Shown here: positions 1 to 40,000 of the stretch, piece by piece | Position numbering within the stretch: position 1 is the stretch's first letter | Layout of the letters: every line of letters starts with the position of its first letter | Assembly (NCBI GenBank): GCA_963555775.3 | Contig: CAUVWY020000009.1 | Span: 940,598-980,597, forward strand | Reading direction: 5' to 3' | Length of the DNA stretch: 40,000 nucleotides | Source: Terriglobia bacterium | Lineage (GTDB): Bacteria; Acidobacteriota; Terriglobia; 20CM-2-55-15 | Translations under genes and position numbers: made by a program | The notes under the pieces: generated by a model | The model's input: the letters and a program-made list of their open reading frames with translations, nothing else | Told to the model about the DNA's origin: nothing | Databases searched by the model: none

Positions 1-2
1 CC

Positions 3-677
3 GTCTCACAAATCTGCGACGCCACCGATGGCTCGGGCGCCTGGGTTCACGTCGACGGGGCGTTTGGGCTCTGGGCGGCGGCAGCGCCGGCAAGAAGACA
101 TCTTGTCGAGGGGATGGAAGCCGCGGACTCGTGGGCGACTGACGCGCACAAGTGGCTCAATGTTCCTCAGGATAGCGGAATCGCCATCGTGCGCGAGGCG
201 ACCGCCTTGCGGGCCGCCATGGCGATCAAGGCCGCATACCTGAGTCCAAGCGACCGACGCGACTCAGTGGATTGGACTCCGGAGGCTTCCCGCCGGGCGC
301 GCGGAATAGAGGTCTGGACCGCTTTGCGTACGCTTGGCCGTCAAGGAGTTGCCGCACTGGTCGAGCGGACATGTCAGTACGCCGCCACGACCGCGGACCG
401 CTTGAGGGCCGCGGGTTACGATGTCCTGAACGAGGTGACGATCAATCAGGTGCTGGTTTCCTTTGGGTCGCCCAAAGTGACTCAGCGCGTCATTCAAGCG
501 ATTCAGGCGGATGGAACGTGCTGGTGCGGGGGGACCGTCTGGCAGGGGCGCACAGCCATGCGAATAAGCATCTCATCATGGGCGACAACCGATGAAGACT
601 TGGAGAGAAGTCTGTCCGCGATACTGAGAATCGCGTCTGGCGAGGTCGATGGAGCGTCATCCGGAACGCAATGTTGA
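3..677 (+). CDS. PLP-dependent (group II-like) decarboxylase family protein, C-terminal part; 5' end lies outside the window
   Basis: Frame 3 is open from base 3, upstream of the ATG listed at 114. The translation reads ...GAWVHVDGAFGLWAAA...SWATDAHKWLNVPQDSG, which contains the PLP-lysine motif D-A-H-K-W typical of this fold. Stop codon ends at 677. Confidence 0.8.
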   Translation, partial: VSQICDATDGSGAWVHVDGAFGLWAAAAPARRHLVEGMEAADSWATDAHKWLNVPQDSGIAIVREATALRAAMAIKAAYLSPSDRRDSVDWTPEASRRARGIEVWTALRTLGRQGVAALVERTCQYAATTADRLRAAGYDVLNEVTINQVLVSFGSPKVTQRVIQAIQADGTCWCGGTVWQGRTAMRISISSWATTDEDLERSLSAILRIASGEVDGASSGTQC

Positions 678-747
678 CAGCCGCCGGATCGGGGATCACT
701 ATGTTGCCGGTAACACAGGACGGCGAATGGAATGGGAGGGTGCTTTG

Positions 748-2115
748 ATGTCGACACATCGTTTGAAGTTGGGAATCGTACTGGCTTCTGTGCTGCTGGT
801 CACCCCGGCCGCCATCGCCGCGCAAGGCCGCGGCGGACCCGCGGCCCAGCTTCCAGAGAGTCCGGTGGCCGCTCCGATACCGGAGATCCGTTCGGTGCCT
901 GGAACGCCCTTTCCCGGCGTGATCATGGACCTGCCCGAAGGCGACGATCTGGAGCATTTCGAATACGAAATGGAGGAGTACTTCGTATCCGGGATGGCGC
1001 AGGGCAAGCCGTATACAACGCGCATCCTCGTCCGGAAGCCGTCCGACGACTCCCGCCTGAGCGGCATCGTGGTGGCCGAAGGAATGCATCCCAGTGGCAA
1101 CAGTTGGATGTTCCACTTCACCCACTCCTACGTCATGAGCGCGGGACACGCCGCACTGGAGATCGTGACTTCGGGCCTGCAGCACTTCACCAACTTCGAC
1201 GCCGAGCGTTATGAATCCCTGAGCGTCGAGCCGGACCAGGCCAACGACATCATTGCCCAGGTCGGCGCGCTGATGAAGAGTTCGTCGAGTCCGCTTGACG
1301 GGCTTGGCATGCGCCGCATGGTTCTGATGGGCACGTCGGCGTCGGCGGGCATCCTGCTCCGCTATCTTCCGGCCCACGACGTGTACCGGCAGGCCGATAT
1401 GAGTCCGATCTTCGACGGGTTCCTGCCGACCAGCAACATCGCCCTTGTTCGCAACGTGGATGTGCCGTTGATTCAGATACCGACCATGAGCGAGGCCGAG
1501 AGACTCGACCCCGGAGCGGTCCGGCGGCCGGACGGGGATGCGCCGGGCGACCAGTTCCGGATCTACGAGTTTGCCGGCATGTCCCACAACGACTCCCGCG
1601 TCAATCGCACCTATTTCCCGGACCCGTGCCGGTATCCGGTTAGCCGGTTTCCGCTGGGTGCGTTCATGTCGGTGGGCCTCGATCACCTGATCGGTTGGGT
1701 CGACGAAGGCGTTGTGCCGCCGCGCGCCGCGAAGCTCCTGCTCGATCACGACGACAGCGACGGTTCGCCCTTGGCCCTGGACGTGTTCGGCAATGCAATG
1801 GGCGGCATCCGTAACACCTATGTCGATTTTCCGCTGATGAAATACAGCGTCCGGAACGAGGGCGCCGATCCCCCGATTCCAAACCCGTCCCGGATGATCG
1901 CCGCACGCCCCGCCGGCACCGCCAACCAGCTTTGCGGGCTGGCCGGTTACCAGACCCCGTTGCCGGCCGAACAGTTGCAGTCGCTATATGAAGATGCGTC
2001 CGACTACCGGACCAGGGTCGAAGAACGGCTGGACGAACTGACCGCCGAAGGCTGGTTTCTTCCCGTTTATCGGGATCTGGTCCTGGGCGACGCGGCTGCC
2101 GCCGACGTACCCTAA
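748..2115 (+). CDS. Secreted hypothetical protein (possible alpha/beta-hydrolase-like fold)
   Basis: ATG at 748 is preceded by GGAGGG at 735-740. The N-terminus MSTHRLKLGIVLASVLLVTPAAIAAQG looks like a Sec signal peptide. An internal GTSASAG element resembles a nucleophile elbow. The function is not established. Confidence 0.6.
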   Translation: MSTHRLKLGIVLASVLLVTPAAIAAQGRGGPAAQLPESPVAAPIPEIRSVPGTPFPGVIMDLPEGDDLEHFEYEMEEYFVSGMAQGKPYTTRILVRKPSDDSRLSGIVVAEGMHPSGNSWMFHFTHSYVMSAGHAALEIVTSGLQHFTNFDAERYESLSVEPDQANDIIAQVGALMKSSSSPLDGLGMRRMVLMGTSASAGILLRYLPAHDVYRQADMSPIFDGFLPTSNIALVRNVDVPLIQIPTMSEAERLDPGAVRRPDGDAPGDQFRIYEFAGMSHNDSRVNRTYFPDPCRYPVSRFPLGAFMSVGLDHLIGWVDEGVVPPRAAKLLLDHDDSDGSPLALDVFGNAMGGIRNTYVDFPLMKYSVRNEGADPPIPNPSRMIAARPAGTANQLCGLAGYQTPLPAEQLQSLYEDASDYRTRVEERLDELTAEGWFLPVYRDLVLGDAAAADVP

Positions 2116-2186
2116 TTGGGCGCACCGCGCCCGGCGTTTCGATTTCAGATTGAAGGACCGAACTGTTTCGACCGAGGAGAGATACT

Positions 2187-3533
2187 GTGAAGCACCCACA
2201 CATCGCCGTCGTCCCGATTGCGGCTATCGCGGCAATTCTGCTGCTGCTGCTGCCGGCGGCCGCGACCGCGCGGCAGACCGATGCCGACCGGTACTGGGGG
2301 CAGTGGCGGGGACCTGAAATGAACGGCGTTTCCCGAACCGCCAATCCGCCGCTCACGTGGAGCGAAACCGACAACATCCGATGGAAGGTCGAGATTCCCG
2401 GCCGGGGAACCGGGAGTCCCATTGTCTGGGATGACATGGTATTCCTGCTGACGGCTGTCCCCGTTGGATTCGATGGCGCCGAGTCGCACGAGCCGCGCGG
2501 CGGTCTGAGGCAGCGAGGCGTCCACCGCTTCGTGGTCATGGCGCTCCACCGGTCCGACGGCAGCATCGCCTGGCAAGATACCGTTAGCGAAGAAGAGCCT
2601 CACGAAGCCACGCACGTCGACAACGGAACGTGGGCGTCGAGTTCGGTGGTCACCGATGGCGAGCACGTCTTTGCCTACTTCGAATCGCGCGGACTCTACG
2701 CCTATGACATGGACGGCAACCCGCTTTGGGAATTGGATCTCGGCGACAAGGCCATGCGCAACCAGTTCGGCGAGGGCAGTACGCCGGCCTTGTACCGGGA
2801 CAAGCTGGTTATTGTCTGGGATCACATTGGCGGCCAGTCCTTTGTCGTCGTTCTGGACAAGAACACGGGTGAAGAGATCTGGCGGTCGAACCGGGATGAA
2901 ATCGACACCTGGGCCACCCCGCTCGTGGTGGAAAGCAACGGAGCGCCTCAGGTGATCGTGCCGGGTATGGACCGGCTTCGGAGCTACGATCTGGAAACTG
3001 GCGGCATTGTCTGGGAGAGCGAGGGCCTGACAATGAACCCGATACCTTCGCCGGTCGTGACCCCCGATAACATCATGATCGCGATGAGCGGTTTTCGGGG
3101 GAACGATCTCAAGGCGGTCGATCTGGATGCCGCGTTCGGAGATATCACGGGGACCGATTCCATTCTGTGGGAACTCGACCGCGACACGCCCTACGTTCCA
3201 TCGCCGCTGCTGTATGACGGCTTGATCTATTTCCTGAAATCGAACTCGGGCATCCTTTCGGTCTTCGATGCCGAAACCGGGGAACCGCGTTACCAACTCC
3301 AACGGTTGACGGCGGTCCCCAACGTATTCGCATCGCCCGTGGGCGCCGGCGGCCGAGTCTATATTGCGGGCAGGGAAGGCACCACCCTGGTGATTGCGCA
3401 TGGCGGGGCGTTTGAAGTTCTGGCCCAGAACACGCTGGACGACGGGTTCGACGCGTCGCTGGCATTGGTCGAAAACGAAATCTACCTTCGTGGATACGAG
3501 TATCTCTACGCCATAGGGGAAGACGACCGATGA
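2187..3533 (+). CDS. PQQ-like beta-propeller repeat protein (BamB-like fold), secreted
   Basis: GTG start at 2187 follows GAGGAGA at 2174-2180. Signal-like N-terminus: IAAIAAILLLLLPAAATA. The sequence shows recurring SSP.V.DG..F / G.L.A.D..TGE..W blade motifs, as in PQQ-like propeller proteins. Confidence 0.8.
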   Translation: MKHPHIAVVPIAAIAAILLLLLPAAATARQTDADRYWGQWRGPEMNGVSRTANPPLTWSETDNIRWKVEIPGRGTGSPIVWDDMVFLLTAVPVGFDGAESHEPRGGLRQRGVHRFVVMALHRSDGSIAWQDTVSEEEPHEATHVDNGTWASSSVVTDGEHVFAYFESRGLYAYDMDGNPLWELDLGDKAMRNQFGEGSTPALYRDKLVIVWDHIGGQSFVVVLDKNTGEEIWRSNRDEIDTWATPLVVESNGAPQVIVPGMDRLRSYDLETGGIVWESEGLTMNPIPSPVVTPDNIMIAMSGFRGNDLKAVDLDAAFGDITGTDSILWELDRDTPYVPSPLLYDGLIYFLKSNSGILSVFDAETGEPRYQLQRLTAVPNVFASPVGAGGRVYIAGREGTTLVIAHGGAFEVLAQNTLDDGFDASLALVENEIYLRGYEYLYAIGEDDR

Positions 3534-4078
3534 TACCAAGCGGCATTCGAGCGACAATCGGCAGCACGATAGCGATTGCGGCGGTCAGCACACTGGGGGA
3601 TTTCATCTGGGCCACTTGGATTCCGCGGCACCGTGCGGTCTATGGTCTCACGCATGGCTCGCTGCTCTTTCTGTGTATCGGAATGGCGCTGGGTTATTGG
3701 GTCGGCCGGACCCGATCCGGTGCGATCGCCGGTGCGGTGACCGGCTTCCTGGTTGCCGGCAGCTTCTACGTCTTGGCGCCCGTTGTCGGGTTCGGCGCGA
3801 TGTTCGGCGTCTGGTTCGGGATGTGGATCGCCCTGGCCTTGCTGAACGGTTGGCTCAACGGGCAGATCCATTTCAAGCCCGCGATCGGCCGGGGGTTGAT
3901 CGCGGCGGGGCTGTCCGGGGTGGCGTTCTACATGGTGTCCGGAATCTGGATGCCGTTCGATCCCGCCGGATGGGATTATCTGATCCACTTTGGATACTGG
4001 AATCTGGCATTCCTGCCGGGTTTTGCCGCGCTTCTGCTCGGGACCGGAGACAATCTTGGAGAACTTCGTGAAGGCTGA
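3530..4078 (+). CDS. Small integral membrane protein, function unknown
   Basis: The ATGA start overlaps the stop of the upstream gene. The 182-aa product is dominated by hydrophobic Gly/Ala/Leu/Phe-rich segments, consistent with several transmembrane helices. Confidence 0.6.
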   Translation: MIPSGIRATIGSTIAIAAVSTLGDFIWATWIPRHRAVYGLTHGSLLFLCIGMALGYWVGRTRSGAIAGAVTGFLVAGSFYVLAPVVGFGAMFGVWFGMWIALALLNGWLNGQIHFKPAIGRGLIAAGLSGVAFYMVSGIWMPFDPAGWDYLIHFGYWNLAFLPGFAALLLGTGDNLGELREG

Positions 4079-5546
4079 GTCCAGTGCGGCGCCCGCCTCC
4101 GGAAAGATACTTACCGATTTTGCACACCTGATCGACGGTCGCGCGGTGGGTAGCGATTCGACGTTCGCAGTCATCGATCCCGCGACGGGAAGAGCGTTTG
4201 CGCACTGCCCCGATGCTTCGAAGCAACAACTCGACGATGCCGTCGCCGCCGCCCGGCGTGCATTTGCGGAATGGTCGGCGCGATCGTTTGAAGATCGCCG
4301 CGGGGTACTCGGACAATTTGCCGATGCCATGCGCGACAACGCCGAAGAACTGGCCGCGATCCTTGTGAAAGAACAGGGCAAGACCATCGCGGAATGCCGC
4401 AAGGAACTGTCGTTCGTTCCCCATCAGATCAGGCGGTTGGCCGCGATCGAGGTCGCGAACGAACTCCTGCGCGACGAACCCCCGTTGCGTGTCGAGCTTC
4501 GCTACCGTCCCCTTGGCGTTGTCGGAATCATCACTCCCTGGAACGTCCCCGTCGGTATCGCGATCGGCCGGATCGCCCAGGCGCTCTACACCGGCAATAC
4601 GGTGGTCCAGAAGCCTTCGCCGTATACGCCGCTGGCAACCCTGAAAATGGGAGAGATCGCTCTCGACGTTCTGCCTCCGGGTGTGTTGAACATCGTGGCG
4701 GGCGGGGACGAACTGGGCGGATGGATTACCGGGCATCCTGGAATCGCAAAGATTTCGTTCACCGGGTCCGTTTCAACGGGCAAGAAGGTACTGGCGAGCG
4801 CCTCGTCCAATCTCAAGCGGGTCACGCTGGAACTGGGCGGCAACGATCCGGGCATCGTTCTGGACGATGTCGATCCGAAAGACGTCGCCAGGCCGATCTA
4901 CGATGCCGCGTTCGCCAATTGCGGACAGATCTGTGTCGCAATCAAGCGTCTCTACGTCCACGAGTCCATGTACGAAGCCATGTGCGACGCGCTGGGTGAG
5001 ATCGCGCGGTCGGTCAAGATCGGGGACGGCGCCGATGAGAGCGTCGGCATGGGACCGATCCAGAACAGCATGCAGTACGAACGCGTCAAAGGGATTCTGG
5101 AAGACACGCGCCGGCAGGGCGCCCGTATCGTGGCCGGCGGCGAGACGCCCGGCGGCGGGGGCTACTTCATGACGCCAACCATCGTCGCCGACATCGAAGA
5201 CGGTGCCCGCTTGGTCAACGAGGAGCAGTTCGGGCCCATTCTGCCGGTTCTGAAGTACTCGGATATCGACGACGCGATCCGCCGGGCCAATGACACGCGG
5301 TATGGGTTGAGTGGTTCGGTGTGGACGAACGATATCGAGCGGGGGGCCGAAGTCGCGCGACGCCTCGAAGTGGGTACCGCATGGGTGAACCAGCACCGTA
5401 TCCCCGATGCCACGATCCCGTTCGGCGGGGCCAAGGAATCGGGACTTGGCCGCGAGTATGCCGCGCTCGGTCTGAAAAGCTATATGGAAGCTCAGATCAC
5501 GGCTGTGGGGCTGGCCCCGCCCCCGAAGGCGCCGAATCGTTCATGA
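4068..5546 (+). CDS. NAD(P)-dependent aldehyde dehydrogenase family protein
   Basis: ALDH motifs are present: FTGSVSTGKKV, ELGGNDP and the catalytic-Cys region NCGQICVAIKRLYVH. I prefer the GTG at 4068 (GGAGA at 4058-4062) over the listed ATG at 3990. The ATG would overlap the membrane-protein gene by 89 nt and add a non-conserved-looking leader. Confidence 0.9.
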   Translation: MKAESSAAPASGKILTDFAHLIDGRAVGSDSTFAVIDPATGRAFAHCPDASKQQLDDAVAAARRAFAEWSARSFEDRRGVLGQFADAMRDNAEELAAILVKEQGKTIAECRKELSFVPHQIRRLAAIEVANELLRDEPPLRVELRYRPLGVVGIITPWNVPVGIAIGRIAQALYTGNTVVQKPSPYTPLATLKMGEIALDVLPPGVLNIVAGGDELGGWITGHPGIAKISFTGSVSTGKKVLASASSNLKRVTLELGGNDPGIVLDDVDPKDVARPIYDAAFANCGQICVAIKRLYVHESMYEAMCDALGEIARSVKIGDGADESVGMGPIQNSMQYERVKGILEDTRRQGARIVAGGETPGGGGYFMTPTIVADIEDGARLVNEEQFGPILPVLKYSDIDDAIRRANDTRYGLSGSVWTNDIERGAEVARRLEVGTAWVNQHRIPDATIPFGGAKESGLGREYAALGLKSYMEAQITAVGLAPPPKAPNRS

Positions 5547-5699
5547 GCGAACTGGACCGCTTGAGGATTTGATTCAGGGGCAGTCCTGGTTTCGGGACAC
5601 TCCTGAATCACCGAAAGCGGGTGGGGAAAGAAACTGGAACTTGTCGCCGGCCCGGCCCGAAGAGCATGGCCCGATGCGCGATCGAGTGGCAGGCAACAG

Positions 5700-5727
5700 A
5701 AAGCCCGGGCCGAAACCCGGGCTTTTT
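5700..5727. terminator. Intrinsic terminator hairpin between convergent genes
   Basis: The 10-bp stem AAAGCCCGGG / CCCGGGCTTT has a 6-nt loop and is followed by a T-run on the plus strand. It lies 24 nt beyond the stop of the minus-strand gene (5751) and downstream of the ALDH stop. Confidence 0.6.
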
Positions 5728-5750
5728 CCGACGTTGATCTTCGAAGGAGC

Positions 5751-7157
<1,407 letters not shown>

Positions 7158-7204
7158 CTATCCTCCTTCTGTTGACAACAGCGTCTCGAAGTCAAACGGA
7201 CATT

Positions 7205-7334
7205 CTAGCAGCCTGTCGGACTTTCGGCGTAAGTCCTTTGTTTTCAACAACGGCCCTTTTTAGCCCGAAACGGTAAACACAGTCATATGAATGACTTAGG
7301 TTTTTGATTCGGTGTTAGTCCGACAGGCTGCTAG
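7205..7334. mobile_element. MITE-like element, copy 1 (130 bp including flanking CTAG on both sides)
   Basis: By eye it is identical to 24182-24311. Terminal inverted repeats are CTAGCAGCCTGTCGGACT ... AGTCCGACAGGCTGCTAG. It has no coding capacity. It sits 53 bp upstream of the start of the aminomethyltransferase gene. Confidence 0.8.
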
Positions 7335-7707
7335 ACGAAAACAGGTGGGATGGGAAATCGGGTGCCGGTGTCGGCGGGTCTTCGTTTGGCCCGAAAATCC
7401 GCGACGAAGGTGTGCACTCCTGATTCCTGTGTGGAGCGTTGTGGGTGTTCTTGCCCGAAGGCCGGCGGTGTTGAGGAGGACAACCGGGGAGTCCAGGAAC
7501 GGCTGTTCTGTCAAGGCCTGCTGAGGCCAGGCATGGCCGGCGCTGGCGCTATTCTGGACGAGCAACTGCTAAAGCTTCCGGTGAGCGTTTCAGAGGTATT
7601 GGCCGCGGATCGGAATGACCGGCTTTAAGGTCTTGTGGCGCTTCCGTGCTGGTGTCGCGTCTTTCGTCAAGTCTCTTCTGTGGTAAGGATAGATGGAAGG
7701 AATTCGG

Positions 7708-8506
7708 ATGAGTTCAGAGCTAAACGGAAAGATTGCACTTGTCACTGGCGCCAGCCGAGGGGGTTGGGCGAGGACTTGCGTCGGTGTTGGCCGAAGCAGG
7801 CGCGACGGTCTATGTCACTGGTCGGACGCTCGATAACCACGTGGTCCCGAAACACGGCGGGAGGATTATTGCAGTGCGCTGCGACCATACAATCGATTCG
7901 GAAGTGGAAGCCCTCTTCGAACAGATCGGCCGAGAAAACGCTCGCCTGGACATCTTGGTGAATAACGTTTGGGGTGGGTACGAGAACATGATGGAGGACG
8001 GGCAGTTCACGTGGCCGCTGCCGTTCTGGAAGCAGACGTTCTGGCGGTGGGACGCCATGTTCGCTGCGGGAGTCCGAGCCCACTATGTGGCGAGTGCGTT
8101 GGCTGCCCGAATGATGGTCGAACGAAAGAGGGGTTTGATCGTGAATATTTCGTTTTGGTCAGCGCAGAAGCACGTGGGCAACGTCGCGTATGGTGTCGCA
8201 AAGGCTGCAACCGACAAGCTGTCCACGGACGCGGCACCTGAGCTCCGCGATCACGGTGTCACTGTGGTTTCTCTGTATCCAGGACTTGTCAGGACGGAAA
8301 GTGTGATGCAGTCTGCCGGCTTCCTCGATCTGAGCAATTCTGAATCGCCAGAATATACTGGGCGAGCCGTCGTGGCGCTTGCAACTGACCCGGCCGTTGC
8401 GAGCAGGAGCGGTGACATATTGGTCTCTGCTGTACTCGCCGGAGAATACGGTTTCACGGATATCGATGGGAAACAGCCTTTCCCCTTAGCCCTGGACGAT
8501 ATCTAG
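7708..8506 (+). pseudogene. SDR family oxidoreductase carrying a +1 frameshift in a G5 run (or a sequencing error)
   Basis: ATG 7708 gives MSSELNGKIALVTGASRG, then leaves the SDR frame. The listed ORF 7733-8506 continues with GVGRGLASVLAEAGATVYVTGRT in the next frame. Removing one G from GGGGG (7759-7763) restores the canonical TGASRGVGRG dinucleotide-binding motif. Confidence 0.8.
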
Positions 8507-8696
8507 TCGTTCGGCGCGAACCATGACGCTGGCGCCGCGGGCATCGGGGATCATCAACGTGTAGACCCTTCCGCCACCCTTCGCCATCCTTCCCCAAGCC
8601 GTCTGCCTCGCCAGGACAGCCCCTTTGAAAAAATGAAAACAGGCGAGAAGGAACGATCTATTGTTTCTTCTCCTTCCAGCGCCGCAAGTTTTTTGG

Positions 8697-8779
8697 GGTG
8701 GTTTATGATTTTTAGAATATACAAAGCAATACTATGGAAAAAGATGAAATCTTAAACCGTTCTGGTGGTTTAAGAATAT
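8697..8779 (+). promoter_or_regulatory. Direct repeats upstream of abiEi (candidate operator/promoter region)
   Basis: GGTGGTTTATGA (8697-8708) and GGTGGTTTAAGA (8764-8775) are each followed by AGAATAT. They lie in an AT-rich stretch ending 16 nt before the abiEi ATG. Confidence 0.3.
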
Positions 8780-8794
8780 GTTAATTTCCAAATC

Positions 8795-9634
8795 ATGAGT
8801 GTGGAAAAACGTAAAAAACTAAACCAACTCCAGCGTCTCCTGCCCGAAGGACTGCTGGCGGATACGCGCTGGCTGGAAAGCGAAGGATACTCCAGCGCTC
8901 TCCTAAGCCTTTATGCTGTTGGAGGTTGGCTTGAGCACCCTGCCCGCGGCGTCTACCGGCGGCCGGGCGGCATGCTGCTCTGGCAACATGTCGTGGTCTC
9001 CCTGCAAAGTTTGCTGACCTTGCCGGTTAACGTTGGCGGCCGGACGGCCTTGGAACTGGGCGGGTTATCTCATTACGTTTCTGCCCAGGGGCTCCGCGAG
9101 GCTCATCTCTACAGTCATCGGCGCCTGCCAGGTTGGGTCGGCAAGCTCGATCTCGAAGTCCGCTTCGTCGTTCATACCGGTAAAGGACTGTTTCGGACGG
9201 CGTTGGACAGTGCGCCCGGACAGTGGAACCCGGCTGACCAGAGTTTCAGCAGTGGAGAACTCCCGCGCACCCTGACCCGGACGAGCTGGGGCCAATGGAA
9301 CTGGCCTCTGATCCTGTCCACCCCGGAGCGGGCGATACTGGAATTCCTGCACGAAGTGCCTGAACGCGAGACGTTCGAGCAGGCGGACAAGTTCATGGAA
9401 GGTCTGCGCACTTTGAGCCCGCACCGGGTGCAGACGTTGCTCGAAGACTGCCGCAACATCAAAGTAAAACGGCTCTTCTTCTGGTTTGCGGAGCGCCACG
9501 AACCCGCCTGGCTCAAGAAGATCGACAGGGATCGAATCGACCTCGGAAAAGGAAAGCGCTTGATCGTGCGGGGTGGGAGACTTGATAAGCACTACCTCAT
9601 AACCGTTCCGGAGAGACTCGATGGCAGCGAGTGA
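8795..9634 (+). CDS. abiEi: Type IV toxin-antitoxin AbiEi family antitoxin/transcriptional regulator
   Basis: The N-terminus KLNQLQRLLPEGLLADTRWLESEGYSSALLSLYAVGGWLEHPARGVYRRPG matches the AbiEi N-terminal pattern as I recall it. It overlaps the following AbiEii gene by 14 nt. Confidence 0.8.
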   Translation: MSVEKRKKLNQLQRLLPEGLLADTRWLESEGYSSALLSLYAVGGWLEHPARGVYRRPGGMLLWQHVVVSLQSLLTLPVNVGGRTALELGGLSHYVSAQGLREAHLYSHRRLPGWVGKLDLEVRFVVHTGKGLFRTALDSAPGQWNPADQSFSSGELPRTLTRTSWGQWNWPLILSTPERAILEFLHEVPERETFEQADKFMEGLRTLSPHRVQTLLEDCRNIKVKRLFFWFAERHEPAWLKKIDRDRIDLGKGKRLIVRGGRLDKHYLITVPERLDGSE

Positions 9635-10594
9635 ACAATACCGCCGACAGGTGGCATTACTCGTGCAGGCCCTCCCCTTCGTCGCCGAGGAAAGTTGTTT
9701 CGCCCTGAAAGGTGGAACAGCGATCAACTTTTTCGTCCGTAATCTGCCGCGCCTGTCGGTCGATATCGACCTGACTTATGTGCCGGTGGCAGATCGGAGC
9801 CGCTCGCTATCCGATATCGACGCTGCAATGCGGCGGATCGCGAAGCGCATCGGCGAGGGACTGGAGGGAACACGGGTACATGAGAGTGTCCTGAAAACGG
9901 AACGGATCATCAACAAACTTGTCATCCAGACACCCTCAGCACAGGTGAAGATCGAGGTTACGCCAGTCTTGAGAGGTTGTGTGCAGGAGCCGGAGGTGCG
10001 CAGTGTTACTCCGCGCGTCGAGGAAGAGTTCGGCTATGCCGAAATCCAGACTGTCTCTTTCGCGGATCTCTATGCCGGTAAGATTGTTGCCGCTCTTGAC
10101 CGGCAGCATCCACGCGACCTCTTCGATGTGCGCGATCTCCTGGCGAATGAAGGTATCGCGGACAAACTACGGGATGCTTTCGTCGTCTATCTGCTGAGCC
10201 ATCATCGACCGATGGGGGAAGTGCTGGCGCCGCGGCCCGGAAGGACATCGCACAAGAGTTCGAGCGCGGCTTCAGGGGCATGACAGAAGTTTCCATAACG
10301 CTTGATGAGCTTCTCGACGCGCGAGAGCAACTCGTTGGCGAGATCATCGGCAAGATGCCGACAAACCATAAAGACCTGTTGATCTCGTTCAAGGCTGGTG
10401 AGCCGGACTGGTCGAAACTTGATGTGCCTGGGGCGAGAGACCTGCCTGCTGTCAGGTGGCGAATGCAGAATCTGGCCAAGCTGGATCACGTCCGACGGGA
10501 CGCTCTGATGGCCAATCTGAAGAGGGCGCTGAGTGTAGACCAGGATTATGGCGTAACCGCTCCTTTACGAAACTCCGCCACTGGAGCAGAGTAG
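9621..10594 (+). pseudogene. abiEii: AbiEii/AbiGii nucleotidyltransferase toxin, split by a 1-nt deletion-type frameshift near 10236-10240
   Basis: ORF 9621-10283 carries ALKGGTAINFF...LPRLSVDIDLTYVP. The frame of ORF 10280-10594 is open upstream and reads ...RKDIAQEFERGFRGMTEVSITLDELL. Adding one C to CCC (10236-10238) joins LAPRP to RKDIAQEF as a single AbiEii of about 324 aa. Confidence 0.8.
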
Positions 10595-10893
10595 GAGTCA
10601 CTTCGGTCTTGCGCCACAAACTGAATCTTCACCCCGCAGGCAGAGGCGATTTTGGTCACCGTACCGAGCCGAGGATCTCTGTTTCCCGATAAACCGCGGG
10701 AGAGGCCCACCCGGTCGATGTGCGCTCGGCGTGCGATTTCCGAAACGCCGCCCTGCGCCGCCGCCACGTTACGAAAGGCTTTCATCAACAATTGAGGGTC
10801 ACCATCGTGCTCCTCAATTGCGGCGTTCAAGTATGCGGCAATGTCTTCGGGTGTTTTGAGGTAATCGCCAGCTCTATGTTCTTTGACGGGCAT
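10546..10893 (-). CDS. HigA-family addiction-module antidote protein (HTH)
   Basis: MPVKEHRAGDYLKTPEDIAAYLNAAIEEHDGDPQLLMKAFRNVAAAQGGVSEIARRAHIDRVGLSRGLSGNRDP matches the antidote-protein pattern. AAGGAG lies 6 nt upstream of the ATG at 10893. The 3' end overlaps the abiEii 3' end by 49 nt (convergent). Confidence 0.75.
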   Translation of the reverse strand: MPVKEHRAGDYLKTPEDIAAYLNAAIEEHDGDPQLLMKAFRNVAAAQGGVSEIARRAHIDRVGLSRGLSGNRDPRLGTVTKIASACGVKIQFVAQDRSDSYSAPVAEFRKGAVTP

Positions 10894-11287
10894 TTCGCTT
10901 CTCCTTAAAGTAGTCCGTGCCATCTTCTGCCACGTAGTGGACTACCTCAACCCATTATAATTGTAGCCAGTTGACTACAAAATGTCGCGCAAGTAAGGCA
11001 TCTCTCCCTTCTCGTCGACCGCGTACCGTCACCCGTCGGCAATACGGTGGAGCGGACACGCGCTTTATTCCAGGACTGGGAGGCGCCCGATGTATCGGTC
11101 CGCCGTGAGAAGGCGGCAATCTTCAGTGCGTGCGACCCCGCGCGGCGACTGCGTTCCAGGTGGTCGCATTCGGCGGCCCGTCCGCGGGTTCGTGGGCTTC
11201 CGTGACACGACATCGACAGAGATTCCCAGCTTCCCGAAGAAAATCGGGAGTCTTCCAAGGAAAAAATATTTTCCTGCGATCGATTCA

Positions 11288-11316
11288 GTCAAATATTCTC
11301 AAATTACTGTGATAAT
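11288..11316 (+). promoter_or_regulatory. Candidate extended -10 promoter for the modification operon
   Basis: TGTGATAAT at 11308-11316 has the form TGn + GATAAT. A weak -35-like GTCAAA lies 17 nt upstream. The site is in the AT-rich junction 48 nt before the first gene. Motif only. Confidence 0.25.
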
Positions 11317-11363
11317 CCCAGAACTTTAATTTAAGATAACTGCTGAATTTGTTCCTATGATCT

Positions 11364-12332
11364 GTGCACAGTTATGAGTGGATTGGGGACATCATAGTGC
11401 CGCTATTAATCATTAACTGTACGAACCGAAAACGCGTCAAAGCCAGCGCTGATCTTGACGCCAAGACTTTAAGTCCAGGGTCTCCGTACGAGGTGGCTCA
11501 AGAATGGCGAACCCGCGTATCTCAAACGGTCGGACGACATTGTGCCAACTATTTGTATTGCGGTCGTAGCTTCTCGGAAAGCGTTGTTGCCAGTAAGCGC
11601 CTGAATGCTGATCTCTGGATCGTGTCTGCGGGGATGGGATTAATTTCGGCTGACGACATGATCCCCGCTTACAACCTTTCTGTGTCCAACAAGATGTGCT
11701 CTCCAGGTGCACATATGAGCGGTTCCTGGGACCCCACACTTTGGTGGGAAGATGCCAATAAGATATGGTCACCGACGCGATCAATCAGCAAGTTGATTTC
11801 CGATAACTCGACGAGTCTTGCAATAGTTGGTTTATCGGGCCCTTACCTCGATATGGTTCACCACGATTTGCAGCAAATAACCCCGACCGAACGTGACAGG
11901 GTCCGCTTAATCGTGCATCCCGCCAATCGAAACGCAGTACCTGCGCTCGACCGCAACATCATGCCCTACGATGAAAGGCTTGATGGGCCTGACAGTTCGT
12001 TTCGTGGCACACGGAATGACTTTGTCGCCCGTGCCGCAAATCATTTCTGCTCCCTGTTGGTCAACAACTGTGACCGTTCCGTCAACTATCACCGAGATCT
12101 TGTGGCGCGAAGCTTGAGCACGCTTCAGCACACACAACGTATTCGAAGAGAACAACGAAATGACACCGAAATTGTCCAGTTAATCATTCGCAACTGGGCC
12201 GATGCGCACGGTCGATCGGGCCGTATGCTTAGAATTCTCAGGGACAAAGAGGCCGTCTCATGCGAACAGAACCGATTCAGGCGACTGTTCCATACAGCCG
12301 CAAACGAAATCACGATTCAGGAACAACAATGA
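11364..12332 (+). CDS. Unknown protein, first gene of the 7-deazaguanine module (DUF6884-like N-terminal pattern; possible DpdC-position protein)
   Basis: It is translationally coupled (ATGA) to the next gene. The N-terminal pattern LLIINCTNRK...ANYLYCGRSF...LWIVSAGMGLISADDMIPAYNLS resembles small conserved domains of the C-x-x-x-K / LY.G..F / SA..GL / P.Y type. The start is uncertain: GTG 11364 or GTG 11395. Confidence 0.55.
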   Translation: MHSYEWIGDIIVPLLIINCTNRKRVKASADLDAKTLSPGSPYEVAQEWRTRVSQTVGRHCANYLYCGRSFSESVVASKRLNADLWIVSAGMGLISADDMIPAYNLSVSNKMCSPGAHMSGSWDPTLWWEDANKIWSPTRSISKLISDNSTSLAIVGLSGPYLDMVHHDLQQITPTERDRVRLIVHPANRNAVPALDRNIMPYDERLDGPDSSFRGTRNDFVARAANHFCSLLVNNCDRSVNYHRDLVARSLSTLQHTQRIRREQRNDTEIVQLIIRNWADAHGRSGRMLRILRDKEAVSCEQNRFRRLFHTAANEITIQEQQ

Positions 12333-12725
12333 CGCAAGAAACACTGACCATCCGCGCTCTGAAAACAAGTCAAGGTGACGGCGCAGATGTCTATTCCTTT
12401 TTTGCGCCTGGGCGTGACATTGTGCGGATCGCCGATATTTCCCGCCTGGAACGCGACGAGGATGAAGACTTAAGGGGATTTCAGCGCAAAGACATCAAGA
12501 ACCACATCAAAAACATCGTCGAATATCTCAATCAAGGGAACGTCCTTTTTCCGAATGCGATCATCTTGGCATTCACACGAGAGATTCAGTTCAAACAATC
12601 GCGCGGGCCGAACCAGAGGAATCTGACTGATGTGGCGTCCATGGGAACATTAAGCATCCCAATCCGAGAAGAGGGCGACAGGGCCGCCTGGGTGGTCGAT
12701 GGTCAGCAACGGTCGCTTGCTCTAG

Positions 12726-14579
12726 ACCCTGAATAAGCGCGATTGAGGAAGTATCGATAGTGAAAAAGTAGCGGAAGTACCCGAAATGTCCCCGTCCCGT
12801 GCGAAAAAGAATTTGCAGAATCCTGACGGAAAAGGAGGCATTTCGGATGAACGATTATACGCGCAAGAACATGAGGAATCGCAAGCGGCGAATCGAGCGT
12901 CGGCTTGGGGACCGGCATTGGAGGGAACAGTCGGCGCCGATGTTGTCGGCGAGTAACATGCACTATGAGATGGGCAAGCGGACGCGGGGGACGGCGGTGG
13001 GCGGTCTTGGGGCGATGCATCGGGTGGCGCGGCGGACGGGTCTGATCGAGGCCATCGACGCGCGGGTGGATGTGCTGAAGCGGCATCTGCCGTATCACGA
13101 GTCGGATCACGTGTTGAACATCGCCTACAACGCGTTGACGGGAGGGACGTGTCTGGAAGACATCGAGTTGCGGCGCAACGACGAAGCATACCTGGATGCG
13201 CTGGGGGCGCAGCGGATACCGGACCCGACCACGGCGGGCGACTTTTGCCGGAGATTCGAGCCCGGCGACGTGGAGAACCTGATGGAGGCGGCGAATGAAG
13301 TGCGGCTGAATGTGTGGCGGCAGCAACCGGCCGGTTTTTTCGACGAGGCGGTGTTGGACGCGGATGGGACCCTGGCGCCGACCAGCGGGGAATGCAAGGA
13401 AGGGATGGATATCGCCTACGACGGGACATGGGGCTATCACCCGTTGTTGATTTCACTGGCGAACACCTCCGAGCCGTTATACCTGGTGAACCGGAGCGGC
13501 AACCGGCCCTCGCATGAAGGCGCGGCCCCGCGGTTCGATCAGGCGATCGGGTTGTGCCAGCGCGCCGGGTTCCATCGGATCCTGCTGCGCGGGGACACCG
13601 ACTTCAGCCAGACCCGGCATCTGGATGGATGGGACGGCCAGGGCGTGGACTTCATCTTCGGTATCGACGCGAGGGCGAACCTGGTGGCGCGGGCCGATGC
13701 GCTGGAGCCGGACTGCTGGGCAGTTCTGGAGCGTGAGGCCAGATACGAGGTGGCCACCCAGCCCCGCCAGCGTCCCGACAAGGTCAAGGAACGGATCGTT
13801 CGGGAACGCGGTTTCAAGAACGTTCGCTTGCGGGGCGAAGACGTGGCCGAGTTCGCCTACCGGCCCGGCGCCTGTAAGCGGGACTACCGCGTCGTGGTGG
13901 TGCGGAAGAATCTGTCGGAGGCCAAAGGGGAGTGGGTGTTGTTCGACAAGATCCGGTACTTCTTCTACATCACGAACCGTGCCGGTCCCGCCGACCGGAT
14001 CGTGAAGCGCGCGAATCAACGGTGCAATCAGGAGAATCTCATCGAGCAACTCAAGAACGGCGTCCGGGCCTTGAAAATGCCGGTGGGCGACCGGACCGGC
14101 AACTGGGCCTACATGGTGATGGCGTCGCTGGCCTGGACCCTGAAGGCGTGGTTTGCGTTGCTGCTTCCCGAAACCGGACGCTGGGCCCCGAAGTATCGGG
14201 CCGAGAAGCAGACCGTTCTACGCATGGAGTTCAAGACGTTCCTGAACGCCTTCATCCTCCTGCCGTGCCAACTCGTGCGTACCGGCCGGCGCATCGTCTT
14301 CCGGCTCATGGCCTGGAACCCGTGGCTGTCCGTCTTGTTCCGTGCCGTGGATGTGTTGCGTCGTCCCCTGCGATGCTGACCCGATCATGGATCTGAGCCC
14401 GGGCGGTCGAGGTCCCGGTTGCTGTCAACCCTTCAAACAGACACGGCGAGGCCCCCACTGGAACAGACGCAACTCGAACCGGAGGCCGGGACAAAACGAT
14501 CCCGGAACGGAAGGTTATGCCTCCAACTTTATGGCTGGGAACCGGCCGTTCGCCATCTGGTTATGCGCTTGTTTTGGGT
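12726..14579 (+). mobile_element. IS1380-family insertion sequence (about 1854 bp)
   Basis: It is flanked by a CTAG direct repeat (12722-12725 and 14580-14583). Imperfect terminal inverted repeats are ACCCTGAATAAGCGC... and ...GCGCTTGTTTTGGGT. It encodes a single transposase. Confidence 0.85.
12847..14379 (+). CDS. IS1380 family transposase
   Basis: ATG 12847 follows AAGGAGG (12832-12838). The sequence ...HLPYHESDHVLNIAYNALTGGTCLEDIELRRNDEAYLDALGAQRIPDPTTAGDFCRRF... matches IS1380-type transposases as I recall them. Confidence 0.9.
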   Translation: MNDYTRKNMRNRKRRIERRLGDRHWREQSAPMLSASNMHYEMGKRTRGTAVGGLGAMHRVARRTGLIEAIDARVDVLKRHLPYHESDHVLNIAYNALTGGTCLEDIELRRNDEAYLDALGAQRIPDPTTAGDFCRRFEPGDVENLMEAANEVRLNVWRQQPAGFFDEAVLDADGTLAPTSGECKEGMDIAYDGTWGYHPLLISLANTSEPLYLVNRSGNRPSHEGAAPRFDQAIGLCQRAGFHRILLRGDTDFSQTRHLDGWDGQGVDFIFGIDARANLVARADALEPDCWAVLEREARYEVATQPRQRPDKVKERIVRERGFKNVRLRGEDVAEFAYRPGACKRDYRVVVVRKNLSEAKGEWVLFDKIRYFFYITNRAGPADRIVKRANQRCNQENLIEQLKNGVRALKMPVGDRTGNWAYMVMASLAWTLKAWFALLLPETGRWAPKYRAEKQTVLRMEFKTFLNAFILLPCQLVRTGRRIVFRLMAWNPWLSVLFRAVDVLRRPLRC

Positions 14580-15310
14580 CTAGAGCAATCAGATAATTCC
14601 GGCATCCCGGTTCCTGTAGTCGGTTTCATTTGTGAGGATCTGCAAACACAGCGCGAGCAGTTCATCCTGGTAAACAAAGCGAGACCCTTGCCTCGCCGCC
14701 TTATCAACGAACTTCTTCCCGAAACCGGTGTCCTCCTTCCGCGCGATTTAGCTGTCAGAAAGATACCAAGCAAACTATGCCACCTTTTGAACCGCGACCC
14801 GCAGTCGCCGTTTTATCGATTGATTAAGCGAATGTCTGACGCAAACTAATCCGCTGCCGTTATCGTCGATTCTGCGATCATAGACATGATCAAACACAGC
14901 ATTAACAATCCACTCGGAGCGCTGTCCCCTTACAAAGGGACACGGAACGGCAACGCTGAAATCGATTCGATGTACCGCGTTACATGCGGTTTCTGGTCGG
15001 CAATGAGGGACGTTTTTGCGGACGCGTGGGGTAAAGACCCGCGCGAAAGCCGGTTGATGCACTCGGCTGGGATTCAAGCCGCAGGCGTACTGATGGACCG
15101 TATCACTGCGCGACTAGGATCTTATGACGAGAGCACGTCTAAGAAATTCAAGCGCGATTTAGAGTGCATGGCACCGTATTGCCATTGGACTAGTGGTACT
15201 TGGGAGGGCCTTGGTCTCGAATGGAACGAGATTCAGAGTATCCCGCGACACATTCGCGGATTGGCCGACGAACTGGTACGGATCTATAACCAGACTACTC
15301 GCTCTTGACT

Positions 15311-16585
15311 ATGGAGTTTATCTACGCAGACAGCCTGGACTACGTCGATCCCAATTTTGATTTTGAAACGGATTCAAGTAGCCCTGGACGCGAGCGCTAC
15401 TGGGACGACAAATTCGCTCATGAAATCCTGGAGTGTGCGCCGTATGACGGGATTTTAGTCTCGCGTGGGGTAGTTGGAGATCACCGATTCCCAGGAAAGT
15501 ATTCTGAGGCACAGGCACATAGGTTCAGACGTGTCGGTGCACGCGCATTTCTTCGCTTCAATGGCGAGAAAAACCGCGATAAGAAGATCTTCGGTGATTG
15601 CGGTGCGTTTTCGTACCACAAAATGGACAGCCCGCCGTATTCGCCAGAAGAGATCATCGAATTTTACGAAGATGGGAAGTTCACGCATGGTTGCTCGATA
15701 GACCACATTATCTTCGAGTTCAATCGCGACAACTCGGCTACTCCGTCAGAGAACGCCCGGAAGCGGTCGAGGATAACAATCGACTTTGCCGAAAGGTTTA
15801 TCGACGTGTGGCGGCAAAGGGGTTCTCGATTCGTGCCTATCGGTATCGTTCAGGGTTGGTCGCCCAAGAGCATGGGCGATGCTGCGGAATCCTTGGTGAA
15901 ACTTGGTTATGACTATCTCGCACTCGGAGGTATGGTCCCACTGAATGCCCGATCCATCCATCTTTGTCTTGCAGAAGTGCGTGCCAGAATTCCGAGCAAG
16001 GTCCGAATCCATCTTCTCGGTTTTGCCAAAGCGGAACAAATCACCGAATTCACAAACTACGGGATCACCAGTTTTGACTCGACCTCACCCTTACTCCGAG
16101 CCTTCAAAGATTCCAACCGCAATTACTATGTCAATAGTGGCGCTGGCGGCCTGGAATATTTTTACGCAATCCGCGTTCCACAGGCTCTTGAGAATGTTGG
16201 GGTTAAGCGCCTAGTAAGAGAAGGACTCGTCAAGCAAGATGAACTCGTTCGATTGGAGGCGTCCGCTCTTCGGACACTGCGCAGCTTCGACCGCGGTGAA
16301 AGCGATCTAGACGATGCGATCAATGCCTTGTTCCATTATCAGAGGAAACTTTCGACCGCGAAGGATGACAGCGCGAAAGTCGAACGAAGTATTGCGCAAT
16401 TGATGGAGCGCTATCGGAAATCTCTAGCAGCAGCACCATGGAAAAATTGCCCATGCCGGATCTGCAGGACTTCTGGAATTGAAGTGATCATCTTCAGAGC
16501 AAGCAACCGGAACAAGCGCCGCGGGATCCATAATCTGCAGTCGTTCTATAAGTTAGTGACCGAATTGGAGCGACCAGAAAAATGA
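15311..16585 (+). CDS. dpdA: DpdA-like DNA-guanine transglycosylase (tRNA-guanine transglycosylase superfamily)
   Basis: TGT-like elements are present: FGDCGAFSY, LALGGMVP, GITSFDSTSP (equivalent to the catalytic GxDxFD region) and a C-terminal zinc site CPCRIC...H. The context includes queC/D/E and DGQHR genes. An alternative TTG start at 15305 overlaps the upstream stop. Confidence 0.8.
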   Translation: MEFIYADSLDYVDPNFDFETDSSSPGRERYWDDKFAHEILECAPYDGILVSRGVVGDHRFPGKYSEAQAHRFRRVGARAFLRFNGEKNRDKKIFGDCGAFSYHKMDSPPYSPEEIIEFYEDGKFTHGCSIDHIIFEFNRDNSATPSENARKRSRITIDFAERFIDVWRQRGSRFVPIGIVQGWSPKSMGDAAESLVKLGYDYLALGGMVPLNARSIHLCLAEVRARIPSKVRIHLLGFAKAEQITEFTNYGITSFDSTSPLLRAFKDSNRNYYVNSGAGGLEYFYAIRVPQALENVGVKRLVREGLVKQDELVRLEASALRTLRSFDRGESDLDDAINALFHYQRKLSTAKDDSAKVERSIAQLMERYRKSLAAAPWKNCPCRICRTSGIEVIIFRASNRNKRRGIHNLQSFYKLVTELERPEK

Positions 16586-17670
16586 CCAAGATATTGCAAT
16601 TTATTGGGGTTATTGCGAACCAATCGAAACAGCACACCGTTGTTTCGTTTCCCGCGCTGGCAAACGAACTGCACAAAATTGCGGACATTCACCGGGCCGG
16701 TCGAAGAGTTAGTGGTGTGCTGGAGGGCTTCCAACGCCCACGGATTGCCAATCACATAAAGGAGATCCGGACTTATCTACTGCAACCGGACGCGATCCTT
16801 CCAAACTCGATTGTCATCGCATTTTCCGACGGGGTCACGGTAGAAAAGGTGGCGCGTCGTATCGCGATTGTCTCGGTTGACTGTGAAAAGGGTCCGCCTG
16901 GCCTCATCGTTGATGGCCAGCAGCGCCTACACGCACTGACGAGTTCGGGCCGTGATGATTTTGAAATTTTTGTGTCAGCATTTATTGCCAATAGTGAAGA
17001 CGAGTTGCGCGCGCAATTCATTCTGATAAACAACACCAGACCGCTGCCGAAATCGCTTATTTACGAGTTATTACCGACGGTGTCTGGCCTGCCTTCCTCG
17101 ATGAAAAGTCGGTCGTTTGCGTCCAAACTAGCCGGTCGATTGAATTTTGAAACAGAGTCGTCGCTCTTTGGGCAAATCTGCATGCATACCAGCCCTGAGG
17201 GGATCATTAAGGACACGTCGATACACAGGGTCATCATGAATTCCGCTAGTGATGGGGCGCTTAGAGAACTCAAACATAGTGAGGATTTCGAAGACCGAGC
17301 ATTCAACCTGATCAGCAATTTCTATCAGGCGGTGCAAAACAGCTTCCCACAAGCGTGGAGAAATCAAACTCCAAGAACCTCACGACTTGTCCACGGTGCT
17401 GGCATCATAGCGATGGGTTACGTTATGGAATACCTCTACGCCCGAGATTCCGCCTGTGAAATAGACGAATTCGAACGCGGCATATCACCCCTGATTGATT
17501 GCACTGCATGGACGGCCGGGAACTGGAACTTTCCAGACGGGGAGTGCCGACCGTGGAACGGTATTCAAAATGTCGGACGGGAGATCCTTAAGCTGACCGA
17601 TTATCTCCTGCGCGTTCTCAGAAACGCACCGGCATCAACGGCCGTTGTGCCCATGCGGGTCTTCAAGTGA
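16582..17670 (+). CDS. DGQHR-domain (DndB/DpdB-like) protein, paralog 2, apparently intact
   Basis: ATGA overlap with dpdA. Motifs: [39 protein letters not shown] and [20 protein letters not shown]. Confidence 0.85.
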
Positions 17671-18380
17671 GTCTTCCATCATCGAATAAGGCCCTGGTGC
17701 TTTTTTCCGGAGGTCAGGATTCCACCACGTGCCTGGCGTGGGCGTTAACCCGGTTCGACGATGTCTACACCATTGGGTTCAATTATGGTCAGCGGCACGC
17801 GGTCGAACTTGAGTGTCGCACCAGGATACTGGAGCAAATTCCGGCCGTTTCCGACTGGGTGGGTTCGATCAAGGGGGACCACTTGGCACGCCTTGATTTC
17901 CTCCCGGCACTCGGAGATTCCGCCTTAACATCGAAACGAAAGATAGAGATAGCGGCATCCGGTTTGCCGGCGACGTTCGTACCCGGGCGCAATATATTCT
18001 TCCTGACTGCCGCCGCTGCGCTTGCCTACCGGTTGGAGATTCGACACATTGTTGGGGGAATGTGCGAAACCGATTTTTCTGGTTATCCAGACTGTCGGGA
18101 TGACGCAATTAAGAGTCTTCAAGTAGCACTTAACATCGGGATGGAAAGCAGGTTCGTGCTTGAGACGCCCTTGATGTGGATAGACAAAGCCGAAACTTGG
18201 GAACTTGCCCACCAGATTGGTGGCGAACCACTGATCGACATCATTCGAAGAGATACGCACACGTGTTACTTAGGCGATCGGACAATAGAACATGAGTGGG
18301 GATTCGGATGCGCAACCTGTCCGGCATGCGACCTACGCCGCAATGGTTATTTAGCTTTTCGCAAAAGAACCTTAACCTGA
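17667..18380 (+). CDS. queC: 7-cyano-7-deazaguanine (preQ0) synthase QueC
   Basis: GTGA overlap with the upstream gene. It has the PP-loop [12 protein letters not shown] and the C-terminal zinc cluster CYLG...[11 protein letters not shown]. Confidence 0.9.
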
Positions 18381-18393
18381 GAGGTGATGAGCG

Positions 18394-19482
18394 TTGGATG
18401 CATCGTATTACCAAATAGCCTGCAGCCGATTCGAGGGCGCGCGCGCCGTGCGGATACTGCCCCAAACTCATCCATCTTACCGTTTGCACGGCCACAGCTT
18501 CGTCGCCAAGACCAGAAAGAAGTTGAAGGACAGCGACATCGCGGGGGGGAGCGCAATTCTGGACGAAGAGCAGTTGTTCTTGGAAAAACTCACAAGCCAG
18601 CTTAATTACCGCTACATCAATGAAATCATAGATATACCAACTGATGAGAACATCGCAAGATGGCTTTTTAAAGGAATAGATTCGGACAGGCTCGATCTCG
18701 CTGGCATTCAAAGCACCCCGAGCCAAGGAGTCGATCTCGATTCATCCGGGAACGCTCATCTTTGGCGAAAGTTCCGCTTCGAAGCCGCTCACCAGTTACC
18801 CAACGTTCGGCCAGAGCACAAGTGTGGCCGTATGCATGGTCATGGATTCGAAGTCATTATCCACGCTATCCAAGATATTTCGAGCCAGCAGATGGGCATG
18901 GACTACGACCTGATAGCAACCCACTGGGAATCTGTAAGAAAGCAGATCTCAAACAAATGCTTGAACGATATCCCTGGCCTCGAAAATCCTACCAGTGAGA
19001 CCATCGCACGTTGGATATGGGGGCAACTAAAGGACGAACTGCCAGATTTGTCGTGGGTCACCGTTTTCGAGACAGCCATGGCCGGATGTCATTTTGACGG
19101 TTCGAGCTACAACGTCTGGAAAGAATTTCACTTCGAATCCGCAGTTTCCCAGATGACACACGGAAACAGGTCCCTTTCCTTATTTGGGCATAGTTATAAG
19201 ATGCGCTTGCATTGTTCTGGTCCTTTCGATGAACACCTTGGATGGGCCATTGACTATGGAGATATCAAGGACGCGTTCGGCCCGGTGTACACGATATTAG
19301 ATCACCACAATCTGGATGAGATTGCAGGCTTGAATGCAGGATCTCCATTGGAGTTCCTGCAGTGGATTTGGACGAAGACATCATCGGAACTACCGATTCT
19401 GGTGCGGATCGATCTCTTCGAGACACCCGAGCGTGGTGTTGTCTGCACAGGGGGTTTGGATTCCCCGGCACTGCCAACGTAG
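18394..19482 (+). CDS. queD: Tri-modular 6-carboxytetrahydropterin synthase (QueD/PTPS) homolog
   Basis: TTG start lies 9 nt after GAGG. The product has three modules of about 115-120 aa. Module 2 (aa ~122-236) has the full RFEAAHQLP...HKCGRMHGHGF signature. Module 1 has THPSYRLHGHSF and module 3 has HFESA...LSLFGHSY; both lack the Cys. Each module ends with the ...IARWIW...V.V.ET-type strand pattern. Confidence 0.8.
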   Translation: MDASYYQIACSRFEGARAVRILPQTHPSYRLHGHSFVAKTRKKLKDSDIAGGSAILDEEQLFLEKLTSQLNYRYINEIIDIPTDENIARWLFKGIDSDRLDLAGIQSTPSQGVDLDSSGNAHLWRKFRFEAAHQLPNVRPEHKCGRMHGHGFEVIIHAIQDISSQQMGMDYDLIATHWESVRKQISNKCLNDIPGLENPTSETIARWIWGQLKDELPDLSWVTVFETAMAGCHFDGSSYNVWKEFHFESAVSQMTHGNRSLSLFGHSYKMRLHCSGPFDEHLGWAIDYGDIKDAFGPVYTILDHHNLDEIAGLNAGSPLEFLQWIWTKTSSELPILVRIDLFETPERGVVCTGGLDSPALPT

Positions 19483-19494
19483 CTGTGGCTCCAC

Positions 19495-20136
19495 ATGACA
19501 TATTCGGTAAAGGAAATATTCCCGACGTTACAGGGTGAAGGTGCGCAGTCAGGACGGGCAGCCGTGTTTTTAAGGTTTAGCGGTTGCAATCTATGGAGTG
19601 GTTTGGAGCGTGATCGTTCGACCGCAATCTGCAGGTTCTGTGATACGGATTTTGTGGGTGCTGATGGCCCCGGGGGCGGCAATTTTCCAACTGCAGAGTC
19701 CCTCGCGGTCCGGATCGAAAACTGCTGGGTAAGCCAGGCTGGGAAAGAAGGACCCCGATTTGTCGTATTTACAGGCGGAGAACCTGCCCTGCAGGTTGAT
19801 GACGGCTTGATTGCAAACCTTCATGCGCTTGAATTCGAAATTGCAATAGAGACGAATGGCACTTTATCCATACCAGATGCCGTTGATTGGGTGTGTGTCA
19901 GTCCAAAAGCCGGTGCGCAGTTGAAGATTGAGACGGGCAATGAACTAAAAGTTGTGTTCCCACAAAGAGGGATGAATATGGAGGCCCTGTCGGCTCTCGA
20001 TTTCCAACACTATTATGTTCAGCCAATGGATGGTCCCAGGATCGAACAAAACACCAAAGCGGCCATCGCTTATTGTCGTAAGCACCCGCAATGGCGCCTT
20101 TCAGTTCAGTCGCACAAATATCTAGGTATTCCCTGA
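19495..20136 (+). CDS. queE: 7-carboxy-7-deazaguanine synthase QueE (radical SAM)
   Basis: EIFPTLQGEGAQSGRAAVFLRFSGCNLWSGLERDRSTAICRFCDTDF gives a CX14CX2C cluster-binding motif. The length of 213 aa fits the short QueE type. Confidence 0.9.
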   Translation: MTYSVKEIFPTLQGEGAQSGRAAVFLRFSGCNLWSGLERDRSTAICRFCDTDFVGADGPGGGNFPTAESLAVRIENCWVSQAGKEGPRFVVFTGGEPALQVDDGLIANLHALEFEIAIETNGTLSIPDAVDWVCVSPKAGAQLKIETGNELKVVFPQRGMNMEALSALDFQHYYVQPMDGPRIEQNTKAAIAYCRKHPQWRLSVQSHKYLGIP

Positions 20137-20253
20137 TCGTCGGCTATGTGTTGGCGATCACGAGAAAGTGAAGTTTTTGGAACACGCGCCGGCCGATCAC
20201 TCAGTCGATTGCGTATTCCGGCGAAAGCCACCAGTGATTCCGAAGTGAAAGTG

Positions 20254-20334
20254 AACCCCGCCTACCGGCGGGGCGATCTGTTCGCCAAACGTCGCCAGAT
20301 GATGCAATCGTGGACAGACTACCCTCAGCAGTAA
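20254..20334 (+). pseudogene. C-terminal remnant of a P4-type tyrosine integrase
   Basis: NPAYRRGDLFAKRRQMMQSWTDY followed by a stop matches the conserved integrase tail (AY.R.D....RR.MM..W.DY). No catalytic-domain sequence is recognisable upstream in the same frame. Confidence 0.45.
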
Positions 20335-20383
20335 CACGTGGGGCGGGCAGCGTCGGCGTACAGGCACACAGCGAGTGCCTCGT

Positions 20384-22630
20384 TCAGGTCGGCACGACCT
20401 GCAAGCGTTCACGCAACGCTGCGACCAAACTGGCGCTGCCTTGGCCTCTAGCGTACAGAGTGCACGCACCGCTTGGCCTGTGAGACTCGATGAATGCCGT
20501 CGCACTGTGTTTTGCTGCCGCCGTTGCGATGACGAACACGTCGGATGTGGCGGACGCACCTCTTAGAGCCGGCGAGCCGCCCACGTGATCATGGAATATG
20601 TTGACCCGGACTCCAGGGCACAGTTCCCGCACGACTAGCGCGGCGCGGCGAAGCGCGGACTCTTGTAATGAGTACAGAGCCACTTTCTTTCCATCCAAGG
20701 TGTCCCACTCCGACGGGAGTTGAGGTCTATCCTGTACCGGTTCTGGCTGGGTAACAGCTTCGGCCACACCGAGTTCTTCAGCCAGGTGTTGCAGGAGAAC
20801 GATGTCTGCCCTGTCGACACGTCGGTACCAGCGTCGAAAGAGCCCCGCAATCGCAACGACGAACCCCTGTCTCTCAGAGGGCGCGGGACAGGCTGCGTTC
20901 ACAACGATCTCGACCGCCTCGAGTGCGATCGTGGCAACGGACGGTGTCTCGACGGCGTTGATCGCGGATGACAGTTGCCCAAGAAGTTCGCGGTAGTCAG
21001 CAATTGTAACGCCCAACTGGAGCCTCACATCGACGACCTTCAAGAGCACGCTGACCTGAGGCAGCGACACCTGGTCGTCGACCGCGATTACGAAGAAGAG
21101 GCTCTCGAATACCACCTTCAGCCTCGGATCTAGTCCACTGCGCAAGCAAAACGTTAGAAAATAGGGCAGTGCGTCCCTAAGCGCCTCCTGGCCCCAACTC
21201 GCTCGATCGCGGAGGAGGAGATCCGCCACCTTTTGAACCGCCAACGGATCTCTGGCGAACTTGTCGACACTCCACTCTCGAGAGGCTATCTCCGCGACTG
21301 ACACAGCGGATGACCACGATTCTGGCAGCGTCAGACGTGTTAGCCACATCGCCCATGTCGTCGGTAGTTCCACGACGTCAGAATCTGTCACGGCAGCAGC
21401 ACTGAGTTGTTTTAAAGAACCGACAATACGCCCGAGAACCGCGTTGTGCGCCAGCCGTGATCGCCCGTCCACTGACAGACCTTCGACGGATTCCAGTGCG
21501 ACCTGAGCGGCTGACAGCGTTTCCATATCTCGCGCGCAACGAATCAAGAGTGCAGTTCGCTCAAAAGATGGTGGGAGGACGGCAACAAGGCTATAGGCGC
21601 GATCAATGTCAGCCTCGCCAAAGGCCGCACGCGCCTCCGCGAGAGGGTCACCTTCGGGCAGACCGACCTGCGCCTCCTCGAGGGCGGCGAGCATAGTCAG
21701 ATATTCACGATGCGAAGAACCCGGTGGGTATCGCTCAAGGACCGCTTCCGCAGCGACTAGCCTTGCTGGTGCCGACGCAAGGGCAGCCAGCAGAAAACTG
21801 ACGTCCACTTCATAACCTGAGAGACCCGCGCGCGATCGATACAGATCGCGGAAGCGCGGGAGAATGTCCGAGCGGAAGTAGCCGATGGCGTCCGCAGCAT
21901 CACGTCCAACTTCGAATTCCTGGAGGCACGAGCGGTACACGGCGCCGATCAAGGCCTCAGTTACCCGCCGCGGACGTGGCATTGCGATCAAAGCATCAAG
22001 TTCCGGAAGGGCCAGGATCGCGTCCCCGTAGCCGCCGACCGCGAGACATCGTACCTCAAGGAATAGAAGATTTGCCGCGCCAAGGTGGCCTGACGAACGC
22101 AATTCATCGATCAATCCGCGCGCAGCGGTTTCGTCGCGCATAAGCAACGCGTACTCGAAATCACGAAGAACTCTGCCGACTGCGCGTAGTCGACGTGCGT
22201 GCCTTGCGGGACGTTCGCCACGTAGCCGGATCAGGAGACGGAGGCGCTCCCGAGCAATATCAAGGATGGCGTGTTCCGAAACGTCAAGTCGGAAGGCATT
22301 GCTTCCGCATCGGGCCAGTACTGATGCCTCGACGCTGTCATTTTGATCGAGACGCTCAAACTGGTTACTTGAATCGCAGTAGCTCGGCCCAAGAAACGCC
22401 CGCACCTCGTCGCGGGCGTTTCGCGCAGCACGCGGAGACGAACAGAGTATGTACCACTGCACTTGTCCACTGTCCCGCACGCGAGGGAGCACGAGAACCT
22501 CTGGATTACGCCGCAGGTCATCGAGGAACGGATCGAGCCTGTCCTGCACGTCGCGTGGAAGTGAACCTGCCTGAATCGCATCCCAGCGCAGACGATTGCC
22601 TGGGCCGAAGAACGTCTCTTCGAAGGTCAC
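20384..22630 (-). CDS. Unknown 748-aa protein, last gene of the helicase/PLD operon (C-terminal DUF2325-like region)
   Basis: 4-nt overlap with the PLD gene. The C-terminus KKVALYSLQE...VNIFHDHVGG...DVFVIATAAAKHSATAFI resembles the DUF2325-type pattern. The rest is helical and Arg/Leu/Ala-rich with no motif I can name. Confidence 0.65.
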   Translation of the reverse strand: MTFEETFFGPGNRLRWDAIQAGSLPRDVQDRLDPFLDDLRRNPEVLVLPRVRDSGQVQWYILCSSPRAARNARDEVRAFLGPSYCDSSNQFERLDQNDSVEASVLARCGSNAFRLDVSEHAILDIARERLRLLIRLRGERPARHARRLRAVGRVLRDFEYALLMRDETAARGLIDELRSSGHLGAANLLFLEVRCLAVGGYGDAILALPELDALIAMPRPRRVTEALIGAVYRSCLQEFEVGRDAADAIGYFRSDILPRFRDLYRSRAGLSGYEVDVSFLLAALASAPARLVAAEAVLERYPPGSSHREYLTMLAALEEAQVGLPEGDPLAEARAAFGEADIDRAYSLVAVLPPSFERTALLIRCARDMETLSAAQVALESVEGLSVDGRSRLAHNAVLGRIVGSLKQLSAAAVTDSDVVELPTTWAMWLTRLTLPESWSSAVSVAEIASREWSVDKFARDPLAVQKVADLLLRDRASWGQEALRDALPYFLTFCLRSGLDPRLKVVFESLFFVIAVDDQVSLPQVSVLLKVVDVRLQLGVTIADYRELLGQLSSAINAVETPSVATIALEAVEIVVNAACPAPSERQGFVVAIAGLFRRWYRRVDRADIVLLQHLAEELGVAEAVTQPEPVQDRPQLPSEWDTLDGKKVALYSLQESALRRAALVVRELCPGVRVNIFHDHVGGSPALRGASATSDVFVIATAAAKHSATAFIESHRPSGACTLYARGQGSASLVAALRERLQVVPT

Positions 22631-23145
22631 GCCACACCCCCATATTCCTTCCGAAAGGCGAGTCGCAGTTGCTCGACGCTACCGCGCTCATTCTGGAAGA
22701 CAAGCATTTCCGTGAGGCGCTCCAGTCCGTTGAATGTCAGGTTCATTGAACCGAGCAGCGAGTACCGGTCACCGACAATACCCTTGGCATGCAGTTCCGA
22801 ACGCTCATGGAAGATCACTGCTTCCGGTCTACCCACGGCCTGGAGTCCATCCAGGACCTGGCGATTACCCGCATCTGCTCGCGCCGCGATCACGACAGTC
22901 GTCCCTCGGTCGACAAGTTCTCGAAGCACGCGGCTTAGACGCACCTCCGCGCGAGGAAAGTCCGGGCAGAGAGACAGAAACGACCCGGTGCTGTTGTCGA
23001 GGACGGGGATGTCGCGCAGCCACGGCGACACGATCCAAAGGCAGCGGCTCGGCATCAAGAGTTCTGACGCGAAGATGAGTTGCAGCAATTCCTGAGCGGA
23101 CTTTCTTGCGTCAACCGCGGTTTGCAGGAACTGGCGCGTTGTCAC
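22627..23145 (-). CDS. Single-HKD phospholipase D-family nuclease (DpdK-like / Nuc-like)
   Basis: HAKGIVGDRYSLLGSMNLTFNG contains H-x-K-x4-D-x6-GSxN. The product is 172 aa and has 4-nt overlaps with both neighbouring genes. Confidence 0.8.
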   Translation of the reverse strand: MTTRQFLQTAVDARKSAQELLQLIFASELLMPSRCLWIVSPWLRDIPVLDNSTGSFLSLCPDFPRAEVRLSRVLRELVDRGTTVVIAARADAGNRQVLDGLQAVGRPEAVIFHERSELHAKGIVGDRYSLLGSMNLTFNGLERLTEMLVFQNERGSVEQLRLAFRKEYGGVA

Positions 23146-24181
23146 TGAAAGGCCTCTGGCAATTCAACTGCGGCCTTGAAGCGGCCGCCGTCACGGCGAA
23201 TCCCGGTCACGCGTGCGTGAACAAGAATGGCCTCTGAGTCAACCGGTTCTGCGCCGATTCGCAGCAATGCGTCCGCGAGTTGTCCGCCGTTGTCGGCAGC
23301 GGCGACAAGTTCGGCCGATCCATCTTCAAGTAGGACGCGCGCGAGTTCGTCGAACCAGTTGGCATTGGAAACAGCGATTTGCCGTACCGACCACGAGACT
23401 GCAGCTATTACGAGCAGTCGATCAGACTCTGGGAGTCGTTCAAATGGGTTCCATGCACGTAGCGATTCTGCTCGGATCTGTGCTCCACGAGGCCAGAACA
23501 TGCTGTATAGAACGCCGAAGCGCCACGCACGGCGTGCACTCTCGGAATCACCCGCCGGCGTCACGCCGAGCGCCCGCTCCAAAGTTGCATCCGAACTCTT
23601 GACTAGAGCAAAGACCCGAGCGTCAATTTCGACATTGAGTGCGACTTCCGCAGCCTGCCATTCGCGTGCTAGCGCCGCAGCAAAGCAGTCCATGTTTCCG
23701 CTCGTTCCAGATCCCAGCAAGCGTGTATTGACCGACACCATGAGCGTTGTGGTCGGCTGGATGTCACGGCGGGCGAGTTCACTCCGCAGGGCCGTTTGCG
23801 CACGGAGGCCCTCTCTGTGGGACGTTGCGACACGGACTGCACTGAACGCGTTCACCAAAGAGGAGTGTTCTGGTCTCGCCGAAGACACCATGTCCAGGAT
23901 GCGGGCGAGTTCGTCACCGATGGCCTCCAAATCAGAACCACTGAGCACGTCGTCTAATAGTCGGCAATATCTTCTCGGGTCCTCCACATACCGCGCAAAA
24001 AACTCCTCGACAAATCCGCCGCCACCGATCGTCGTCTCCGTGATCCACAACTCGTCCACGTGTTCACCCGCCTCTGCGTCTTGAGCATTCTCGCGATTGA
24101 CGTACGCGTTCAGATCCAATGCAAGAGCCCCTGGGTCCATTCGAGGACACAGATTGTGAGCTCCTTCGACGAGCGCAGATC

Positions 24182-24311
24182 CTAGCAGCCTGTCGGACTT
24201 TCGGCGTAAGTCCTTTGTTTTCAACAACGGCCCTTTTTAGCCCGAAACGGTAAACACAGTCATATGAATGACTTAGGTTTTTGATTCGGTGTTAGTCCGA
24301 CAGGCTGCTAG
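24182..24311. mobile_element. MITE-like element, copy 2, inserted inside the large helicase gene
   Basis: Same 130-bp sequence as 7205-7334, with CTAG at both ends. It supplies the premature stop (LAACRTNTESKT*) of ORF 24273-25685 and the false start MLKTKDLRRKSDRL of ORF 23142-24227. Confidence 0.85.
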
Positions 24312-25699
24312 CGTCGACTTGAATCGGGCTCGTAACCATACCTCCCAATTTTCATCAATCGGTGACCAGAGGACGTGCGCAGCCTGATGGAGTGCGTCTC
24401 TCGTTGCCGGCAAATCGAGCAAATCTGCGAGCTCCTGTAAGCGGCGCGGCAGATCTTGGTCATCCGTGTCGTTCAGGTCGGATCCGTTCCATTGAAGGAT
24501 CGTTTCCAGCACTTCTTTAATCGTCGTCCTGGATGTTTTTCGATTTACTGCGCCTTCAGCCGACTCCAGGTCAAGCTCTGTTCGCAAGGCTTCGGCCGTG
24601 ACCGTTGACAGATAGGTCTGCGACAGCCAATCTCGCTGAAACGTGTTTGATATACCATCCAAGGCCGGCGAGTCGCGAATGAGGTCTCGAAAGCGTGCCG
24701 TCCGGAGTCCGCGTACAAGACGACCATCGCCCATGCAGAGTTCGTGCAACCGTTCGGGATAGGCGAACTTGACCTGTATTCCATCGACATCTGCTGCGAA
24801 GCCCACTGCGGCAGGCTGCTCGCCTACCTCGGTGGCGTAGACAAATCGTAACGAATAGACAGTCTGTGGCTGCCGCCCACGGCCGACGGAAGCCGTTGCC
24901 CCCATTGAGAAGCGCCGAAGTTCGACTGGCAAACCCAATTGGTGCGTGTGCACCCACATTGCTAGAAGAACCGACTGCCAGACGGATCCGTGCGGAAGAT
25001 CGATCTCATGACCAACGGCTGTTGGAATGATCTCCGAGCGCCATTCAGGAAAGGAGTTCGACGACTGCTGGACATCAAGTGGCGTTTGGTCGACATCAAT
25101 CGCGAACGGACGAAATACGGGAATCTCGCGTTCCTGTCCATCGGGCTCGACGTAATGGGAGTACCCGAGGTCAAGACGGTCACCCGCCGGACAAAAGTCG
25201 TCGACAGAAACGCGATCTCCGTCCCCCGGGGCGATCCAATGGCGTTGACCGCCGGTGGACACGCCAAAGCGCCGAGAAACACGGCCCGGAGAAAACTCAC
25301 GTAGCGCCTGCGCGATCGGCATCAATTCGGTCCGCGGTTCGCCCCGGCCGTATGCTGGGAGGCGAACGGCGACATCCGGCACCTGTAAATCGCTGAAGAG
25401 CGTCCGAGGAAGGAACTCCGGTAGAGGCGCTCTTGGAGTGTGCGGCTCAAGTGCAGGGCTGGAGGCCCGTCTCCAGCCTCGCTCGAGTCGGCGGAGCAAA
25501 GTGGGGACCGCTTCCGTCATGAGAGCGCGAGGAGGTTCCCACATGACGGCACTGACCTCATCCGGATCGATAGCGAGCGAGCGAGCGATAAATCCGGCGA
25601 ACTCATCCCGAACAGAGCTTTCCTCAAGCAGCGTCGTCAAATACTGGACGTATAGCGCTTGACGCTCTCCCACATCGCGTGACACTTGGCCGTTCTTAA

Positions 25700-27643
25700 T
25701 CTGAAGTTCCCCCGCCAGTATGGACGTATCTAGCTGAGAAATAAGAACAAATCAGGATATGGAAATGTCGGCTACTGGGAACGTCTTGATCAGTTCGGCA
25801 GCGCGCCGTTGCAGAGGGGTGGGTTCGGTGAGGCGTTCGAGAGGCGGGCCGTCGGGATCGGTTTGGAGTCGGCAGGCGCACCGGCATTGGGTCGCCAACT
25901 CGGCGAGCAGGGTGGACATGCTGTGCAAGGGCAAACCGTCATCGGTCCGGCGGCGGTTCTTCTTGGCCTTCGCCGTGTCGGACGCCTGGGCGGGCAAGAC
26001 GGGATCGCGCGTGGCGCGTTGCAGGTCGAGTTCTTCGTCGTGGAACAGCAACGGCGCGAGCGCCTGGCGCAGGTGCCATTCGACGTAGTAGGCGAGCATG
26101 CACAGGAAGATATGGGCGCGCACACGCGACTCGGTGCGATGGTATATGGGCCGTATCCGCAAGTCCACGGTCTTCAGGGACCGAAAGGCGCGTTCGACGC
26201 GGGCGAGGTTCTTGTAGCCGCGGACCACTGCGGCGGCGTCCAGTCGCGTGGCCGGTTCGCTGGTGCGGACGACGTAGTACCCGTCCAGGGCCGCTTCGCG
26301 TTCAATGGCGGCGGTCTTGCGCTGGTAGGTGAAGCGGTGGTCTTCAATGACGGTTTCGAAGTGCTTGGCCATCTTGAAGCGGTTCTGCGCGCGCCCGACT
26401 TTCTCGGCAATGGCGGTCGCGGTCAGCGGCGTCCGGGTCCGCCGCGCCACCTGGCGCTGGATCTTGCCGAACGCCTCTTCGGTGGCCGTGAGCAGCGCGT
26501 CGCGTTTGCGCCGGCGGCGCTCGGCCAGTACCGGGTTGTGGCAGACCACGAGCCGCTCGTCCGGGTACGCCGCGACGGTGATTTCGGCCAGGTTCCGCGC
26601 ATCGAACAACGACGTTTGCACCGCGCCCTGCTCGAACAACCGGCGAATGTCGGTATGCCGCAACGCCGAAATCCAGCCTAACCCCGGGTGCTGTTTGAGA
26701 TGGTCGATCTGCGTCTGCGTCAGCATGCCGCGATCGCCCACCAGCACCACCCGTTCGAGACCGAAGCGATCGCGCAGTTTCGCCACCTGGTCCGGAACCG
26801 TGTTCGGATCGGCCGTGTTGCCCTCATAGGCCTGTATGGCCACCGGCCGCCCCGCCGCATCGGTCATCAACCCATAGACCACGATGGGCCGTCCCCGCTT
26901 GCCGTCGCGGCTGTAACCGAACTGGGCCAGGGCACAGGCGCGCCCTTCGTAATAGCTGCTGCTGACGTCATAGAGCACGTGCCCGCTGTCGGTCAGATGC
27001 CGCGCGGCCAGCCGCCGTTCAATCCGCTCCTGACGCTCCAGCACCCAGTCCATGGCGTCGTAGAGATCGTCCTCATCGGCGTTGTCGAGCGCCAATTCCT
27101 GAGCCAGCGTGGTGGTGTGCCACAGCCGCGTGGCGGCGAGCTTGGACGTGGGCGCCAGGAGGCGCTGGACCAGCATCGCCAGCACCAGGTCGCGCGGCCG
27201 GGACCGTTTGCGGTCGAGCACGGCCGGCAGGTCGAGACGGCGCAGCAGGTGCAGGATCAGTGCGACATGGCCGTGCGGCAGCGTACGGTCGATGGTGAAG
27301 GCCTCCTCGGGGTGGACCAGGGGTTGGTCCTTGAGCAGTTGGCGGAGGCGGGCGACTTTCGGCGCGGGCCAATGGGAGAGATTGGCGATGGTGCGTTTGT
27401 GGACGCGATGGCCTTCGCGCCAGCCTTCCCGCAGCAGGACGGCGGGTGGCGAGTTGCGGTTGGGAACAGTTTCAACGTACATGGGAACATAATGTACGTG
27501 AAATAGCTGATTAATGCAACACCACAATGAGCAAAAAGATTCTCATACATGGGAACATCTGGCGCTTTTCTGCCGAGGCATAATGCTCCCTAATTCAAGA
27601 CGTTAGGGTGCGTTTTCGACCAAAATGCCGGGGGAACTTCAGC
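25700..27643 (-). mobile_element. IS1634-family (IS4 superfamily) insertion sequence, about 1.94 kb
   Basis: Imperfect 18-bp inverted repeats are TCTGAAGTTCCCCCGCCA (25700-25717) and TGCCGGGGGAACTTCAGC (27626-27643). It is flanked by a TTAA (or TTAATCT) direct repeat at 25696 and 27644. It contains one transposase gene. Confidence 0.85.
25752..27482 (-). CDS. IS1634 family transposase
   Basis: MYVETVPNRNSPPAVLLREGWREGHRVHKRTIANLSHWP... is the characteristic N-terminus of IS1634-type transposases. I prefer the ATG at 27482 over the listed start at 27527. Confidence 0.9.
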   Translation of the reverse strand: MYVETVPNRNSPPAVLLREGWREGHRVHKRTIANLSHWPAPKVARLRQLLKDQPLVHPEEAFTIDRTLPHGHVALILHLLRRLDLPAVLDRKRSRPRDLVLAMLVQRLLAPTSKLAATRLWHTTTLAQELALDNADEDDLYDAMDWVLERQERIERRLAARHLTDSGHVLYDVSSSYYEGRACALAQFGYSRDGKRGRPIVVYGLMTDAAGRPVAIQAYEGNTADPNTVPDQVAKLRDRFGLERVVLVGDRGMLTQTQIDHLKQHPGLGWISALRHTDIRRLFEQGAVQTSLFDARNLAEITVAAYPDERLVVCHNPVLAERRRRKRDALLTATEEAFGKIQRQVARRTRTPLTATAIAEKVGRAQNRFKMAKHFETVIEDHRFTYQRKTAAIEREAALDGYYVVRTSEPATRLDAAAVVRGYKNLARVERAFRSLKTVDLRIRPIYHRTESRVRAHIFLCMLAYYVEWHLRQALAPLLFHDEELDLQRATRDPVLPAQASDTAKAKKNRRRTDDGLPLHSMSTLLAELATQCRCACRLQTDPDGPPLERLTEPTPLQRRAAELIKTFPVADISIS

Positions 27644-29819
27644 TTAATCTCCGCGGCAGGCTGTGAGAAATCGACCCAAGGATCCGGTGAATAGCTCACC
27701 GGTAACCGGCGCGCCAGCCAATCGCAGAGCACATATGTTGCTTGCATGCGAAGGACGGCCCTGTTCTTTAGCGGCAAGTGACGGGGCGGTAGATTTGGCG
27801 AGAACAACTGATCATAGCCTTGGTAGGCGCTTCGGTCGCGGCCGTAGTCGGATAGAGTGACCACGGTCCACGGCCTCATTTCTTGGCGGCGACCCGCGCG
27901 ACCCTTTCGTTGGAGGAACGCCGCGGCACTATGTGGCGCTTTATGTTGAAGCACGGCACCCACTTCAGGGTCATCGAACCCAACCTCGAGAGCCGCCGTG
28001 GCCACAACAATATCCGCATCCGCATCCACGCCGGTATCTTGTGAGCTTGTGCGTCCGACCCGCACACGACTTCTAGGCGCTAGTACATGCCCGATTTCCT
28101 CGACAAGAGCCCAGTTCTGTCCGCATTCGAGTCGCTCCCGGGCGTTCGGTAGCGTAGTCCCTCGAAGATTCGCCAGCGACCCGCCCACGCGAACCGGGTT
28201 CGGTCGACGGCCAAACCAATCCCACCCCTCGGCATCAAGGAGATTGTGATAAAGCCGGTTAATGACATCCAGATTGTCCGTGAACGTAAAGACGCGGCTG
28301 CCAGAGTAGTCGTCGTGTCGCGATCCCAGAATTCTTCGCAAGAGCATCAGCGATTGAATCGTCGTTGAAAGTAGACTCGTTCCCGAAGATGGATCGCCTC
28401 GTAGCGCAAGCATGTAGTCGGCGCCGTGCGCCTCGAACTCGTTGACCTCTGGCGCGACTTCTCCCACGTCTCCAGGGCCTAACCCTGTCAGATCCCCAAA
28501 GAATCGCGGCGCATCCGCAAGCGTGGCTGACAGGCCGACGAAATGCGGTCGTGCACCAGACGCGCGTCTCCAACGTCGCATTAAGAGAGCTACGTGAGCG
28601 CCATGCACACCTTCGTAGGCGTGAACTTCATCTATGAGTACAAAGTCCGGACGTCGCTCTGGCCTCACCCCGATGCCAAACAGTGGTGCGAATTGTCGCG
28701 ACGACAATCGCTGGTTCAGCATTTCGGTGGAGGTGAAGAGGATATCCGGGGGTTCAGCGAGCATCCGTTGCCGCGTGAGGCGGATCTCATCTGGTTCCAC
28801 CTGGTCACCGCAACGGGTATCAGTGCAGAGCAACCGTTCAAGGCCGATCTGGACGTCACCCTCCATCCATGCCATGTTCGCACCGCAACTCGGACACCGA
28901 ACAAATGGGCACTCATAAGCCGTCTGCCCTCCGAGCGACACGCGCCGCCATGCAGTACCGCGGCTTGGCGTCATGACGTTGCGGGAAGCGTGTGGAACAT
29001 CGCCGTAGAGTGCACCGATGACCAACCGCCGCCGCCCGCGGTCGACTAGTGCCGGAGTCGCCCGCCTTGCGTTCGCGAGAGCCTCGCGAAGTTGATCTTT
29101 TAGGAGTTCGTTTCGGGGATAGAGCGCGAGGCACTTTGTCCAATACGCTGCGGATAGCCGTTCTGCGATCGCAGCGTAGGCCGGAAGATAGAACGCGAGC
29201 GTCTTGCCGCTTCCTGTTCCCGCGGAGATCACCGTTCCAAGAGACCGGTCACTGCCCACCGCACGAAGAATTCGCTCTGTCGCGCGAGCTTGAAAGCGGG
29301 CCAGCGGCCGCTCTATGGCTGCGCCACCCTGTACGAGAGCATTGATGACGCTTTCCTGCAGCGCCGAGACATGAGTCTGTTGTCGCAGATCCTGCAAGAG
29401 GGTGGTTGGTGCGAGGTCCCGCCGTGGGTACAGTCGTGGCCGAACGAAAAACCGATAGTCGGCAACAAGATTCGGTGCGGTCCGCCAGGCAGCGTTCTTA
29501 GGGTCTGGAAATATTTGCTTCAGGCGCGCAAATAGCCGCACGGCTTCGGCCATGCGTGTTCGGTAACGCTGGGTGTCTGGCACTCTCCACAAAAGTTTGA
29601 GGTCGAGCAACGTCTCAATGAGACTCCAACCTGAATCGTGAACGCTTTCAATGCCCTTGCTCGCAAGCGCGGACAGATATTCATCCGCAAGTTGCTCTAT
29701 TTCAGTTTCTGAGAAAAAGCCGTCTATGAGCCCCCAGGAGAGAACGCCTGCCTCAGAGCGTTCAAGCTGGCCGAGGAATTCCAGGGCGTGTGCATCGTCA
29801 GCCATCGCGTGTCGCATTC

Positions 29820-30521
29820 CTACGGAACAACCACTTGCACACGAAGATATTTGAACAGATCTCGGTCAGAAAGCCATTGACGTACGCTGGGAGTCAGTCT
29901 TTCAATCGGTGCGCCTCCGCCGCGACGCCCCGCCTTGAAGAACTCCAACACCTCCTTCGGAAACTCGTCGGGCTTCAAATCATCAGCGAGTCTCCGCAAC
30001 GCCTCGCGGTGGTCGAGAAACTGCTCAAGAGATTCCGCCGAGAAGCAAGGGTCATTTCCATTGAGCAGAGCATCCCGTTGTTGACGTATCCTGCTCACTC
30101 GATCGGCATATCCAGGGATGACTTCCACTTGCTTCAGAAACACCTCTTCAACAGTGGGCAAGTCCTGCCGCACCGATTTGAGCGCCTTCTCCGCGATGCC
30201 CAGAAGATCCTTACCGAACTTGTCGACCGACCGTTTCAGTCGACCGTAGTCTCTTCCGCTTTCTACTGGTTTCACCGCGAGCTTCGCCTGACATTCGGCC
30301 AGCACCCTCATCACAGCATCAGGTGATGGGGGCTTGGCAACAGCCACGTCCTTCGTCCTAAACACGACGACTCGCTCTATCGCATCCTCCACGACATCAC
30401 GAATGGATTTCAGTTCGCCGGCAAGCTCCCGAAACACCTCGGCGTCCATATGTGCACGTCGAAGGTCGTTCCGTTGCTGAATCTGCGAACCAATATTGGC
30501 GCAGCGGTCGAGCACTGTCAT
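29820..30521 (-). CDS. Unknown 233-aa helical protein within the helicase operon
   Basis: 4-nt overlap with the upstream ATPase gene. Its stop lies 2 nt before the helicase ATG. No recognisable motif. Confidence 0.6.
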   Translation of the reverse strand: MTVLDRCANIGSQIQQRNDLRRAHMDAEVFRELAGELKSIRDVVEDAIERVVVFRTKDVAVAKPPSPDAVMRVLAECQAKLAVKPVESGRDYGRLKRSVDKFGKDLLGIAEKALKSVRQDLPTVEEVFLKQVEVIPGYADRVSRIRQQRDALLNGNDPCFSAESLEQFLDHREALRRLADDLKPDEFPKEVLEFFKAGRRGGGAPIERLTPSVRQWLSDRDLFKYLRVQVVVP

Positions 30522-33500
30522 AGCTGGCCTGCCCTTTCGAGCTGCCGGCGGATCTCCTGAAGTTCGACCGAAAGCGAGGAGACTGCTTCCGCGAAGGGGT
30601 CAATACCGTACTTCTGCGATTCGCCCGCCAGTCGTGCCTCTACGGAACAAAGGATTTCGTCGAGTTTCATTCGCAGTTGGTCGCACAGACAGACGACGGG
30701 TTCGTAGCCGCGTCCCAATATCGTGAGAACATGTCCGCGGGGTGCCCCATCAGCTATCTTGCCAGCGTCATCAAACGCCGCCATTACCTTCATCCTGCGG
30801 AACTCCTCAAGAAACTGGAGCACCTGCTTTGTATCCATACCCGTCGTGAGACCCGCAGACATCGCCGTTTCGATCGTCTCCTTCGCCACCCGAATCAGCG
30901 CGTCTTTGTCTGTTCCCTCGCCAAGCCAGGCGCGGGTTTCGTTCCGCCAGTCAACCAGTCGCCGTTGCGCTTTCACGACTCCAGAACTGAGTTTCCTCAG
31001 GTCCGAGTACGTCGTTCGAAAAGCGGCAAATTCTGGGACACCGGACGGCGTTGGCAGCGACTCACTAAACTTCCAAGAGGCCACGGTCCTTTCGATTGAC
31101 GACTTTAGACGCATGACATCGATCGCATGCACCGCGTCCCCTTGGCCTTGCCGCGCGCCGATCAGACTTAGGAGATGGCCCTGCCACGACAGTTGGCCGC
31201 GTAACTCTCTTCCGCCTTGCTCCCGGCATCGCCGCAGTTCTTCAGTGAATTCAAGCCACGCCGCAAATTCTGCATCCGTGTTGGCCGCTGCATTCACCGG
31301 CGCAGATTCCGGTGCATCAGCGAACATCGCATTGACAAGTGACGCGTGATCGCGATCCTTTGCAGCGGCATCAATGCCCAGCGCTCGGGCACCGGTCAAG
31401 AGCCCTTCGACAAATGCAGGAATTGGATCCCAGTTCGCCTTAAAGTACCTTCCCCGCACGAAGATGCGCGCACGTTCTGCCATTCTGCCGACGAATGCCC
31501 CGTACTTCGCCAAATCATTTTCGGCATCCGCGTAGTCCCATTTACCTTTATGAACCGCGTGAAATCGAATCAGCGCCATGAGGGCCGAGTGAACGCTCGC
31601 GCTGGCGGCTTGGTCCACACGATCAGCGTCCGAGCATACTGCGATCATTCCGTCGTCGGCGGTTCGTCCCTCGTTTCCAGCAGCGTGAGGAATGTAGATC
31701 CAGTTGAACCACAAAGCCAATGGCGCGTCCCTACGAGGTCGATAGAGATCCCAATCCCACTCAACGAAACCCTTTAGCGCCTCTGCAATCCACTTGCGAA
31801 GTTGATTGGCATCCGCTTGCGGAATAAGCACGCCGCTCCGCCACTTCTCCAGTATTTGCTCCCAGTTCGCCTCAAGAGGACCCTTGGATGTACGCTTCTC
31901 AAGTTTCTCAGTTTTCTCAGTTTTCTCGGGTTTCTCGGGACGCTTCGGTGGTGTGCTGTCTTTGGAAAATATGCGGCGATCCAGACCGAACGCAGAGAAT
32001 ACACGCGGTTCTATTTGATCTATTTCGGACAGCGTATCCGGGAAGTCACCCCAATACCCAAGAAACCGCAGATAGCGCTCGAAGGCCTGCACTGGCACAC
32101 GCCGTTTCACTTCTTCCGCGATCCCAGCCGGCAAGGGTCTGCCGGGAGCGCCGAATGTCTCGGATGGAAAATTACCCGCCTCAAAGAGATCGCGATGATT
32201 CAGCACGGTAGTAATAACGTTCTGAATTACAAATCGGGGATTGTAGACGAGGCGACCGTTCTGGCTGCAGCCCGCGTGACTCATCTGGTCAATCGCCGCA
32301 GCATTGAAAGGAAATAGTTCATAACCATCAGACGACACGCCAAACGCGTCGAGCGTCGCACGGGCTTCTGGTTCGACATCTGCTTTGAAGACAGGAATTC
32401 CCTCGTGTTCGACTGCGAATTCCGGTGCGGCAACTCTGACTGCCTCTTCCAGGGCATTCTGACCCAGGCGCGCCGCGTTCAGGTACGCTCCAACGAGTTT
32501 TTTGATTCTCGAAAGAATCTCTTCCTCAGTTCCTGGTTCATCCGGTATACGAAACTCAACATTCGCACGCGTGAGTACAGTTGCCGTGTCCATATAGCCG
32601 GTCGTGTACGCCAGCGCAGTTCGCATAGTGCACAACTCCTGACGGCCATCTCGAAACGCCCCTTGGATGATTACTTGCAGCAATTGCTTCTGGAGCCCTG
32701 ACAAGACCGCGAAATCTTCTACGAGAAGCACGAGTTCGCGATGCTCCTTAAACAACTCCCGCCGCACCGCGTCGAACAATTCCGAAACAGTGGGATCGAG
32801 ACGCAGCAAGCGTTGTTTGGCGCCATCGAGGGCGCCGTTCAGGATATGGGCCGCCGTGGCGCGTCGGTCGCCGCGGTCGAACTGAGCCAATGCCTTGGCT
32901 TCCACTCGGCCAAGCGCGCCCCGGTCGATCGCTTCTGGATCGAATTTCAGATCGTCCGCGATAAAGGAATGTTGCCGATCATCATCGCCGCTGGCATCAC
33001 GAACCTCCGTGAGTTGTTCGACAAGCCTCTTGACTACACCATCACGCCCATCTGGAGTCTGAACGAAATGTTTATCCCTGAGTAATTGGTTGCGTAACAG
33101 CGCCTGGAGCATGTCGGCACGACAGAACCCCTCACGTTCGCGAGCACTCTTGTCGGCTGGATTCTTCAGGAGCGCGGCGGCAGCCTCCGTATACATCTCA
33201 TCGATTGTGTGGGCGAGCATCTCGCACAGCAGGCCCGCCGCTTCGCGCGGTTCTAGTTCCTCTTGTGCCCGAACGAGTTCCGTACGGAATCGGTCGTACG
33301 CAGAACCGCGCAAGTCCTTGAGAATAATACCTAGGACACCTTTCAGGCTCATCCCCTTGGGAATCCGTAGGATGACGCGCTGATCGTTCCCCGGTTGTAG
33401 CCGGATCTGTGCGTCCAACCATCGAATCACGTGCGACTTTCCGATGCCGGAACTGCCAACAATGGGAACAATGCGCCGACCGTCTGGCTCATCCGCGAGG

Positions 33501-33694
33501 AACCACTCGAGCAATTCGCGCTCGCCACAGGTCCCCACTTTCTCGCGGTCTCCTCCAATCACGCGCCGCTCGAATTGCATCGGTTGATGAACCGCCAGCA
33601 ACACAGCCTTGTCAGCACCTTCTGCGTCCGTCTTTATGCACACCATCACGTCGGACTCACGCGGCCAGTACCGGAGAAGGTCTCGTGTCGACAT
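30518..33694 (-). CDS. Large P-loop NTPase (1058 aa), function unknown
   Basis: Walker A motif IVPIVGSSGIGKSHVIRW lies near the N-terminus. There is a long helical C-terminal region and an internal PEKPEKTEKTEKLEK linker. The ATG directly follows the TAA of the upstream gene. Confidence 0.75.
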   Translation of the reverse strand: MSTRDLLRYWPRESDVMVCIKTDAEGADKAVLLAVHQPMQFERRVIGGDREKVGTCGERELLEWFLADEPDGRRIVPIVGSSGIGKSHVIRWLDAQIRLQPGNDQRVILRIPKGMSLKGVLGIILKDLRGSAYDRFRTELVRAQEELEPREAAGLLCEMLAHTIDEMYTEAAAALLKNPADKSAREREGFCRADMLQALLRNQLLRDKHFVQTPDGRDGVVKRLVEQLTEVRDASGDDDRQHSFIADDLKFDPEAIDRGALGRVEAKALAQFDRGDRRATAAHILNGALDGAKQRLLRLDPTVSELFDAVRRELFKEHRELVLLVEDFAVLSGLQKQLLQVIIQGAFRDGRQELCTMRTALAYTTGYMDTATVLTRANVEFRIPDEPGTEEEILSRIKKLVGAYLNAARLGQNALEEAVRVAAPEFAVEHEGIPVFKADVEPEARATLDAFGVSSDGYELFPFNAAAIDQMSHAGCSQNGRLVYNPRFVIQNVITTVLNHRDLFEAGNFPSETFGAPGRPLPAGIAEEVKRRVPVQAFERYLRFLGYWGDFPDTLSEIDQIEPRVFSAFGLDRRIFSKDSTPPKRPEKPEKTEKTEKLEKRTSKGPLEANWEQILEKWRSGVLIPQADANQLRKWIAEALKGFVEWDWDLYRPRRDAPLALWFNWIYIPHAAGNEGRTADDGMIAVCSDADRVDQAASASVHSALMALIRFHAVHKGKWDYADAENDLAKYGAFVGRMAERARIFVRGRYFKANWDPIPAFVEGLLTGARALGIDAAAKDRDHASLVNAMFADAPESAPVNAAANTDAEFAAWLEFTEELRRCREQGGRELRGQLSWQGHLLSLIGARQGQGDAVHAIDVMRLKSSIERTVASWKFSESLPTPSGVPEFAAFRTTYSDLRKLSSGVVKAQRRLVDWRNETRAWLGEGTDKDALIRVAKETIETAMSAGLTTGMDTKQVLQFLEEFRRMKVMAAFDDAGKIADGAPRGHVLTILGRGYEPVVCLCDQLRMKLDEILCSVEARLAGESQKYGIDPFAEAVSSLSVELQEIRRQLERAGQL
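31895..31948. repeat. Short 9-bp-period tandem repeat inside the ATPase gene
   Basis: CTTCTCAAG TTTCTCAGT TTTCTCAGT TTTCTCGGG TTTCTCGGG ... on the plus strand encodes the (P/T/L)EK x5-6 linker. Confidence 0.7.
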
Positions 33695-33951
33695 TTACCT
33701 CATCCCCGTACGCACGAAGTGGCTGACTGGACGCAATGCGCGGCCACCTCGACCGAGCAACATGCGCTGCGGTGCATCAGACCGTGCTTCGAGCCGAAGT
33801 TCATCGTTGGCTTCGAGGGTCAAGAGCGCCGCCGAGAGACTGAGCGACACTTCAGCCGCGCGTTGGGCGCGCCACGGGCCCTCTGTGCCAATGTAGATGA
33901 GACACCTTCCCTAACGTTAATTAGTGAGCAGGGCGGGAAGGAAGATAACCT

Positions 33952-34440
33952 GTGTTGGTGATTAAACCAGAAGAGGAGAAAGAATCGCGGGCAACGGAAG
34001 GAGCCCGTAGGGCGACTGGAGTTGGGCGCGATTCGGCCGATGGGAATGGTGCCGGTCCGGATCCGGAGGTCGCCGATAAGGCGACGCGTCGACGATTCAG
34101 CGCGGAGTATAAGCGCCGGATCGTACGAGATGCCGACCGGTGTACGAAGCCCGGTGAGGTGGGCGCGTTGTTACGCCGTGAAGGGGTGTACTCATCGAGC
34201 CTGAGCACGTGGCGTCGGCAACTCGATGCCGGGGAGTTGGCCGGCGTCGGATCGGTCAAACGTGGACCGAAGGCGCAGCCGATAGACCCGCGGGATAAGC
34301 GGATTGCGGAGTTGGAACGGGAGACTCGGCGTCTGGAGGCGAGACTCGGGCAAGCCGAGACGATAATCGCCATTCAAAAAAAAGTTGCGACGCTATTAGG
34401 AATTCCGCTGAATACGATCCAGGACAAGGAGAACGGTTGA
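33952..34440 (+). CDS. IS3 family transposase OrfA (HTH)
   Basis: GTG start follows GGAAGGAAG. The sequence includes RRRFSAEYKRRIVRDA and a leucine-zipper-like C-terminus (ELERETRRLEARLGQAETIIAIQKK). Confidence 0.85.
   Translation: MLVIKPEEEKESRATEGARRATGVGRDSADGNGAGPDPEVADKATRRRFSAEYKRRIVRDADRCTKPGEVGALLRREGVYSSSLSTWRRQLDAGELAGVGSVKRGPKAQPIDPRDKRIAELERETRRLEARLGQAETIIAIQKKVATLLGIPLNTIQDKENG
34376..34384 (+). promoter_or_regulatory. Probable programmed -1 ribosomal frameshift site (A8G) of the IS3 element
   Basis: The run AAAAAAAAG lies near the end of orfA. orfB is in the -1 frame and is open upstream of its listed ATG. Confidence 0.6.
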
Positions 34441-35441
34441 TGGAAGCGGCCCAGACCCACTCTGCCGAGTTGGGCGCCGCACCCGCATGCCGGGCCTTTG
34501 GAGTTCCCCGTGCATCGTTCTATCGTCACCGGCAACGGCGAGCCGAACCCGCCCCAGACCCGATCCGTCGGCGATCGCATCGAGCGTTGAGTGAGGTGGA
34601 GCGCCAAGAGGTCCTCGACCTGCTGCATGGCGATCGCTTCGTGGACCAGGCGCCGGCTCAGGTCGCCGCCGCCCTGCTGGACGAGGACCGCTATCTGTGT
34701 TCCCCACGAACGATGTATCGGATCCTGGAAGCGAATCAGGAAGTTCGCGAACGAAGGAACCAGCGACGCCATCCCGCCTATACAAAGCCGGAGCTGTTGG
34801 CTACGGCTCCGAATCAAGTTTGGAGTTGGGACATCACGAAGTTGAAGGGACCCCAAAAGTGGACCTACTTCTACCTGTACGTGATCCTGGACATCTTCAG
34901 CCGCCAAGTCGTGGGCTGGATGGTCGCCGATTGCGAATCGGCGAATCTGGCCAAAAAGTTGATCCAGAAAGCCTGCGACAAGCAACAGATTGATCGTGAT
35001 CAACTCATACTCCACTCCGATCGTGGATCGTCGATGAAGTCCAAGGCGGTGGCGCTGCTGTTGGCCGATCTGGGAGTGACGAAGTCTCACTCCCGACCGT
35101 ATGTATCGGACGACAATCCATTCTCGGAAGCGCAGTTCAAGACGCTCAAGTACCGGCCAGGCTTCCCGGACCGTTTCGGTTGTAGCCAGGACGCCAAGGC
35201 GTTCTGCAGGGACTTCTTCCACTGGTACAACAATGTCCACTACCATTCGGGACTGAACTGGTTGACACCGGCTATGGTTCACCACGCCCGTACCGACATC
35301 GTCATCCAAAAACGGCAGCATGCCATGGATTGTGCGCGGCAACGCCACCCAGAACGCTTCGTCAACGTACCCAGAACGATCCCAGGGCCGCCCGACAAGG
35401 TGTGGATCAATCCACCCGTAGAATCGCAGGCGGTAGCTTAA
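34437..35441 (+). CDS. IS3 family transposase OrfB (DDE integrase core)
   Basis: WSWDITKLKG...YLYVILDIFSRQVVGW...LHSDRGSSMKS...YVSDDNPFSEAQFKTLKY is the rve-type DDE pattern. Confidence 0.9.
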   Translation: MMEAAQTHSAELGAAPACRAFGVPRASFYRHRQRRAEPAPDPIRRRSHRALSEVERQEVLDLLHGDRFVDQAPAQVAAALLDEDRYLCSPRTMYRILEANQEVRERRNQRRHPAYTKPELLATAPNQVWSWDITKLKGPQKWTYFYLYVILDIFSRQVVGWMVADCESANLAKKLIQKACDKQQIDRDQLILHSDRGSSMKSKAVALLLADLGVTKSHSRPYVSDDNPFSEAQFKTLKYRPGFPDRFGCSQDAKAFCRDFFHWYNNVHYHSGLNWLTPAMVHHARTDIVIQKRQHAMDCARQRHPERFVNVPRTIPGPPDKVWINPPVESQAVA

Positions 35442-36193
35442 TTGTTGAACCCACGTGTCTCACACTTGTTGACATTCACCGGGGCGCGCCATCTTGTTCT
35501 CGATCGAGACGCGATAGCGACCGCCATCAACGATTGGGAGCGAATCCGCTAGCCCCGAAAAGAAATCGGCCTGAGGCAACTCCTTAGCTCCACGAAACAC
35601 CGCGTCGAGTGTGAAGCGCACTGCAACTGCTGGGTGTGGCACAAAGCTTATCTTCGTCGTCTTCCATCCGATTCCTAGAAATGTGGCCCACTCACTGAAA
35701 CCCGCCCAACGTGTGTCATTTCTAAAAGGCCGAGGCTCGACGCCTTGCGCGTCCTGAAGCGACTCAACACCGCCCTTGTAACTGGCCGGAAAGCCGTACG
35801 GGTCTTGCGCCAGTGCCCATGCGATTGCGCGTGTGCAATCGGACGCCTTTGCATCTTCGCGGACTTCATCGTTGTCCTGCATGAATGCGGGGTTGTTCTC
35901 ATTCTTCAGAACCAGTCGAAGAACTGCGGCACGCACACTTGGCAAGTCATCGGCGGCTATGCCAGCGATTGTTGATGTCAGATGAATGACGCCCCCGACA
36001 TCGTCGAAGAACCCCAACTGCTTCCACCGATTCAAGGTCATTCTGGCCAGTTCAGGCTTGCCTTCCGGCACGACTGACGAAGGCGCTACCAGTCTAATAA
36101 GCTCCGAATCCGGTCGCGGACCGTACGCGAGCACGGCCCGCCTCAACGCGAGCAGCACCGAAAGCAGACCGTCTGAAGGACGGTTGAGAATGC

Positions 36194-36817
36194 TCATGAC
36201 TGCAACCTAGCAAGGAGATCCTCTATCGACAGATGCTTTACTACATCGAGCAGGAGCCTTTGCGGTTGCGCCGGGTCCGGAGTGCTCCGGGGAACGACAA
36301 TAATGTGACGCGGGCGGTGGACAATCATTACTCTTTTCAGCGCCCCTAGGGCCAGACACCGCTCCCCCAGCAGTGTGAGTCTCGGCACGGGCGCCGCAGG
36401 GGCCATGCGACTATCCAAGTCCGCTGTCGCGCGAATCACAAATCGAAGTGGCGCCCGAGACGTCAGTTGCGACCATTCACGACTGGAAAGACTCCCATCG
36501 GGGAGTGCTAGTTCCGTGATGCCATCATGACTTAGGTTTTTTACCGGTGTAGTCCGACAGGCTGCTAGTTCCGTGATGCCATCAGCTACCGAGTAACGAA
36601 GAAGGCTGAGCAGACGCTCCCGCCATTGTCTCATCTCCCTGAAAGCATCACCGAACACCTCTTCGTATGACACCCAAGCCCGGCCTACTTCGTCTGAGCA
36701 GGGAGCCAGAGCACGCTCGAAGGTCGCTGATAGTACAGCAGCGGTATTGGTGATCGTGGTCACCTCGGGCTCTGGAGACCGCAAACCCACCGCATTTTTT
36801 GTCTTGTAGTCGGGCAA
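36194..36817 (-). CDS. Unknown 207-aa ORF (possibly the frameshifted C-terminal part of the RecQ-like gene) containing a 57-bp MITE-derived in-frame insertion
   Basis: It has a TTG start, a 58-nt out-of-frame overlap with the RecQ-like ORF, and a 4-nt overlap with the downstream gene. The peptide DGITEL occurs twice, 19 aa apart, because of the duplication and insertion at 36508-36584. Confidence 0.5.
   Translation of the reverse strand: MPDYKTKNAVGLRSPEPEVTTITNTAAVLSATFERALAPCSDEVGRAWVSYEEVFGDAFREMRQWRERLLSLLRYSVADGITELAACRTTPVKNLSHDGITELALPDGSLSSREWSQLTSRAPLRFVIRATADLDSRMAPAAPVPRLTLLGERCLALGALKRVMIVHRPRHIIVVPRSTPDPAQPQRLLLDVVKHLSIEDLLARLQS
36528..36568. mobile_element. Partial, diverged MITE end (37 bp + CTAG)
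   Basis: TGACTTAGGTTTTTTACCGGTGTAGTCCGACAGGCTG+CTAG corresponds to the right end of the 130-bp element (TGACTTAGGTTTTTGATTCGGTGTTAGTCCGACAGGCTG+CTAG). It is bracketed by a 20-bp direct repeat, CTAGTTCCGTGATGCCATCA, at 36508-36527 and 36565-36584. Confidence 0.7.
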
Positions 36818-38841
36818 CTTCCCGCGAATATCGGCGGGATTACGATCGGGTTTTCCAGGGTGTAGGCCTGACGAAAGATCTCATTCAGGGGGCGCCGTAC
36901 ATCGCGGAGTTCCTTGACTGATTTGAGTCCCTCCTCGTCGGCAGAACGAAGCGTCGCCCTCGCATGAGCCACAACGTCATCCCAATGGGCCTTGTCCGAG
37001 TGGCGCGTATCACGAATCCGTACTGCCACCTCTCGCGCGAACCGCTCCAATATTGGTCGCCGCCGCTTCTCGAACCTCTCGTCGCTTTCATCGTCCAACC
37101 GATCAATCACCGGCGGCGGATGTGCCGCAAAACTGATCAGGCCGGCCTGTGCCATAAGAACGAGGGTCCGCAGATTCCACGACGCGTTTAGCTCTCCCAC
37201 GTCAGCGATGTCGGCCGGCCTATCATCCAGTGAAAGGATGTACGTGTCGTCACTGGTCCGATGGTGCCGGACCCACATTGCATCCCATCGTTCAAATGCC
37301 CGGTCGATGCTAATCAGCCGTTCCTTGCCCAATGCCACGGCGGTGGCAACGTCTGAACGCGTAATCACGATGAGAGCAACTGCGGCCCGTCCATCGCGAC
37401 CGGCCCGTCCAACCTCCTGATAGTAGCGATCGATAGTCTCCGGTAAACAAGCGTGTACGACAGATCTGACTTCTTGCTGATCCATACCAAGGCCGAACGC
37501 CGATGTAGCGACGACAATGTCGACTGCGGAACCTCGCCAGTCCCGTAACACGTCGTCACCGCCCAAAGCCGCGAGATCGCCTCCACGCACAAGCCGGGTA
37601 CGACGCAATCCGCTGTTCTGCAGGCACGCATACCAATGTGCAGCGCGCTCACGAAGTGTTGTGTAAAGGATGAGCGGTCGCGGGAGGTGCCACATAGCTT
37701 CAAGGATGCGGGTCGAACGTTCGTCTTCTTCATCCACCGCGTGAATCAGGAAGCCCGGTTCGGGACGGAGTTCCGGTTCTGATACAACTTGGCAGCCCCC
37801 ATTGCCGAACAATTGCCGCAACGTTTCGCAGCATTCTGAGGTGAGCGTCGCAGTCAGAAGAAGTGTCCGGAATCTTGCCGCCGGTGGGCAAACGGCCAGC
37901 AAGGCATCTTTGAGCCCTGCAATGCTCTGAAACTCTGGTCGGAACTGCTGGCCCCATTGCGTCACGATGTGAGCCTCATCGATCGCAAAGACACGCAGAC
38001 GCCCTTCACGTGCGGTCTCGAAAAGAGGTCCACGCAGGGCTCCCATTACCGCCTCTGCCGAAGCGAACACAATTGGAAGGCTACCGTCACGTATCCCCGC
38101 CCTAATGGCGTTCTTCGAGTCGGCGTCGAGGCCGCCGTGATAAGCACAGGTCACATCGGTTTGAGGTCGGCCCGTATCCAACTGTCCGGCGAGTTCACGA
38201 AAGCGTTCCTCCTGATCTTTCGCGAGTGCAGTCGTTGGGACGACAACGAGCGTCAGTCCGCCCTCGGATCCCCAGACGAGAGCGGGCAATTGGAAGGCAA
38301 GCGTCTTTCCTCCACCTGTTGGCAAGCTGACAATCGCTGTGGATCCAGCCGGCATGAGAAACGCTGCCTGCACAGCGGCCCGCTGGCCGCTCGAGACGTA
38401 CTCCGAATGGCCCGTGAATTCTGTTAGGAGTGGATCGTTCGGGACAGGGCGCGCTTGCCTGCGCAGAACCTCACCGATCGCTGCGTCCACTACGTCTGGC
38501 GCGCCAGGATCGAGCCATGAGGGCTCCCATCGTTGCGCGCGTACGACGTAATCTGCTCCCGCAACTCGCGCGTTGCAACTGAACTGTTTCCAGAGTTCTG
38601 CGGTCGGCCAATCCTCGCCGCGGGGAACGCGCAATTCTGCCTCTTCTCCGAACTCAAGTTGGCATCGTAGCATTCCCTGACGCAGAAGCCCGGCGATGTC
38701 AGCCCTCCCAGTCTTTCCTGATGCCGCAGGAATCCCTTGAAGGGCATCGCGGACTCGTGCCAGAAACCGGTCGCCGATCGGTATCGGAAACGGTTCGGCC
38801 GATAGAACAAGTCGCTGCAACTCGTGGATGTGCGCGATCAC
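36760..38841 (-). CDS. RecQ-like DEAD/DEAH-box helicase (DpdF-like)
   Basis: Helicase motifs: LPTGGGKTLAFQLPAL, FAIDEAHIVTQWGQQFRPEF, LTATL, and QEVGRAGRDG. GTGA start overlaps the upstream gene stop. Confidence 0.85.
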   Translation of the reverse strand: MIAHIHELQRLVLSAEPFPIPIGDRFLARVRDALQGIPAASGKTGRADIAGLLRQGMLRCQLEFGEEAELRVPRGEDWPTAELWKQFSCNARVAGADYVVRAQRWEPSWLDPGAPDVVDAAIGEVLRRQARPVPNDPLLTEFTGHSEYVSSGQRAAVQAAFLMPAGSTAIVSLPTGGGKTLAFQLPALVWGSEGGLTLVVVPTTALAKDQEERFRELAGQLDTGRPQTDVTCAYHGGLDADSKNAIRAGIRDGSLPIVFASAEAVMGALRGPLFETAREGRLRVFAIDEAHIVTQWGQQFRPEFQSIAGLKDALLAVCPPAARFRTLLLTATLTSECCETLRQLFGNGGCQVVSEPELRPEPGFLIHAVDEEDERSTRILEAMWHLPRPLILYTTLRERAAHWYACLQNSGLRRTRLVRGGDLAALGGDDVLRDWRGSAVDIVVATSAFGLGMDQQEVRSVVHACLPETIDRYYQEVGRAGRDGRAAVALIVITRSDVATAVALGKERLISIDRAFERWDAMWVRHHRTSDDTYILSLDDRPADIADVGELNASWNLRTLVLMAQAGLISFAAHPPPVIDRLDDESDERFEKRRRPILERFAREVAVRIRDTRHSDKAHWDDVVAHARATLRSADEEGLKSVKELRDVRRPLNEIFRQAYTLENPIVIPPIFAGSCPTTRQKMRWVCGLQSPR

Positions 38842-40000
38842 GCTTCCTCCAGGTCATGGGATGCAAGTACCACGGCCCCTGCGGAATCCACTCGCAGGAA
38901 CGGGGTCTCAATCCCGACAGCAAGGGCGTCGCTCAACTGCAGTTCAAATCGAGCCATCTTCTCCTCAGATTCACGGACTGAGCCAGCGAGTTGCGCAATT
39001 CGACTCTTCAGAGCTTCGTTTACGCTTGCAGCAAACTCCCGCGTCTGCAATGCACAGCGGTCACAGCGTTCTCTGAATCGCGGGTCGTCCCGAACCTCCC
39101 GCTCGGCGACCTGCCGTGCGCGGTAGCATAGTTCGCCCCAATCCCCGATGGACACGAGCGCGTCAACGCGCTCCCATCGATCTATTCTGAGATTCACATC
39201 TCTACCGCCATCAGCCCTTGGGCTCTTCTGATATGGCCATCCAAGCACGGTCAAGACTTGCTCATTCTTCACCGGCACAAGATCTCCATTGAGCCACACG
39301 GTTCGATACTCGACGGAAAACGCCTCATCTGCCCGTCGCCGCAGTGAGGCGAGAGAAATGCTGTCATCAAGATCGGTTCCGACTTTGGCGAGATCAGCCT
39401 CCACAACGAAATCGAATCTGAAGAAGAGGCGCGGGAATCGAGTCGATCTCGGTACATAGCGCCACATCGCGAAAGCGGTCCCACGGTCATCACTGCGAAC
39501 TAATGCTTCGAAACCATCAACGAACGGATGGCCTACTCGAAGCAAGCTTGTTTGCTTAGTCTCTGCAATCGCTCTCTCAAAAGTGACAGGGAGCATTGGC
39601 AGTTCTGCCCAATCGCGAGTCTCTGGATCCCAATCGATGCAGGCGTCAAATCGCCGTACTGCCTCTAACAGTGGGACATGCGTTGGCCGGCGGAGGTCAT
39701 GGGTGTATCTCAGGATTCCTGGGCCGAGTCGACGGCATCCAAACTGAAGCAACTCAGTGACCCACGAGTTCAGAGATCTTTCACCCTGTGTCTCAGCCAA
39801 TTCATCGGCTTCCACAAGAGTGGCGAAGAATGCCTCGTCGGCCGCAGCATCTCCTTCAACAGAATCAAGCGACTCCTGCGCCCGGATTCGGCGCAATTCG
39901 GCGTCGAGTCCCGTTTCTGGATCTTGCATACGCGCGACTTCCTCATCAATAGCCGTGCGGCCATCTTCCAGAAGCCGTGAACGAATCCGTGCTGTCCCTT
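38838..40000 (-). CDS. C-terminal part of a larger protein (5' end outside the window), first visible gene of the minus-strand operon
   Basis: The frame is open from the window edge through the listed ATG at 39929 (...RIRSRLLEDGRTAIDEEVARMQDPETG...). No helicase or nuclease motif is visible in the roughly 387 codons present. Confidence 0.7.
   Translation of the reverse strand, partial: GTARIRSRLLEDGRTAIDEEVARMQDPETGLDAELRRIRAQESLDSVEGDAAADEAFFATLVEADELAETQGERSLNSWVTELLQFGCRRLGPGILRYTHDLRRPTHVPLLEAVRRFDACIDWDPETRDWAELPMLPVTFERAIAETKQTSLLRVGHPFVDGFEALVRSDDRGTAFAMWRYVPRSTRFPRLFFRFDFVVEADLAKVGTDLDDSISLASLRRRADEAFSVEYRTVWLNGDLVPVKNEQVLTVLGWPYQKSPRADGGRDVNLRIDRWERVDALVSIGDWGELCYRARQVAEREVRDDPRFRERCDRCALQTREFAASVNEALKSRIAQLAGSVRESEEKMARFELQLSDALAVGIETPFLRVDSAGAVVLASHDLEEA

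Follow-up and report, generated by a model that had tools for sequence, protein, structure and literature searches.

The window analysed here is a 40,000-nt stretch of chromosome from a soil bacterium of the Terriglobia (Acidobacteriota), documented solely by metagenome assemblies, and all coordinates refer to it. Genes were called by profile searches with NCBIfam, PADLOC, Pfam and Rfam models, and the locus was compared with relatives: L001/L007 (the Terriglobia chromosome OZ253554.1), L003, L004, L005 and L008, as well as L006 and L009, two contigs of a sister strain that were assembled independently, from another sample. Every one of DpdA to DpdK (DpdI only by weak matches), QueC, QueD and QueE was found by NCBIfam equivalog or PADLOC models, with E-values against curated equivalog models of 1e-50 to 1e-294, so the gene matches are far beyond chance. 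A plus-strand operon, dpdC-B-A-B-queCDE, converges on a minus-strand operon, dpdE-F-G-H-I-J-K-D, and the locus contains three transposases, of the IS1380, IS1634 and IS3 families. The features are as follows.

7209-7330, no strand: second copy of a 122-nt MITE, at a CTAG site, intergenic and outside the Dpd locus
11364-12332, plus strand: dpdC, DUF6884/YaaA-like; intact
12329-12725, plus strand: dpdB1 5' fragment (NCBIfam DpdB profile 2-124); pseudogene
12726-14579, plus strand: IS1380-family IS in dpdB1 (transposase 12799-14379; ends +/- 1 nt)
14580-15308, plus strand: dpdB1 3' fragment, in pieces 14580-14846 and 14850-15308 around a GAA>TAA nonsense codon at 14847-14849
15311-16585, plus strand: dpdA, DNA-guanine transglycosylase (NF041059); intact
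16582-17670, plus strand: dpdB2, second DGQHR/ParB-like ATPase paralogue (NF041060); intact
17667-18380, plus strand: queC (TIGR00364, 197 bits, cut-off 150); intact
18394-19482, plus strand: queD, three T-fold (PTPS) modules (Pfam PTPS and TIGR03367, three stretches each)
19495-20136, plus strand: queE, Cx14CxxC type (TIGR04508, 335 bits, cut-off 240); intact
20137-20383, no strand: convergent intergenic junction between queE and dpdD
20384-22630, minus strand: dpdD, 748 aa (NF041061, 516 bits, cut-off 300); intact
22627-23145, minus strand: dpdK, PLD/HKD nuclease (NF041068, 168 bits, cut-off 100); intact
23142-24185, minus strand: dpdJ 3' fragment (DpdJ profile 1145-1482); pseudogene
24186-24307, no strand: 122-nt MITE in dpdJ, with terminal inverted repeats CAGCCTGTCGGACT and a CTAG duplication
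24308-25700, minus strand: dpdJ middle fragment (DpdJ profile 702-1157)
25701-27642, minus strand: IS1634-family IS in dpdJ (transposase 25752-27527; 6-bp target duplication CTTAAT)
27643-29817, minus strand: dpdJ 5' fragment, the DEAD/DEAH helicase part (DpdJ profile 1-696, 980 bits)
29820-30521, minus strand: dpdI, positional orthologue; intact
30518-33694, minus strand: dpdH, P-loop NTPase (NF041065, 641 bits, cut-off 450; weak Pfam AAA_22); intact
33695-33878, minus strand: dpdG 3' fragment, final 60 codons (85% identity in tblastn with DpdG of L003 and L005)
33879-35481, plus strand: IS3-family IS in dpdG (orfA 33952-34440, orfB 34437-35441; 3-bp duplication GGG)
35482-36197, minus strand: dpdG 5' fragment (NF041064, 181 bits, profile 1-235 of 290)
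36194-38841, minus strand: dpdF, RecQ-like SF2 helicase (NF041063, 734 bits, profile 19-670 of 813 only); pseudogene
38838-40000, minus strand: dpdE, SNF2 helicase, 3' third (NF041062, 231 bits, profile 717-1047); continues past the window end

The initial annotation had proposed a two-module, dpd-like island with a TGT enzyme, two DGQHR proteins and QueC/D/E on the plus strand and coupled helicase, P-loop NTPase and HKD nuclease genes on the minus strand. The profile searches bear this out and identify the minus-strand operon as DpdD-K. Neighbouring genes share 4-nt overlaps (ATGA/GTGA/TCAT/TCAC), consistent with the translational coupling inferred earlier. The helicase and nuclease genes keep company with dpdA elsewhere too, in L001-L005, L008 and plasmids of E. 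cloacae and A. vitis. Neither folE nor any tRNA or tRNA integration site lies in the window, no Rfam family (preQ1 riboswitch included) was found there, and the junction at 20137-20383 shows no promoter consensus, terminator or terminator-like site.

QueD, QueE and QueC convert the FolE product to preQ0. In an intact system, as described for S. Montevideo, DpdA swaps guanine in DNA for preQ0, for which ATP hydrolysis by DpdB is required, DpdC converts the preQ0 nitrile to the amide, giving dADG in DNA, and DpdD-K, a set that includes SNF2, RecQ-like and DEAH helicases, a P-loop NTPase and a PLD nuclease, restrict unmarked DNA (PMC10164549). The locus has the DpdA-K families and DpdA catalytic residues in common with that system. 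Its order, which the initial annotation considered non-canonical, is also annotated in E. cloacae plasmid pPOL9A (NZ_CP086409.1), an enterobacterial cluster that served here as a close equivalent of S. Montevideo Dpd (PMC10164549, PMC5699537), where modification genes likewise converge on dpdE-F-G-H-I-J-K-D. Unlike S. Montevideo/pPOL9A Dpd, the locus has two DpdB paralogues flanking dpdA, queC/D/E in the operon and four pseudogenes, and protein identity is only 22-38%. The A. vitis cluster (CP146243.1; dpdC-like, dpdB, dpdA, dpdB, queE, queD, queC, then dpdD-K) shares the dpdB-dpdA-dpdB core, the preQ0 genes and the lack of folE, but differs in its que gene order, a single-module QueD (118 aa), and a VUT/YhhQ-type transporter and other genes between the modules, and it is undisrupted. 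AbiEi/AbiEii genes lie near both clusters; the AbiEii toxin gene neighbouring the Terriglobia locus is frameshifted.

The first gene, left unassigned before, is dpdC. What looked like an additional 748-aa gene behind the PLD nuclease is dpdD, sitting where it normally does. The duplicated DpdB, the missing folE and the three-module QueD are all real, yet none is an oddity of this layout: the GATOR-GC survey counts 801 extra dpdB copies among 2,335 islands (bioRxiv 10.1101/2025.02.24.639861), the A. vitis cluster also lacks folE, and the three-module QueD belongs to a large family.

On the modification side, DpdC matches PADLOC PDLC02815 over its full length (283 bits; residues 14-317 on profile 8-310 of 312) and is 98% identical to its L004 counterpart and 95% to that of L001. 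Its Pfam matches, DUF6884 (25.9 bits, cut-off 30) and YaaA, are weak, and NCBIfam returns no DpdC match, only a weak YaaA one. DpdA scores 533 bits on NF041059 (cut-off 200) and 528 bits on PADLOC DpdA compared with 24-42 bits on tRNA TGT models, and among solved structures it matches the S. Montevideo DNA-guanine transglycosylase best (PDB 7UI4, E = 3e-89); it thus falls with DpdA and not with the tRNA enzymes. The equivalent of H181 is Gln, the residue that bacterial tRNA TGTs have at this position. Aligned to 7UI4 (chain numbering +20) and checked against PMC10164549, the protein conserves D95, F99, D130, G206/G207, L236, D256 and F265 and the Cys-x-Cys-x2-Cys...His zinc motif; Asp95 serves as acid/base, Asp256 as nucleophile, and Asp130 and the zinc site are among the catalytic residues (PMC10164549).

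DpdB2 (368 bits on NF041060, cut-off 300; DGQQR motif at residue 111) is only one half of a pair. The dpdB1 ATG overlaps the dpdC stop (ATGA), and the pseudogene also carries a DGQQR motif; the two parts of its 3' fragment (profile 122-210 and 223-352) share one frame with the TAA between them, a codon that is GAA in L004 and L001, and the intact L004 orthologue reaches 460 bits on NF041060. DpdB1 and DpdB2 are 34% identical. The upstream DpdB of A. vitis is orthologous to DpdB1 (48%) and the one downstream of dpdA to DpdB2 (54%), so that from Terriglobia to the Agrobacterium plasmid orthologues are 48-54% and paralogues 30-34% identical. By these identities dpdB1 is an ancient paralogue conserved across phyla, which argues against redundancy of the two.

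The 362-aa QueD (TIGR03367, 129 bits, cut-off 89) retains the CxxxHGH catalytic/zinc motif only in module 2 (about residues 121-240), with AAH at 131-133 and C144-x3-H148-G-H150, the catalytic Cys being absent from modules 1 and 3; all of 33 homologues have C144, H148 and H150. The AF2 model (pLDDT 87.7) has three beta-beta-alpha-alpha-beta-beta units. Foldseek aligns E. coli (4NTK) and P. aeruginosa (2OBA) QueD each to just one module; these unimodular enzymes share the CxxxHGH motif and 41-46% identity with module 2 (TM 0.86-0.90), whereas the Terriglobia protein fuses three T-fold modules in a single chain. None of the structure-search matches is a solved structure spanning all three modules, the T-fold enzymes reviewed in PMC5699537 are uni- and bimodular only, and no "trimodular" T-fold or QueD appeared in the literature searched. 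A restriction of the three-module form to Dpd was ruled out, as it occurs in Thiorhodovibrio in a housekeeping queC-queD-queE operon beside tig-clpP-clpX-lon, whereas QueD in the A. vitis dpd cluster consists of one module.

Among restriction proteins, DpdD, DpdH, DpdK, the DpdF and DpdG fragments and the N-terminal DpdJ fragment exceed their NCBIfam cut-offs. DpdD is 95% identical to its L003/L004 counterparts. DpdI matches its models weakly (NF041066, 40 bits, cut-off 150; PADLOC DpdI, 25 bits) and is assigned by position: the slot between dpdJ and dpdH is conserved and filled by a "hypothetical protein" in both annotated plasmids, and the length of 233 aa is that in L003/L004. The dpdE frame is open to base 40000, ruling out an interruption in the window despite an ATG start listed at 39929.

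Lesions were mapped against empty sites or intact sequence in relatives, with syntenic orthologous loci free of lesions in L001/L007, L003 and L004. There are seven in the window (two each in dpdJ, dpdF and dpdB1, and one in dpdG), making these four genes pseudogenes. In dpdB1 the IS1380-family element (transposase NF033539, 279 bits; terminal inverted repeats detected) sits at CTAG inside the palindrome TTGCTCTAGAGCAA, which is an empty site in L001 and L004. In dpdJ, the MITE is missing from L003, L004 and L005 and is 100% identical to the copy at 7209-7330, itself missing from L001, and the IS1634-family element (transposase NF033559, 342 bits; inverted repeats detected) has an empty site in L004. 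Removal of both in silico, with one duplication copy each, restores a stop-free frame of 1533 aa whose product is 98.8% identical to L004 DpdJ. Excision of the IS3-family element (NF033516, 200 bits; HTH_Tnp_1 match; A-run slippery site at about 34375) likewise gives a 298-aa dpdG frame. Its ends were set by three copies in L009, 99.75-99.94% identical, that give 33879-35481 with GGG; candidate ends at TGAGACAC repeats were rejected, there being no target duplication there. In dpdF, whose intact orthologues have 863 aa, nucleotide alignment with L005 reveals that one nucleotide has been lost from the A-run at 36793-36803, and in tblastn frame -2 switches to frame -1; an in-frame 57-nt insert at 36508-36564 consists of 38 nt of MITE end and a 19-nt duplication. 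The window lesions recur in L006 and L009. In the sister strain, dpdE and dpdJ carry two further IS3 insertions, and there is also another MITE. Intact relatives thus confirm the decay suggested initially, including the disruption of at least two restriction genes through mobile elements (IS1634 and the MITE in dpdJ, IS3 in dpdG); dpdF is broken as well, by a frameshift. An intact modification side held only in part: dpdA, dpdB2, dpdC and queC/D/E are open, but dpdB1 is broken by two lesions.

The two modules appear to have separate histories. Modification proteins are 95-99% identical to those of L001, whereas identity in the restriction proteins drops to about 35-38%, which puts L001 as far away as the Agrobacterium or Enterobacter plasmids and indicates that the restriction operon was replaced. 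Homology with L001 ends at 20144, 8 nt past the queE stop, by blastn and direct alignment, and GC is 0.58 in restriction genes vs 0.51 in modification genes, compared with 0.52-0.53 vs 0.51-0.52 in L001 and L008. Nucleotide identity of the modification operon among Terriglobia relatives (94-97%) equals that of flanking housekeeping genes, and restriction variants about 27-40% identical, one even inverted, are joined no more than a few nucleotides from the queE stop. The contrast with L001 suggests that modification and restriction operons are units that can evolve apart. A scan of genome contigs with DpdD found no relative; the lineage's GTDB representative has a different restriction operon, as a DpdA scan showed.

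So, what has become of this system? We consider it very probable (about 0.9) that a Dpd restriction-modification island, complete and of standard type (subtype dpdC-dpdB1-dpdA-dpdB2-queCDE), is being dismantled here by mobile elements and point mutations. An intact island, in which DpdA/B/C marked DNA with dPreQ0/dADG and DpdD-K restricted unmarked DNA, would have been the starting state. IS elements, MITEs and point mutations would then have hit dpdJ, dpdG and dpdF, and because all three are pseudogenes we infer that restriction is lost. The insertions are recent, given perfect target duplications, identical MITE copies and full frames after in-silico excision, and active mobile elements appear to be at work on the system. 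From the conserved DpdB pair, dpdB1 has been knocked out too, and the sister strain is further along the same path. Residual modification by DpdA, DpdB2, DpdC and QueC/D/E is possible, these being intact.

There is close to an even chance that the whole island is dead, the loss of DpdB1 having abolished or crippled modification, with both modules drifting and the intact genes merely not yet struck. Lesion density is about 0.3 per kb in each module (2 per about 6.9 kb of modification and 5 per about 15.9 kb of restriction sequence), which gives no statistical hint that selection has spared either one. Several families of elements are active together, with extra insertions in the sister strain; the adjoining AbiEii gene is broken too, and in L005 the adjacent modification module is lost and dpdH and dpdJ are in fragments. 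Seven modification/preQ0 genes are still open and 95-100% identical to relatives, but events so recent let this weigh little against a dead island.

A credible reading, which we hold at somewhat under even odds, is that DpdA, DpdB2, DpdC and QueCDE still mark the chromosome with dPreQ0/dADG for another use, which could be shielding from other nucleases or an epigenetic role. These genes are intact with their motifs, both modification-side lesions are confined to the gene with a paralogue, and islands with the synthesis operon only are known. The equal lesion density speaks against it, as does the non-redundancy implied by the conserved DpdB1/DpdB2 pair, and a count of synonymous and nonsynonymous changes was uninformative about ongoing selection, the sister strain (0-2 differences per gene) being too close for a dN/dS test.

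Improbable, in our view, is a history in which a separately acquired restriction operon, through poor match or DpdB1 loss, caused self-restriction and so selected for restriction knock-outs. It would fit the contrast in identity to L001, the breakpoint just past queE, the local GC difference between modules that are alike in L001 and L008, and the several independent strikes on restriction genes; yet the same pairing is fully intact in L004, and in L003 over that contig's reach, so the pairing is viable. That the TGT-like enzyme modifies tRNA (queuosine/archaeosine) beside an unrelated helicase/nuclease operon, for which only the 24-42-bit tRNA TGT matches speak, is effectively refuted by the DpdA equivalog score, the 7UI4 match and the repeated association of these genes with dpdA.

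Because the restriction genes of the dismantled Dpd island are still there as fresh pseudogenes, loss seems to have been caught in progress. Earlier work has already described the Dpd family, its layout, extra dpdB copies, the presence of preQ0 genes and transposases alongside, and islands devoid of restriction genes; the GATOR-GC survey reports QueD in 78% of islands, transposases in >20%, and islands without a restriction operon that have dpdA/B with or without dpdC (bioRxiv 10.1101/2025.02.24.639861). Acidobacteriota (Terriglobia), the host here, is outside the eight phyla that it lists (bioRxiv 10.1101/2025.02.24.639861). Synthesis-only islands, with modification genes and no working restriction arm, are the end state proposed by the initial annotation; the Terriglobia locus differs in retaining its restriction genes as pseudogenes and in its broken dpdB1. 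One more Dpd system contributes little in itself; what gives the locus its worth is the natural series of decay, from intact L004 and L003 through the window with seven lesions to the sister strain, where two IS3 copies and a MITE are added. This series shows the dismantling of the largest known restriction-modification system and bears on what the many Dpd restriction proteins recognise and on whether modification needs both DpdB paralogues. More speculatively, and with doubt prevailing, the modification operon may be chromosomally inherited and the restriction operon an exchangeable cassette that reads the deazaguanine mark generically, with stepwise IS/MITE loss leading to orphan islands. 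If so, Dpd restriction operons would be swappable, and stepwise loss driven by IS elements and MITEs across sister strains would be a route by which synthesis-only (orphan) deazaguanine-marking islands originate.

All eleven Dpd proteins and the three preQ0 enzymes (QueC/D/E) are encoded at the locus, and ORF listing with NCBIfam and PADLOC profile searches recovered every gene described in the initial annotation. Neighbouring Dpd genes overlap by 4 nt.

Dpd and preQ0 genes of the locus (window positions)
11364-12332, plus strand: dpdC; PADLOC DpdC, 283 bits, full length; weak Pfam match to DUF6884/YaaA
12329-15308, plus strand: dpdB1, three pieces within this range; NCBIfam DpdB profile
15311-16585, plus strand: dpdA; NF041059, 533 bits (cut-off 200)
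16582-17670, plus strand: dpdB2; DpdB model, 368 bits (cut-off 300)
Plus strand: queC, queD (18394-19482; 362 aa, three PTPS stretches) and queE; NCBIfam/Pfam profiles
Minus strand: dpdD; NCBIfam, 516 bits
Minus strand: dpdK, dpdG and dpdF; profile matches
Minus strand: dpdJ, three pieces; profile matches
Minus strand: dpdI; weak profile match
Minus strand: dpdH; NCBIfam, 641 bits
Minus strand: dpdE, 3' third; profile match
Interrupting the array: three transposases, of families IS1380, IS1634 and IS3; profile searches

The identification as Dpd holds: the window DpdA reaches only 24-42 bits on tRNA TGT models, and the closest solved structure is 7UI4, the S. Montevideo DNA-guanine transglycosylase (E = 3e-89). 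Among the DpdA residues named in PMC10164549, the alignment to 7UI4 retains equivalents of Asp95, Phe99, Asp130, Gly206/207, Leu236, Asp256 and Phe265 together with the zinc motif; His181 is replaced by Gln. By sequence, the TGT-like protein is identified as DpdA, and a tRNA-enzyme identity is excluded.

The layout was initially regarded as non-canonical, a view refuted by known clusters. On the E. cloacae plasmid pPOL9A (NZ_CP086409.1), dpdA-dpdB is annotated as convergent with dpdE-F-G-H-(hypothetical)-J-K-D, the same operon order as here, with dpdD last. A. vitis CP146243.1 has a DpdC-like gene, dpdB-dpdA-dpdB-queE-queD-queC and then dpdD-K, and lacks folE, as does the window (which also holds no tRNA genes or Rfam families). 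Across 2,335 unique islands, the GATOR-GC survey (bioRxiv 10.1101/2025.02.24.639861) counted 801 extra dpdB copies; 78% of the islands had QueD and >20% had transposase domains, DUF6884 was listed as dpdC, and some islands had no restriction operon. dpdC accounts for the supposedly unassigned first gene, and dpdD for the “extra” 748-aa gene that follows the PLD gene. The locus is thus a standard Dpd island, a further member of a known system in an under-sampled phylum.

The three-module QueD is no Dpd peculiarity: Thiorhodovibrio has one in a housekeeping queCDE operon, which rules out a Dpd-specific form. It is a common architecture: ~100 clusters (50% identity) match at E<1e-30, mostly over near full-length alignments, and the 364-aa proteins annotated as QueD number in the hundreds. 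Only the central of the three fused T-fold modules keeps the QueD signature AAH...CxxxHGH, and an AF2 model recovers three T-fold units (pLDDT 87.7, pTM 0.87). Solved QueD/PTPS structures match a single module, with none found for the three-module form. A literature search found no description of it, and the T-fold enzymes reviewed in PMC5699537 are uni- and bimodular only.

A scan of GTDB genomes with DpdA matched two Terriglobia MAG chromosomes (95% and 85% identity). The Terriglobia chromosome OZ253554.1 (L001/L007) is syntenic with the window, carries an uninterrupted Dpd island and shares the left flank (aldehyde dehydrogenase, LigM-like demethylase, SDR, AbiEi/AbiEii and an HI1420-type antitoxin). 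Nucleotide identity to L001 is 94-97% over the flank and the modification module as far as 20144, 8 nt beyond the queE stop, where nucleotide similarity ends (breakpoint comparison of window 20137-20152 with L001 14826-14841). At protein level, identity is 95-99% for the modification module but falls to 38% for DpdK and 35% for DpdJ; DpdD gives only short alignable stretches (25-38%). These restriction proteins are no closer to those of L001 than to those of Agrobacterium or Enterobacter plasmids. In the window, GC is 0.51 in the modification genes and 0.58 in the restriction genes; in L001 and in a further relative, L008, it is alike in both modules (0.51-0.53). The identity drop past the queE stop and the GC contrast indicate that the restriction operon was probably replaced as a unit beside a vertically retained modification operon, with the second breakpoint outside the window. 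A third restriction-operon variant occurs in another relative (L002), and in L008 the operon lies 3' of queE on the same strand, with dpdE-dpdF first.

The window-type restriction operon is intact in two relatives from other metagenome assemblies, L003 and L004 (DpdJ 1529 aa, DpdG 297 aa, DpdF 863 aa). Compared with L004, the nearest intact relative, window 11364-30861 shows a mosaic of identities (dpdA 99%, queC 93%, dpdJ 99.4-99.7%, dpdI 90.7%), which suggests that between-strain recombination inside the island may be frequent. Other relatives are likewise undergoing invasion: L003 carries an IS21 between queE and dpdD (L003 12556-14867), and in L005 (12867-18610) dpdH and dpdJ are fragmented, with IS5-type elements and unrelated genes at the expected site of the modification module.

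The initial annotation also saw the locus as decaying, and four genes (dpdB1, dpdJ, dpdG and dpdF) are indeed disrupted; for each lesion, a relative with the empty site served as reference.

Lesions of the Dpd genes (window positions)
~12726-14579, plus-strand dpdB1: IS1380, inserted at CTAG within TTGCTCTAGAGCAA
14847, plus-strand dpdB1: nonsense codon, GAA>TAA
24186-24307, minus-strand dpdJ: MITE, 122 nt, CTAG duplication
25701-27642, minus-strand dpdJ: IS1634, CTTAAT duplication
33879-35481, minus-strand dpdG: IS3, GGG duplication
36508-36564, minus-strand dpdF: 57-nt in-frame insert, MITE end plus 19-nt duplication
36793-36803, minus-strand dpdF: frameshift, 1-nt deletion in an A-run

In-silico removal of IS1634 and the MITE restores a dpdJ ORF of 1533 aa, 98.8% identical to the L004 DpdJ, and excision of IS3 yields a 298-aa dpdG ORF. 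The MITE has terminal inverted repeats CAGCCTGTCGGACT and targets CTAG, generating a 4-bp duplication. Its copies at 7209-7330 and 24186-24307 are 100% identical, the dpdF insert holds a remnant in the form of a shortened end, and a further sister-strain copy lies at the IS1380 junction (L006 1947-2068). The local IS1380 has ends unlike those of the MITE. Two sister-strain contigs from another sample, L006 and L009 (ERZ28669063:ctg20870), are ~98-100% identical across the island and carry the window's lesions too, so the lesions are genuine and not assembly artefacts. Inactivation is recent and driven by mobile elements. L009 has a rearranged IS1634 region and two extra IS3 copies, one in dpdE and one in the 5' region of dpdJ (2915-4517 and 14995-16600), a sign that an IS3 burst is under way in the restriction operon.

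Could the loss of DpdB1 be covered by DpdB2? Comparison of the window genes (12329-15308 and 16582-17670) with an Agrobacterium plasmid locus (L012 18883-22407) argues for an old pair: the upstream A. vitis DpdB is orthologous to DpdB1 (48%) and the downstream one to DpdB2 (54%), and the paralogues share only 30-34% identity, so this is an ancient duplication, kept across phyla. On the DpdB model, the intact DpdB1 orthologue outscores DpdB2 (460 bits). The single Enterobacter DpdB is equidistant from both paralogues (37-38%), which, with their separate Agrobacterium orthologues, fits a subfunctionalised pair, perhaps a heterodimer. As DpdB forms a homodimer in S. Montevideo, a candidate B1/B2 heterodimer is a reasonable idea by analogy. 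Redundancy appears unlikely, given that each paralogue is separately conserved from Acidobacteriota to Alphaproteobacteria.

Loss of restriction in the window strain is well supported by the disruptions of dpdJ, dpdG and dpdF. Is modification still active, as an orphan system? The modification side was initially said to look intact, which stands for DpdA, DpdB2, DpdC and QueC/D/E; dpdB1, however, is broken by IS1380 and the nonsense codon. Both modification-side lesions fall in dpdB1, and the remaining genes may be under selection. Simple arithmetic gives ~0.3 lesions per kb in both modules (2 in ~6.9 kb of modification coding sequence, 5 in ~15.9 kb of the restriction module visible in the window), and the dpdB1-only hits fit selection or chance alike. 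A selection test against the sister strain was uninformative, the sequences being too similar. The AbiEii toxin gene of the adjoining AbiEi/AbiEii pair (9621-10552) is frameshifted near 10217-10232 (the L001 orthologue is intact, 310 aa), so a second defence gene beside the island is also a pseudogene, which hints at general decay of an IS-active genome. Given the probable non-redundancy of DpdB1, the uninformative selection test and the AbiEii decay, we rate still-active orphan modification at roughly 0.4.

Between AbiE and dpdC, the minus strand encodes within 10546-11258 a 125-aa HI1420-type antitoxin and, after it, a 103-aa ORF without a family match; the two are probably a toxin-antitoxin pair. 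The left flank (1-7200) has a GC of 0.62 and ordinary metabolism genes, including an aldehyde dehydrogenase and a LigM-like vanillate/3-O-methylgallate O-demethylase (781 bits), and GC falls from ~7300 onward. This drop would fit horizontal acquisition of a defence island made up of AbiE, the toxin-antitoxin pair and Dpd. The interest of the locus rests on its decay series across strains and on the signs of an exchangeable restriction operon.

Follow-up and report, generated by a model that had tools for sequence, protein, structure and literature searches.

The 40,000-nucleotide stretch of Terriglobia DNA analysed here, hereafter the window, carries the modification genes of a 7-deazaguanine (Dpd) restriction-modification island, a system already known from bacteria, in its common two-DpdB subtype; the locus is a member of that system in decay and does not represent a new one. 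Taken jointly, the evidence makes it very probable that we are dealing with a two-DpdB Dpd modification operon that is undergoing mobile-element decay in a Terriglobia genome; in intact operons of this kind, we propose, the two DpdB paralogs (B1 and B2) act as a heterodimer. The genes dpdC, dpdB1, dpdA, dpdB2, queC, queD, and queE follow one another on the plus strand, and the remaining window holds dpdD through dpdK on the minus strand, so that this Terriglobia (Acidobacteriota) genome has the full set of Dpd island genes. A sequence-only reading of the same DNA had correctly recognized a DpdA-centred modification operon of coupled genes but missed the surrounding dpdD-K island. Scores against curated models exceed the cut-off for DpdA, B2, DpdD, DpdF, DpdG, DpdH, and DpdK.

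A Dpd restriction-modification system comprising dpdA-K was reportedly described by Thiaville in 2016 in Salmonella enterica serovar Montevideo. The Terriglobia island shares with it the DpdA through DpdK families, the Asp/Asp/Phe residues of DpdA, a ParB-fold DpdB with a DGQQR motif, DpdC, and the preQ0 precursor. It differs in carrying its own queC/D/E within this operon, in a His to Gln replacement in DpdA, and in the presence of dpdB1 and dpdJ pseudogenes.

Table 1. Features of the Dpd island in the window and the matches that identify them.
Feature	Coordinates	Strand	Evidence or description
dpdC (DUF328/DUF6884-like)	11364..12332	+	PADLOC DpdC PDLC02815, 283 bits, E 6e-85, near full length
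dpdB1 5' fragment	12329..12725	+	codons 1-132, ends just past DGQQRSLAL; NF041060 positions 2-124, 165 bits
IS1380-family element, 1854 bp	12726..14579	+	transposase 12799-14379; NF033539 279 bits, cut-off 180
dpdB1 3' fragment	14584..15308	+	codons 133-373, TAA inside; reconstruction, translation
dpdA, DNA-guanine transglycosylase, intact	15305..16585	+	NF041059 533 bits, cut-off 200
dpdB2, second DGQHR/ParB-fold ATPase paralog, intact	16582..17670	+	NF041060 368 bits, cut-off 300
queC (7-cyano-7-deazaguanine synthase)	17667..18380	+	Pfam QueC 225 bits; TIGR00364 197 bits
queD, three tandem PTPS/T-fold domains, 362 aa	18394..19482	+	Pfam PTPS and TIGR03367, three stretches each
queE (7-carboxy-7-deazaguanine synthase, Cx14CxxC type)	19495..20136	+	TIGR04508 335 bits, cut-off 240
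dpdD	20384..22630	-	NF041061 516 bits; PADLOC DpdD 498 bits
dpdK (PLD-like)	22627..23145	-	NF041068 168 bits
dpdJ pseudogene	23142..29817	-	three ORF pieces on NF041067: 1-696, 702-1157, 1145-1482
122-bp MITE in dpdJ	24186-24307		CTAG duplication
IS1634-family element in dpdJ	~25696-27647		transposase 25752-27527, NF033559 342 bits
dpdI, weak match	29820..30521	-	NF041066 40 bits, below cut-off 150; PADLOC DpdI E 3.5e-6
dpdH	30518..33694	-	NF041065 641 bits
dpdG	35460..36197	-	NF041064 181 bits
dpdF, apparently split	36194..38841	-	ORFs 36760-38841 and 36194-36817
dpdE, C-terminal part, rest beyond window end	38838..39929	-	NF041062 positions 717-1047

The TGT-like DpdA aligns with the Salmonella DpdA structure 7UI4 (E 1.7e-89) and conserves the catalytic residues D98, F102, D133, L238, D258, and F267, among them the catalytic Asp that serves as general acid/base, the nucleophile Asp, and the essential Phe. 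D98, D258, and F267 correspond in the alignment to Salmonella D95, D256, and F265, and Salmonella His181 is replaced by Gln183; an alternative start at the ATG at 15311 is possible. In Salmonella, DpdC converts preQ0-DNA to ADG-DNA, and the enzyme expected for this dADG-forming step is identified here by its PADLOC match. The first open reading frame, which the sequence-only reading had left as its single candidate for DpdC, is indeed DpdC. Its matches to Pfam DUF6884 and YaaA are weak and below threshold, and DpdC is described as resembling DUF328 (PMC5699537). The 311-aa DpdC ortholog of a close relative (L001) aligns with 11397-12329 at 95%, and alignment places the start of dpdC probably at 11397 rather than 11364.

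Four start/stop overlaps (ATGA at 12329-12332, TTGA at 15305-15308, ATGA at 16582-16585, and GTGA at 17667-17670) lie exactly where the sequence-only reading had put them, and, as it also described, queD and queE begin after short gaps of 13 and 12 nt, queD at a TTG (18394) preceded by GAGGTGA and queE at an ATG (19495). Its proposal that the operon forms one continuous translational unit does not survive, as the upstream DGQHR paralog, dpdB1, is not an intact gene but a pseudogene, split by an IS1380-family element and carrying an in-frame stop codon. The element interrupts the reading frame at 12725/12726, is flanked by duplicated CTAG targets (12722-12725 and 14580-14583), and carries terminal inverted repeats (I1) and a DDE transposase (Pfam DDE_Tnp_1_4) oriented with the operon; its G+C content is 0.65 vs 0.52 for the operon. 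The palindromic site TCTAGA leaves room for a duplication of 4-6 bp and, correspondingly, an element length of 1852-1854 bp. The empty site GCTCTAGAGC is found in the relatives L001, 95% identical and used as the empty-site comparison, and L002, with whose intact 373-aa genes both dpdB1 fragments are collinear; the C-terminal open reading frame (14886-15308) matches DpdB positions 223-352 of NF041060 at 143 bits. When the element is removed in silico, the restored 373-codon frame retains a TAA at 14847-14849 (codon 221), where L001 reads GAA and L002 reads CAT.

Both the insertion and the TAA are shared with a second assembly that is 99.9% identical (L098), which makes assembly error an unlikely source of the dpdB1 and dpdJ lesions. 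The real start/stop overlaps and the motifs conserved in both paralog sequences would suit an operon that is intact, is translated as a single unit, and yields two active DpdBs, but the 1854-bp element and the codon 221 TAA, which L098 shares and L001 and L002 lack, render that reading extremely improbable. The loss of dpdB1 is recent, because it differs from the L001 gene by 21 synonymous and only 2 nonsynonymous changes. Promoter and terminator scans returned chance-level signals only.

The restriction half has suffered in a similar way. The gene dpdJ, which codes for a restriction helicase, is broken into pieces, the N-terminal one scoring 980 bits (cut-off 800) and the other two lower, and its breakage is supported by tblastn with intact DpdJ proteins, by inverted repeats, and by stop codons. 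The larger dpdF match (NF041063, 734 bits) covers profile positions 19-670 of 813, the second open reading frame has a weak match to the C-terminal end of DpdF (E 0.0011), and a partial MITE copy lies inside the region at 36527-36564; dpdF looks damaged. The remaining restriction genes adjoin, with DpdI weak and DpdE cut by the window end. With dpdB1 and dpdJ broken, the island is being dismantled by mobile elements. A neighbouring abiEii toxin gene is frameshifted.

The two DGQHR/DpdB-type sequences that the sequence-only reading saw on either side of dpdA are confirmed as paralogs by the pairwise alignment it called for: reconstructed B1 and B2 are 33% identical (E 5e-49), and both carry GFQR, DGQQR, and FIL(V/I)N..RPLP. 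B1, whether as an intact ortholog or as reconstructed here, scores 461 bits against NF041060 (cut-off 300), so that a DGQHR/ParB-fold DpdB adjoins dpdA on both sides, B2 intact and B1 as a pseudogene. It is scarcely credible that one of them is instead a DndB-type regulator of another system, such as phosphorothioation, lying merely beside dpdA. Both proteins do match Pfam DndB (PF14072), and further, more distant DGQHR genes occur near some related clusters (L007 at 15600-16874; L009 at its 3' end). Both B1 and B2, however, pass the DpdB equivalog cut-off, and they reach only 42-44 bits against the cut-off of 450 of the dnd-associated DGQHR model (TIGR04172). Moreover, profile searches of the 40 kb window detected no dndCDE genes, the positions of both paralogs around dpdA are fixed across phyla, and identity to B1 or B2 is no more than 17-21% for the outlying DGQHR protein of L007.

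The pairing itself recurs in other genomes, which decides the refutation test set by the sequence-only reading in its favor. The order dpdC-B1-dpdA-B2 is found in two Terriglobia MAGs, in Rhodomicrobium and Ensifer, on Agrobacterium and Methylobacterium plasmids, and on a metagenome contig adjoining traG/traH, and a neighbor-joining (NJ) tree, of the kind the sequence-only reading had proposed, resolves two clean clades. Orthologs are 50-62% identical, whereas B1 and B2 share 28-35%. Among the 80 best-scoring metagenome loci, a sample restricted to this DpdA clade (48-58% identity), B1 lies upstream and B2 downstream of dpdA in all 70 with enough flank, and full-length open reading frames are present in 63 of 64 cases for B1 and 65 of 65 for B2. 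GFQR and DGQ[QH]R are conserved in 120/120 members of each family. With dN/dS values of 0.127 (B1) and 0.133 (B2), both genes appear to be under purifying selection, and the comparisons indicate two old orthologous groups that have been co-inherited. The Terriglobia locus thus has the two diverged groups at fixed sides of dpdA that define the subtype, B1 surviving only as a pseudogene.

Two DpdBs are therefore not the departure from the literature that they had seemed on first reading: they are the rule in this DpdA clade, are annotated in GenBank plasmids, and are counted in the GATOR-GC survey (NAR 2025, PMC12235509), in which no other dpd gene recurs in extra copies inside dpd islands as often as dpdB does (n = 801). 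That survey gives the count only, without the two orthologous groups, the fixed flanks, or a functional proposal. The plasmids of Agrobacterium vitis (CP146243.1) and Methylobacterium sp. XJLW (NZ_CP017427.1), each with two annotated DpdBs, and the clusters of Rhodomicrobium vannielii and Ensifer adhaerens share the core order dpdC-dpdB-dpdA-dpdB followed by preQ0 genes. Across such alphaproteobacterial clusters, B1 orthologs are 53-56% and B2 orthologs about 52% identical. Unlike the Terriglobia island, they keep both DpdB copies intact, run queE-queD-queC with a single-domain QueD, and often carry a VUT/YhhQ transporter; in the clusters L006 and L007, the downstream place of dpdD-K is taken by genes for a PD-(D/E)XK-domain protein and for a helicase of ~2100 aa. 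The Salmonella and Enterobacter types (L008), in contrast, possess one DpdB downstream of dpdA.

Because DpdA in Salmonella depends on DpdB, a ParB-fold ATPase that forms homodimers (PMC10164549), we favor as the most likely reason for two DpdBs that the protein split in this clade into B1 and B2, each still with the NTPase motifs, and that the two would act as a heterodimer replacing the Salmonella homodimer. DpdB resembles ParB/DndB-superfamily NTPase dimers, such as the ParB CTPase clamp and SspE, in being a dimerizing ParB-fold NTPase, and the eukaryotic TGT heterodimer QTRT1/QTRT2 offers a precedent for a catalytic transglycosylase with paired subunits (PMC10164549). QTRT2 is, however, a paralog of the transglycosylase and not of an ATPase, and a physical interaction of B1 with B2 is hypothetical. 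The data are just as compatible with B1 and B2 forming separate homodimers that do different jobs.

A less probable reading, though one to be taken seriously, is that B1 and B2 are redundant or separable, with B2 alone driving DpdA, modification continuing by read-through or an outward promoter of the insertion element, and only restriction (dpdJ) lost. B2 is intact, with a score over the DpdB cut-off and both the GFQR and the DGQQR motif; a single DpdB suffices in characterized and enterobacterial systems (PMC10164549; L008); the transposase and operon share an orientation; and the downstream genes show ratios typical of purifying selection (dN/dS of 0.08-0.25 for dpdA, dpdB2, and queC/D/E vs L001, with no sign of relaxed constraint). 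We nevertheless disfavor redundancy because both paralogs are retained essentially always at full length in the 70 related loci noted above and each evolves at a ratio near 0.13. Furthermore, it is the broken B1 that is nearer the canonical single DpdB, by model score and as the sister of enterobacterial DpdB in the NJ tree.

The preQ0 genes queC, queD, and queE are all present as previously read, although "queD" is not an ordinary QueD of ~120 aa but a three-domain fusion (TIGR03367 total 129 bits, cut-off 89). Comparison with the single-domain, homohexameric T-fold CPH4 synthase QueD of E. coli, extended to the residue pattern across the family, shows that domain 2 has retained the three Zn-binding His residues, the catalytic Cys, and the Glu, and domain 3 the Asp-His. 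Active-site residues of QueD are missing in part from two of the three domains, and a full set emerges only by combining domains 2 and 3. The fusion, with catalytic residues divided among modules unlike in E. coli, looks like one composite QueD site with Zn/Cys from domain 2 and Asp-His from domain 3.

No open reading frame scanned across the 40 kb window matches FolE or FolE2, and tblastn with an E. coli FolE sequence found none there. The absence of folE noted by the sequence-only reading thus stands for the window, but it is ordinary rather than a gap of note, because related clusters also carry only queC/D/E and dpd clusters are described as carrying "one or more" preQ0 genes (PMC5699537). 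The T-fold common to FolE and QueD (PMC5699537), the missing folE, and the partial loss of active-site residues could suggest that the extra T-fold domains supply the GTP cyclohydrolase I step, so that the module could start from GTP unaided. We consider this very unlikely: each of the three domains is matched by PTPS/QueD models and by no GTP cyclohydrolase family, the residue pattern resembles a single composite site, the queC-queD3-queE cassette also occurs in ordinary chromosomal contexts, and most two-DpdB clusters have a plain single-domain QueD and likewise lack folE.

By analogy to the characterized Dpd system of Salmonella and from the enzyme families involved, H2NTP from a host GTP cyclohydrolase would be converted by QueD, QueE, and QueC to preQ0, which DpdA would exchange for guanine in DNA with the required ATP hydrolysis by ParB-fold DpdB. 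DpdC would then hydrate dPreQ0 to dADG, and unmodified DNA would be restricted by DpdD-K. In this Terriglobia genome, the ratios of the surviving modification genes fit either a very recent loss or continued use. Restriction is probably dead, and modification would be impaired or lost unless B2 alone serves DpdA and transcription crosses the insertion element.

The co-oriented open reading frames at 11364-20136 on the + strand form a textbook Dpd modification operon, which lies within a full dpdA-K island and is decaying rather than novel. The sequence-only reading, which had described dpdA between two DGQHR paralogs with queC, queD and queE, is partly confirmed in what it observed and partly supported in how it interpreted it. 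The start/stop overlaps that it listed are exactly as claimed (ATGA at 12329-12332, TTGA at 15305-15308, ATGA at 16582-16585 and GTGA at 17667-17670), with an alternative DpdA start at the ATG at 15311, and queD and queE indeed start after short gaps, of 13 and 12 nt, respectively. The suspicion that the first ORF might be DpdC is borne out by its PADLOC match, an identity that fits the description of DpdC as DUF328-like (PMC5699537); the start of this gene more likely lies at 11397 than at 11364. The window DpdA retains the catalytic residues D98, F102, D133, L238, D258 and F267, whereas His181 of the Salmonella enzyme is Gln183 here. FolE had been noted as absent, and indeed neither folE nor folE2 is matched in the 40-kb window, whether among scanned ORFs or by tblastn, and a missing folE is ordinary for such clusters. 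An Rfam scan of the whole window matches no family and hence yields no preQ1 riboswitch, and a tRNA scan of the window returns none, so that no tRNA marks an integration site.

Features of the Dpd island and its upstream neighbours (window positions)
Feature	Position	Strand	Evidence or remark
MITE copy	7209-7330		intergenic; absent from L001
AbiE toxin-antitoxin pair	8795-10594		directly upstream of dpd operon
Putative antidote/HTH gene	10546-10923	-	
dpdC (first ORF)	11364-12332	+	PADLOC DpdC model, 283 bits, near full length
dpdB1, frame up to its break	12329-12725	+	
IS1380-family element, 1854 bp	12726-14579	co-oriented with operon	inverted repeats, CTAG duplication, transposase
IS1380 transposase	12799-14379	co-oriented with operon	NF033539, 279 bits
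dpdA	15305-16585	+	NF041059, 533 bits (cut-off 200)
dpdB2 (downstream DpdB)	16582-17670	+	NF041060, 368 bits (cut-off 300)
queC	17667-18380	+	Pfam QueC, 225 bits; TIGR00364, 197 bits
queD (PTPS/QueD-type protein)	18394-19482	+	Pfam PTPS, 3 stretches
queE	19495-20136	+	TIGR04508, 335 bits
MITE copy	24186-24307		breaks dpdJ
IS1634-family element	~25696-27647		in dpdJ; inverted repeats TTAATCTGAAGTTCCCCCGCC
IS1634-family transposase	25752-27527	-	342 bits
Two ORFs between dpdH and dpdG	33921-34373, 34374-35348	-	
dpdF	36194-38841	-	
Partial MITE copy in dpdF	36527-36564		

The queD ORF encodes a protein of 362 aa with three PTPS/T-fold domains. Across 116 members of its family, the Zn-binding His triad, the catalytic Cys and the Glu are invariably retained in domain 2 and an Asp-His pair in domain 3, and domain 1 has only two His left; this conservation pattern points to a pseudo-trimer formed by a single chain, with one composite active site. 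There is no sign that this protein replaces FolE. The family is widespread, its members being ~364 aa long and carrying the annotation 6-carboxytetrahydropterin synthase, and a queC-queD3-queE cassette is found as well in ordinary chromosomal surroundings without dpd genes nearby (L015 and L017); given these housekeeping contexts, we reject tri-domain QueD as a Dpd-specific novelty. Among two-DpdB loci from metagenomes, 38 have a QueD match, and in only 5 of these is it of the tri-domain form.

The DGQHR gene upstream of dpdA, here called dpdB1 (protein B1), had been taken for an intact paralog. It is a pseudogene, overlooked in that reading, and is split by an IS1380-family element and an in-frame TAA. 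Its frame breaks off directly after the DGQQRSLAL motif, where the element, bounded by terminal inverted repeats ACCC..AAGCGC, has duplicated its CTAG target at both ends; the G+C content of the element is 0.65, against 0.52 for the operon. The transposase is only ~26% identical to plasmid-borne relatives, and therefore no named IS can be assigned. A genome scan with DpdA recovered related operons at two Terriglobia MAG loci, L001 (95% DpdA identity) and L002 (85%). The window is collinear with L001 on either side of the element, and both loci contain the empty insertion site GCTCTAGAGC. Removal of the element and one CTAG yields a 373-codon dpdB1 frame, 99% identical to the L001 protein, in which the second lesion persists: codon 221 is TAA in the window, GAA in L001 and CAT in L002. 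Since the same IS and the same TAA are present in L098, an independent ENA contig 99.9% identical to the window, neither lesion is an assembly artefact. The dpdB1 genes of the window and L001 differ by 21 synonymous and only 2 nonsynonymous changes, which marks the inactivation as recent. Between 10900 and 20500, predicted promoters and terminators are about as numerous as in shuffled sequence and are thus uninformative on IS polarity.

The restriction half occupies the minus strand, starting at 20384 and running to the end of the window, and comprises dpdD, dpdK, dpdJ, dpdI (weak), dpdH, dpdG, dpdF and the C-terminus of dpdE; with these genes beside the modification operon, the window holds a complete Dpd island. 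Here, dpdJ lies in three pieces, as two insertions interrupt it. One is an IS1634-family element; the other is a 122-bp MITE, which has the terminal repeats CAGCCTGTCGGAC...GTCCGACAGGCTG and has duplicated CTAG. Counted with its 4-bp duplication, this second insertion lengthens the gene by 126 bp in frame and introduces stop codons; it is the source of the C-terminal in-frame stops of dpdJ, for which point nonsense mutations were considered and rejected. Second, dpdF looks split, as one ORF covers only profile positions 19-670 of 813 and an overlapping ORF weakly matches the DpdF C-terminus. A 20-bp direct repeat, CTAGTTCCGTGATGCCATCA, lies on either side of the MITE remnant within dpdF; frame arithmetic around this remnant does not close, and tblastn with the DpdF C-terminus gives no match. 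Finally, the two ORFs between dpdH and dpdG, which match nothing in Pfam, NCBIfam or PADLOC, may be a diverged C-terminal part of DpdG or additional island genes.

The two full MITE copies in the window are identical to each other at 122/122 positions. A further copy in L098 (~1947-2068) sits at a CTAG beside the IS1380 element within dpdB1, and neither L001 nor L002 contains any. CTAG is duplicated both by the IS1380-family element and by the unrelated MITE (12722-12725, 7205-7208 and 24182-24185), which makes it an insertion hotspot common to the two in this island. In the AbiE pair upstream of the operon, a frameshift near 10217-10232 divides abiEii; L001 carries an intact 310-aa gene.

Comparison of the restriction halves (window 20153-40000 with L001 14848-21278 and L002 14833-21275) reveals that DNA identity between window and L001 is 97% over the modification operon to the end of queE and then ceases. 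The dpdD/dpdK/dpdJ set of L001 differs from that of the window (DpdK 38% identical; DpdJ 48% in its N-terminal and 26% in its C-terminal part), and in L002 dpdE and dpdF come next, on the same strand. It seems that restriction genes are exchanged on their own, apart from the modification half. Loss of the modification arm places an R-M system under selection to lose restriction, and the converse is also true. In this genome B1 and dpdJ are both dead, and the window presents a clear case of an R-M island with both halves lost to CTAG-targeting mobile elements.

The presence of two DpdBs had been read as a departure from the norm; the pairing proves to be widespread and already annotated. Reconstructed B1 and the downstream copy, B2, are 33% identical in pairwise alignment (E 5e-49), and on NCBI's NF041060 equivalog model B1 scores 461 bits and a single enterobacterial DpdB 477, alongside the tabulated score of B2; by this model both window paralogs are DpdB. 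Gene context and 42-44 bits on the dnd-linked DGQHR model (cut-off 450) rule out DndB for either protein. The order dpdC-B1-dpdA-B2 is found in L001 and L002, in a metagenome contig adjoining traG/traH, in Rhodomicrobium vannielii and Ensifer adhaerens, and on Agrobacterium vitis and Methylobacterium plasmids, where both genes are labelled DpdB in GenBank. The window locus is a damaged example of a known system and of a known architecture. Upstream copies are 53-62% identical among themselves and downstream copies 50-59%, while upstream versus downstream identity is always 28-35%; a neighbor-joining tree resolves B1 and B2 as two clean clades, with the single enterobacterial DpdB (one sequence, no bootstrap) sister to B1. 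When metagenomes were scanned with a DpdA alignment, the best-scoring 80 loci all had DpdA identities of 48-58%; in 70/70 with enough flank, dpdA stands between a B1-type ORF upstream and a B2-type ORF downstream, and the ORFs are full length in 63/64 cases for B1 and 65/65 for B2. Between L001 and L002, dN/dS is 0.127 for B1 and 0.133 for B2. The GFQR and DGQ[QH]R motifs are present in 120/120 members of each family, and B1 carries an extra conserved loop at ~residues 88-116. No solved structure matching DpdB by sequence was found. In contrast, the Salmonella-like cluster on an Enterobacter cloacae plasmid, whose DpdA is 38% identical to that of the window, has a single DpdB, downstream of dpdA and about equally distant from B1 and B2. 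In a GATOR-GC survey, no other dpd gene has as many additional copies as dpdB (n=801; PMC12235509), and our literature search found no paper dividing DpdB into the two groups or proposing their role.

In two-DpdB clusters of Alphaproteobacteria (L006 13129-21119; L007 17214-21113), a ~770-aa protein, with a weak PD-(D/E)XK match in L006, and a ~2100-aa AAA_11/AAA_12 helicase replace dpdD-K and may form an alternative restriction module. L007 also encodes, close by (15600-16874), a third DGQHR protein that is very distant (17-21% identity), and a DGQHR-annotated gene lies at the 3' edge of another alphaproteobacterial locus, L009 (15024-15272).

To our knowledge, the only Dpd system studied biochemically has one DpdB. 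In Salmonella, DpdA replaces guanine in DNA by preQ0, a reaction requiring ATP hydrolysis by DpdB, an ATPase that has a ParB fold and a DGQQR motif and forms a homodimer; dADG is then made from dPreQ0 by DpdC, and DpdD-K restrict unmodified DNA (PMC10164549). The two-DpdB clade spans Acidobacteriota, Alpha- and Betaproteobacteria and many metagenome lineages. That it strictly keeps both paralogs, each with its motifs, speaks for non-redundant roles of B1 and B2. We tentatively favor a B1/B2 heterodimer taking the place of the homodimer; the main alternative is a pair of homodimers, one per paralog, each with its own task. That the ATPase powering DpdA across this large clade is an obligate heterodimer of ancient paralogs, unlike the Salmonella homodimer, and that its halves divide their work, for example between DNA-site recognition and DpdA activation, is possible yet rather doubtful.

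For the window itself, the main value of these results lies in correcting the record. B1, the copy closer to canonical DpdB, is the one that is dead here; should the obligate heterodimer be real, this recent natural knock-out beside an otherwise 97%-identical intact relative would provide a ready-made comparison pair. The wider point, though modest, is real: throughout a DpdA clade, two diverged DpdB genes are always retained, flanking dpdA on either side. Strict pairing, purifying selection on both genes and NTPase motifs in both argue that a model with one DpdB does not fully describe many Dpd systems.

Follow-up and report, generated by a model that had tools for sequence, protein, structure and literature searches.

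A Trimodular QueD Protein from a Terriglobia Bacterium with Catalytic Residues Divided Between Two of Its Three Modules

The open reading frame (ORF) at positions 18394..19482 (+) of the window, by which is meant the whole 40,000-nucleotide stretch of Terriglobia bacterium DNA that was analysed, encodes a protein of 362 aa plus stop codon in which three PTPS/QueD modules succeed one another in a single chain; both the ORF and its modular composition were confirmed as real. On the evidence presented below, the gene, here termed queD3, very probably codes for a functional trimodular QueD, which would serve as a 6-carboxytetrahydropterin (CPH4) synthase conducting the QueD step of preQ0 synthesis. 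A fuller model, in which one chain forms a ring, two chains form a dimer, and the active site is split between module 2 of one chain and module 3 of its partner, is regarded as likely at a lower level of assurance, ring closure and register being the elements of it that we infer.

The queD3 gene and its start codon

The ORF begins 13 nt past the stop codon of queC with a TTG, the first start codon downstream of an in-frame stop. Direct reading of the DNA placed a Shine-Dalgarno-like sequence (AGAGGTGA; 18380..18387, +) 6 nt before this TTG and overlapping the queC stop codon, while alignment indicated that the N-terminus of the protein is collinear with those of its homologs, and the same TTG start was recorded in the 89%-identical ortholog at a second Terriglobia locus (L001). 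Taken together, the position relative to the in-frame stop, the spacing of AGAGGTGA, the collinear homologs and the TTG of L001 render the start credible. A repeat search of the ORF (18394-19482) detected no direct DNA repeats, and pairwise identity among the three modules was only 19-26%, both of which indicate that the triplication is ancient and not an assembly duplication.

Three PTPS modules in one chain

A Pfam scan matched PF01242 (PTPS) to three stretches of the protein for a total of 170.6 bits, and when the thirds were scanned singly each exceeded the 22.4-bit cut-off of that profile: module 1 (aa 1-118; 18394..18747, +) with 30.8 bits (E = 3e-7), module 2 (aa 119-237; 18748..19104, +) with 88.3 bits (E = 5e-25), and module 3 (aa 238-362; 19105..19479, +) with 60.9 bits (E = 1.5e-16). 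TIGR03367, the NCBIfam QueD equivalog, returned 129 bits versus a cut-off of 89.25, and membership of the PTPS/QueD family (PF01242, COG0720) is placed above threshold. A preliminary description, made from the DNA alone, had proposed three such modules in one 362-aa chain, with detection of a single PTPS domain by profile search as the outcome that would count against it; the three matches bore the proposal out.

The diagnostic features of QueD were recovered from the protein as a whole and not from any one module. Cx3HGH together with an N-terminal Zn-binding His was found in module 2 only and is missing from modules 1 and 3, the Asp70-His71 dyad was found in module 3 only, and association with queC and queE was recorded both in the window and in 65 of 80 species-representative loci, with queC as the gene immediately before and queE as the gene immediately after. 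At 362 aa and three modules, the chain departs from the canonical unimodular QueD subunit of ~120 aa. Three other identities considered for the protein were ruled out: QueD2 by the Cx3HGH (not Cx4HGH) of module 2 and a weak match to 7V0F, a bimodular T-fold by the presence of three modules and poor whole-chain superposition, and PTPS-II by motif and architecture.

Residues retained and lost in each module

Residues were compared with E. coli QueD as numbering reference, checked on an alignment to 4NTM, in which His16, His31 and His33 bind Zn and Cys27 is the nucleophile, the further reference sites being Asp70-His71, Glu86 (in NPTSE) and Glu110. Module 1, a degenerate PTPS module as judged by PF01242 and alignment, has Arg17 in place of the Zn-ligand His16 and Ser28 in place of Cys27, retains H32-G-H34 (HPS28YRLH32GH34SF), carries Asn71-Tyr72 at the position of Asp70-His71, and possesses a PTDEN motif.

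Module 2, identified as the Zn/Cys catalytic module by PF01242, alignment and conservation, presents both the Zn histidines and the Cys in the motif FEAAH133...HKC144GRMH148GH150GF, plus Glu202 (in NPTSE) and Glu226. Direct reading and alignment located the zinc triad and nucleophile codons within 18790..18843 (+), namely His133 at 18790-18792, Cys144 at 18823-18825, His148 at 18835-18837 and His150 at 18841-18843. HMMER alignments to 2OBA and 4NTM placed Ser186-Asn187 where the Asp-His dyad should be, so that the earlier statement that the middle module alone is catalytically complete does not hold.

Module 3, designated the helper module on the basis of PF01242, alignment and conservation, has lost the Zn site (Val251 and Phe264, with His266 alone retained; LF264GH266SY) and has Ser260 in place of the Cys. 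Alignments to 2OBA and 4NTM confirmed that it retains Asp303-His304, the only conserved Asp-His dyad of the protein, encoded by GAT CAC at 19300..19305 (+) as established by direct reading and alignment. The same division was apparent when HMMER was presented with E. coli QueD, which it split, residues 5-38 and 74-120 aligning to module 2 and residues 30-77 (including LDHHYLN) aligning best to module 3. The motifs quoted in the preliminary description (AAHQLP...HKCGRMHGHGF, HPSYRLHGHSF, and an FGH without Cys in module 3) were found by alignment to be correct.

Conservation across trimodular homologs

Conservation was assessed in two samples, 78 mutually distant trimodular homologs and 120 close ones. 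Among the 78, the catalytic residues of module 2 are almost invariant (H133 in 75, C144 in 77, H148 and H150 in 76 each, E202 and E226 in all 78), and the dyad of module 3 is equally so (D303 in 77, H304 in 76). These six residues of module 2 and the two of module 3 make up a composite set that is complete in 74/78 of the distant homologs and in all of the close ones (120/120). Where QueD has its Asp-His dyad, module 2 varies, only 8/78 of the distant and 32/120 of the close homologs reading 'DH'. A full Zn triad occurs in neither module 1 nor module 3 of any homolog in either sample, an outcome that upholds the earlier assignment of the Zn/Cys centre to the middle module alone.

Module 1 exhibits a mixed pattern. 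Arg17 is present in 71/78 and the residues of HGH in 63-65/78, Tyr72 (the counterpart of His71) in 47/78 with His at that position in only 4/78, and the pterin-anchoring Glu (E85), universal in module 2 only, in just 17/78; in the close clade, module 1 carries PTDEN with the anchoring Glu. Comparison with the 89%-identical L001 ortholog, based on small counts (8-20 synonymous substitutions per module), yielded dN/dS values of 0.22-0.37 across the three modules and 0.29 overall, a pattern that would fit constraint acting also on the two modules without a Zn site.

These profiles bear directly on a simpler reading, namely that module 2 is catalytically self-sufficient, modules 1 and 3 serving only to fill out the structure of the ring. 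Module 2 is indeed alone in possessing the Zn triad, the Cys and both Glu residues, and neither a Cys nor a full Zn triad occurs in modules 1 and 3. However, module 2 has Ser-Asn at the Asp70-His71 position, and that site is not conserved in the family, whereas the retention of Asp303-His304 in 77/78 and 76/78 homologs is hard to explain for a filler, and His71'' of the E. coli enzyme is described as a catalytic base needed for turnover. Self-sufficiency of module 2 is consequently considered decidedly improbable. The related proposal in the preliminary description that two of the modules are structural may stand for module 1, which does appear to be mainly so, and fails for module 3 with its near-invariant dyad.

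Distribution and genomic neighbourhood of the family

Matches to the queD3 protein numbered 2268 when 5.8 billion proteins were searched, and the best 120 of these are nearly all 360-370 aa in length with full query coverage and ~50% identity; where these best 120 bear names, they are merely called '6-carboxytetrahydropterin synthase'. When one genome per species was scanned, at least 573 species genomes were found to contain a relative, collinear homologs being ~364 aa long. The best 80 of these relatives all span residues 1-362 and reside mostly in Gammaproteobacteria (Chromatiaceae, Competibacteraceae, methanotrophs and Thiothrix), with Betaproteobacteria, Rhodospirillales, Lentisphaeria, Acidobacteriota, Nitrospinaceae and Planctomycetota scattered among them, and the closest relative among the species genomes belongs to a Terriglobia MAG (89% identity). 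Carriers with complete genomes include Thiorhodovibrio and Thiohalocapsa PB-PSB1. When representatives at 50% identity were searched exhaustively with HMMER, 102 clusters were recovered at E <= 1e-30, the majority with lengths of 320-375 aa. At the 80 genome loci, tblastn with E. coli QueD as query matched exactly three segments within the gene and a single additional PTPS fragment in its vicinity.

It is this survey that decides whether the ORF might be an artefact or a pseudogene, arising through assembly error, recent tandem fusion of queD genes, or decay in an island ridden with IS elements. The surrounding dpd island, with its IS1634 and IS1380 insertions and split genes, lends such a reading some initial plausibility. 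Against it stand the absence of an internal DNA repeat and the low identity of the modules (vide supra), the occurrence of collinear homologs, 330-375 aa long, across at least 573 species genomes and ~100 clusters at 50% identity, the fact that the catalytic residues are all intact, and the dN/dS of 0.29 relative to the L001 ortholog. For practical purposes the family survey refutes this reading, which is extremely improbable; tandemly duplicated genes misassembled into one ORF, the alternative outcome named in the preliminary description, are not what full-length homologs in hundreds of genomes represent.

The possibility that the gene is a dpd-specific QueD was likewise rejected, DpdA/B being present within 10 kb of the trimodular gene in only 8/81 loci and the viral contigs lacking a trimodular form: matches in these contigs were of unimodular size only. 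The link to dpdA neighbourhoods drawn in the preliminary description is correspondingly weak, the arrangement in 65/80 loci being plain queC-queD3-queE. Trimodular QueD is thus a widespread cellular form, and neither a dpd speciality nor an artefact.

A further group of relatives comprises PTPS proteins of ~230 aa with two modules (P0231, P0233, P0237, P0242, P0247, P0252 and P0254). In these ~230-aa proteins the modules are arranged in the order [M3-like][M2-like], the Cys-less Asp-His module scoring best with the module 3 profile and the Cx3HGH module with the module 2 profile, and there is no equivalent of module 1. As judged from these profile scores, they could possibly be bimodular QueD proteins with the same division of labour.

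The same loci have a bearing on whether the chemistry itself might be altered, such that the protein yields a different pterin product or sustains a second activity or ligand binding in the pockets of modules 1 and 3. COG0720 is known for both functional promiscuity and mis-annotation. Module 1, furthermore, retains Arg17 and HGH, to which the close clade adds PTDEN and its anchoring Glu, a conservation that is without explanation. However, the Cx3HGH motif and the TIGR03367 score are of QueD type. In 65/80 loci the gene stands where queD is expected, flanked by queC and queE, and a single further PTPS fragment was met in the surroundings. Module 2 is also the only module in which the Glu that anchors the pterin is universal. 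Altered chemistry is accordingly judged unlikely, and the assignment of the gene as a functional QueD is preferred.

Predicted structure

An AlphaFold2 model of the QueD3 monomer, generated from a 61-sequence alignment, was obtained with a mean pLDDT of 90.1 and a pTM of 0.90. The modelled chain comprises three modules, each of bbaabb topology, which are joined by beta-hairpins of 2-4 residues. Single modules of the model superpose on QueD chains with target TM values of 0.90-0.94. No solved structure with three modules was found, the best PDB chains each covering one module (TMq ~0.3), and bimodular uricases fitted the whole chain poorly (TMq 0.3, rmsd ~15 A). Closure of a 12-stranded ring is what we infer from the high pTM taken together with the topology and the hairpins that link the modules.

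A proposed split active site across two chains

T-fold enzymes consist, according to published descriptions, of two rings placed head-to-head with active sites across the rings. In E. coli QueD, Zn is described as bound by His16, His31 and His33, the nucleophile is Cys27, and His71'', the catalytic base required for turnover, is contributed by the opposite protomer.

In the proposed mechanism, the three modules of one chain would form the 12-stranded T-fold ring normally built by three QueD subunits, and two such chains would stack head-to-head in the manner of the two trimers of the QueD hexamer. This reasoning supports the covalent pseudo-trimer of the preliminary description, in which two chains rebuild the hexamer. 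Each site would bridge the rings, one subunit providing the three Zn-His residues, the Cys and two Glu residues, and the opposite ring providing Asp-His, and the sole complete combination predicted is that of module 2 of one chain with Asp303-His304 of module 3 of its partner. If one chain equals one ring, module 3 could not complete module 2 in cis and a second chain would be needed; the retention of the dyad in module 3 and not in module 2, together with its donation by the opposite ring, would mean that module 3 acts in trans.

In a D3-like hexamer, the Zn-binding subunit and the Asp-His donor are related by a two-fold axis and sites therefore occur in reciprocal pairs. Three registers are possible for a symmetric dimer of trimodular chains, in which module 2 would face its own counterpart (module 2'), module 1' or module 3'. 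The first was rejected because it needs an Asp-His in module 2, where it is not conserved, and the second because it needs His at Tyr72, where it occurs in only 4/78 homologs. On these residue patterns, module 2 opposite module 3' would be the only workable register of the three. What has decayed, in module 3 the Zn/Cys centre and in module 2 the Asp-His, would then belong to one and the same dead site, which makes the pattern of loss self-consistent. The two-fold axis of the dimer would pass through the module 1:module 1' pair, and of the six sites two would be live and four dead; module 1 would be mostly structural and module 3 a catalytic partner in trans. In the minority of homologs with Asp-His in module 2, other registers may work.

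Against the split-site model stands the retention in module 1 of HGH (63-65/78) and Arg17 (71/78), which it leaves unexplained. There is a slim prospect that the degenerate pockets, those of the module 1:module 1' pair (with Arg17, HGH and, among close relatives, the PTDEN motif and its Glu) and of the dead module 3 site, have been retained for a new job beyond scaffolding, such as holding the labile CPH4 or binding H2NTP/GTP. If that were true, the single-chain ring would be an asymmetric platform for flux regulation or, within a QueC-QueD3-QueE complex, for direct hand-over of CPH4 to QueE, and it would represent a third, trimodular T-fold class with functionally distinct modules.

The dpd island and the remainder of the window

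The gene order in the window is dpdA (15305..16585, +; NF041059, 533 bits), dpdB (16582..17670, +; NF041060, 368 bits), queC (7-cyano-7-deazaguanine synthase; 17667..18380, +; TIGR00364, 197 bits), queD3, and, 12 nt downstream, queE (7-carboxy-7-deazaguanine synthase of the Cx14CxxC type; 19495..20136, +; TIGR04508, 334.7 bits), with a dpdD-K set on the opposite strand. Its position between queC and queE places queD3 in the queD slot of a preQ0 operon feeding a 7-deazaguanine DNA-modification island, and the preQ0 so formed would here supply DNA modification by DpdA/DpdB. No GTP cyclohydrolase I (folE/folE2) was detected in the subset of window ORFs scanned, so that the H2NTP source is presumably a gene elsewhere.

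Profiles for DpdA, B, D, K, J, I, H, G, F and E were matched in the window, several of the genes being split or interrupted. The dpdJ gene lies in three pieces within 23142-29817 (-), located at 27595-29817 (-), 24273-25685 (-) and 23142-24227 (-) and covering DpdJ profile positions 1-696, 702-1157 and 1145-1482, respectively, and an IS1634-family transposase gene (25752-27527) separates the first two of these. The restriction side of the island looks inactivated. Further along, the DpdE match (38838-39929, -) covers profile positions 717-1047 only, DpdF (36760-38841, -) spans 19-670 of the 813 profile positions, the next ORF after it having 207 aa and no family (36194-36817, -), and DpdG (35460-36197, -) covers positions 1-235 of 290; a 324-aa ORF at 34374-35348 (-) also has no family. 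The shortened dpd genes of window 33921-39929 (-) may reflect frameshifts or truncations. Since the dpd island has been damaged here by IS elements, the preQ0 operon of this window may be under relaxed need.

An IS1380-family transposase gene (12799-14379) lies between a probable dpdC and dpdA. Window positions 11301-12725 and 14579-20137 align to contiguous positions 4769-11744 of L001, from which 12726-14578 is absent, and the latter segment is therefore an insertion specific to this genome. The 322-aa ORF at 11364-12332 (+), which has a weak YaaA/DUF328-type match (28 bits) and no Pfam match, is conserved upstream of dpdA in L001 and is possibly dpdC, responsible for the step from preQ0 to ADG. 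Synteny with L001 ends immediately after queE (L001 11744-21086 versus window 20137 onward); L001 has dpdA-dpdB-queC-queD3-queE and no DpdD or DpdK within 9 kb downstream, which indicates that the modification half of the island is not always linked to the restriction half. Next to the island, a gene for an AbiEi-type antitoxin (8795-9634, +) is followed by an overlapping 220-aa ORF (9621-10283) without an NCBIfam match, and by their arrangement the two (8795-10283) may constitute an AbiE-like toxin-antitoxin pair.

Comparison with known T-fold enzymes

The modules of QueD3 share fold and family with E. coli QueD (4NTK, 4NTM, 4NTN and 3QN0) and with 2OBA of P. aeruginosa. Module 2 superposes on them with an rmsd of 1.2-1.9 A, is 42-44% identical to E. 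coli QueD and 46% identical to 2OBA (rmsd 1.3 A), and has in common with QueD both Cx3HGH and the equivalents of His16, Glu86 and Glu110, the operon partners queC and queE also being the same. By way of contrast, QueD itself consists of ~120-aa chains assembled as a homohexamer with six identical sites, whereas QueD3 has three diverged modules per chain, catalytic residues split between modules 2 and 3, and a predicted maximum of two complete sites per pair of chains.

Mammalian PTPS (1GTQ, 3I2B) is a unimodular homohexamer, 27-28% identical, with Cx5HGH and 6-pyruvoyl-tetrahydropterin as its product. Its catalytic triad is formed between subunits, with the Cys from one trimer and the Asp-His from the other, and it is this arrangement that underlies the mechanism proposed for QueD3. 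In the rat enzyme, the triad reportedly comprises Cys A42, Asp B88 and His B89, subunits A and B belonging to different trimers, while the Glu that anchors the pterin is reported to come from subunit A.

QueD2 of A. baumannii (7V0F) catalyses the same reaction as a PTPS-family variant with altered oligomer architecture, and the role of its His68'' as a metal ligand from the opposite ring demonstrates that inter-ring residues can complete a site. QueD2 proteins are recognised by Cx4HGH along with either a C-terminal extension or an extra domain at the N-terminus. Unlike QueD3, the A. baumannii enzyme is an octamer of single-module chains that bear a C-terminal extension and carry Cx4HGH, and Foldseek matched QueD3 to it only weakly (E ~1e-3). 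Tandem T-fold modules in one chain, as in QueD3, are found in GTP cyclohydrolase IB/FolE2, E. coli-type QueF and urate oxidase, and bimodular QueF likewise displays a division of labour between modules; however, with two modules each, these bimodular T-folds differ from QueD3 in family and in the geometry of the ring.

Published T-fold classifications recognise unimodular and bimodular classes only. Literature searches located no description of a trimodular T-fold or multi-module QueD, an earlier mention being possible, and there is no mention of trimodular QueD in the QueD/QueD2 sequence-network study, the COG0720 review or the 2026 deazapurine mining preprint. The suggestion in the preliminary description that such a protein had not been described is consistent with these searches. 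The trimodular layout is apparently both widespread and undescribed.

Significance

Annotation pipelines label the trimodular proteins plain '6-carboxytetrahydropterin synthase', and classification by the motifs of a single module would misjudge them, in that module 2 seems to lack the triad and module 3 seems dead. In many Gammaproteobacteria and some Acidobacteriota, it is the trimodular form that is encoded at the queD site between queC and queE, an architecture that leaves the job of the pathway unchanged. As T-fold enzymes are the textbook case of active sites at subunit interfaces, trimodular QueD would represent a natural experiment on such sites, in which internal duplication and subfunctionalisation would have turned a symmetric homo-oligomer into an asymmetric pseudo-oligomer, with four of six sites having decayed in a complementary manner.

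Follow-up and report, generated by a model that had tools for sequence, protein, structure and literature searches.

Within the 40,000-nt window (the whole stretch of Terriglobia DNA analysed here), the minus strand carries a block of eight genes which very probably represents the restriction operon of a canonical Dpd island, in the order dpdE-dpdF-dpdG-dpdH-dpdI-dpdJ-dpdK-dpdD. ORF coordinates and family models place dpdD last, and all eight ORFs were named by NCBIfam equivalog models and PADLOC, with a weak match for dpdI and only the 3′ part of dpdE present. The features are as follows, L001 being an intact relative with approximately 91% nucleotide identity:

38838-40000, minus strand: dpdE, 3′ part (last 386 codons; the gene exceeds the window end), SNF2/BrxHII-like helicase
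36194-38841, minus strand: dpdF pseudogene, RecQ-like DEAH helicase (DpdF profile and L001 alignment)
35482-36197, minus strand: dpdG, 5′ part, codons 1 to ~238 (NCBIfam DpdG 1-235/290, 181 bits; tblastn with L001 DpdG residues 1-237)
33695-33878, minus strand: dpdG, 3′ part, last ~60 codons and stop, adjoining the dpdH start (tblastn with L001 DpdG residues 237-296)
30518-33694, minus strand: dpdH, intact, 1058 aa, BrxC-like P-loop ATPase (NCBIfam DpdH, PADLOC)
29820-30521, minus strand: dpdI, intact, 233 aa (NCBIfam DpdI, PADLOC, position)
27643-29817, minus strand: dpdJ part 1, codons 1 to ~725, YprA/DrmA-like SF2 helicase (NCBIfam DpdJ 1-696/1482, 980 bits; PADLOC 975 bits)
24308-25700, minus strand: dpdJ part 2 (NCBIfam DpdJ 702-1157; alignments to L001, L008 and L009)
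23142-24185, minus strand: dpdJ part 3, C-terminus (NCBIfam DpdJ 1145-1482)
22627-23145, minus strand: dpdK, intact, 172 aa, PLD/HKD nuclease (NCBIfam DpdK 168 bits, cut-off 100; PADLOC 164 bits; Pfam PLDc_2)
20384-22630, minus strand: dpdD, intact, 748 aa, final operon gene (NCBIfam DpdD 516 bits, cut-off 300; PADLOC 498 bits)

The junctions between these genes, checked from ORF coordinates and by reading each junction directly, are the following:

38838-38841, minus strand: dpdE/dpdF, GTGA overlap
36194-36197, minus strand: dpdF/dpdG, ATGA overlap
33697-33692, minus strand: dpdG/dpdH, TAA/ATG stop-start abutment
30518-30521, minus strand: dpdH/dpdI, ATGA overlap
Stop 29820-29822, ATG 29817, minus strand: dpdI/dpdJ, TAGGAATG, 2-nt spacer (an alternative candidate dpdJ ATG lies at 29805)
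23142-23145, minus strand: dpdJ/dpdK, GTGA overlap
22627-22630, minus strand: dpdK/dpdD, GTGA overlap

All seven junctions listed in the first-pass annotation were thereby recovered where it had placed them, and because L001 has identical junction types, they are considered conserved rather than due to chance. That annotation had counted nine or more genes; the actual number is eight, the surplus ORFs being lesion-made fragments or transposases. The 740-, 470- and 361-aa ORFs are the three dpdJ pieces, and a 245-aa ORF together with the ~60-aa tail at 33695-33878 constitutes dpdG. A 591-aa minus-strand ORF (25752-27527) and two plus-strand ORFs at 33952-35441 were rejected as operon genes, being transposases. 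The suggestion of one co-translated unit holds as regards a coupled minus-strand operon, which is, however, currently interrupted in dpdF, dpdG and dpdJ. While the proposed DpdE-K-type enzymatic set was borne out by the NCBIfam and PADLOC matches, the proteins thought to lack an identifiable motif all fall into named Dpd families: the 207-aa ORF is the frameshifted DpdF C-terminus, the ~311-aa ORF DpdG, the 233-aa ORF DpdI, the 748-aa ORF DpdD and the 1058-aa ORF DpdH.

The encoded part of DpdE matches NCBIfam NF041062 over profile positions 692-1047/1048 (241 bits, E 1.8e-71; PADLOC DpdE 212 bits) and shares 91% amino acid identity with residues 703-1088 of the 1088-aa L001 protein. DpdF as encoded covers positions 19-670/813 of its profile (734 bits) and displays the motifs PTGGGKT and DEAH, the 207-aa ORF (36194-36817) matching positions 701-813 with an E value of 0.017. 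DpdH, whose homologs are annotated as ‘protein DpdH’, scores 641 bits against an NCBIfam cut-off of 450 (PADLOC DpdH 403 bits) and bears Walker A (GSSGIGKS) and Walker B (LLVEDF) motifs. Assignment of DpdI is mainly based on position and size, since its NCBIfam score of 40 bits (E 4e-10, C-terminal half only) lies under the cut-off of 150 (PADLOC E 3.5e-6); an ORF of 232-261 aa separates dpdH from dpdJ in L001 and L003-L005; in L006, which is without dpdJ, it follows dpdH immediately. DpdJ harbors AGTGSGKT, DEVH and QRKGRAGR motifs and a Cys4 insert in RecA1, and DpdK the motif HAKGIVGD...GSMN. The AF2 model of DpdD (pLDDT 87, pTM 0.79) comprises a small N-terminal alpha/beta domain, a long TPR-like solenoid and a C-terminal Rossmann-like alpha/beta domain; a structure search against the PDB returned generic TPR matches only, and no sequence relative of DpdD with a solved structure was found.

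Lesions in the operon, at whose existence the earlier wording “repaired operon” had already hinted, were located to the base by comparison with L001, L008 and L009, all of them intact relatives:

36508-36583, minus strand: in-frame 57-nt insertion in dpdF (L001 alignment; sequences read directly)
33879-35481, plus strand: IS3-family element in dpdG, 1603 bp (NCBIfam transpos_IS3 200 bits; orfA 33952-34440, orfB 34437-35441)
25701-27642, minus strand: IS1634-family element in dpdJ, 1942 bp (NCBIfam transpos_IS1634 342 bits; transposase 25752-27527; 31-nt terminal inverted repeats; L001 junctions)
24186-24307, no strand assigned: 122-bp MITE in dpdJ (14-nt terminal inverted repeats CAGCCTGTCGGACT, target duplication CTAG)

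In dpdF, a 1-nt deletion in a run of six A's, placed at 36798/36799 by the L001 alignment, splits the gene into a 693-aa ORF (36760-38841) and the 207-aa ORF. The 57-nt insertion consists of a 38-nt MITE left end (36527-36564, with a terminal inverted repeat match at 36551-36564) flanked by two 19-nt target direct repeats, GATGGCATCACGGAACTAG, and is taken to be a deletion derivative or excision footprint of the MITE. The target duplications of the IS3 element (3 bp, CCC, at 33876-33878 and 35482-35484) and of the IS1634 element (6 bp, ATTAAG, at 25695-25700 and 27643-27648) were verified, the IS3 boundaries having been set from the L001/L008 alignment and a second copy in L007. The dpdJ MITE, which introduces two in-frame stop codons, is identical at 122/122 positions to a copy at 7209-7330 and absent from the matching site in L001, L008 and L009; a search with its terminal inverted repeat yielded five matches versus 0.29 expected. 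In silico removal of the lesions produced uninterrupted ORFs for dpdF (882 aa), dpdG (298 aa) and dpdJ (1533 aa). Repaired DpdF (one base restored) spans profile positions 19-813/813 with 754 bits (cut-off 550), repaired DpdG 1-289/290 with 229 bits (cut-off 80) and repaired DpdJ (three parts joined) 1-1482/1482 with 1632 bits (cut-off 800).

It might be argued that the operon is intact and functional, its interruptions having arisen as artefacts of sequencing or assembly, given that the source is apparently a metagenome-assembled contig and that loss of a single base from an A-run is a typical long-read error; the dpdF deletion, lying in an A homopolymer of a seemingly long-read metagenome assembly, could indeed be a base-calling error. 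For the operon as a whole, however, this explanation is highly improbable. The three operon insertions, and an IS1380 element in the neighboring dpdB, are each bounded by complete terminal repeats and a flawless target-site duplication, features that chimeric joins do not yield. L007 comes from a different sample, and its flanking segments match the window at 100% and 99.3% identity. It carries the MITE at the matching dpdJ site, aligns only in part across the IS1634 stretch, and contains an additional dpdJ copy of IS3, 99.75% identical to that of the window, at a different site with its own duplication, GTC. A nonsense codon in dpdB copy 1 and a 2-nt insertion which frameshifts the neighboring AbiEii gene are, moreover, not homopolymer errors. 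The restriction operon is in all probability a recent wreck, with dpdG interrupted by IS3, dpdJ by IS1634 and the MITE, and dpdF carrying the frameshift and MITE footprint.

The intact metagenome islands L001, L008 and L009 (91-97% nucleotide identity) resemble the window in gene order and junctions, and L009 also in its flanking genes. None of the three carries the window's IS3, IS1634, IS1380 or MITE insertions, and in none is dpdF frameshifted or dpdB cut short by the nonsense codon. In L008, an IS21 element separates dpdD from queE.

The operon converges, tail to tail, on a modification/synthesis module, dpdC-dpdB-dpdA-dpdB-queC-queD-queE:

11364-20136, plus strand: modification/synthesis module (NCBIfam, PADLOC, comparison with L002 and L009)
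11364-12332, plus strand: dpdC (PADLOC DpdC 283 bits)
12329-12725, then 14580-15308, plus strand: dpdB copy 1, broken (DpdB fragments)
12726-14579: IS1380 within dpdB copy 1 (target duplication CTAG)
15305-16585, plus strand: dpdA (NCBIfam DpdA 533 bits, cut-off 200)
16582-17670, plus strand: dpdB copy 2, intact (NCBIfam DpdB 368 bits, cut-off 300)
17667-18380, plus strand: queC (NCBIfam QueC)
18394-19482, plus strand: queD (NCBIfam QueD)
19495-20136, plus strand: queE (NCBIfam QueE)

Additional copies of dpdB are reportedly common (PMC12235509); the two present here are divergent (31-36% identity), and copy 1, interrupted also by a nonsense change (GAA>TAA) at 14847-14849, is nearer the canonical form, its intact ortholog scoring 461 bits against the DpdB model versus 368 bits for copy 2. 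The near-isogenic genome L002 carries the same modification module joined to a deeply divergent Dpd restriction cassette.

That dpdA, dpdB copy 2, dpdC, queC, queD and queE are intact, with 95-98% protein identity to L002, accords with a deliberate reduction to a modification-only (orphan) epigenetic module, in which restriction was lost first and the remaining genes were kept under selection, the benefit being, for example, protection against other Dpd-bearing neighbors or gene regulation. As far as is known, a restriction-modification system can decay without killing its host only if restriction goes before modification does. Islands without the restriction operon have been described (PMC12235509). 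Such a reduction is nonetheless rather unlikely: dpdB copy 1, the nearest to the canonical DpdB model, was destroyed by IS1380 and a stop codon, and AbiEii is frameshifted too, damage which looks more like general erosion of the defence island by active IS elements.

The first-pass annotation had left undecided whether the block is a true Dpd restriction module or an independent helicase/nuclease defence (DISARM-, Druantia-, BREX- or Hachiman-like) merely adjoining a 7-deazaguanine modification module. DpdJ, DpdK and DpdF do give weak secondary matches to DrmA, DrmC, DruE and BrxHI/BrxHII models, and the AF2 model of DpdH (pLDDT 85) finds its best solved-structure matches in BREX BrxC (9zdx/9zll, probability 0.96-0.99), matches which are nevertheless weak (E ~0.01, TM 0.15-0.31), with no sequence-level link between DpdH and BREX by hmmscan at E < 0.001. 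The two halves are also physically separable, as L002 joins its module to a very different cassette; that cassette is, however, itself DpdD/DpdK/DpdJ by equivalog models. The Dpd-specific models score far higher (DpdJ by a factor of at least ten, 975 bits versus 75 for DruE and 46 for DrmA; DpdK 164 versus 29 for DrmC), and DpdD, DpdG and DpdH, families confined to Dpd, are all represented. Among the proteins scanned, none matched the BREX PglX/PglZ or DISARM methyltransferase models. DISARM further lacks counterparts of DpdD, DpdG, DpdH and DpdI, its mark is methylation rather than 7-deazaguanine base exchange, and the DpdJ helicase is one unsplit protein at its repaired length of 1533 aa.

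Gene neighborhoods anchored on the 1058-aa ATPase, the comparison proposed at the outset, showed that the E-F-G-H-I-J-K-D order recurs in distant genomes, with matching gene sizes and coupled junctions in L001, L003 (Sorangium), L004 and L005 (Corallococcus); L008 shows the G-to-D and L009 the I-to-D section. DpdH identity among loci with the eight-gene order falls to 39%. The nearest named homologs, from Sorangium, are only ~53% identical. The order held in the DpdH loci inspected (L006 being without dpdJ), with dpdA/dpdB visibly adjacent in most and adjoining the restriction genes in L003, L004, L008 and L009. An independent system is thus scarcely credible: on the evidence that sequence and synteny can give, it is already refuted, and the block is assigned to Dpd on profiles and synteny.

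Dpd marks the DNA of its own cell with 7-deazaguanine bases and restricts unmarked DNA (PMC10164549; see also PMC5699537, PMC12235509 and bioRxiv 10.1101/2025.09.15.676423). In Salmonella enterica serovar Montevideo, QueC/D/E were shown to supply preQ0, which DpdA, with the DpdB ATPase, inserts into DNA in place of a guanine and which DpdC hydrolyses there to the amido form, dADG; genetic evidence assigns restriction of unmodified incoming DNA to DpdD-K (PMC10164549). All eleven families, DpdA-K, of that system (Thiaville et al. 2016; Yuan et al. 2019; PMC10164549) also occur in the window, which likewise has a synthesis/modification operon, a separate restriction operon and queC/queD/queE inside the island; it differs in its pseudogenised dpdF, dpdG and dpdJ, its two divergent dpdB copies, one broken, and its uncultured host. 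A preprint places DpdJ in the YprA-like helicase branch with DrmAB, likens the small PLD nuclease DpdK to DrmC, and treats DpdE as the equivalent of BrxHII and DpdH+I as that of BrxC (bioRxiv 10.1101/2025.09.15.676423). By homology, we infer a division of labour in which DpdJ and DpdK would form a DISARM-like core that translocates and cuts DNA, DpdE and DpdF may act as additional DNA motors, DpdH with DpdI may be an ATPase of the BrxC kind with a part in assembly or sensing, and DpdG and the TPR-like DpdD may be adaptors or scaffolds.

Taken as a whole, the locus is in all likelihood best explained as a canonical Dpd restriction operon, tail to tail with its own modification module and now wrecked. 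Because dpdF, dpdG and dpdJ are disrupted, restriction in this genome is almost certainly off, and since Dpd is an already known defence system, the block adds an ordinary, non-functional example of it.

The genes of the minus-strand operon at 20384-40000 were named with NCBIfam equivalog models, which carry curated cut-offs, and with the Dpd models of PADLOC as a second set, the latter concurring with the NCBIfam names throughout. Judged on these profile matches, the block is a known system, its genes all being named by models in standard annotation use, as follows.

38838-40000, minus strand: dpdE, ORF open to the window edge; NCBIfam profile 692-1047 of 1048
36760-38841, minus strand: dpdF; NCBIfam DpdF, 734 bits as encoded
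35460-36197, minus strand: dpdG; NCBIfam DpdG, profile 1-235 of 290
30518-33694, minus strand: dpdH; NCBIfam DpdH, 641 bits (cut-off 450)
29820-30521, minus strand: putative dpdI; NCBIfam DpdI, 40 bits, E 4e-10 (cut-off 150), C-terminal half only
27595-29817, 24273-25685 and 23142-24227, minus strand: dpdJ in three pieces; NCBIfam DpdJ, profile 1-696, 702-1157 and 1145-1482, respectively
22627-23145, minus strand: dpdK; NCBIfam DpdK, 168 bits (cut-off 100)
20384-22630, minus strand: dpdD; NF041061, 516 bits (cut-off 300), profile 3-704 of 704

Of the putative DpdE, an SNF2-like helicase, the window holds only the last 386 codons. These score 241 bits, the cut-off of 500 being set for a complete protein, and share 91% identity with the DpdE of L001, a metagenome contig with an intact orthologous island. 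Restoring one base raises the RecQ-like DEAH helicase DpdF to 754 bits (profile 19-813 of 813; cut-off 550), and the 207-aa ORF at 36194-36817 has its sole match in the C-terminal part of DpdF (E 0.017 over profile 701-813). DpdG scores 181 bits as a 5′ fragment and 229 bits (profile 1-289 of 290; cut-off 80) with its IS3 element removed, while the SF2 helicase DpdJ (YprA-like, about 1500 aa) reaches 1632 bits over profile 1-1482 of 1482 (cut-off 800) when its pieces are joined. In an alignment of 59 sequences, the P-loop ATPase DpdH has its Walker A and B residues in invariant columns, and the motifs HAKGIVGD and GSMN of DpdK, a PLD nuclease with an HxK motif, were read in translation. DpdI is also matched by its PADLOC model (E 3.5e-6), and the position and size of dpdI are kept in all loci inspected. 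The available Pfam models returned generic DEAD, Helicase_C, AAA_22 and PLDc_2 matches only, with no match in the Pfam scan for DpdG, DpdD, DpdI or the C-terminus of DpdJ; through the NCBIfam and PADLOC profile searches, each of the proteins that the first-pass annotation had left without an identifiable motif now falls in a named Dpd family, tentatively so in the case of DpdI.

Long minus-strand ORFs are arranged in a chain across positions 20384 to 40000, and the following junctions between the genes were read directly from the sequence.

38838-38841, minus strand: dpdE/dpdF, GTGA
36194-36197, minus strand: dpdF/dpdG, ATGA
33697-33692, minus strand: dpdG/dpdH, TAA then ATG, stop-start abutment
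30518-30521, minus strand: dpdH/dpdI, ATGA
29822-29815, minus strand: dpdI/dpdJ, TAGGAATG, 2-nt spacer
23142-23145, minus strand: dpdJ/dpdK, GTGA
22627-22630, minus strand: dpdK/dpdD, GTGA

Every coupled junction reported in the first-pass annotation was thereby recovered, and its count of "nine or more" genes is revised to eight restriction genes. Because the same junction types are present in the intact relative L001, they represent conserved operon features rather than the product of chance.

It had been left open whether this block represents a genuine Dpd restriction module or an independent helicase/nuclease defense system lying beside a modification module, and profile scores and synteny together argue for the former. 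Were the block an unrelated neighbor, its homologs might be expected routinely without helicase/nuclease partners; instead, distant DpdH homologs were found inside an E-F-G-H-I-J-K-D operon. Homologs with 53% (Sorangium), 44% (a metagenome contig) and 39% (Corallococcus) identity to DpdH lie in the same operon order with near-identical gene sizes, and dpdB and dpdA adjoin dpdD in two of these three distant loci. The order E-F-G-H-I-J-K-D also recurs in L001, its G-to-D part in L008 and its I-to-D part in L009, the latter two being further metagenome contigs with intact orthologous islands; the coupled junctions and this recurrent order show the restriction genes to form one operon beside dpdA-C. 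Models for DISARM, Druantia and BREX score at least ten times below the Dpd models (PADLOC). With regard to DISARM, the window shows only weak secondary DrmA/DrmC matches of 17-46 bits, compared to 164-975 bits for the Dpd models, and no DrmMI/DrmMII methyltransferase model was matched among the proteins scanned. The BREX models PglX, PglZ and BrxC were likewise unmatched among the ten proteins scanned with PADLOC, DpdH being linked to BrxC by a weak fold match only. Since the distant DpdH loci share the same operon and the Dpd scores are dominant, the block is assigned as a true Dpd restriction module. A naturally truncated version was observed in L006 (NCBI GCA_963169825.1, contig CAUJFP010000017.1), which carries dpdF-G-H-I only, without dpdE and dpdJ; close to the end of this contig, the genes adjoin an integrase and a fragment of a transposase.

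The integrity of this module was assessed by aligning the window to intact relatives, which were located by protein search and contig look-up. A search of genome contigs with DpdH as a single protein gave no match, and the nearest relatives, reached via the protein search, are metagenome contigs. L001 is approximately 91% identical at the nucleotide level and encodes DpdE, DpdF, DpdG, DpdH, DpdI, DpdJ, DpdK and DpdD of 1088, 863, 296, 1057, 233, 1530, 172 and 751 aa, respectively, while L008 and L009 display 95-97% nucleotide identity to the window; the L009 island is intact from dpdI through dpdD and across the whole modification module (two dpdB, dpdC), and is flanked by the same antitoxin gene. 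The lesions identified are as follows.

36798/36799: dpdF frameshift, 1 base missing from an A-run (alignment to relatives)
within 36508-36583: dpdF in-frame insertion of 57 nt, comprising a 38-nt MITE terminus (36527-36564) and one extra 19-nt target repeat
33879-35481: IS3-family element in dpdG, target-site duplication (TSD) CCC
25701-27642: IS1634-family element in dpdJ, TSD ATTAAG, 31-nt inverted ends
24186-24307: 122-bp MITE in dpdJ, TSD CTAG, two in-frame stops

The uninterrupted reading frames that a working Dpd system needs are thus lacking in dpdF, dpdG and dpdJ. In silico removal of the lesions yields uninterrupted ORFs of 882 (dpdF), 298 (dpdG) and 1533 aa (dpdJ), and because these repaired ORFs match the corresponding profiles end to end, the decay appears to be recent. 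Two earlier interpretations were dropped in the process: IS3 ends consisting of TGAGACAC repeats without target duplication, the true ends and a 3-bp duplication being supplied by a second IS3 copy in L007, an assembly from a second sample; and a frameshift between the 470-aa and 361-aa ORFs of dpdJ, where the gap is the in-frame MITE with its two stops.

The same assembly, derived from a different sample, bears on whether the lesions are genuine. It matches the window at 100% and 99.3% identity over its flanking segments, the MITE occupies the window's site in dpdJ, and the IS1634 region is present, that stretch aligning only partly and poorly. At L007 3212-4817, an additional IS3 copy (99.75% identical) was observed in dpdJ at the equivalent of window 28700-28702, with TSD GTC. 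The MITE, the IS1634 region and this further IS3 copy indicate that the insertions are real and that the IS3 element is currently active; the 1-nt dpdF deletion is the only lesion that could plausibly be a base-calling error. With dpdF, dpdG and dpdJ broken, restriction is almost certainly off in the window genome, as judged from its reading frames, and the block is best described as a recently pseudogenized copy of the known Dpd restriction operon.

The 122-bp MITE possesses 14-nt terminal inverted repeats (CAGCCTGTCGGACT) and duplicates a CTAG target, with full copies at 7209-7330 and 24186-24307 being identical at 122 of 122 positions, while the 38-nt remnant in dpdF lies between 19-nt repeats. 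As single-stranded DNA, the element folds strongly into a long hairpin (z = -7.35). No parent transposase with ends matching the MITE was found within the 40,000-nt window.

Converging on dpdD is the plus-strand modification and synthesis operon, which comprises dpdC, two dpdB copies on either side of dpdA (the first broken, the second intact), and queC, queD and queE; its Dpd genes are listed below.

11364-12332, plus strand: dpdC (DUF328/DUF6884 family, preQ0 to ADG); PADLOC DpdC, 283 bits, E 6e-85, full length
12329-15308, plus strand: dpdB copy 1, broken; IS1380-family element at 12726-14579, TSD CTAG
15305-16585, plus strand: dpdA, TGT-family DNA transglycosylase; NCBIfam DpdA NF041059, 533 bits (cut-off 200)
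16582-17670, plus strand: dpdB copy 2, intact, DndB/ParB-like (DGQHR) ATPase; 368 bits (cut-off 300), PADLOC 383 bits

In NCBIfam, DpdC shows a weak YaaA relation only. The first dpdB copy carries a second lesion, a nonsense codon (GAA>TAA) at 14847-14849. The two dpdB paralogs, which are 31-36% identical to each other, are both intact in L009 and in the near-isogenic genome L002, and the destroyed copy resembles the canonical DpdB model more closely than the intact one does. QueD (18394-19482), at 362 aa, is about three times the usual length and matches QueD in three stretches; a similar size is kept in L001, L002, L008 and L009 (344-364 aa), and the protein looks like a tandem or multidomain form.

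L002, a 5.54-Mb contig labelled circular, shares a chromosomal flank and modification module 95-98% identical to those of the window, and harbors a deeply divergent restriction cassette (L002 14842-21275 versus window 20153-29400), the homology break being located 16 nt past the queE stop. Equivalog models identify the L002 cassette as DpdD, DpdK and DpdJ, whose amino acid identities to the window proteins are 24-38%, 38% and 26-48%, respectively, while L008, sampled together with L002, carries the window-type cassette. We tentatively propose, with a slightly less than even chance of being correct, that one species-level population holds two deeply divergent cassettes at the same locus and beside the same modification module. 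Restriction operons would then be exchangeable plug-ins which read the same mark, and in the lineage of the window, active IS3 and IS1634 elements and CTAG-targeting MITEs would be taking the cassette apart, either following such an exchange or in parallel with it. In the otherwise intact, window-type island of L008, an IS21-family element (a Mu-transposase-like gene and IstB; 12556-14867) lies between dpdD and queE, indicating that this convergent intergenic region, also the site of the cassette breakpoint, takes insertions too.

Nearby, an AbiEi/AbiEii-type pair (8795-10594), named from Pfam matches of the L002 orthologs, represents another decayed defense gene: near 10231, an insertion of 2 nt shifts the frame of AbiEii and leaves two ORFs of 220 and 104 aa. 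It is accompanied by an HI1420-type antitoxin gene (10546-10923, minus strand) and a small upstream partner ORF (10947-11258, minus strand). The G+C content steps down along the window, starting from 0.61-0.64 in the left flank of the chromosome, where a LigM-type O-demethylase and an aldehyde dehydrogenase are encoded. Values of 0.50-0.53 prevail through the modification module (15-20 kb), and the restriction operon lies mainly at 0.56-0.61, with IS1380 and IS1634 being distinct at 0.65-0.66. Such stepwise composition is consistent with a mosaic, horizontally acquired island. Searches for markers of island or operon ends yielded neither a tRNA gene nor an Rfam family, a sigma-70 promoter or an intrinsic terminator.

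In Salmonella Montevideo, DpdA and the DpdB ATPase swap guanine in DNA for preQ0, DpdC turns preQ0 into ADG, and DpdD-K jointly account for restricting unmodified DNA (PMC10164549, PMC5699537, PMC12235509). In the intact system, DpdJ would act as an SF2 helicase of the YprA/DrmA branch with DpdK as its PLD nuclease partner, while DpdE is presumed to be BrxHII-like and DpdH and DpdI BrxC-like (bioRxiv 10.1101/2025.09.15.676423). Catalytic motifs were found in the operon translations. The AF2 model of DpdH (pLDDT 85) has BrxC as its best, weak, match among solved structures, and in that of DpdD (pLDDT 87, pTM 0.79) a long TPR-like solenoid follows a small alpha/beta domain and leads to a Rossmann-like domain at the C-terminus; for neither DpdD nor DpdH did a search by sequence find a relative with a solved structure. 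As the DpdD model retrieved generic TPR matches only among solved structures, it is consistent with a possible scaffold or adaptor role.

Because standard models already name every gene of the block, its discovery value is small. Its significance lies rather in providing a base-resolved natural example of the loss of a large, presumably costly defense operon, in which several independent mobile-element strikes have fallen on the largest genes, with restriction lost and the modification side partly going. Furthermore, the near-isogenic pair or trio of intact, decayed and alternative-cassette islands could serve to ask which of the DpdD-K proteins read the 7-deazaguanine mark.

Follow-up and report, generated by a model that had tools for sequence, protein, structure and literature searches.

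A dpdJ helicase gene split by an IS1634-family element and a 122-bp MITE in a decaying Dpd island of Terriglobia

The reference island for the Dpd (7-deazaguanine in DNA) modification/restriction system is dpdA-K of Salmonella enterica serovar Montevideo (Thiaville et al. 2016, as cited in PMC10164549), and dpdD-K have been assigned collectively to restriction (PMC10164549). The C-terminal half of YprA helicases is an OB/CON "canopy," which in DpdJ also includes an ALBA-like domain, and DISARM naturally has one gene for the helicase (DrmA) and another for the OB-CON-DUF1998 module (DrmB) (bioRxiv 10.1101/2025.09.15.676423). Here, we report a Dpd island from a Terriglobia bacterium in which three minus-strand open reading frames (ORFs) are, with high confidence, the pieces of one gene, dpdJ, made a pseudogene by two independent transposition events. 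The dpdJ product is a YprA-family superfamily-2 (SF2) helicase of the Dpd system, already known as an anti-phage protein, and its interruption is ordinary gene decay by mobile DNA, with no new mechanism.

The genes around dpdJ in the window (the whole 40,000-nucleotide stretch of DNA that was analyzed) comprise dpdH, dpdI, dpdK, dpdD, dpdA, dpdB, dpdC, dpdE, dpdF, and dpdG, together with queC, queD, and queE. As in the Salmonella island, the order dpdH-dpdI-dpdJ-dpdK is found with dpdD, dpdE-G, dpdA-C, and preQ0 synthesis genes. Directly upstream of dpdJ lie dpdH and dpdI, and at its other end the GTG start of dpdK overlaps the dpdJ stop (GTGA). The modification half of the island (11364-20136, plus strand) includes a split dpdB paralog.

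11364-12332, plus strand: dpdC (PADLOC, Pfam, NCBIfam)
15305-16585, plus strand: dpdA (PADLOC, Pfam, NCBIfam)
16582-17670, plus strand: dpdB (PADLOC, Pfam, NCBIfam)
17667-18380, plus strand: queC (PADLOC, Pfam, NCBIfam)
18394-19482, plus strand: queD-like gene (PADLOC, Pfam, NCBIfam)
19495-20136, plus strand: queE-like gene (PADLOC, Pfam, NCBIfam)
20384-22630, minus strand: dpdD (NF041061, 516 bits; PADLOC DpdD)
22627-23145, minus strand: dpdK, PLD-family nuclease (NF041068, 168 bits, cut-off 100; PADLOC DpdK)
29820-30521, minus strand: dpdI (weak match, 40 bits, below the cut-off of 150; syntenic with a 233-aa gene of the related contigs L001 and L002)
30518-33694, minus strand: dpdH (NF041065, 641 bits)

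Reconstruction of dpdJ

Excision of 25703-27650 (1948 bp) and 24186-24311 (126 bp) left a single 1533-aa frame with a terminal stop only, running on the minus strand from 29817 to 23142 and joining ...PAAEIK to NGQVSRDVGERQ and ...RARFKSTL to GSALVEGAHNLC. The NCBIfam equivalog NF041067 (DpdJ) matched residues 15-1533 of this product over its full length (model positions 1-1482 of 1482; 1632.3 bits, cut-off 800), and the three ORFs taken singly matched model positions 1-696, 702-1157, and 1145-1482, in that order. PADLOC DpdJ (PDLC02896) gave 1595 bits over positions 7-1487 of 1487; its DruE and DrmA models also matched the helicase core weakly (E values of 1e-10 to 1e-21), far below the DpdJ score. 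Full-length matches to the 1533-aa product were found in 114 homologs of 1450-1600 aa, the best of which (P0001) was 99% identical over 100% of the query. The SF2 core (Pfam DEAD and Helicase_C) carries GTGSGKT (Walker A) at aa 200, DEVH at aa 396, and QRKGRAGR at aa 636; a Cys cluster lies within RecA1 (aa 303-337), and the N-terminal region is MukF-like. A first-pass annotation, made from the sequence alone, had proposed a single helicase gene of this size and a homology search on its product; the one model matched end to end and the fusion into a single ORF bear it out, and "helicase" can now be narrowed to DpdJ.

27643-29817, minus strand: dpdJ fragment 1, aa 1-725 (NF041067 positions 1-696; Pfam DEAD, Helicase_C)
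24308-25700, minus strand: dpdJ fragment 2, aa 726-1187 (NF041067 positions 702-1157; 99.7% nucleotide identity to L001)
23142-24185, minus strand: dpdJ fragment 3, aa 1188-1533 (NF041067 positions 1145-1482)

The listed ORFs end or begin in foreign sequence, as that annotation had also claimed. ORF 27595-29817 closes with 15 residues encoded by an insertion sequence (IS) (LKFPRHFGRKRTLTS); ORF 24273-25685 has an internal GTG start and takes its last 11 aa (AACRTNTESKT) from a miniature inverted-repeat element (MITE); and ORF 23142-24227 begins at a TTG inside the MITE, which encodes its first 15 aa (MLKTKDLRRKSDRLL). A look-up of the exact 736-aa truncated DpdJ product found none on record. 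The three ORFs should be merged in annotation as a dpdJ pseudogene and both inserts marked as mobile elements.

Two related metagenomic contigs (L001 and L002) carry the empty-site alleles that the first-pass annotation had proposed looking for. Their dpdJ is intact, in intact clusters with a dpd gene order conserved with the window, and encodes a protein of 1529-1530 aa in a single ORF; at both insertion sites their sequence equals the in silico empty sites (...GCGGAGATTAAGAACGG... and ...GTCGACGCTAGGATCTGC...). Look-ups with DpdK and DpdH retrieved a further, sister contig (ENA ERZ28669063:ctg20870; L037/L038), independently assembled and near-identical, though not identical, to the window. 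It shares with the window the MITE junctions and the right IS junction; the left one is unconfirmed there, that stretch of L038 being garbled. Identity to L001 was 99.7% between the two inserts versus about 95% outside. Chimeric assembly at repeats was considered for this step and rejected: the high-identity block spans all of dpdJ and dpdK, past the insertions, and thus fits recombination rather than a chimera.

The two inserted elements

25701-27642, minus strand: IS1634-family IS, 1942 bp (NF033559, Pfam DDE_Tnp_1, inverted repeats, empty sites)
24186-24307, minus strand: MITE, 122 bp (inverted repeats CAGCCTGTCGGAC; CTAG at 24182-24185 and 24308-24311)
7205-7334, plus strand: second MITE copy, 122 bp plus CTAG on each side (intergenic; 130/130 identical to 24182-24311)

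The larger element encodes a transposase (ORF 25752-27527, 591 aa as listed; NF033559, 342 bits, cut-off 100) between terminal inverted repeats (CTGAAGTTCCCCCG(G/C)CA, 16/17 matching). Its insertion point follows codon 725 and falls in a variable linker immediately beyond the helicase core. The TTAATCT copies reported by the first-pass annotation (25696-25702 and 27644-27650) are present where it placed them, within a repeat that is really 8 bp (CTTAATCT, from 25695 and 27643); the target duplication is 6 bp (CTTAAT, 25695-25700 and 27643-27648), or 8 bp counting an ambiguous CT. L001 and L002 lack the element and hold this direct repeat (6-8 bp) in single copy. One copy of the element was found in the window and, in the collections scanned, elsewhere only at the same locus of L037/L038. 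Its left end (CTGAAGTTCCCCCGGCATTTTGGT, 24 nt) had 0 matches in JGI metagenome contigs; no further copies or target duplications were thus available for comparison, and the case for mobility is made by structure and empty sites.

The 122-bp insert sits at CTAG after codon 1187, with both CTAG copies where the first-pass annotation had them, and puts an in-frame TAA into the dpdJ frame. It interrupts an invariant motif (RFKSTLG-ALVEAA, gapped in 0/115 aligned sequences) and is absent from L001 and L002. Besides the two copies in the window, 34 were retrieved from about 10 Terriglobia metagenome-assembled genomes (MAGs), 33 of them with CTAG on both sides and otherwise unrelated flanks. By exact-repeat search, 30 of these 34 are exactly 122 bp and the remaining four are also short, so that 32/36 copies in all have this length; all but a shortened 109-bp copy (35/36) have CTAG on both sides. 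The element is non-coding (122 bp is too short for an ORF of any known transposase length), and its DNA can fold into a hairpin (-33.4 kcal/mol, z = -8.2). No Rfam family matched anywhere in 23000-30000 (E ≤ 1), so no known RNA element or intron accounts for the 126-bp insert. A full-length parent was sought among the 34 genomic copies without success, and the MITE does not share its ends with any of the window's three transposase-bearing elements. The duplicated target may be CTAG or TA, both being compatible with the sequence. These copies document an unnamed CTAG-targeting MITE family, seemingly recently active in Terriglobia.

Each of the two elements duplicated its target on insertion into dpdJ, such that deleting the element with one repeat copy restores the ancestral sequence exactly. 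The insertions were described at first as precisely reversible, which holds in silico; getting the system to work again would take several independent reversions.

Decay of the Dpd island

12726-14579, plus strand: IS1380-family element (NF033539, 279 bits; CTAG duplication), splitting a DpdB paralog
33879-35481, plus strand: IS3-family element (orfA 33952-34440, orfB 34437-35441; NF033516, Pfam rve, HTH_Tnp_1)
36194-38841, minus strand: dpdF (alignment to L001 and L002; NF041063 positions 19-670 of 813)

That there are no other visible lesions, as first suggested, is right inside dpdJ and wrong for the island, in which dpdF, dpdG, and a dpdB paralog are also disrupted. The IS3-family element, absent from L001 and L002, splits dpdG into pieces at 35482-36197 and 33695-33878 with a 3-bp duplication (CCC); its ends were set from a second insertion in L038. 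The DpdB paralog is intact in L002, where the ortholog matches DpdB at 470 bits. The frame of dpdF is shifted by a 1-bp deletion near 36799, which leaves a 693-aa ORF (L001 and L002 encode 863 aa); a look-up of that exact truncated product found none on record. A systematic sequencing error might account for this deletion; its presence in L038 as well speaks against a random one. dpdF also holds a 57-bp insertion (36505-36561), in-frame and stop-free, in which a 19-bp duplication flanks 38 bp resembling a MITE end; the sister contig does not have it. We tentatively suggest, as a rather unlikely reading, a natural time series in which mobile elements take a large defense island apart, from the intact island (L001, L002) through the window (IS1634, MITE, IS3, IS1380, and the frameshift) to the sister contig with its two further IS3 copies, and in which the 57-bp insert could be an imprecise MITE excision footprint or an abortive insertion; such events are, to our knowledge, rarely documented in bacteria. 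Enrichment of insertions in the restriction half was also considered; the six events in 40 kb, of which one falls in the modification half, are too few to justify it.

Inactivation of dpdJ looks recent, as the first-pass annotation had proposed. There is no other stop or frameshift in its 4.6 kb, and substitutions on the window branch number 9 synonymous and 8 nonsynonymous, whereas neutrality would predict 74.5% nonsynonymous (P = 0.014), a test on 17 changes only with an outgroup polarization that recombination could disturb; on this count the window-specific changes still look selected.

Translation of dpdJ would now stop 15 codons into the IS and give at most a 740-aa truncated helicase, which would be without the C-terminal half. 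Expression of dpdK and dpdD, translationally coupled to dpdJ via the GTGA overlap, is probably reduced. With dpdF, dpdG, and one dpdB paralog disrupted too, Dpd restriction in this strain has most likely been lost, judging from the gene sequences. We read the dpdJ insertions as belonging to an IS/MITE-driven decay of the island that is still under way in a Terriglobia (Acidobacteriota) lineage rich in ISs.

By analogy with DISARM, the split dpdJ might conceivably still work as separate polypeptides, which we consider very improbable. The IS interrupts the linker at aa 725, roughly the DISARM split point of YprA-family helicases (bioRxiv 10.1101/2025.09.15.676423), but the second break falls inside an invariant motif, so that three pieces would need to reassemble. 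ORFs with GTG or TTG starts do follow each insertion and the pieces show no further decay; the downstream ones, however, lack evident ribosome-binding sites and stand behind a 1.9-kb IS, and dpdF and dpdG are broken as well. The sister contig has two further IS3 copies, and its dpdJ bears a third insertion, which is what one would expect once selection on the gene has ceased. No evidence contradicting the pseudogene reading of dpdJ was encountered.

Even less probable is that the insertions are assembly artifacts, with repeat-induced misjoins putting an IS and a MITE into an intact gene. The source is probably a MAG, and some stretches of the related contig L038 are visibly noisy. Both elements, however, have complete inverted repeats at their ends and perfect duplications of the target site, features that a misjoin would not create, and the MITE junctions and the right IS junction are seen again in a contig that was assembled independently and is not identical to the window. 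That the three ORFs are merely adjacent genes of different families, fused in frame by coincidence, is refuted for practical purposes: only a mechanical ORF list, with a start and a stop for each, speaks for it, whereas the matches were not partial ones to three families but consecutive segments of one equivalog model, and relatives have a single protein whose DNA equals the fusion exactly.

The preferred reading, a dpdJ pseudogene made by two transposition events, matters for annotation, since automated searches for defense systems would otherwise report, as fragmented or "complete," a Dpd system that is most likely non-functional. It adds one more case of a costly multi-gene defense island being lost through IS and MITE activity.

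Comparison with known systems

Some bacterial MITEs are derived from IS5- or IS630-type elements. The element in dpdJ resembles bacterial MITEs in its short non-coding sequence, its 13-bp perfect terminal inverted repeats (17 bp including CTAG), its CTAG-flanked insertion, its many copies across related genomes, and its strong hairpin potential, and differs in that the 34 retrieved copies include no full-length autonomous parent. The larger insert is like other IS1634-family elements (IS4-related DDE transposases) in its NF033559 match, terminal inverted repeats, short duplication, and length of about 1.9 kb; unlike them it is unnamed, and the sister-contig locus holds its only other copy in the collections scanned.

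As in the YprA helicases of Dpd, the SF2 motifs of the reconstructed protein are accompanied by a single Cys cluster inserted in RecA1. YprA ancestry is shared with DISARM DrmA/DrmB and Druantia DruE, whereas context and architecture here are those of Dpd. In contrast to the Salmonella island, the host belongs to the Acidobacteriota (Terriglobia), there are two DpdB paralogs, dpdD follows dpdK, and dpdJ is interrupted twice and presumably non-functional.

A split dpdJ gene and its reconstruction

The window carries a dpdJ pseudogene that arose through insertion of an IS1634-family element and of a MITE targeting CTAG, in a broadly decaying Dpd island. The ORF list and the MITE boundaries gave the following features.

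Features of the dpdJ locus (coordinates, strand, feature)
27595-29817, minus, dpdJ ORF 1 (740 aa)
25752-27527, minus, transposase ORF (591 aa) between the first two dpdJ ORFs
24273-25685, minus, dpdJ ORF 2 (470 aa)
24186-24307, MITE (122 bp) with 13-bp perfect inverted repeats and CTAG on each side
23142-24227, minus, dpdJ ORF 3 (361 aa)

The first-pass annotation, which had proposed that the three ORFs fuse in frame to about 1533 aa, was accurate and well reasoned: in silico removal of 25703-27650 (1948 bp) and 24186-24311 (126 bp) yielded exactly one 1533-aa frame with a terminal stop only, joined as ...PAAEIK/NGQVSRDV... at the IS site and ...RFKSTL/GSALVEG... at the MITE site. As it had described, inserted DNA encodes the last 15 aa of ORF 27595-29817, the last 11 aa of ORF 24273-25685, and the first 15 aa of ORF 23142-24227. 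The CTAG copies (24182-24185 and 24308-24311) and the TTAATCT copies (25696-25702 and 27644-27650) lie where it had placed them, although the true length of the latter repeat is 8 bp (CTTAATCT).

The reconstruction matched the NCBIfam equivalog NF041067 (protein DpdJ; cut-off, 800 bits) in one stretch over model positions 1-1482/1482 (1632 bits), with the three ORFs covering segments 1-696, 702-1157, and 1145-1482 of that model in order, and the PADLOC DpdJ profile end to end (1595 bits). Pfam DEAD and Helicase_C form the SF2 core, with Walker A GTGSGKT at aa 200, DEVH at aa 396, and QRKGRAGR at aa 636. Identity as a Dpd system was confirmed by neighbor genes on both strands, with dpdE (partial, at the window edge), dpdF, dpdG, dpdH, dpdI, dpdJ, dpdK (PLD nuclease), and dpdD of the restriction side on the minus strand and dpdC, a DpdB paralogue, dpdA, dpdB, queC, a queD-like gene, and a queE-like gene of the modification side on the plus strand. 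An AbiEi antitoxin/AbiEii toxin pair (type IV, abortive-infection type; 8795-10283) adjoins the island, which fits a defense-island setting.

Full-length relatives, empty sites, and a sister contig

A search of 5.8 billion proteins with the reconstruction returned 2664 matches, the best 120 of which are almost all 1505-1561 aa long at 98-100% query coverage; P0001 (1529 aa) and P0002, encoded on the related metagenomic contigs L001 and L002, are 99% and 92% identical to it, respectively. Among 115 aligned full-length sequences, the MITE junction lies inside an invariant motif, RF(K/R)(S/T)TLG-AL(V/I)(E/D)AA, in which no sequence is gapped, and the IS junction lies in a linker that is colinear among close homologues and length-variable among distant ones. 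The expectation of full-length hits was thus borne out, and the relatives do not divide into partial hits to three separate gene families. Close to the MITE junction, a few residues beyond it, aa 1194 (24162-24164) is Gly in the window versus Ala in 11 displayed homologues (VEGAHN versus VEAAHN), which may be a post-inactivation substitution.

Both L001 and L002 have intact dpd clusters in the same gene order as the window. Their blastn alignments to the window break exactly at both inserts, with overlaps of 8 bp and 5 bp that match the duplicated targets, and both contigs carry the predicted empty-site sequence exactly (...GCGGAGATTAAGAACGGCC... and ...GTCGACGCTAGGATCTGCGC...).

A separately assembled contig (ENA ERZ28669063:ctg20870; L037/L038), 99.96% identical to the window where clean, shares both MITE junctions and the IS1634 right junction, which independently confirms that the dpdJ lesions are real, as well as the IS3 insertion in dpdG and the dpdF deletion. 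Positions 12600-13400 of L038, a garbled dpdJ/IS1634 mixture with many indels in which the IS left junction is unreadable, are probably a poorly polished long-read consensus and were excluded from evidence.

Mobile elements and decay of the island

The large insert has a transposase gene of the IS1634 family (NF033559, 342 bits; cut-off, 100; Pfam DDE_Tnp_1) and terminal inverted repeats CTGAAGTTCCCCCG(G/C)CA. Taking CTGAAG as the start of these repeats, the element would span 25701-27642 (1942 bp) and have duplicated 6 bp of its target, CTTAAT. No further copy turned up in a scan of JGI metagenome contigs (0 matches).

The MITE forms a long hairpin (z=-8.2) and matched no Rfam family. A 25-nt end of it occurs at 34 sites in about ten Terriglobia metagenome-assembled genomes, which makes a Terriglobia (Acidobacteriota) bacterium the most likely host. 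The exact-repeat search put 30 of the 34 copies at precisely 122 bp, 3 others carry one mismatch in one of their repeats, and the last, shortened to 109 bp, is the sole copy not bounded by CTAG on both sides. In one genome, OZ253554.1, three copies match the window's at 100% identity, and no full-length parent was among those retrieved.

Other insertions and lesions in the window (coordinates, strand, feature)
7205-7334, second MITE copy, 130/130 bp identical to the dpdJ copy with unrelated flanks, intergenic, with a GCV_T-domain gene (5751-7151, minus) on one side and a short-chain dehydrogenase gene (7733-8506, plus) on the other
12726-14579 (12722-14583 including the CTAG duplication), IS1380-family element splitting the DpdB paralogue; transposase, 12799-14379
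33879-35481, orfA/orfB on plus, IS3-family element (1603 bp) splitting dpdG; CCC duplication
36505-36561, dpdF insertion (57 bp), in frame and stop-free
near 36799, dpdF 1-bp deletion (ACAACAAAATG to ACAAAAAATG); leaves DpdF with 693 aa (L001 and L002, 863 aa)

The claim of no other visible lesions therefore holds within dpdJ, where 4.6 kb contain no stop or frameshift besides the two insertions, but fails island-wide, as dpdF, dpdG, and the DpdB paralogue are damaged relative to L001/L002. Of the two DpdB-like genes flanking dpdA, one is broken; its L002 orthologue is intact (22389-23510). Because the dpdF deletion recurs in L038, a random consensus error is unlikely and the deletion is probably real. 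The 57-bp insert, absent from L001, L002, and L038, consists of 38 bp like the MITE end (CAGCCTGTCGGACTACACCGGTAAAAAACCTAAGTCAT) and then a 19-bp copy of the upstream flank (GATGGCATCACGGAACTAG), and may have been left behind by an excision or an abortive insertion.

Identical copies of the dpdG IS3 element have inserted at two more sites in the sister contig, one in dpdE and one in dpdJ, close to window 28700, with GTC duplicated. The element is therefore currently active and the island still gaining insertions, as expected of an island no longer under selection. L001, a relative intact in other respects, has an insertion separating dpdD from queE, an IS21-type element with a Mu-transposase C-terminal domain and IstB (17657-19968), which makes the island an insertion target in several lineages.

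Window-lineage-specific dpdJ changes (outgroup, L002) number 9 synonymous and 8 nonsynonymous, against a neutral-drift expectation of 74.5% nonsynonymous (P[<=8/17] = 0.014); as the L001 branch itself has 4S:7N, the window shows no sign of relaxed constraint. From dpdJ to dpdK (22627-29817 versus L001 10001-15105) identity to L001 is ~99.5%, compared with 92-96% in the flanking dpdH, dpdI, and dpdD (dpdH and dpdI, ~92%). Synonymous differences also fall across this block, which indicates recent recombination rather than stronger constraint, and the region is a recombination mosaic. The absence of other dpdJ lesions, the 9S:8N count, and the identical MITE copies support the proposed recent inactivation, with the qualification that the counts are small and the region is mosaic.

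Consequences and comparison with known systems

Translation of dpdJ would terminate 15 codons inside the IS, giving a product of at most 740 aa that keeps the N-terminal region plus the helicase core but loses the C-terminal half. The dpdK start GTG overlaps the dpdJ stop, so translation of dpdK and dpdD is probably reduced. In the literature, restriction is assigned to dpdD-K as a group rather than gene by gene, and 7-deazaguanine (dPreQ0/dADG) modification to dpdA-C (PMC10164549). With dpdF and dpdG broken alongside dpdJ, restriction has very likely been lost; persistence of modification would depend on the remaining dpdB being sufficient.

The insertions had been called precisely reversible, which is true on paper; in vivo, reversal needs rare recombination between 4-8-bp repeats, with at least four lesions reverting, and recombination that swaps in an intact allele is a more plausible route to repair than precise excision.

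The main worth of these results is correct annotation and a snapshot of defense-island loss across related strains; every component belongs to a known kind. The reconstructed protein has a Cys cluster (aa 303-337) within its first RecA domain, in agreement with the single zinc-binding insertion of Dpd-type YprA helicases (bioRxiv 10.1101/2025.09.15.676423).
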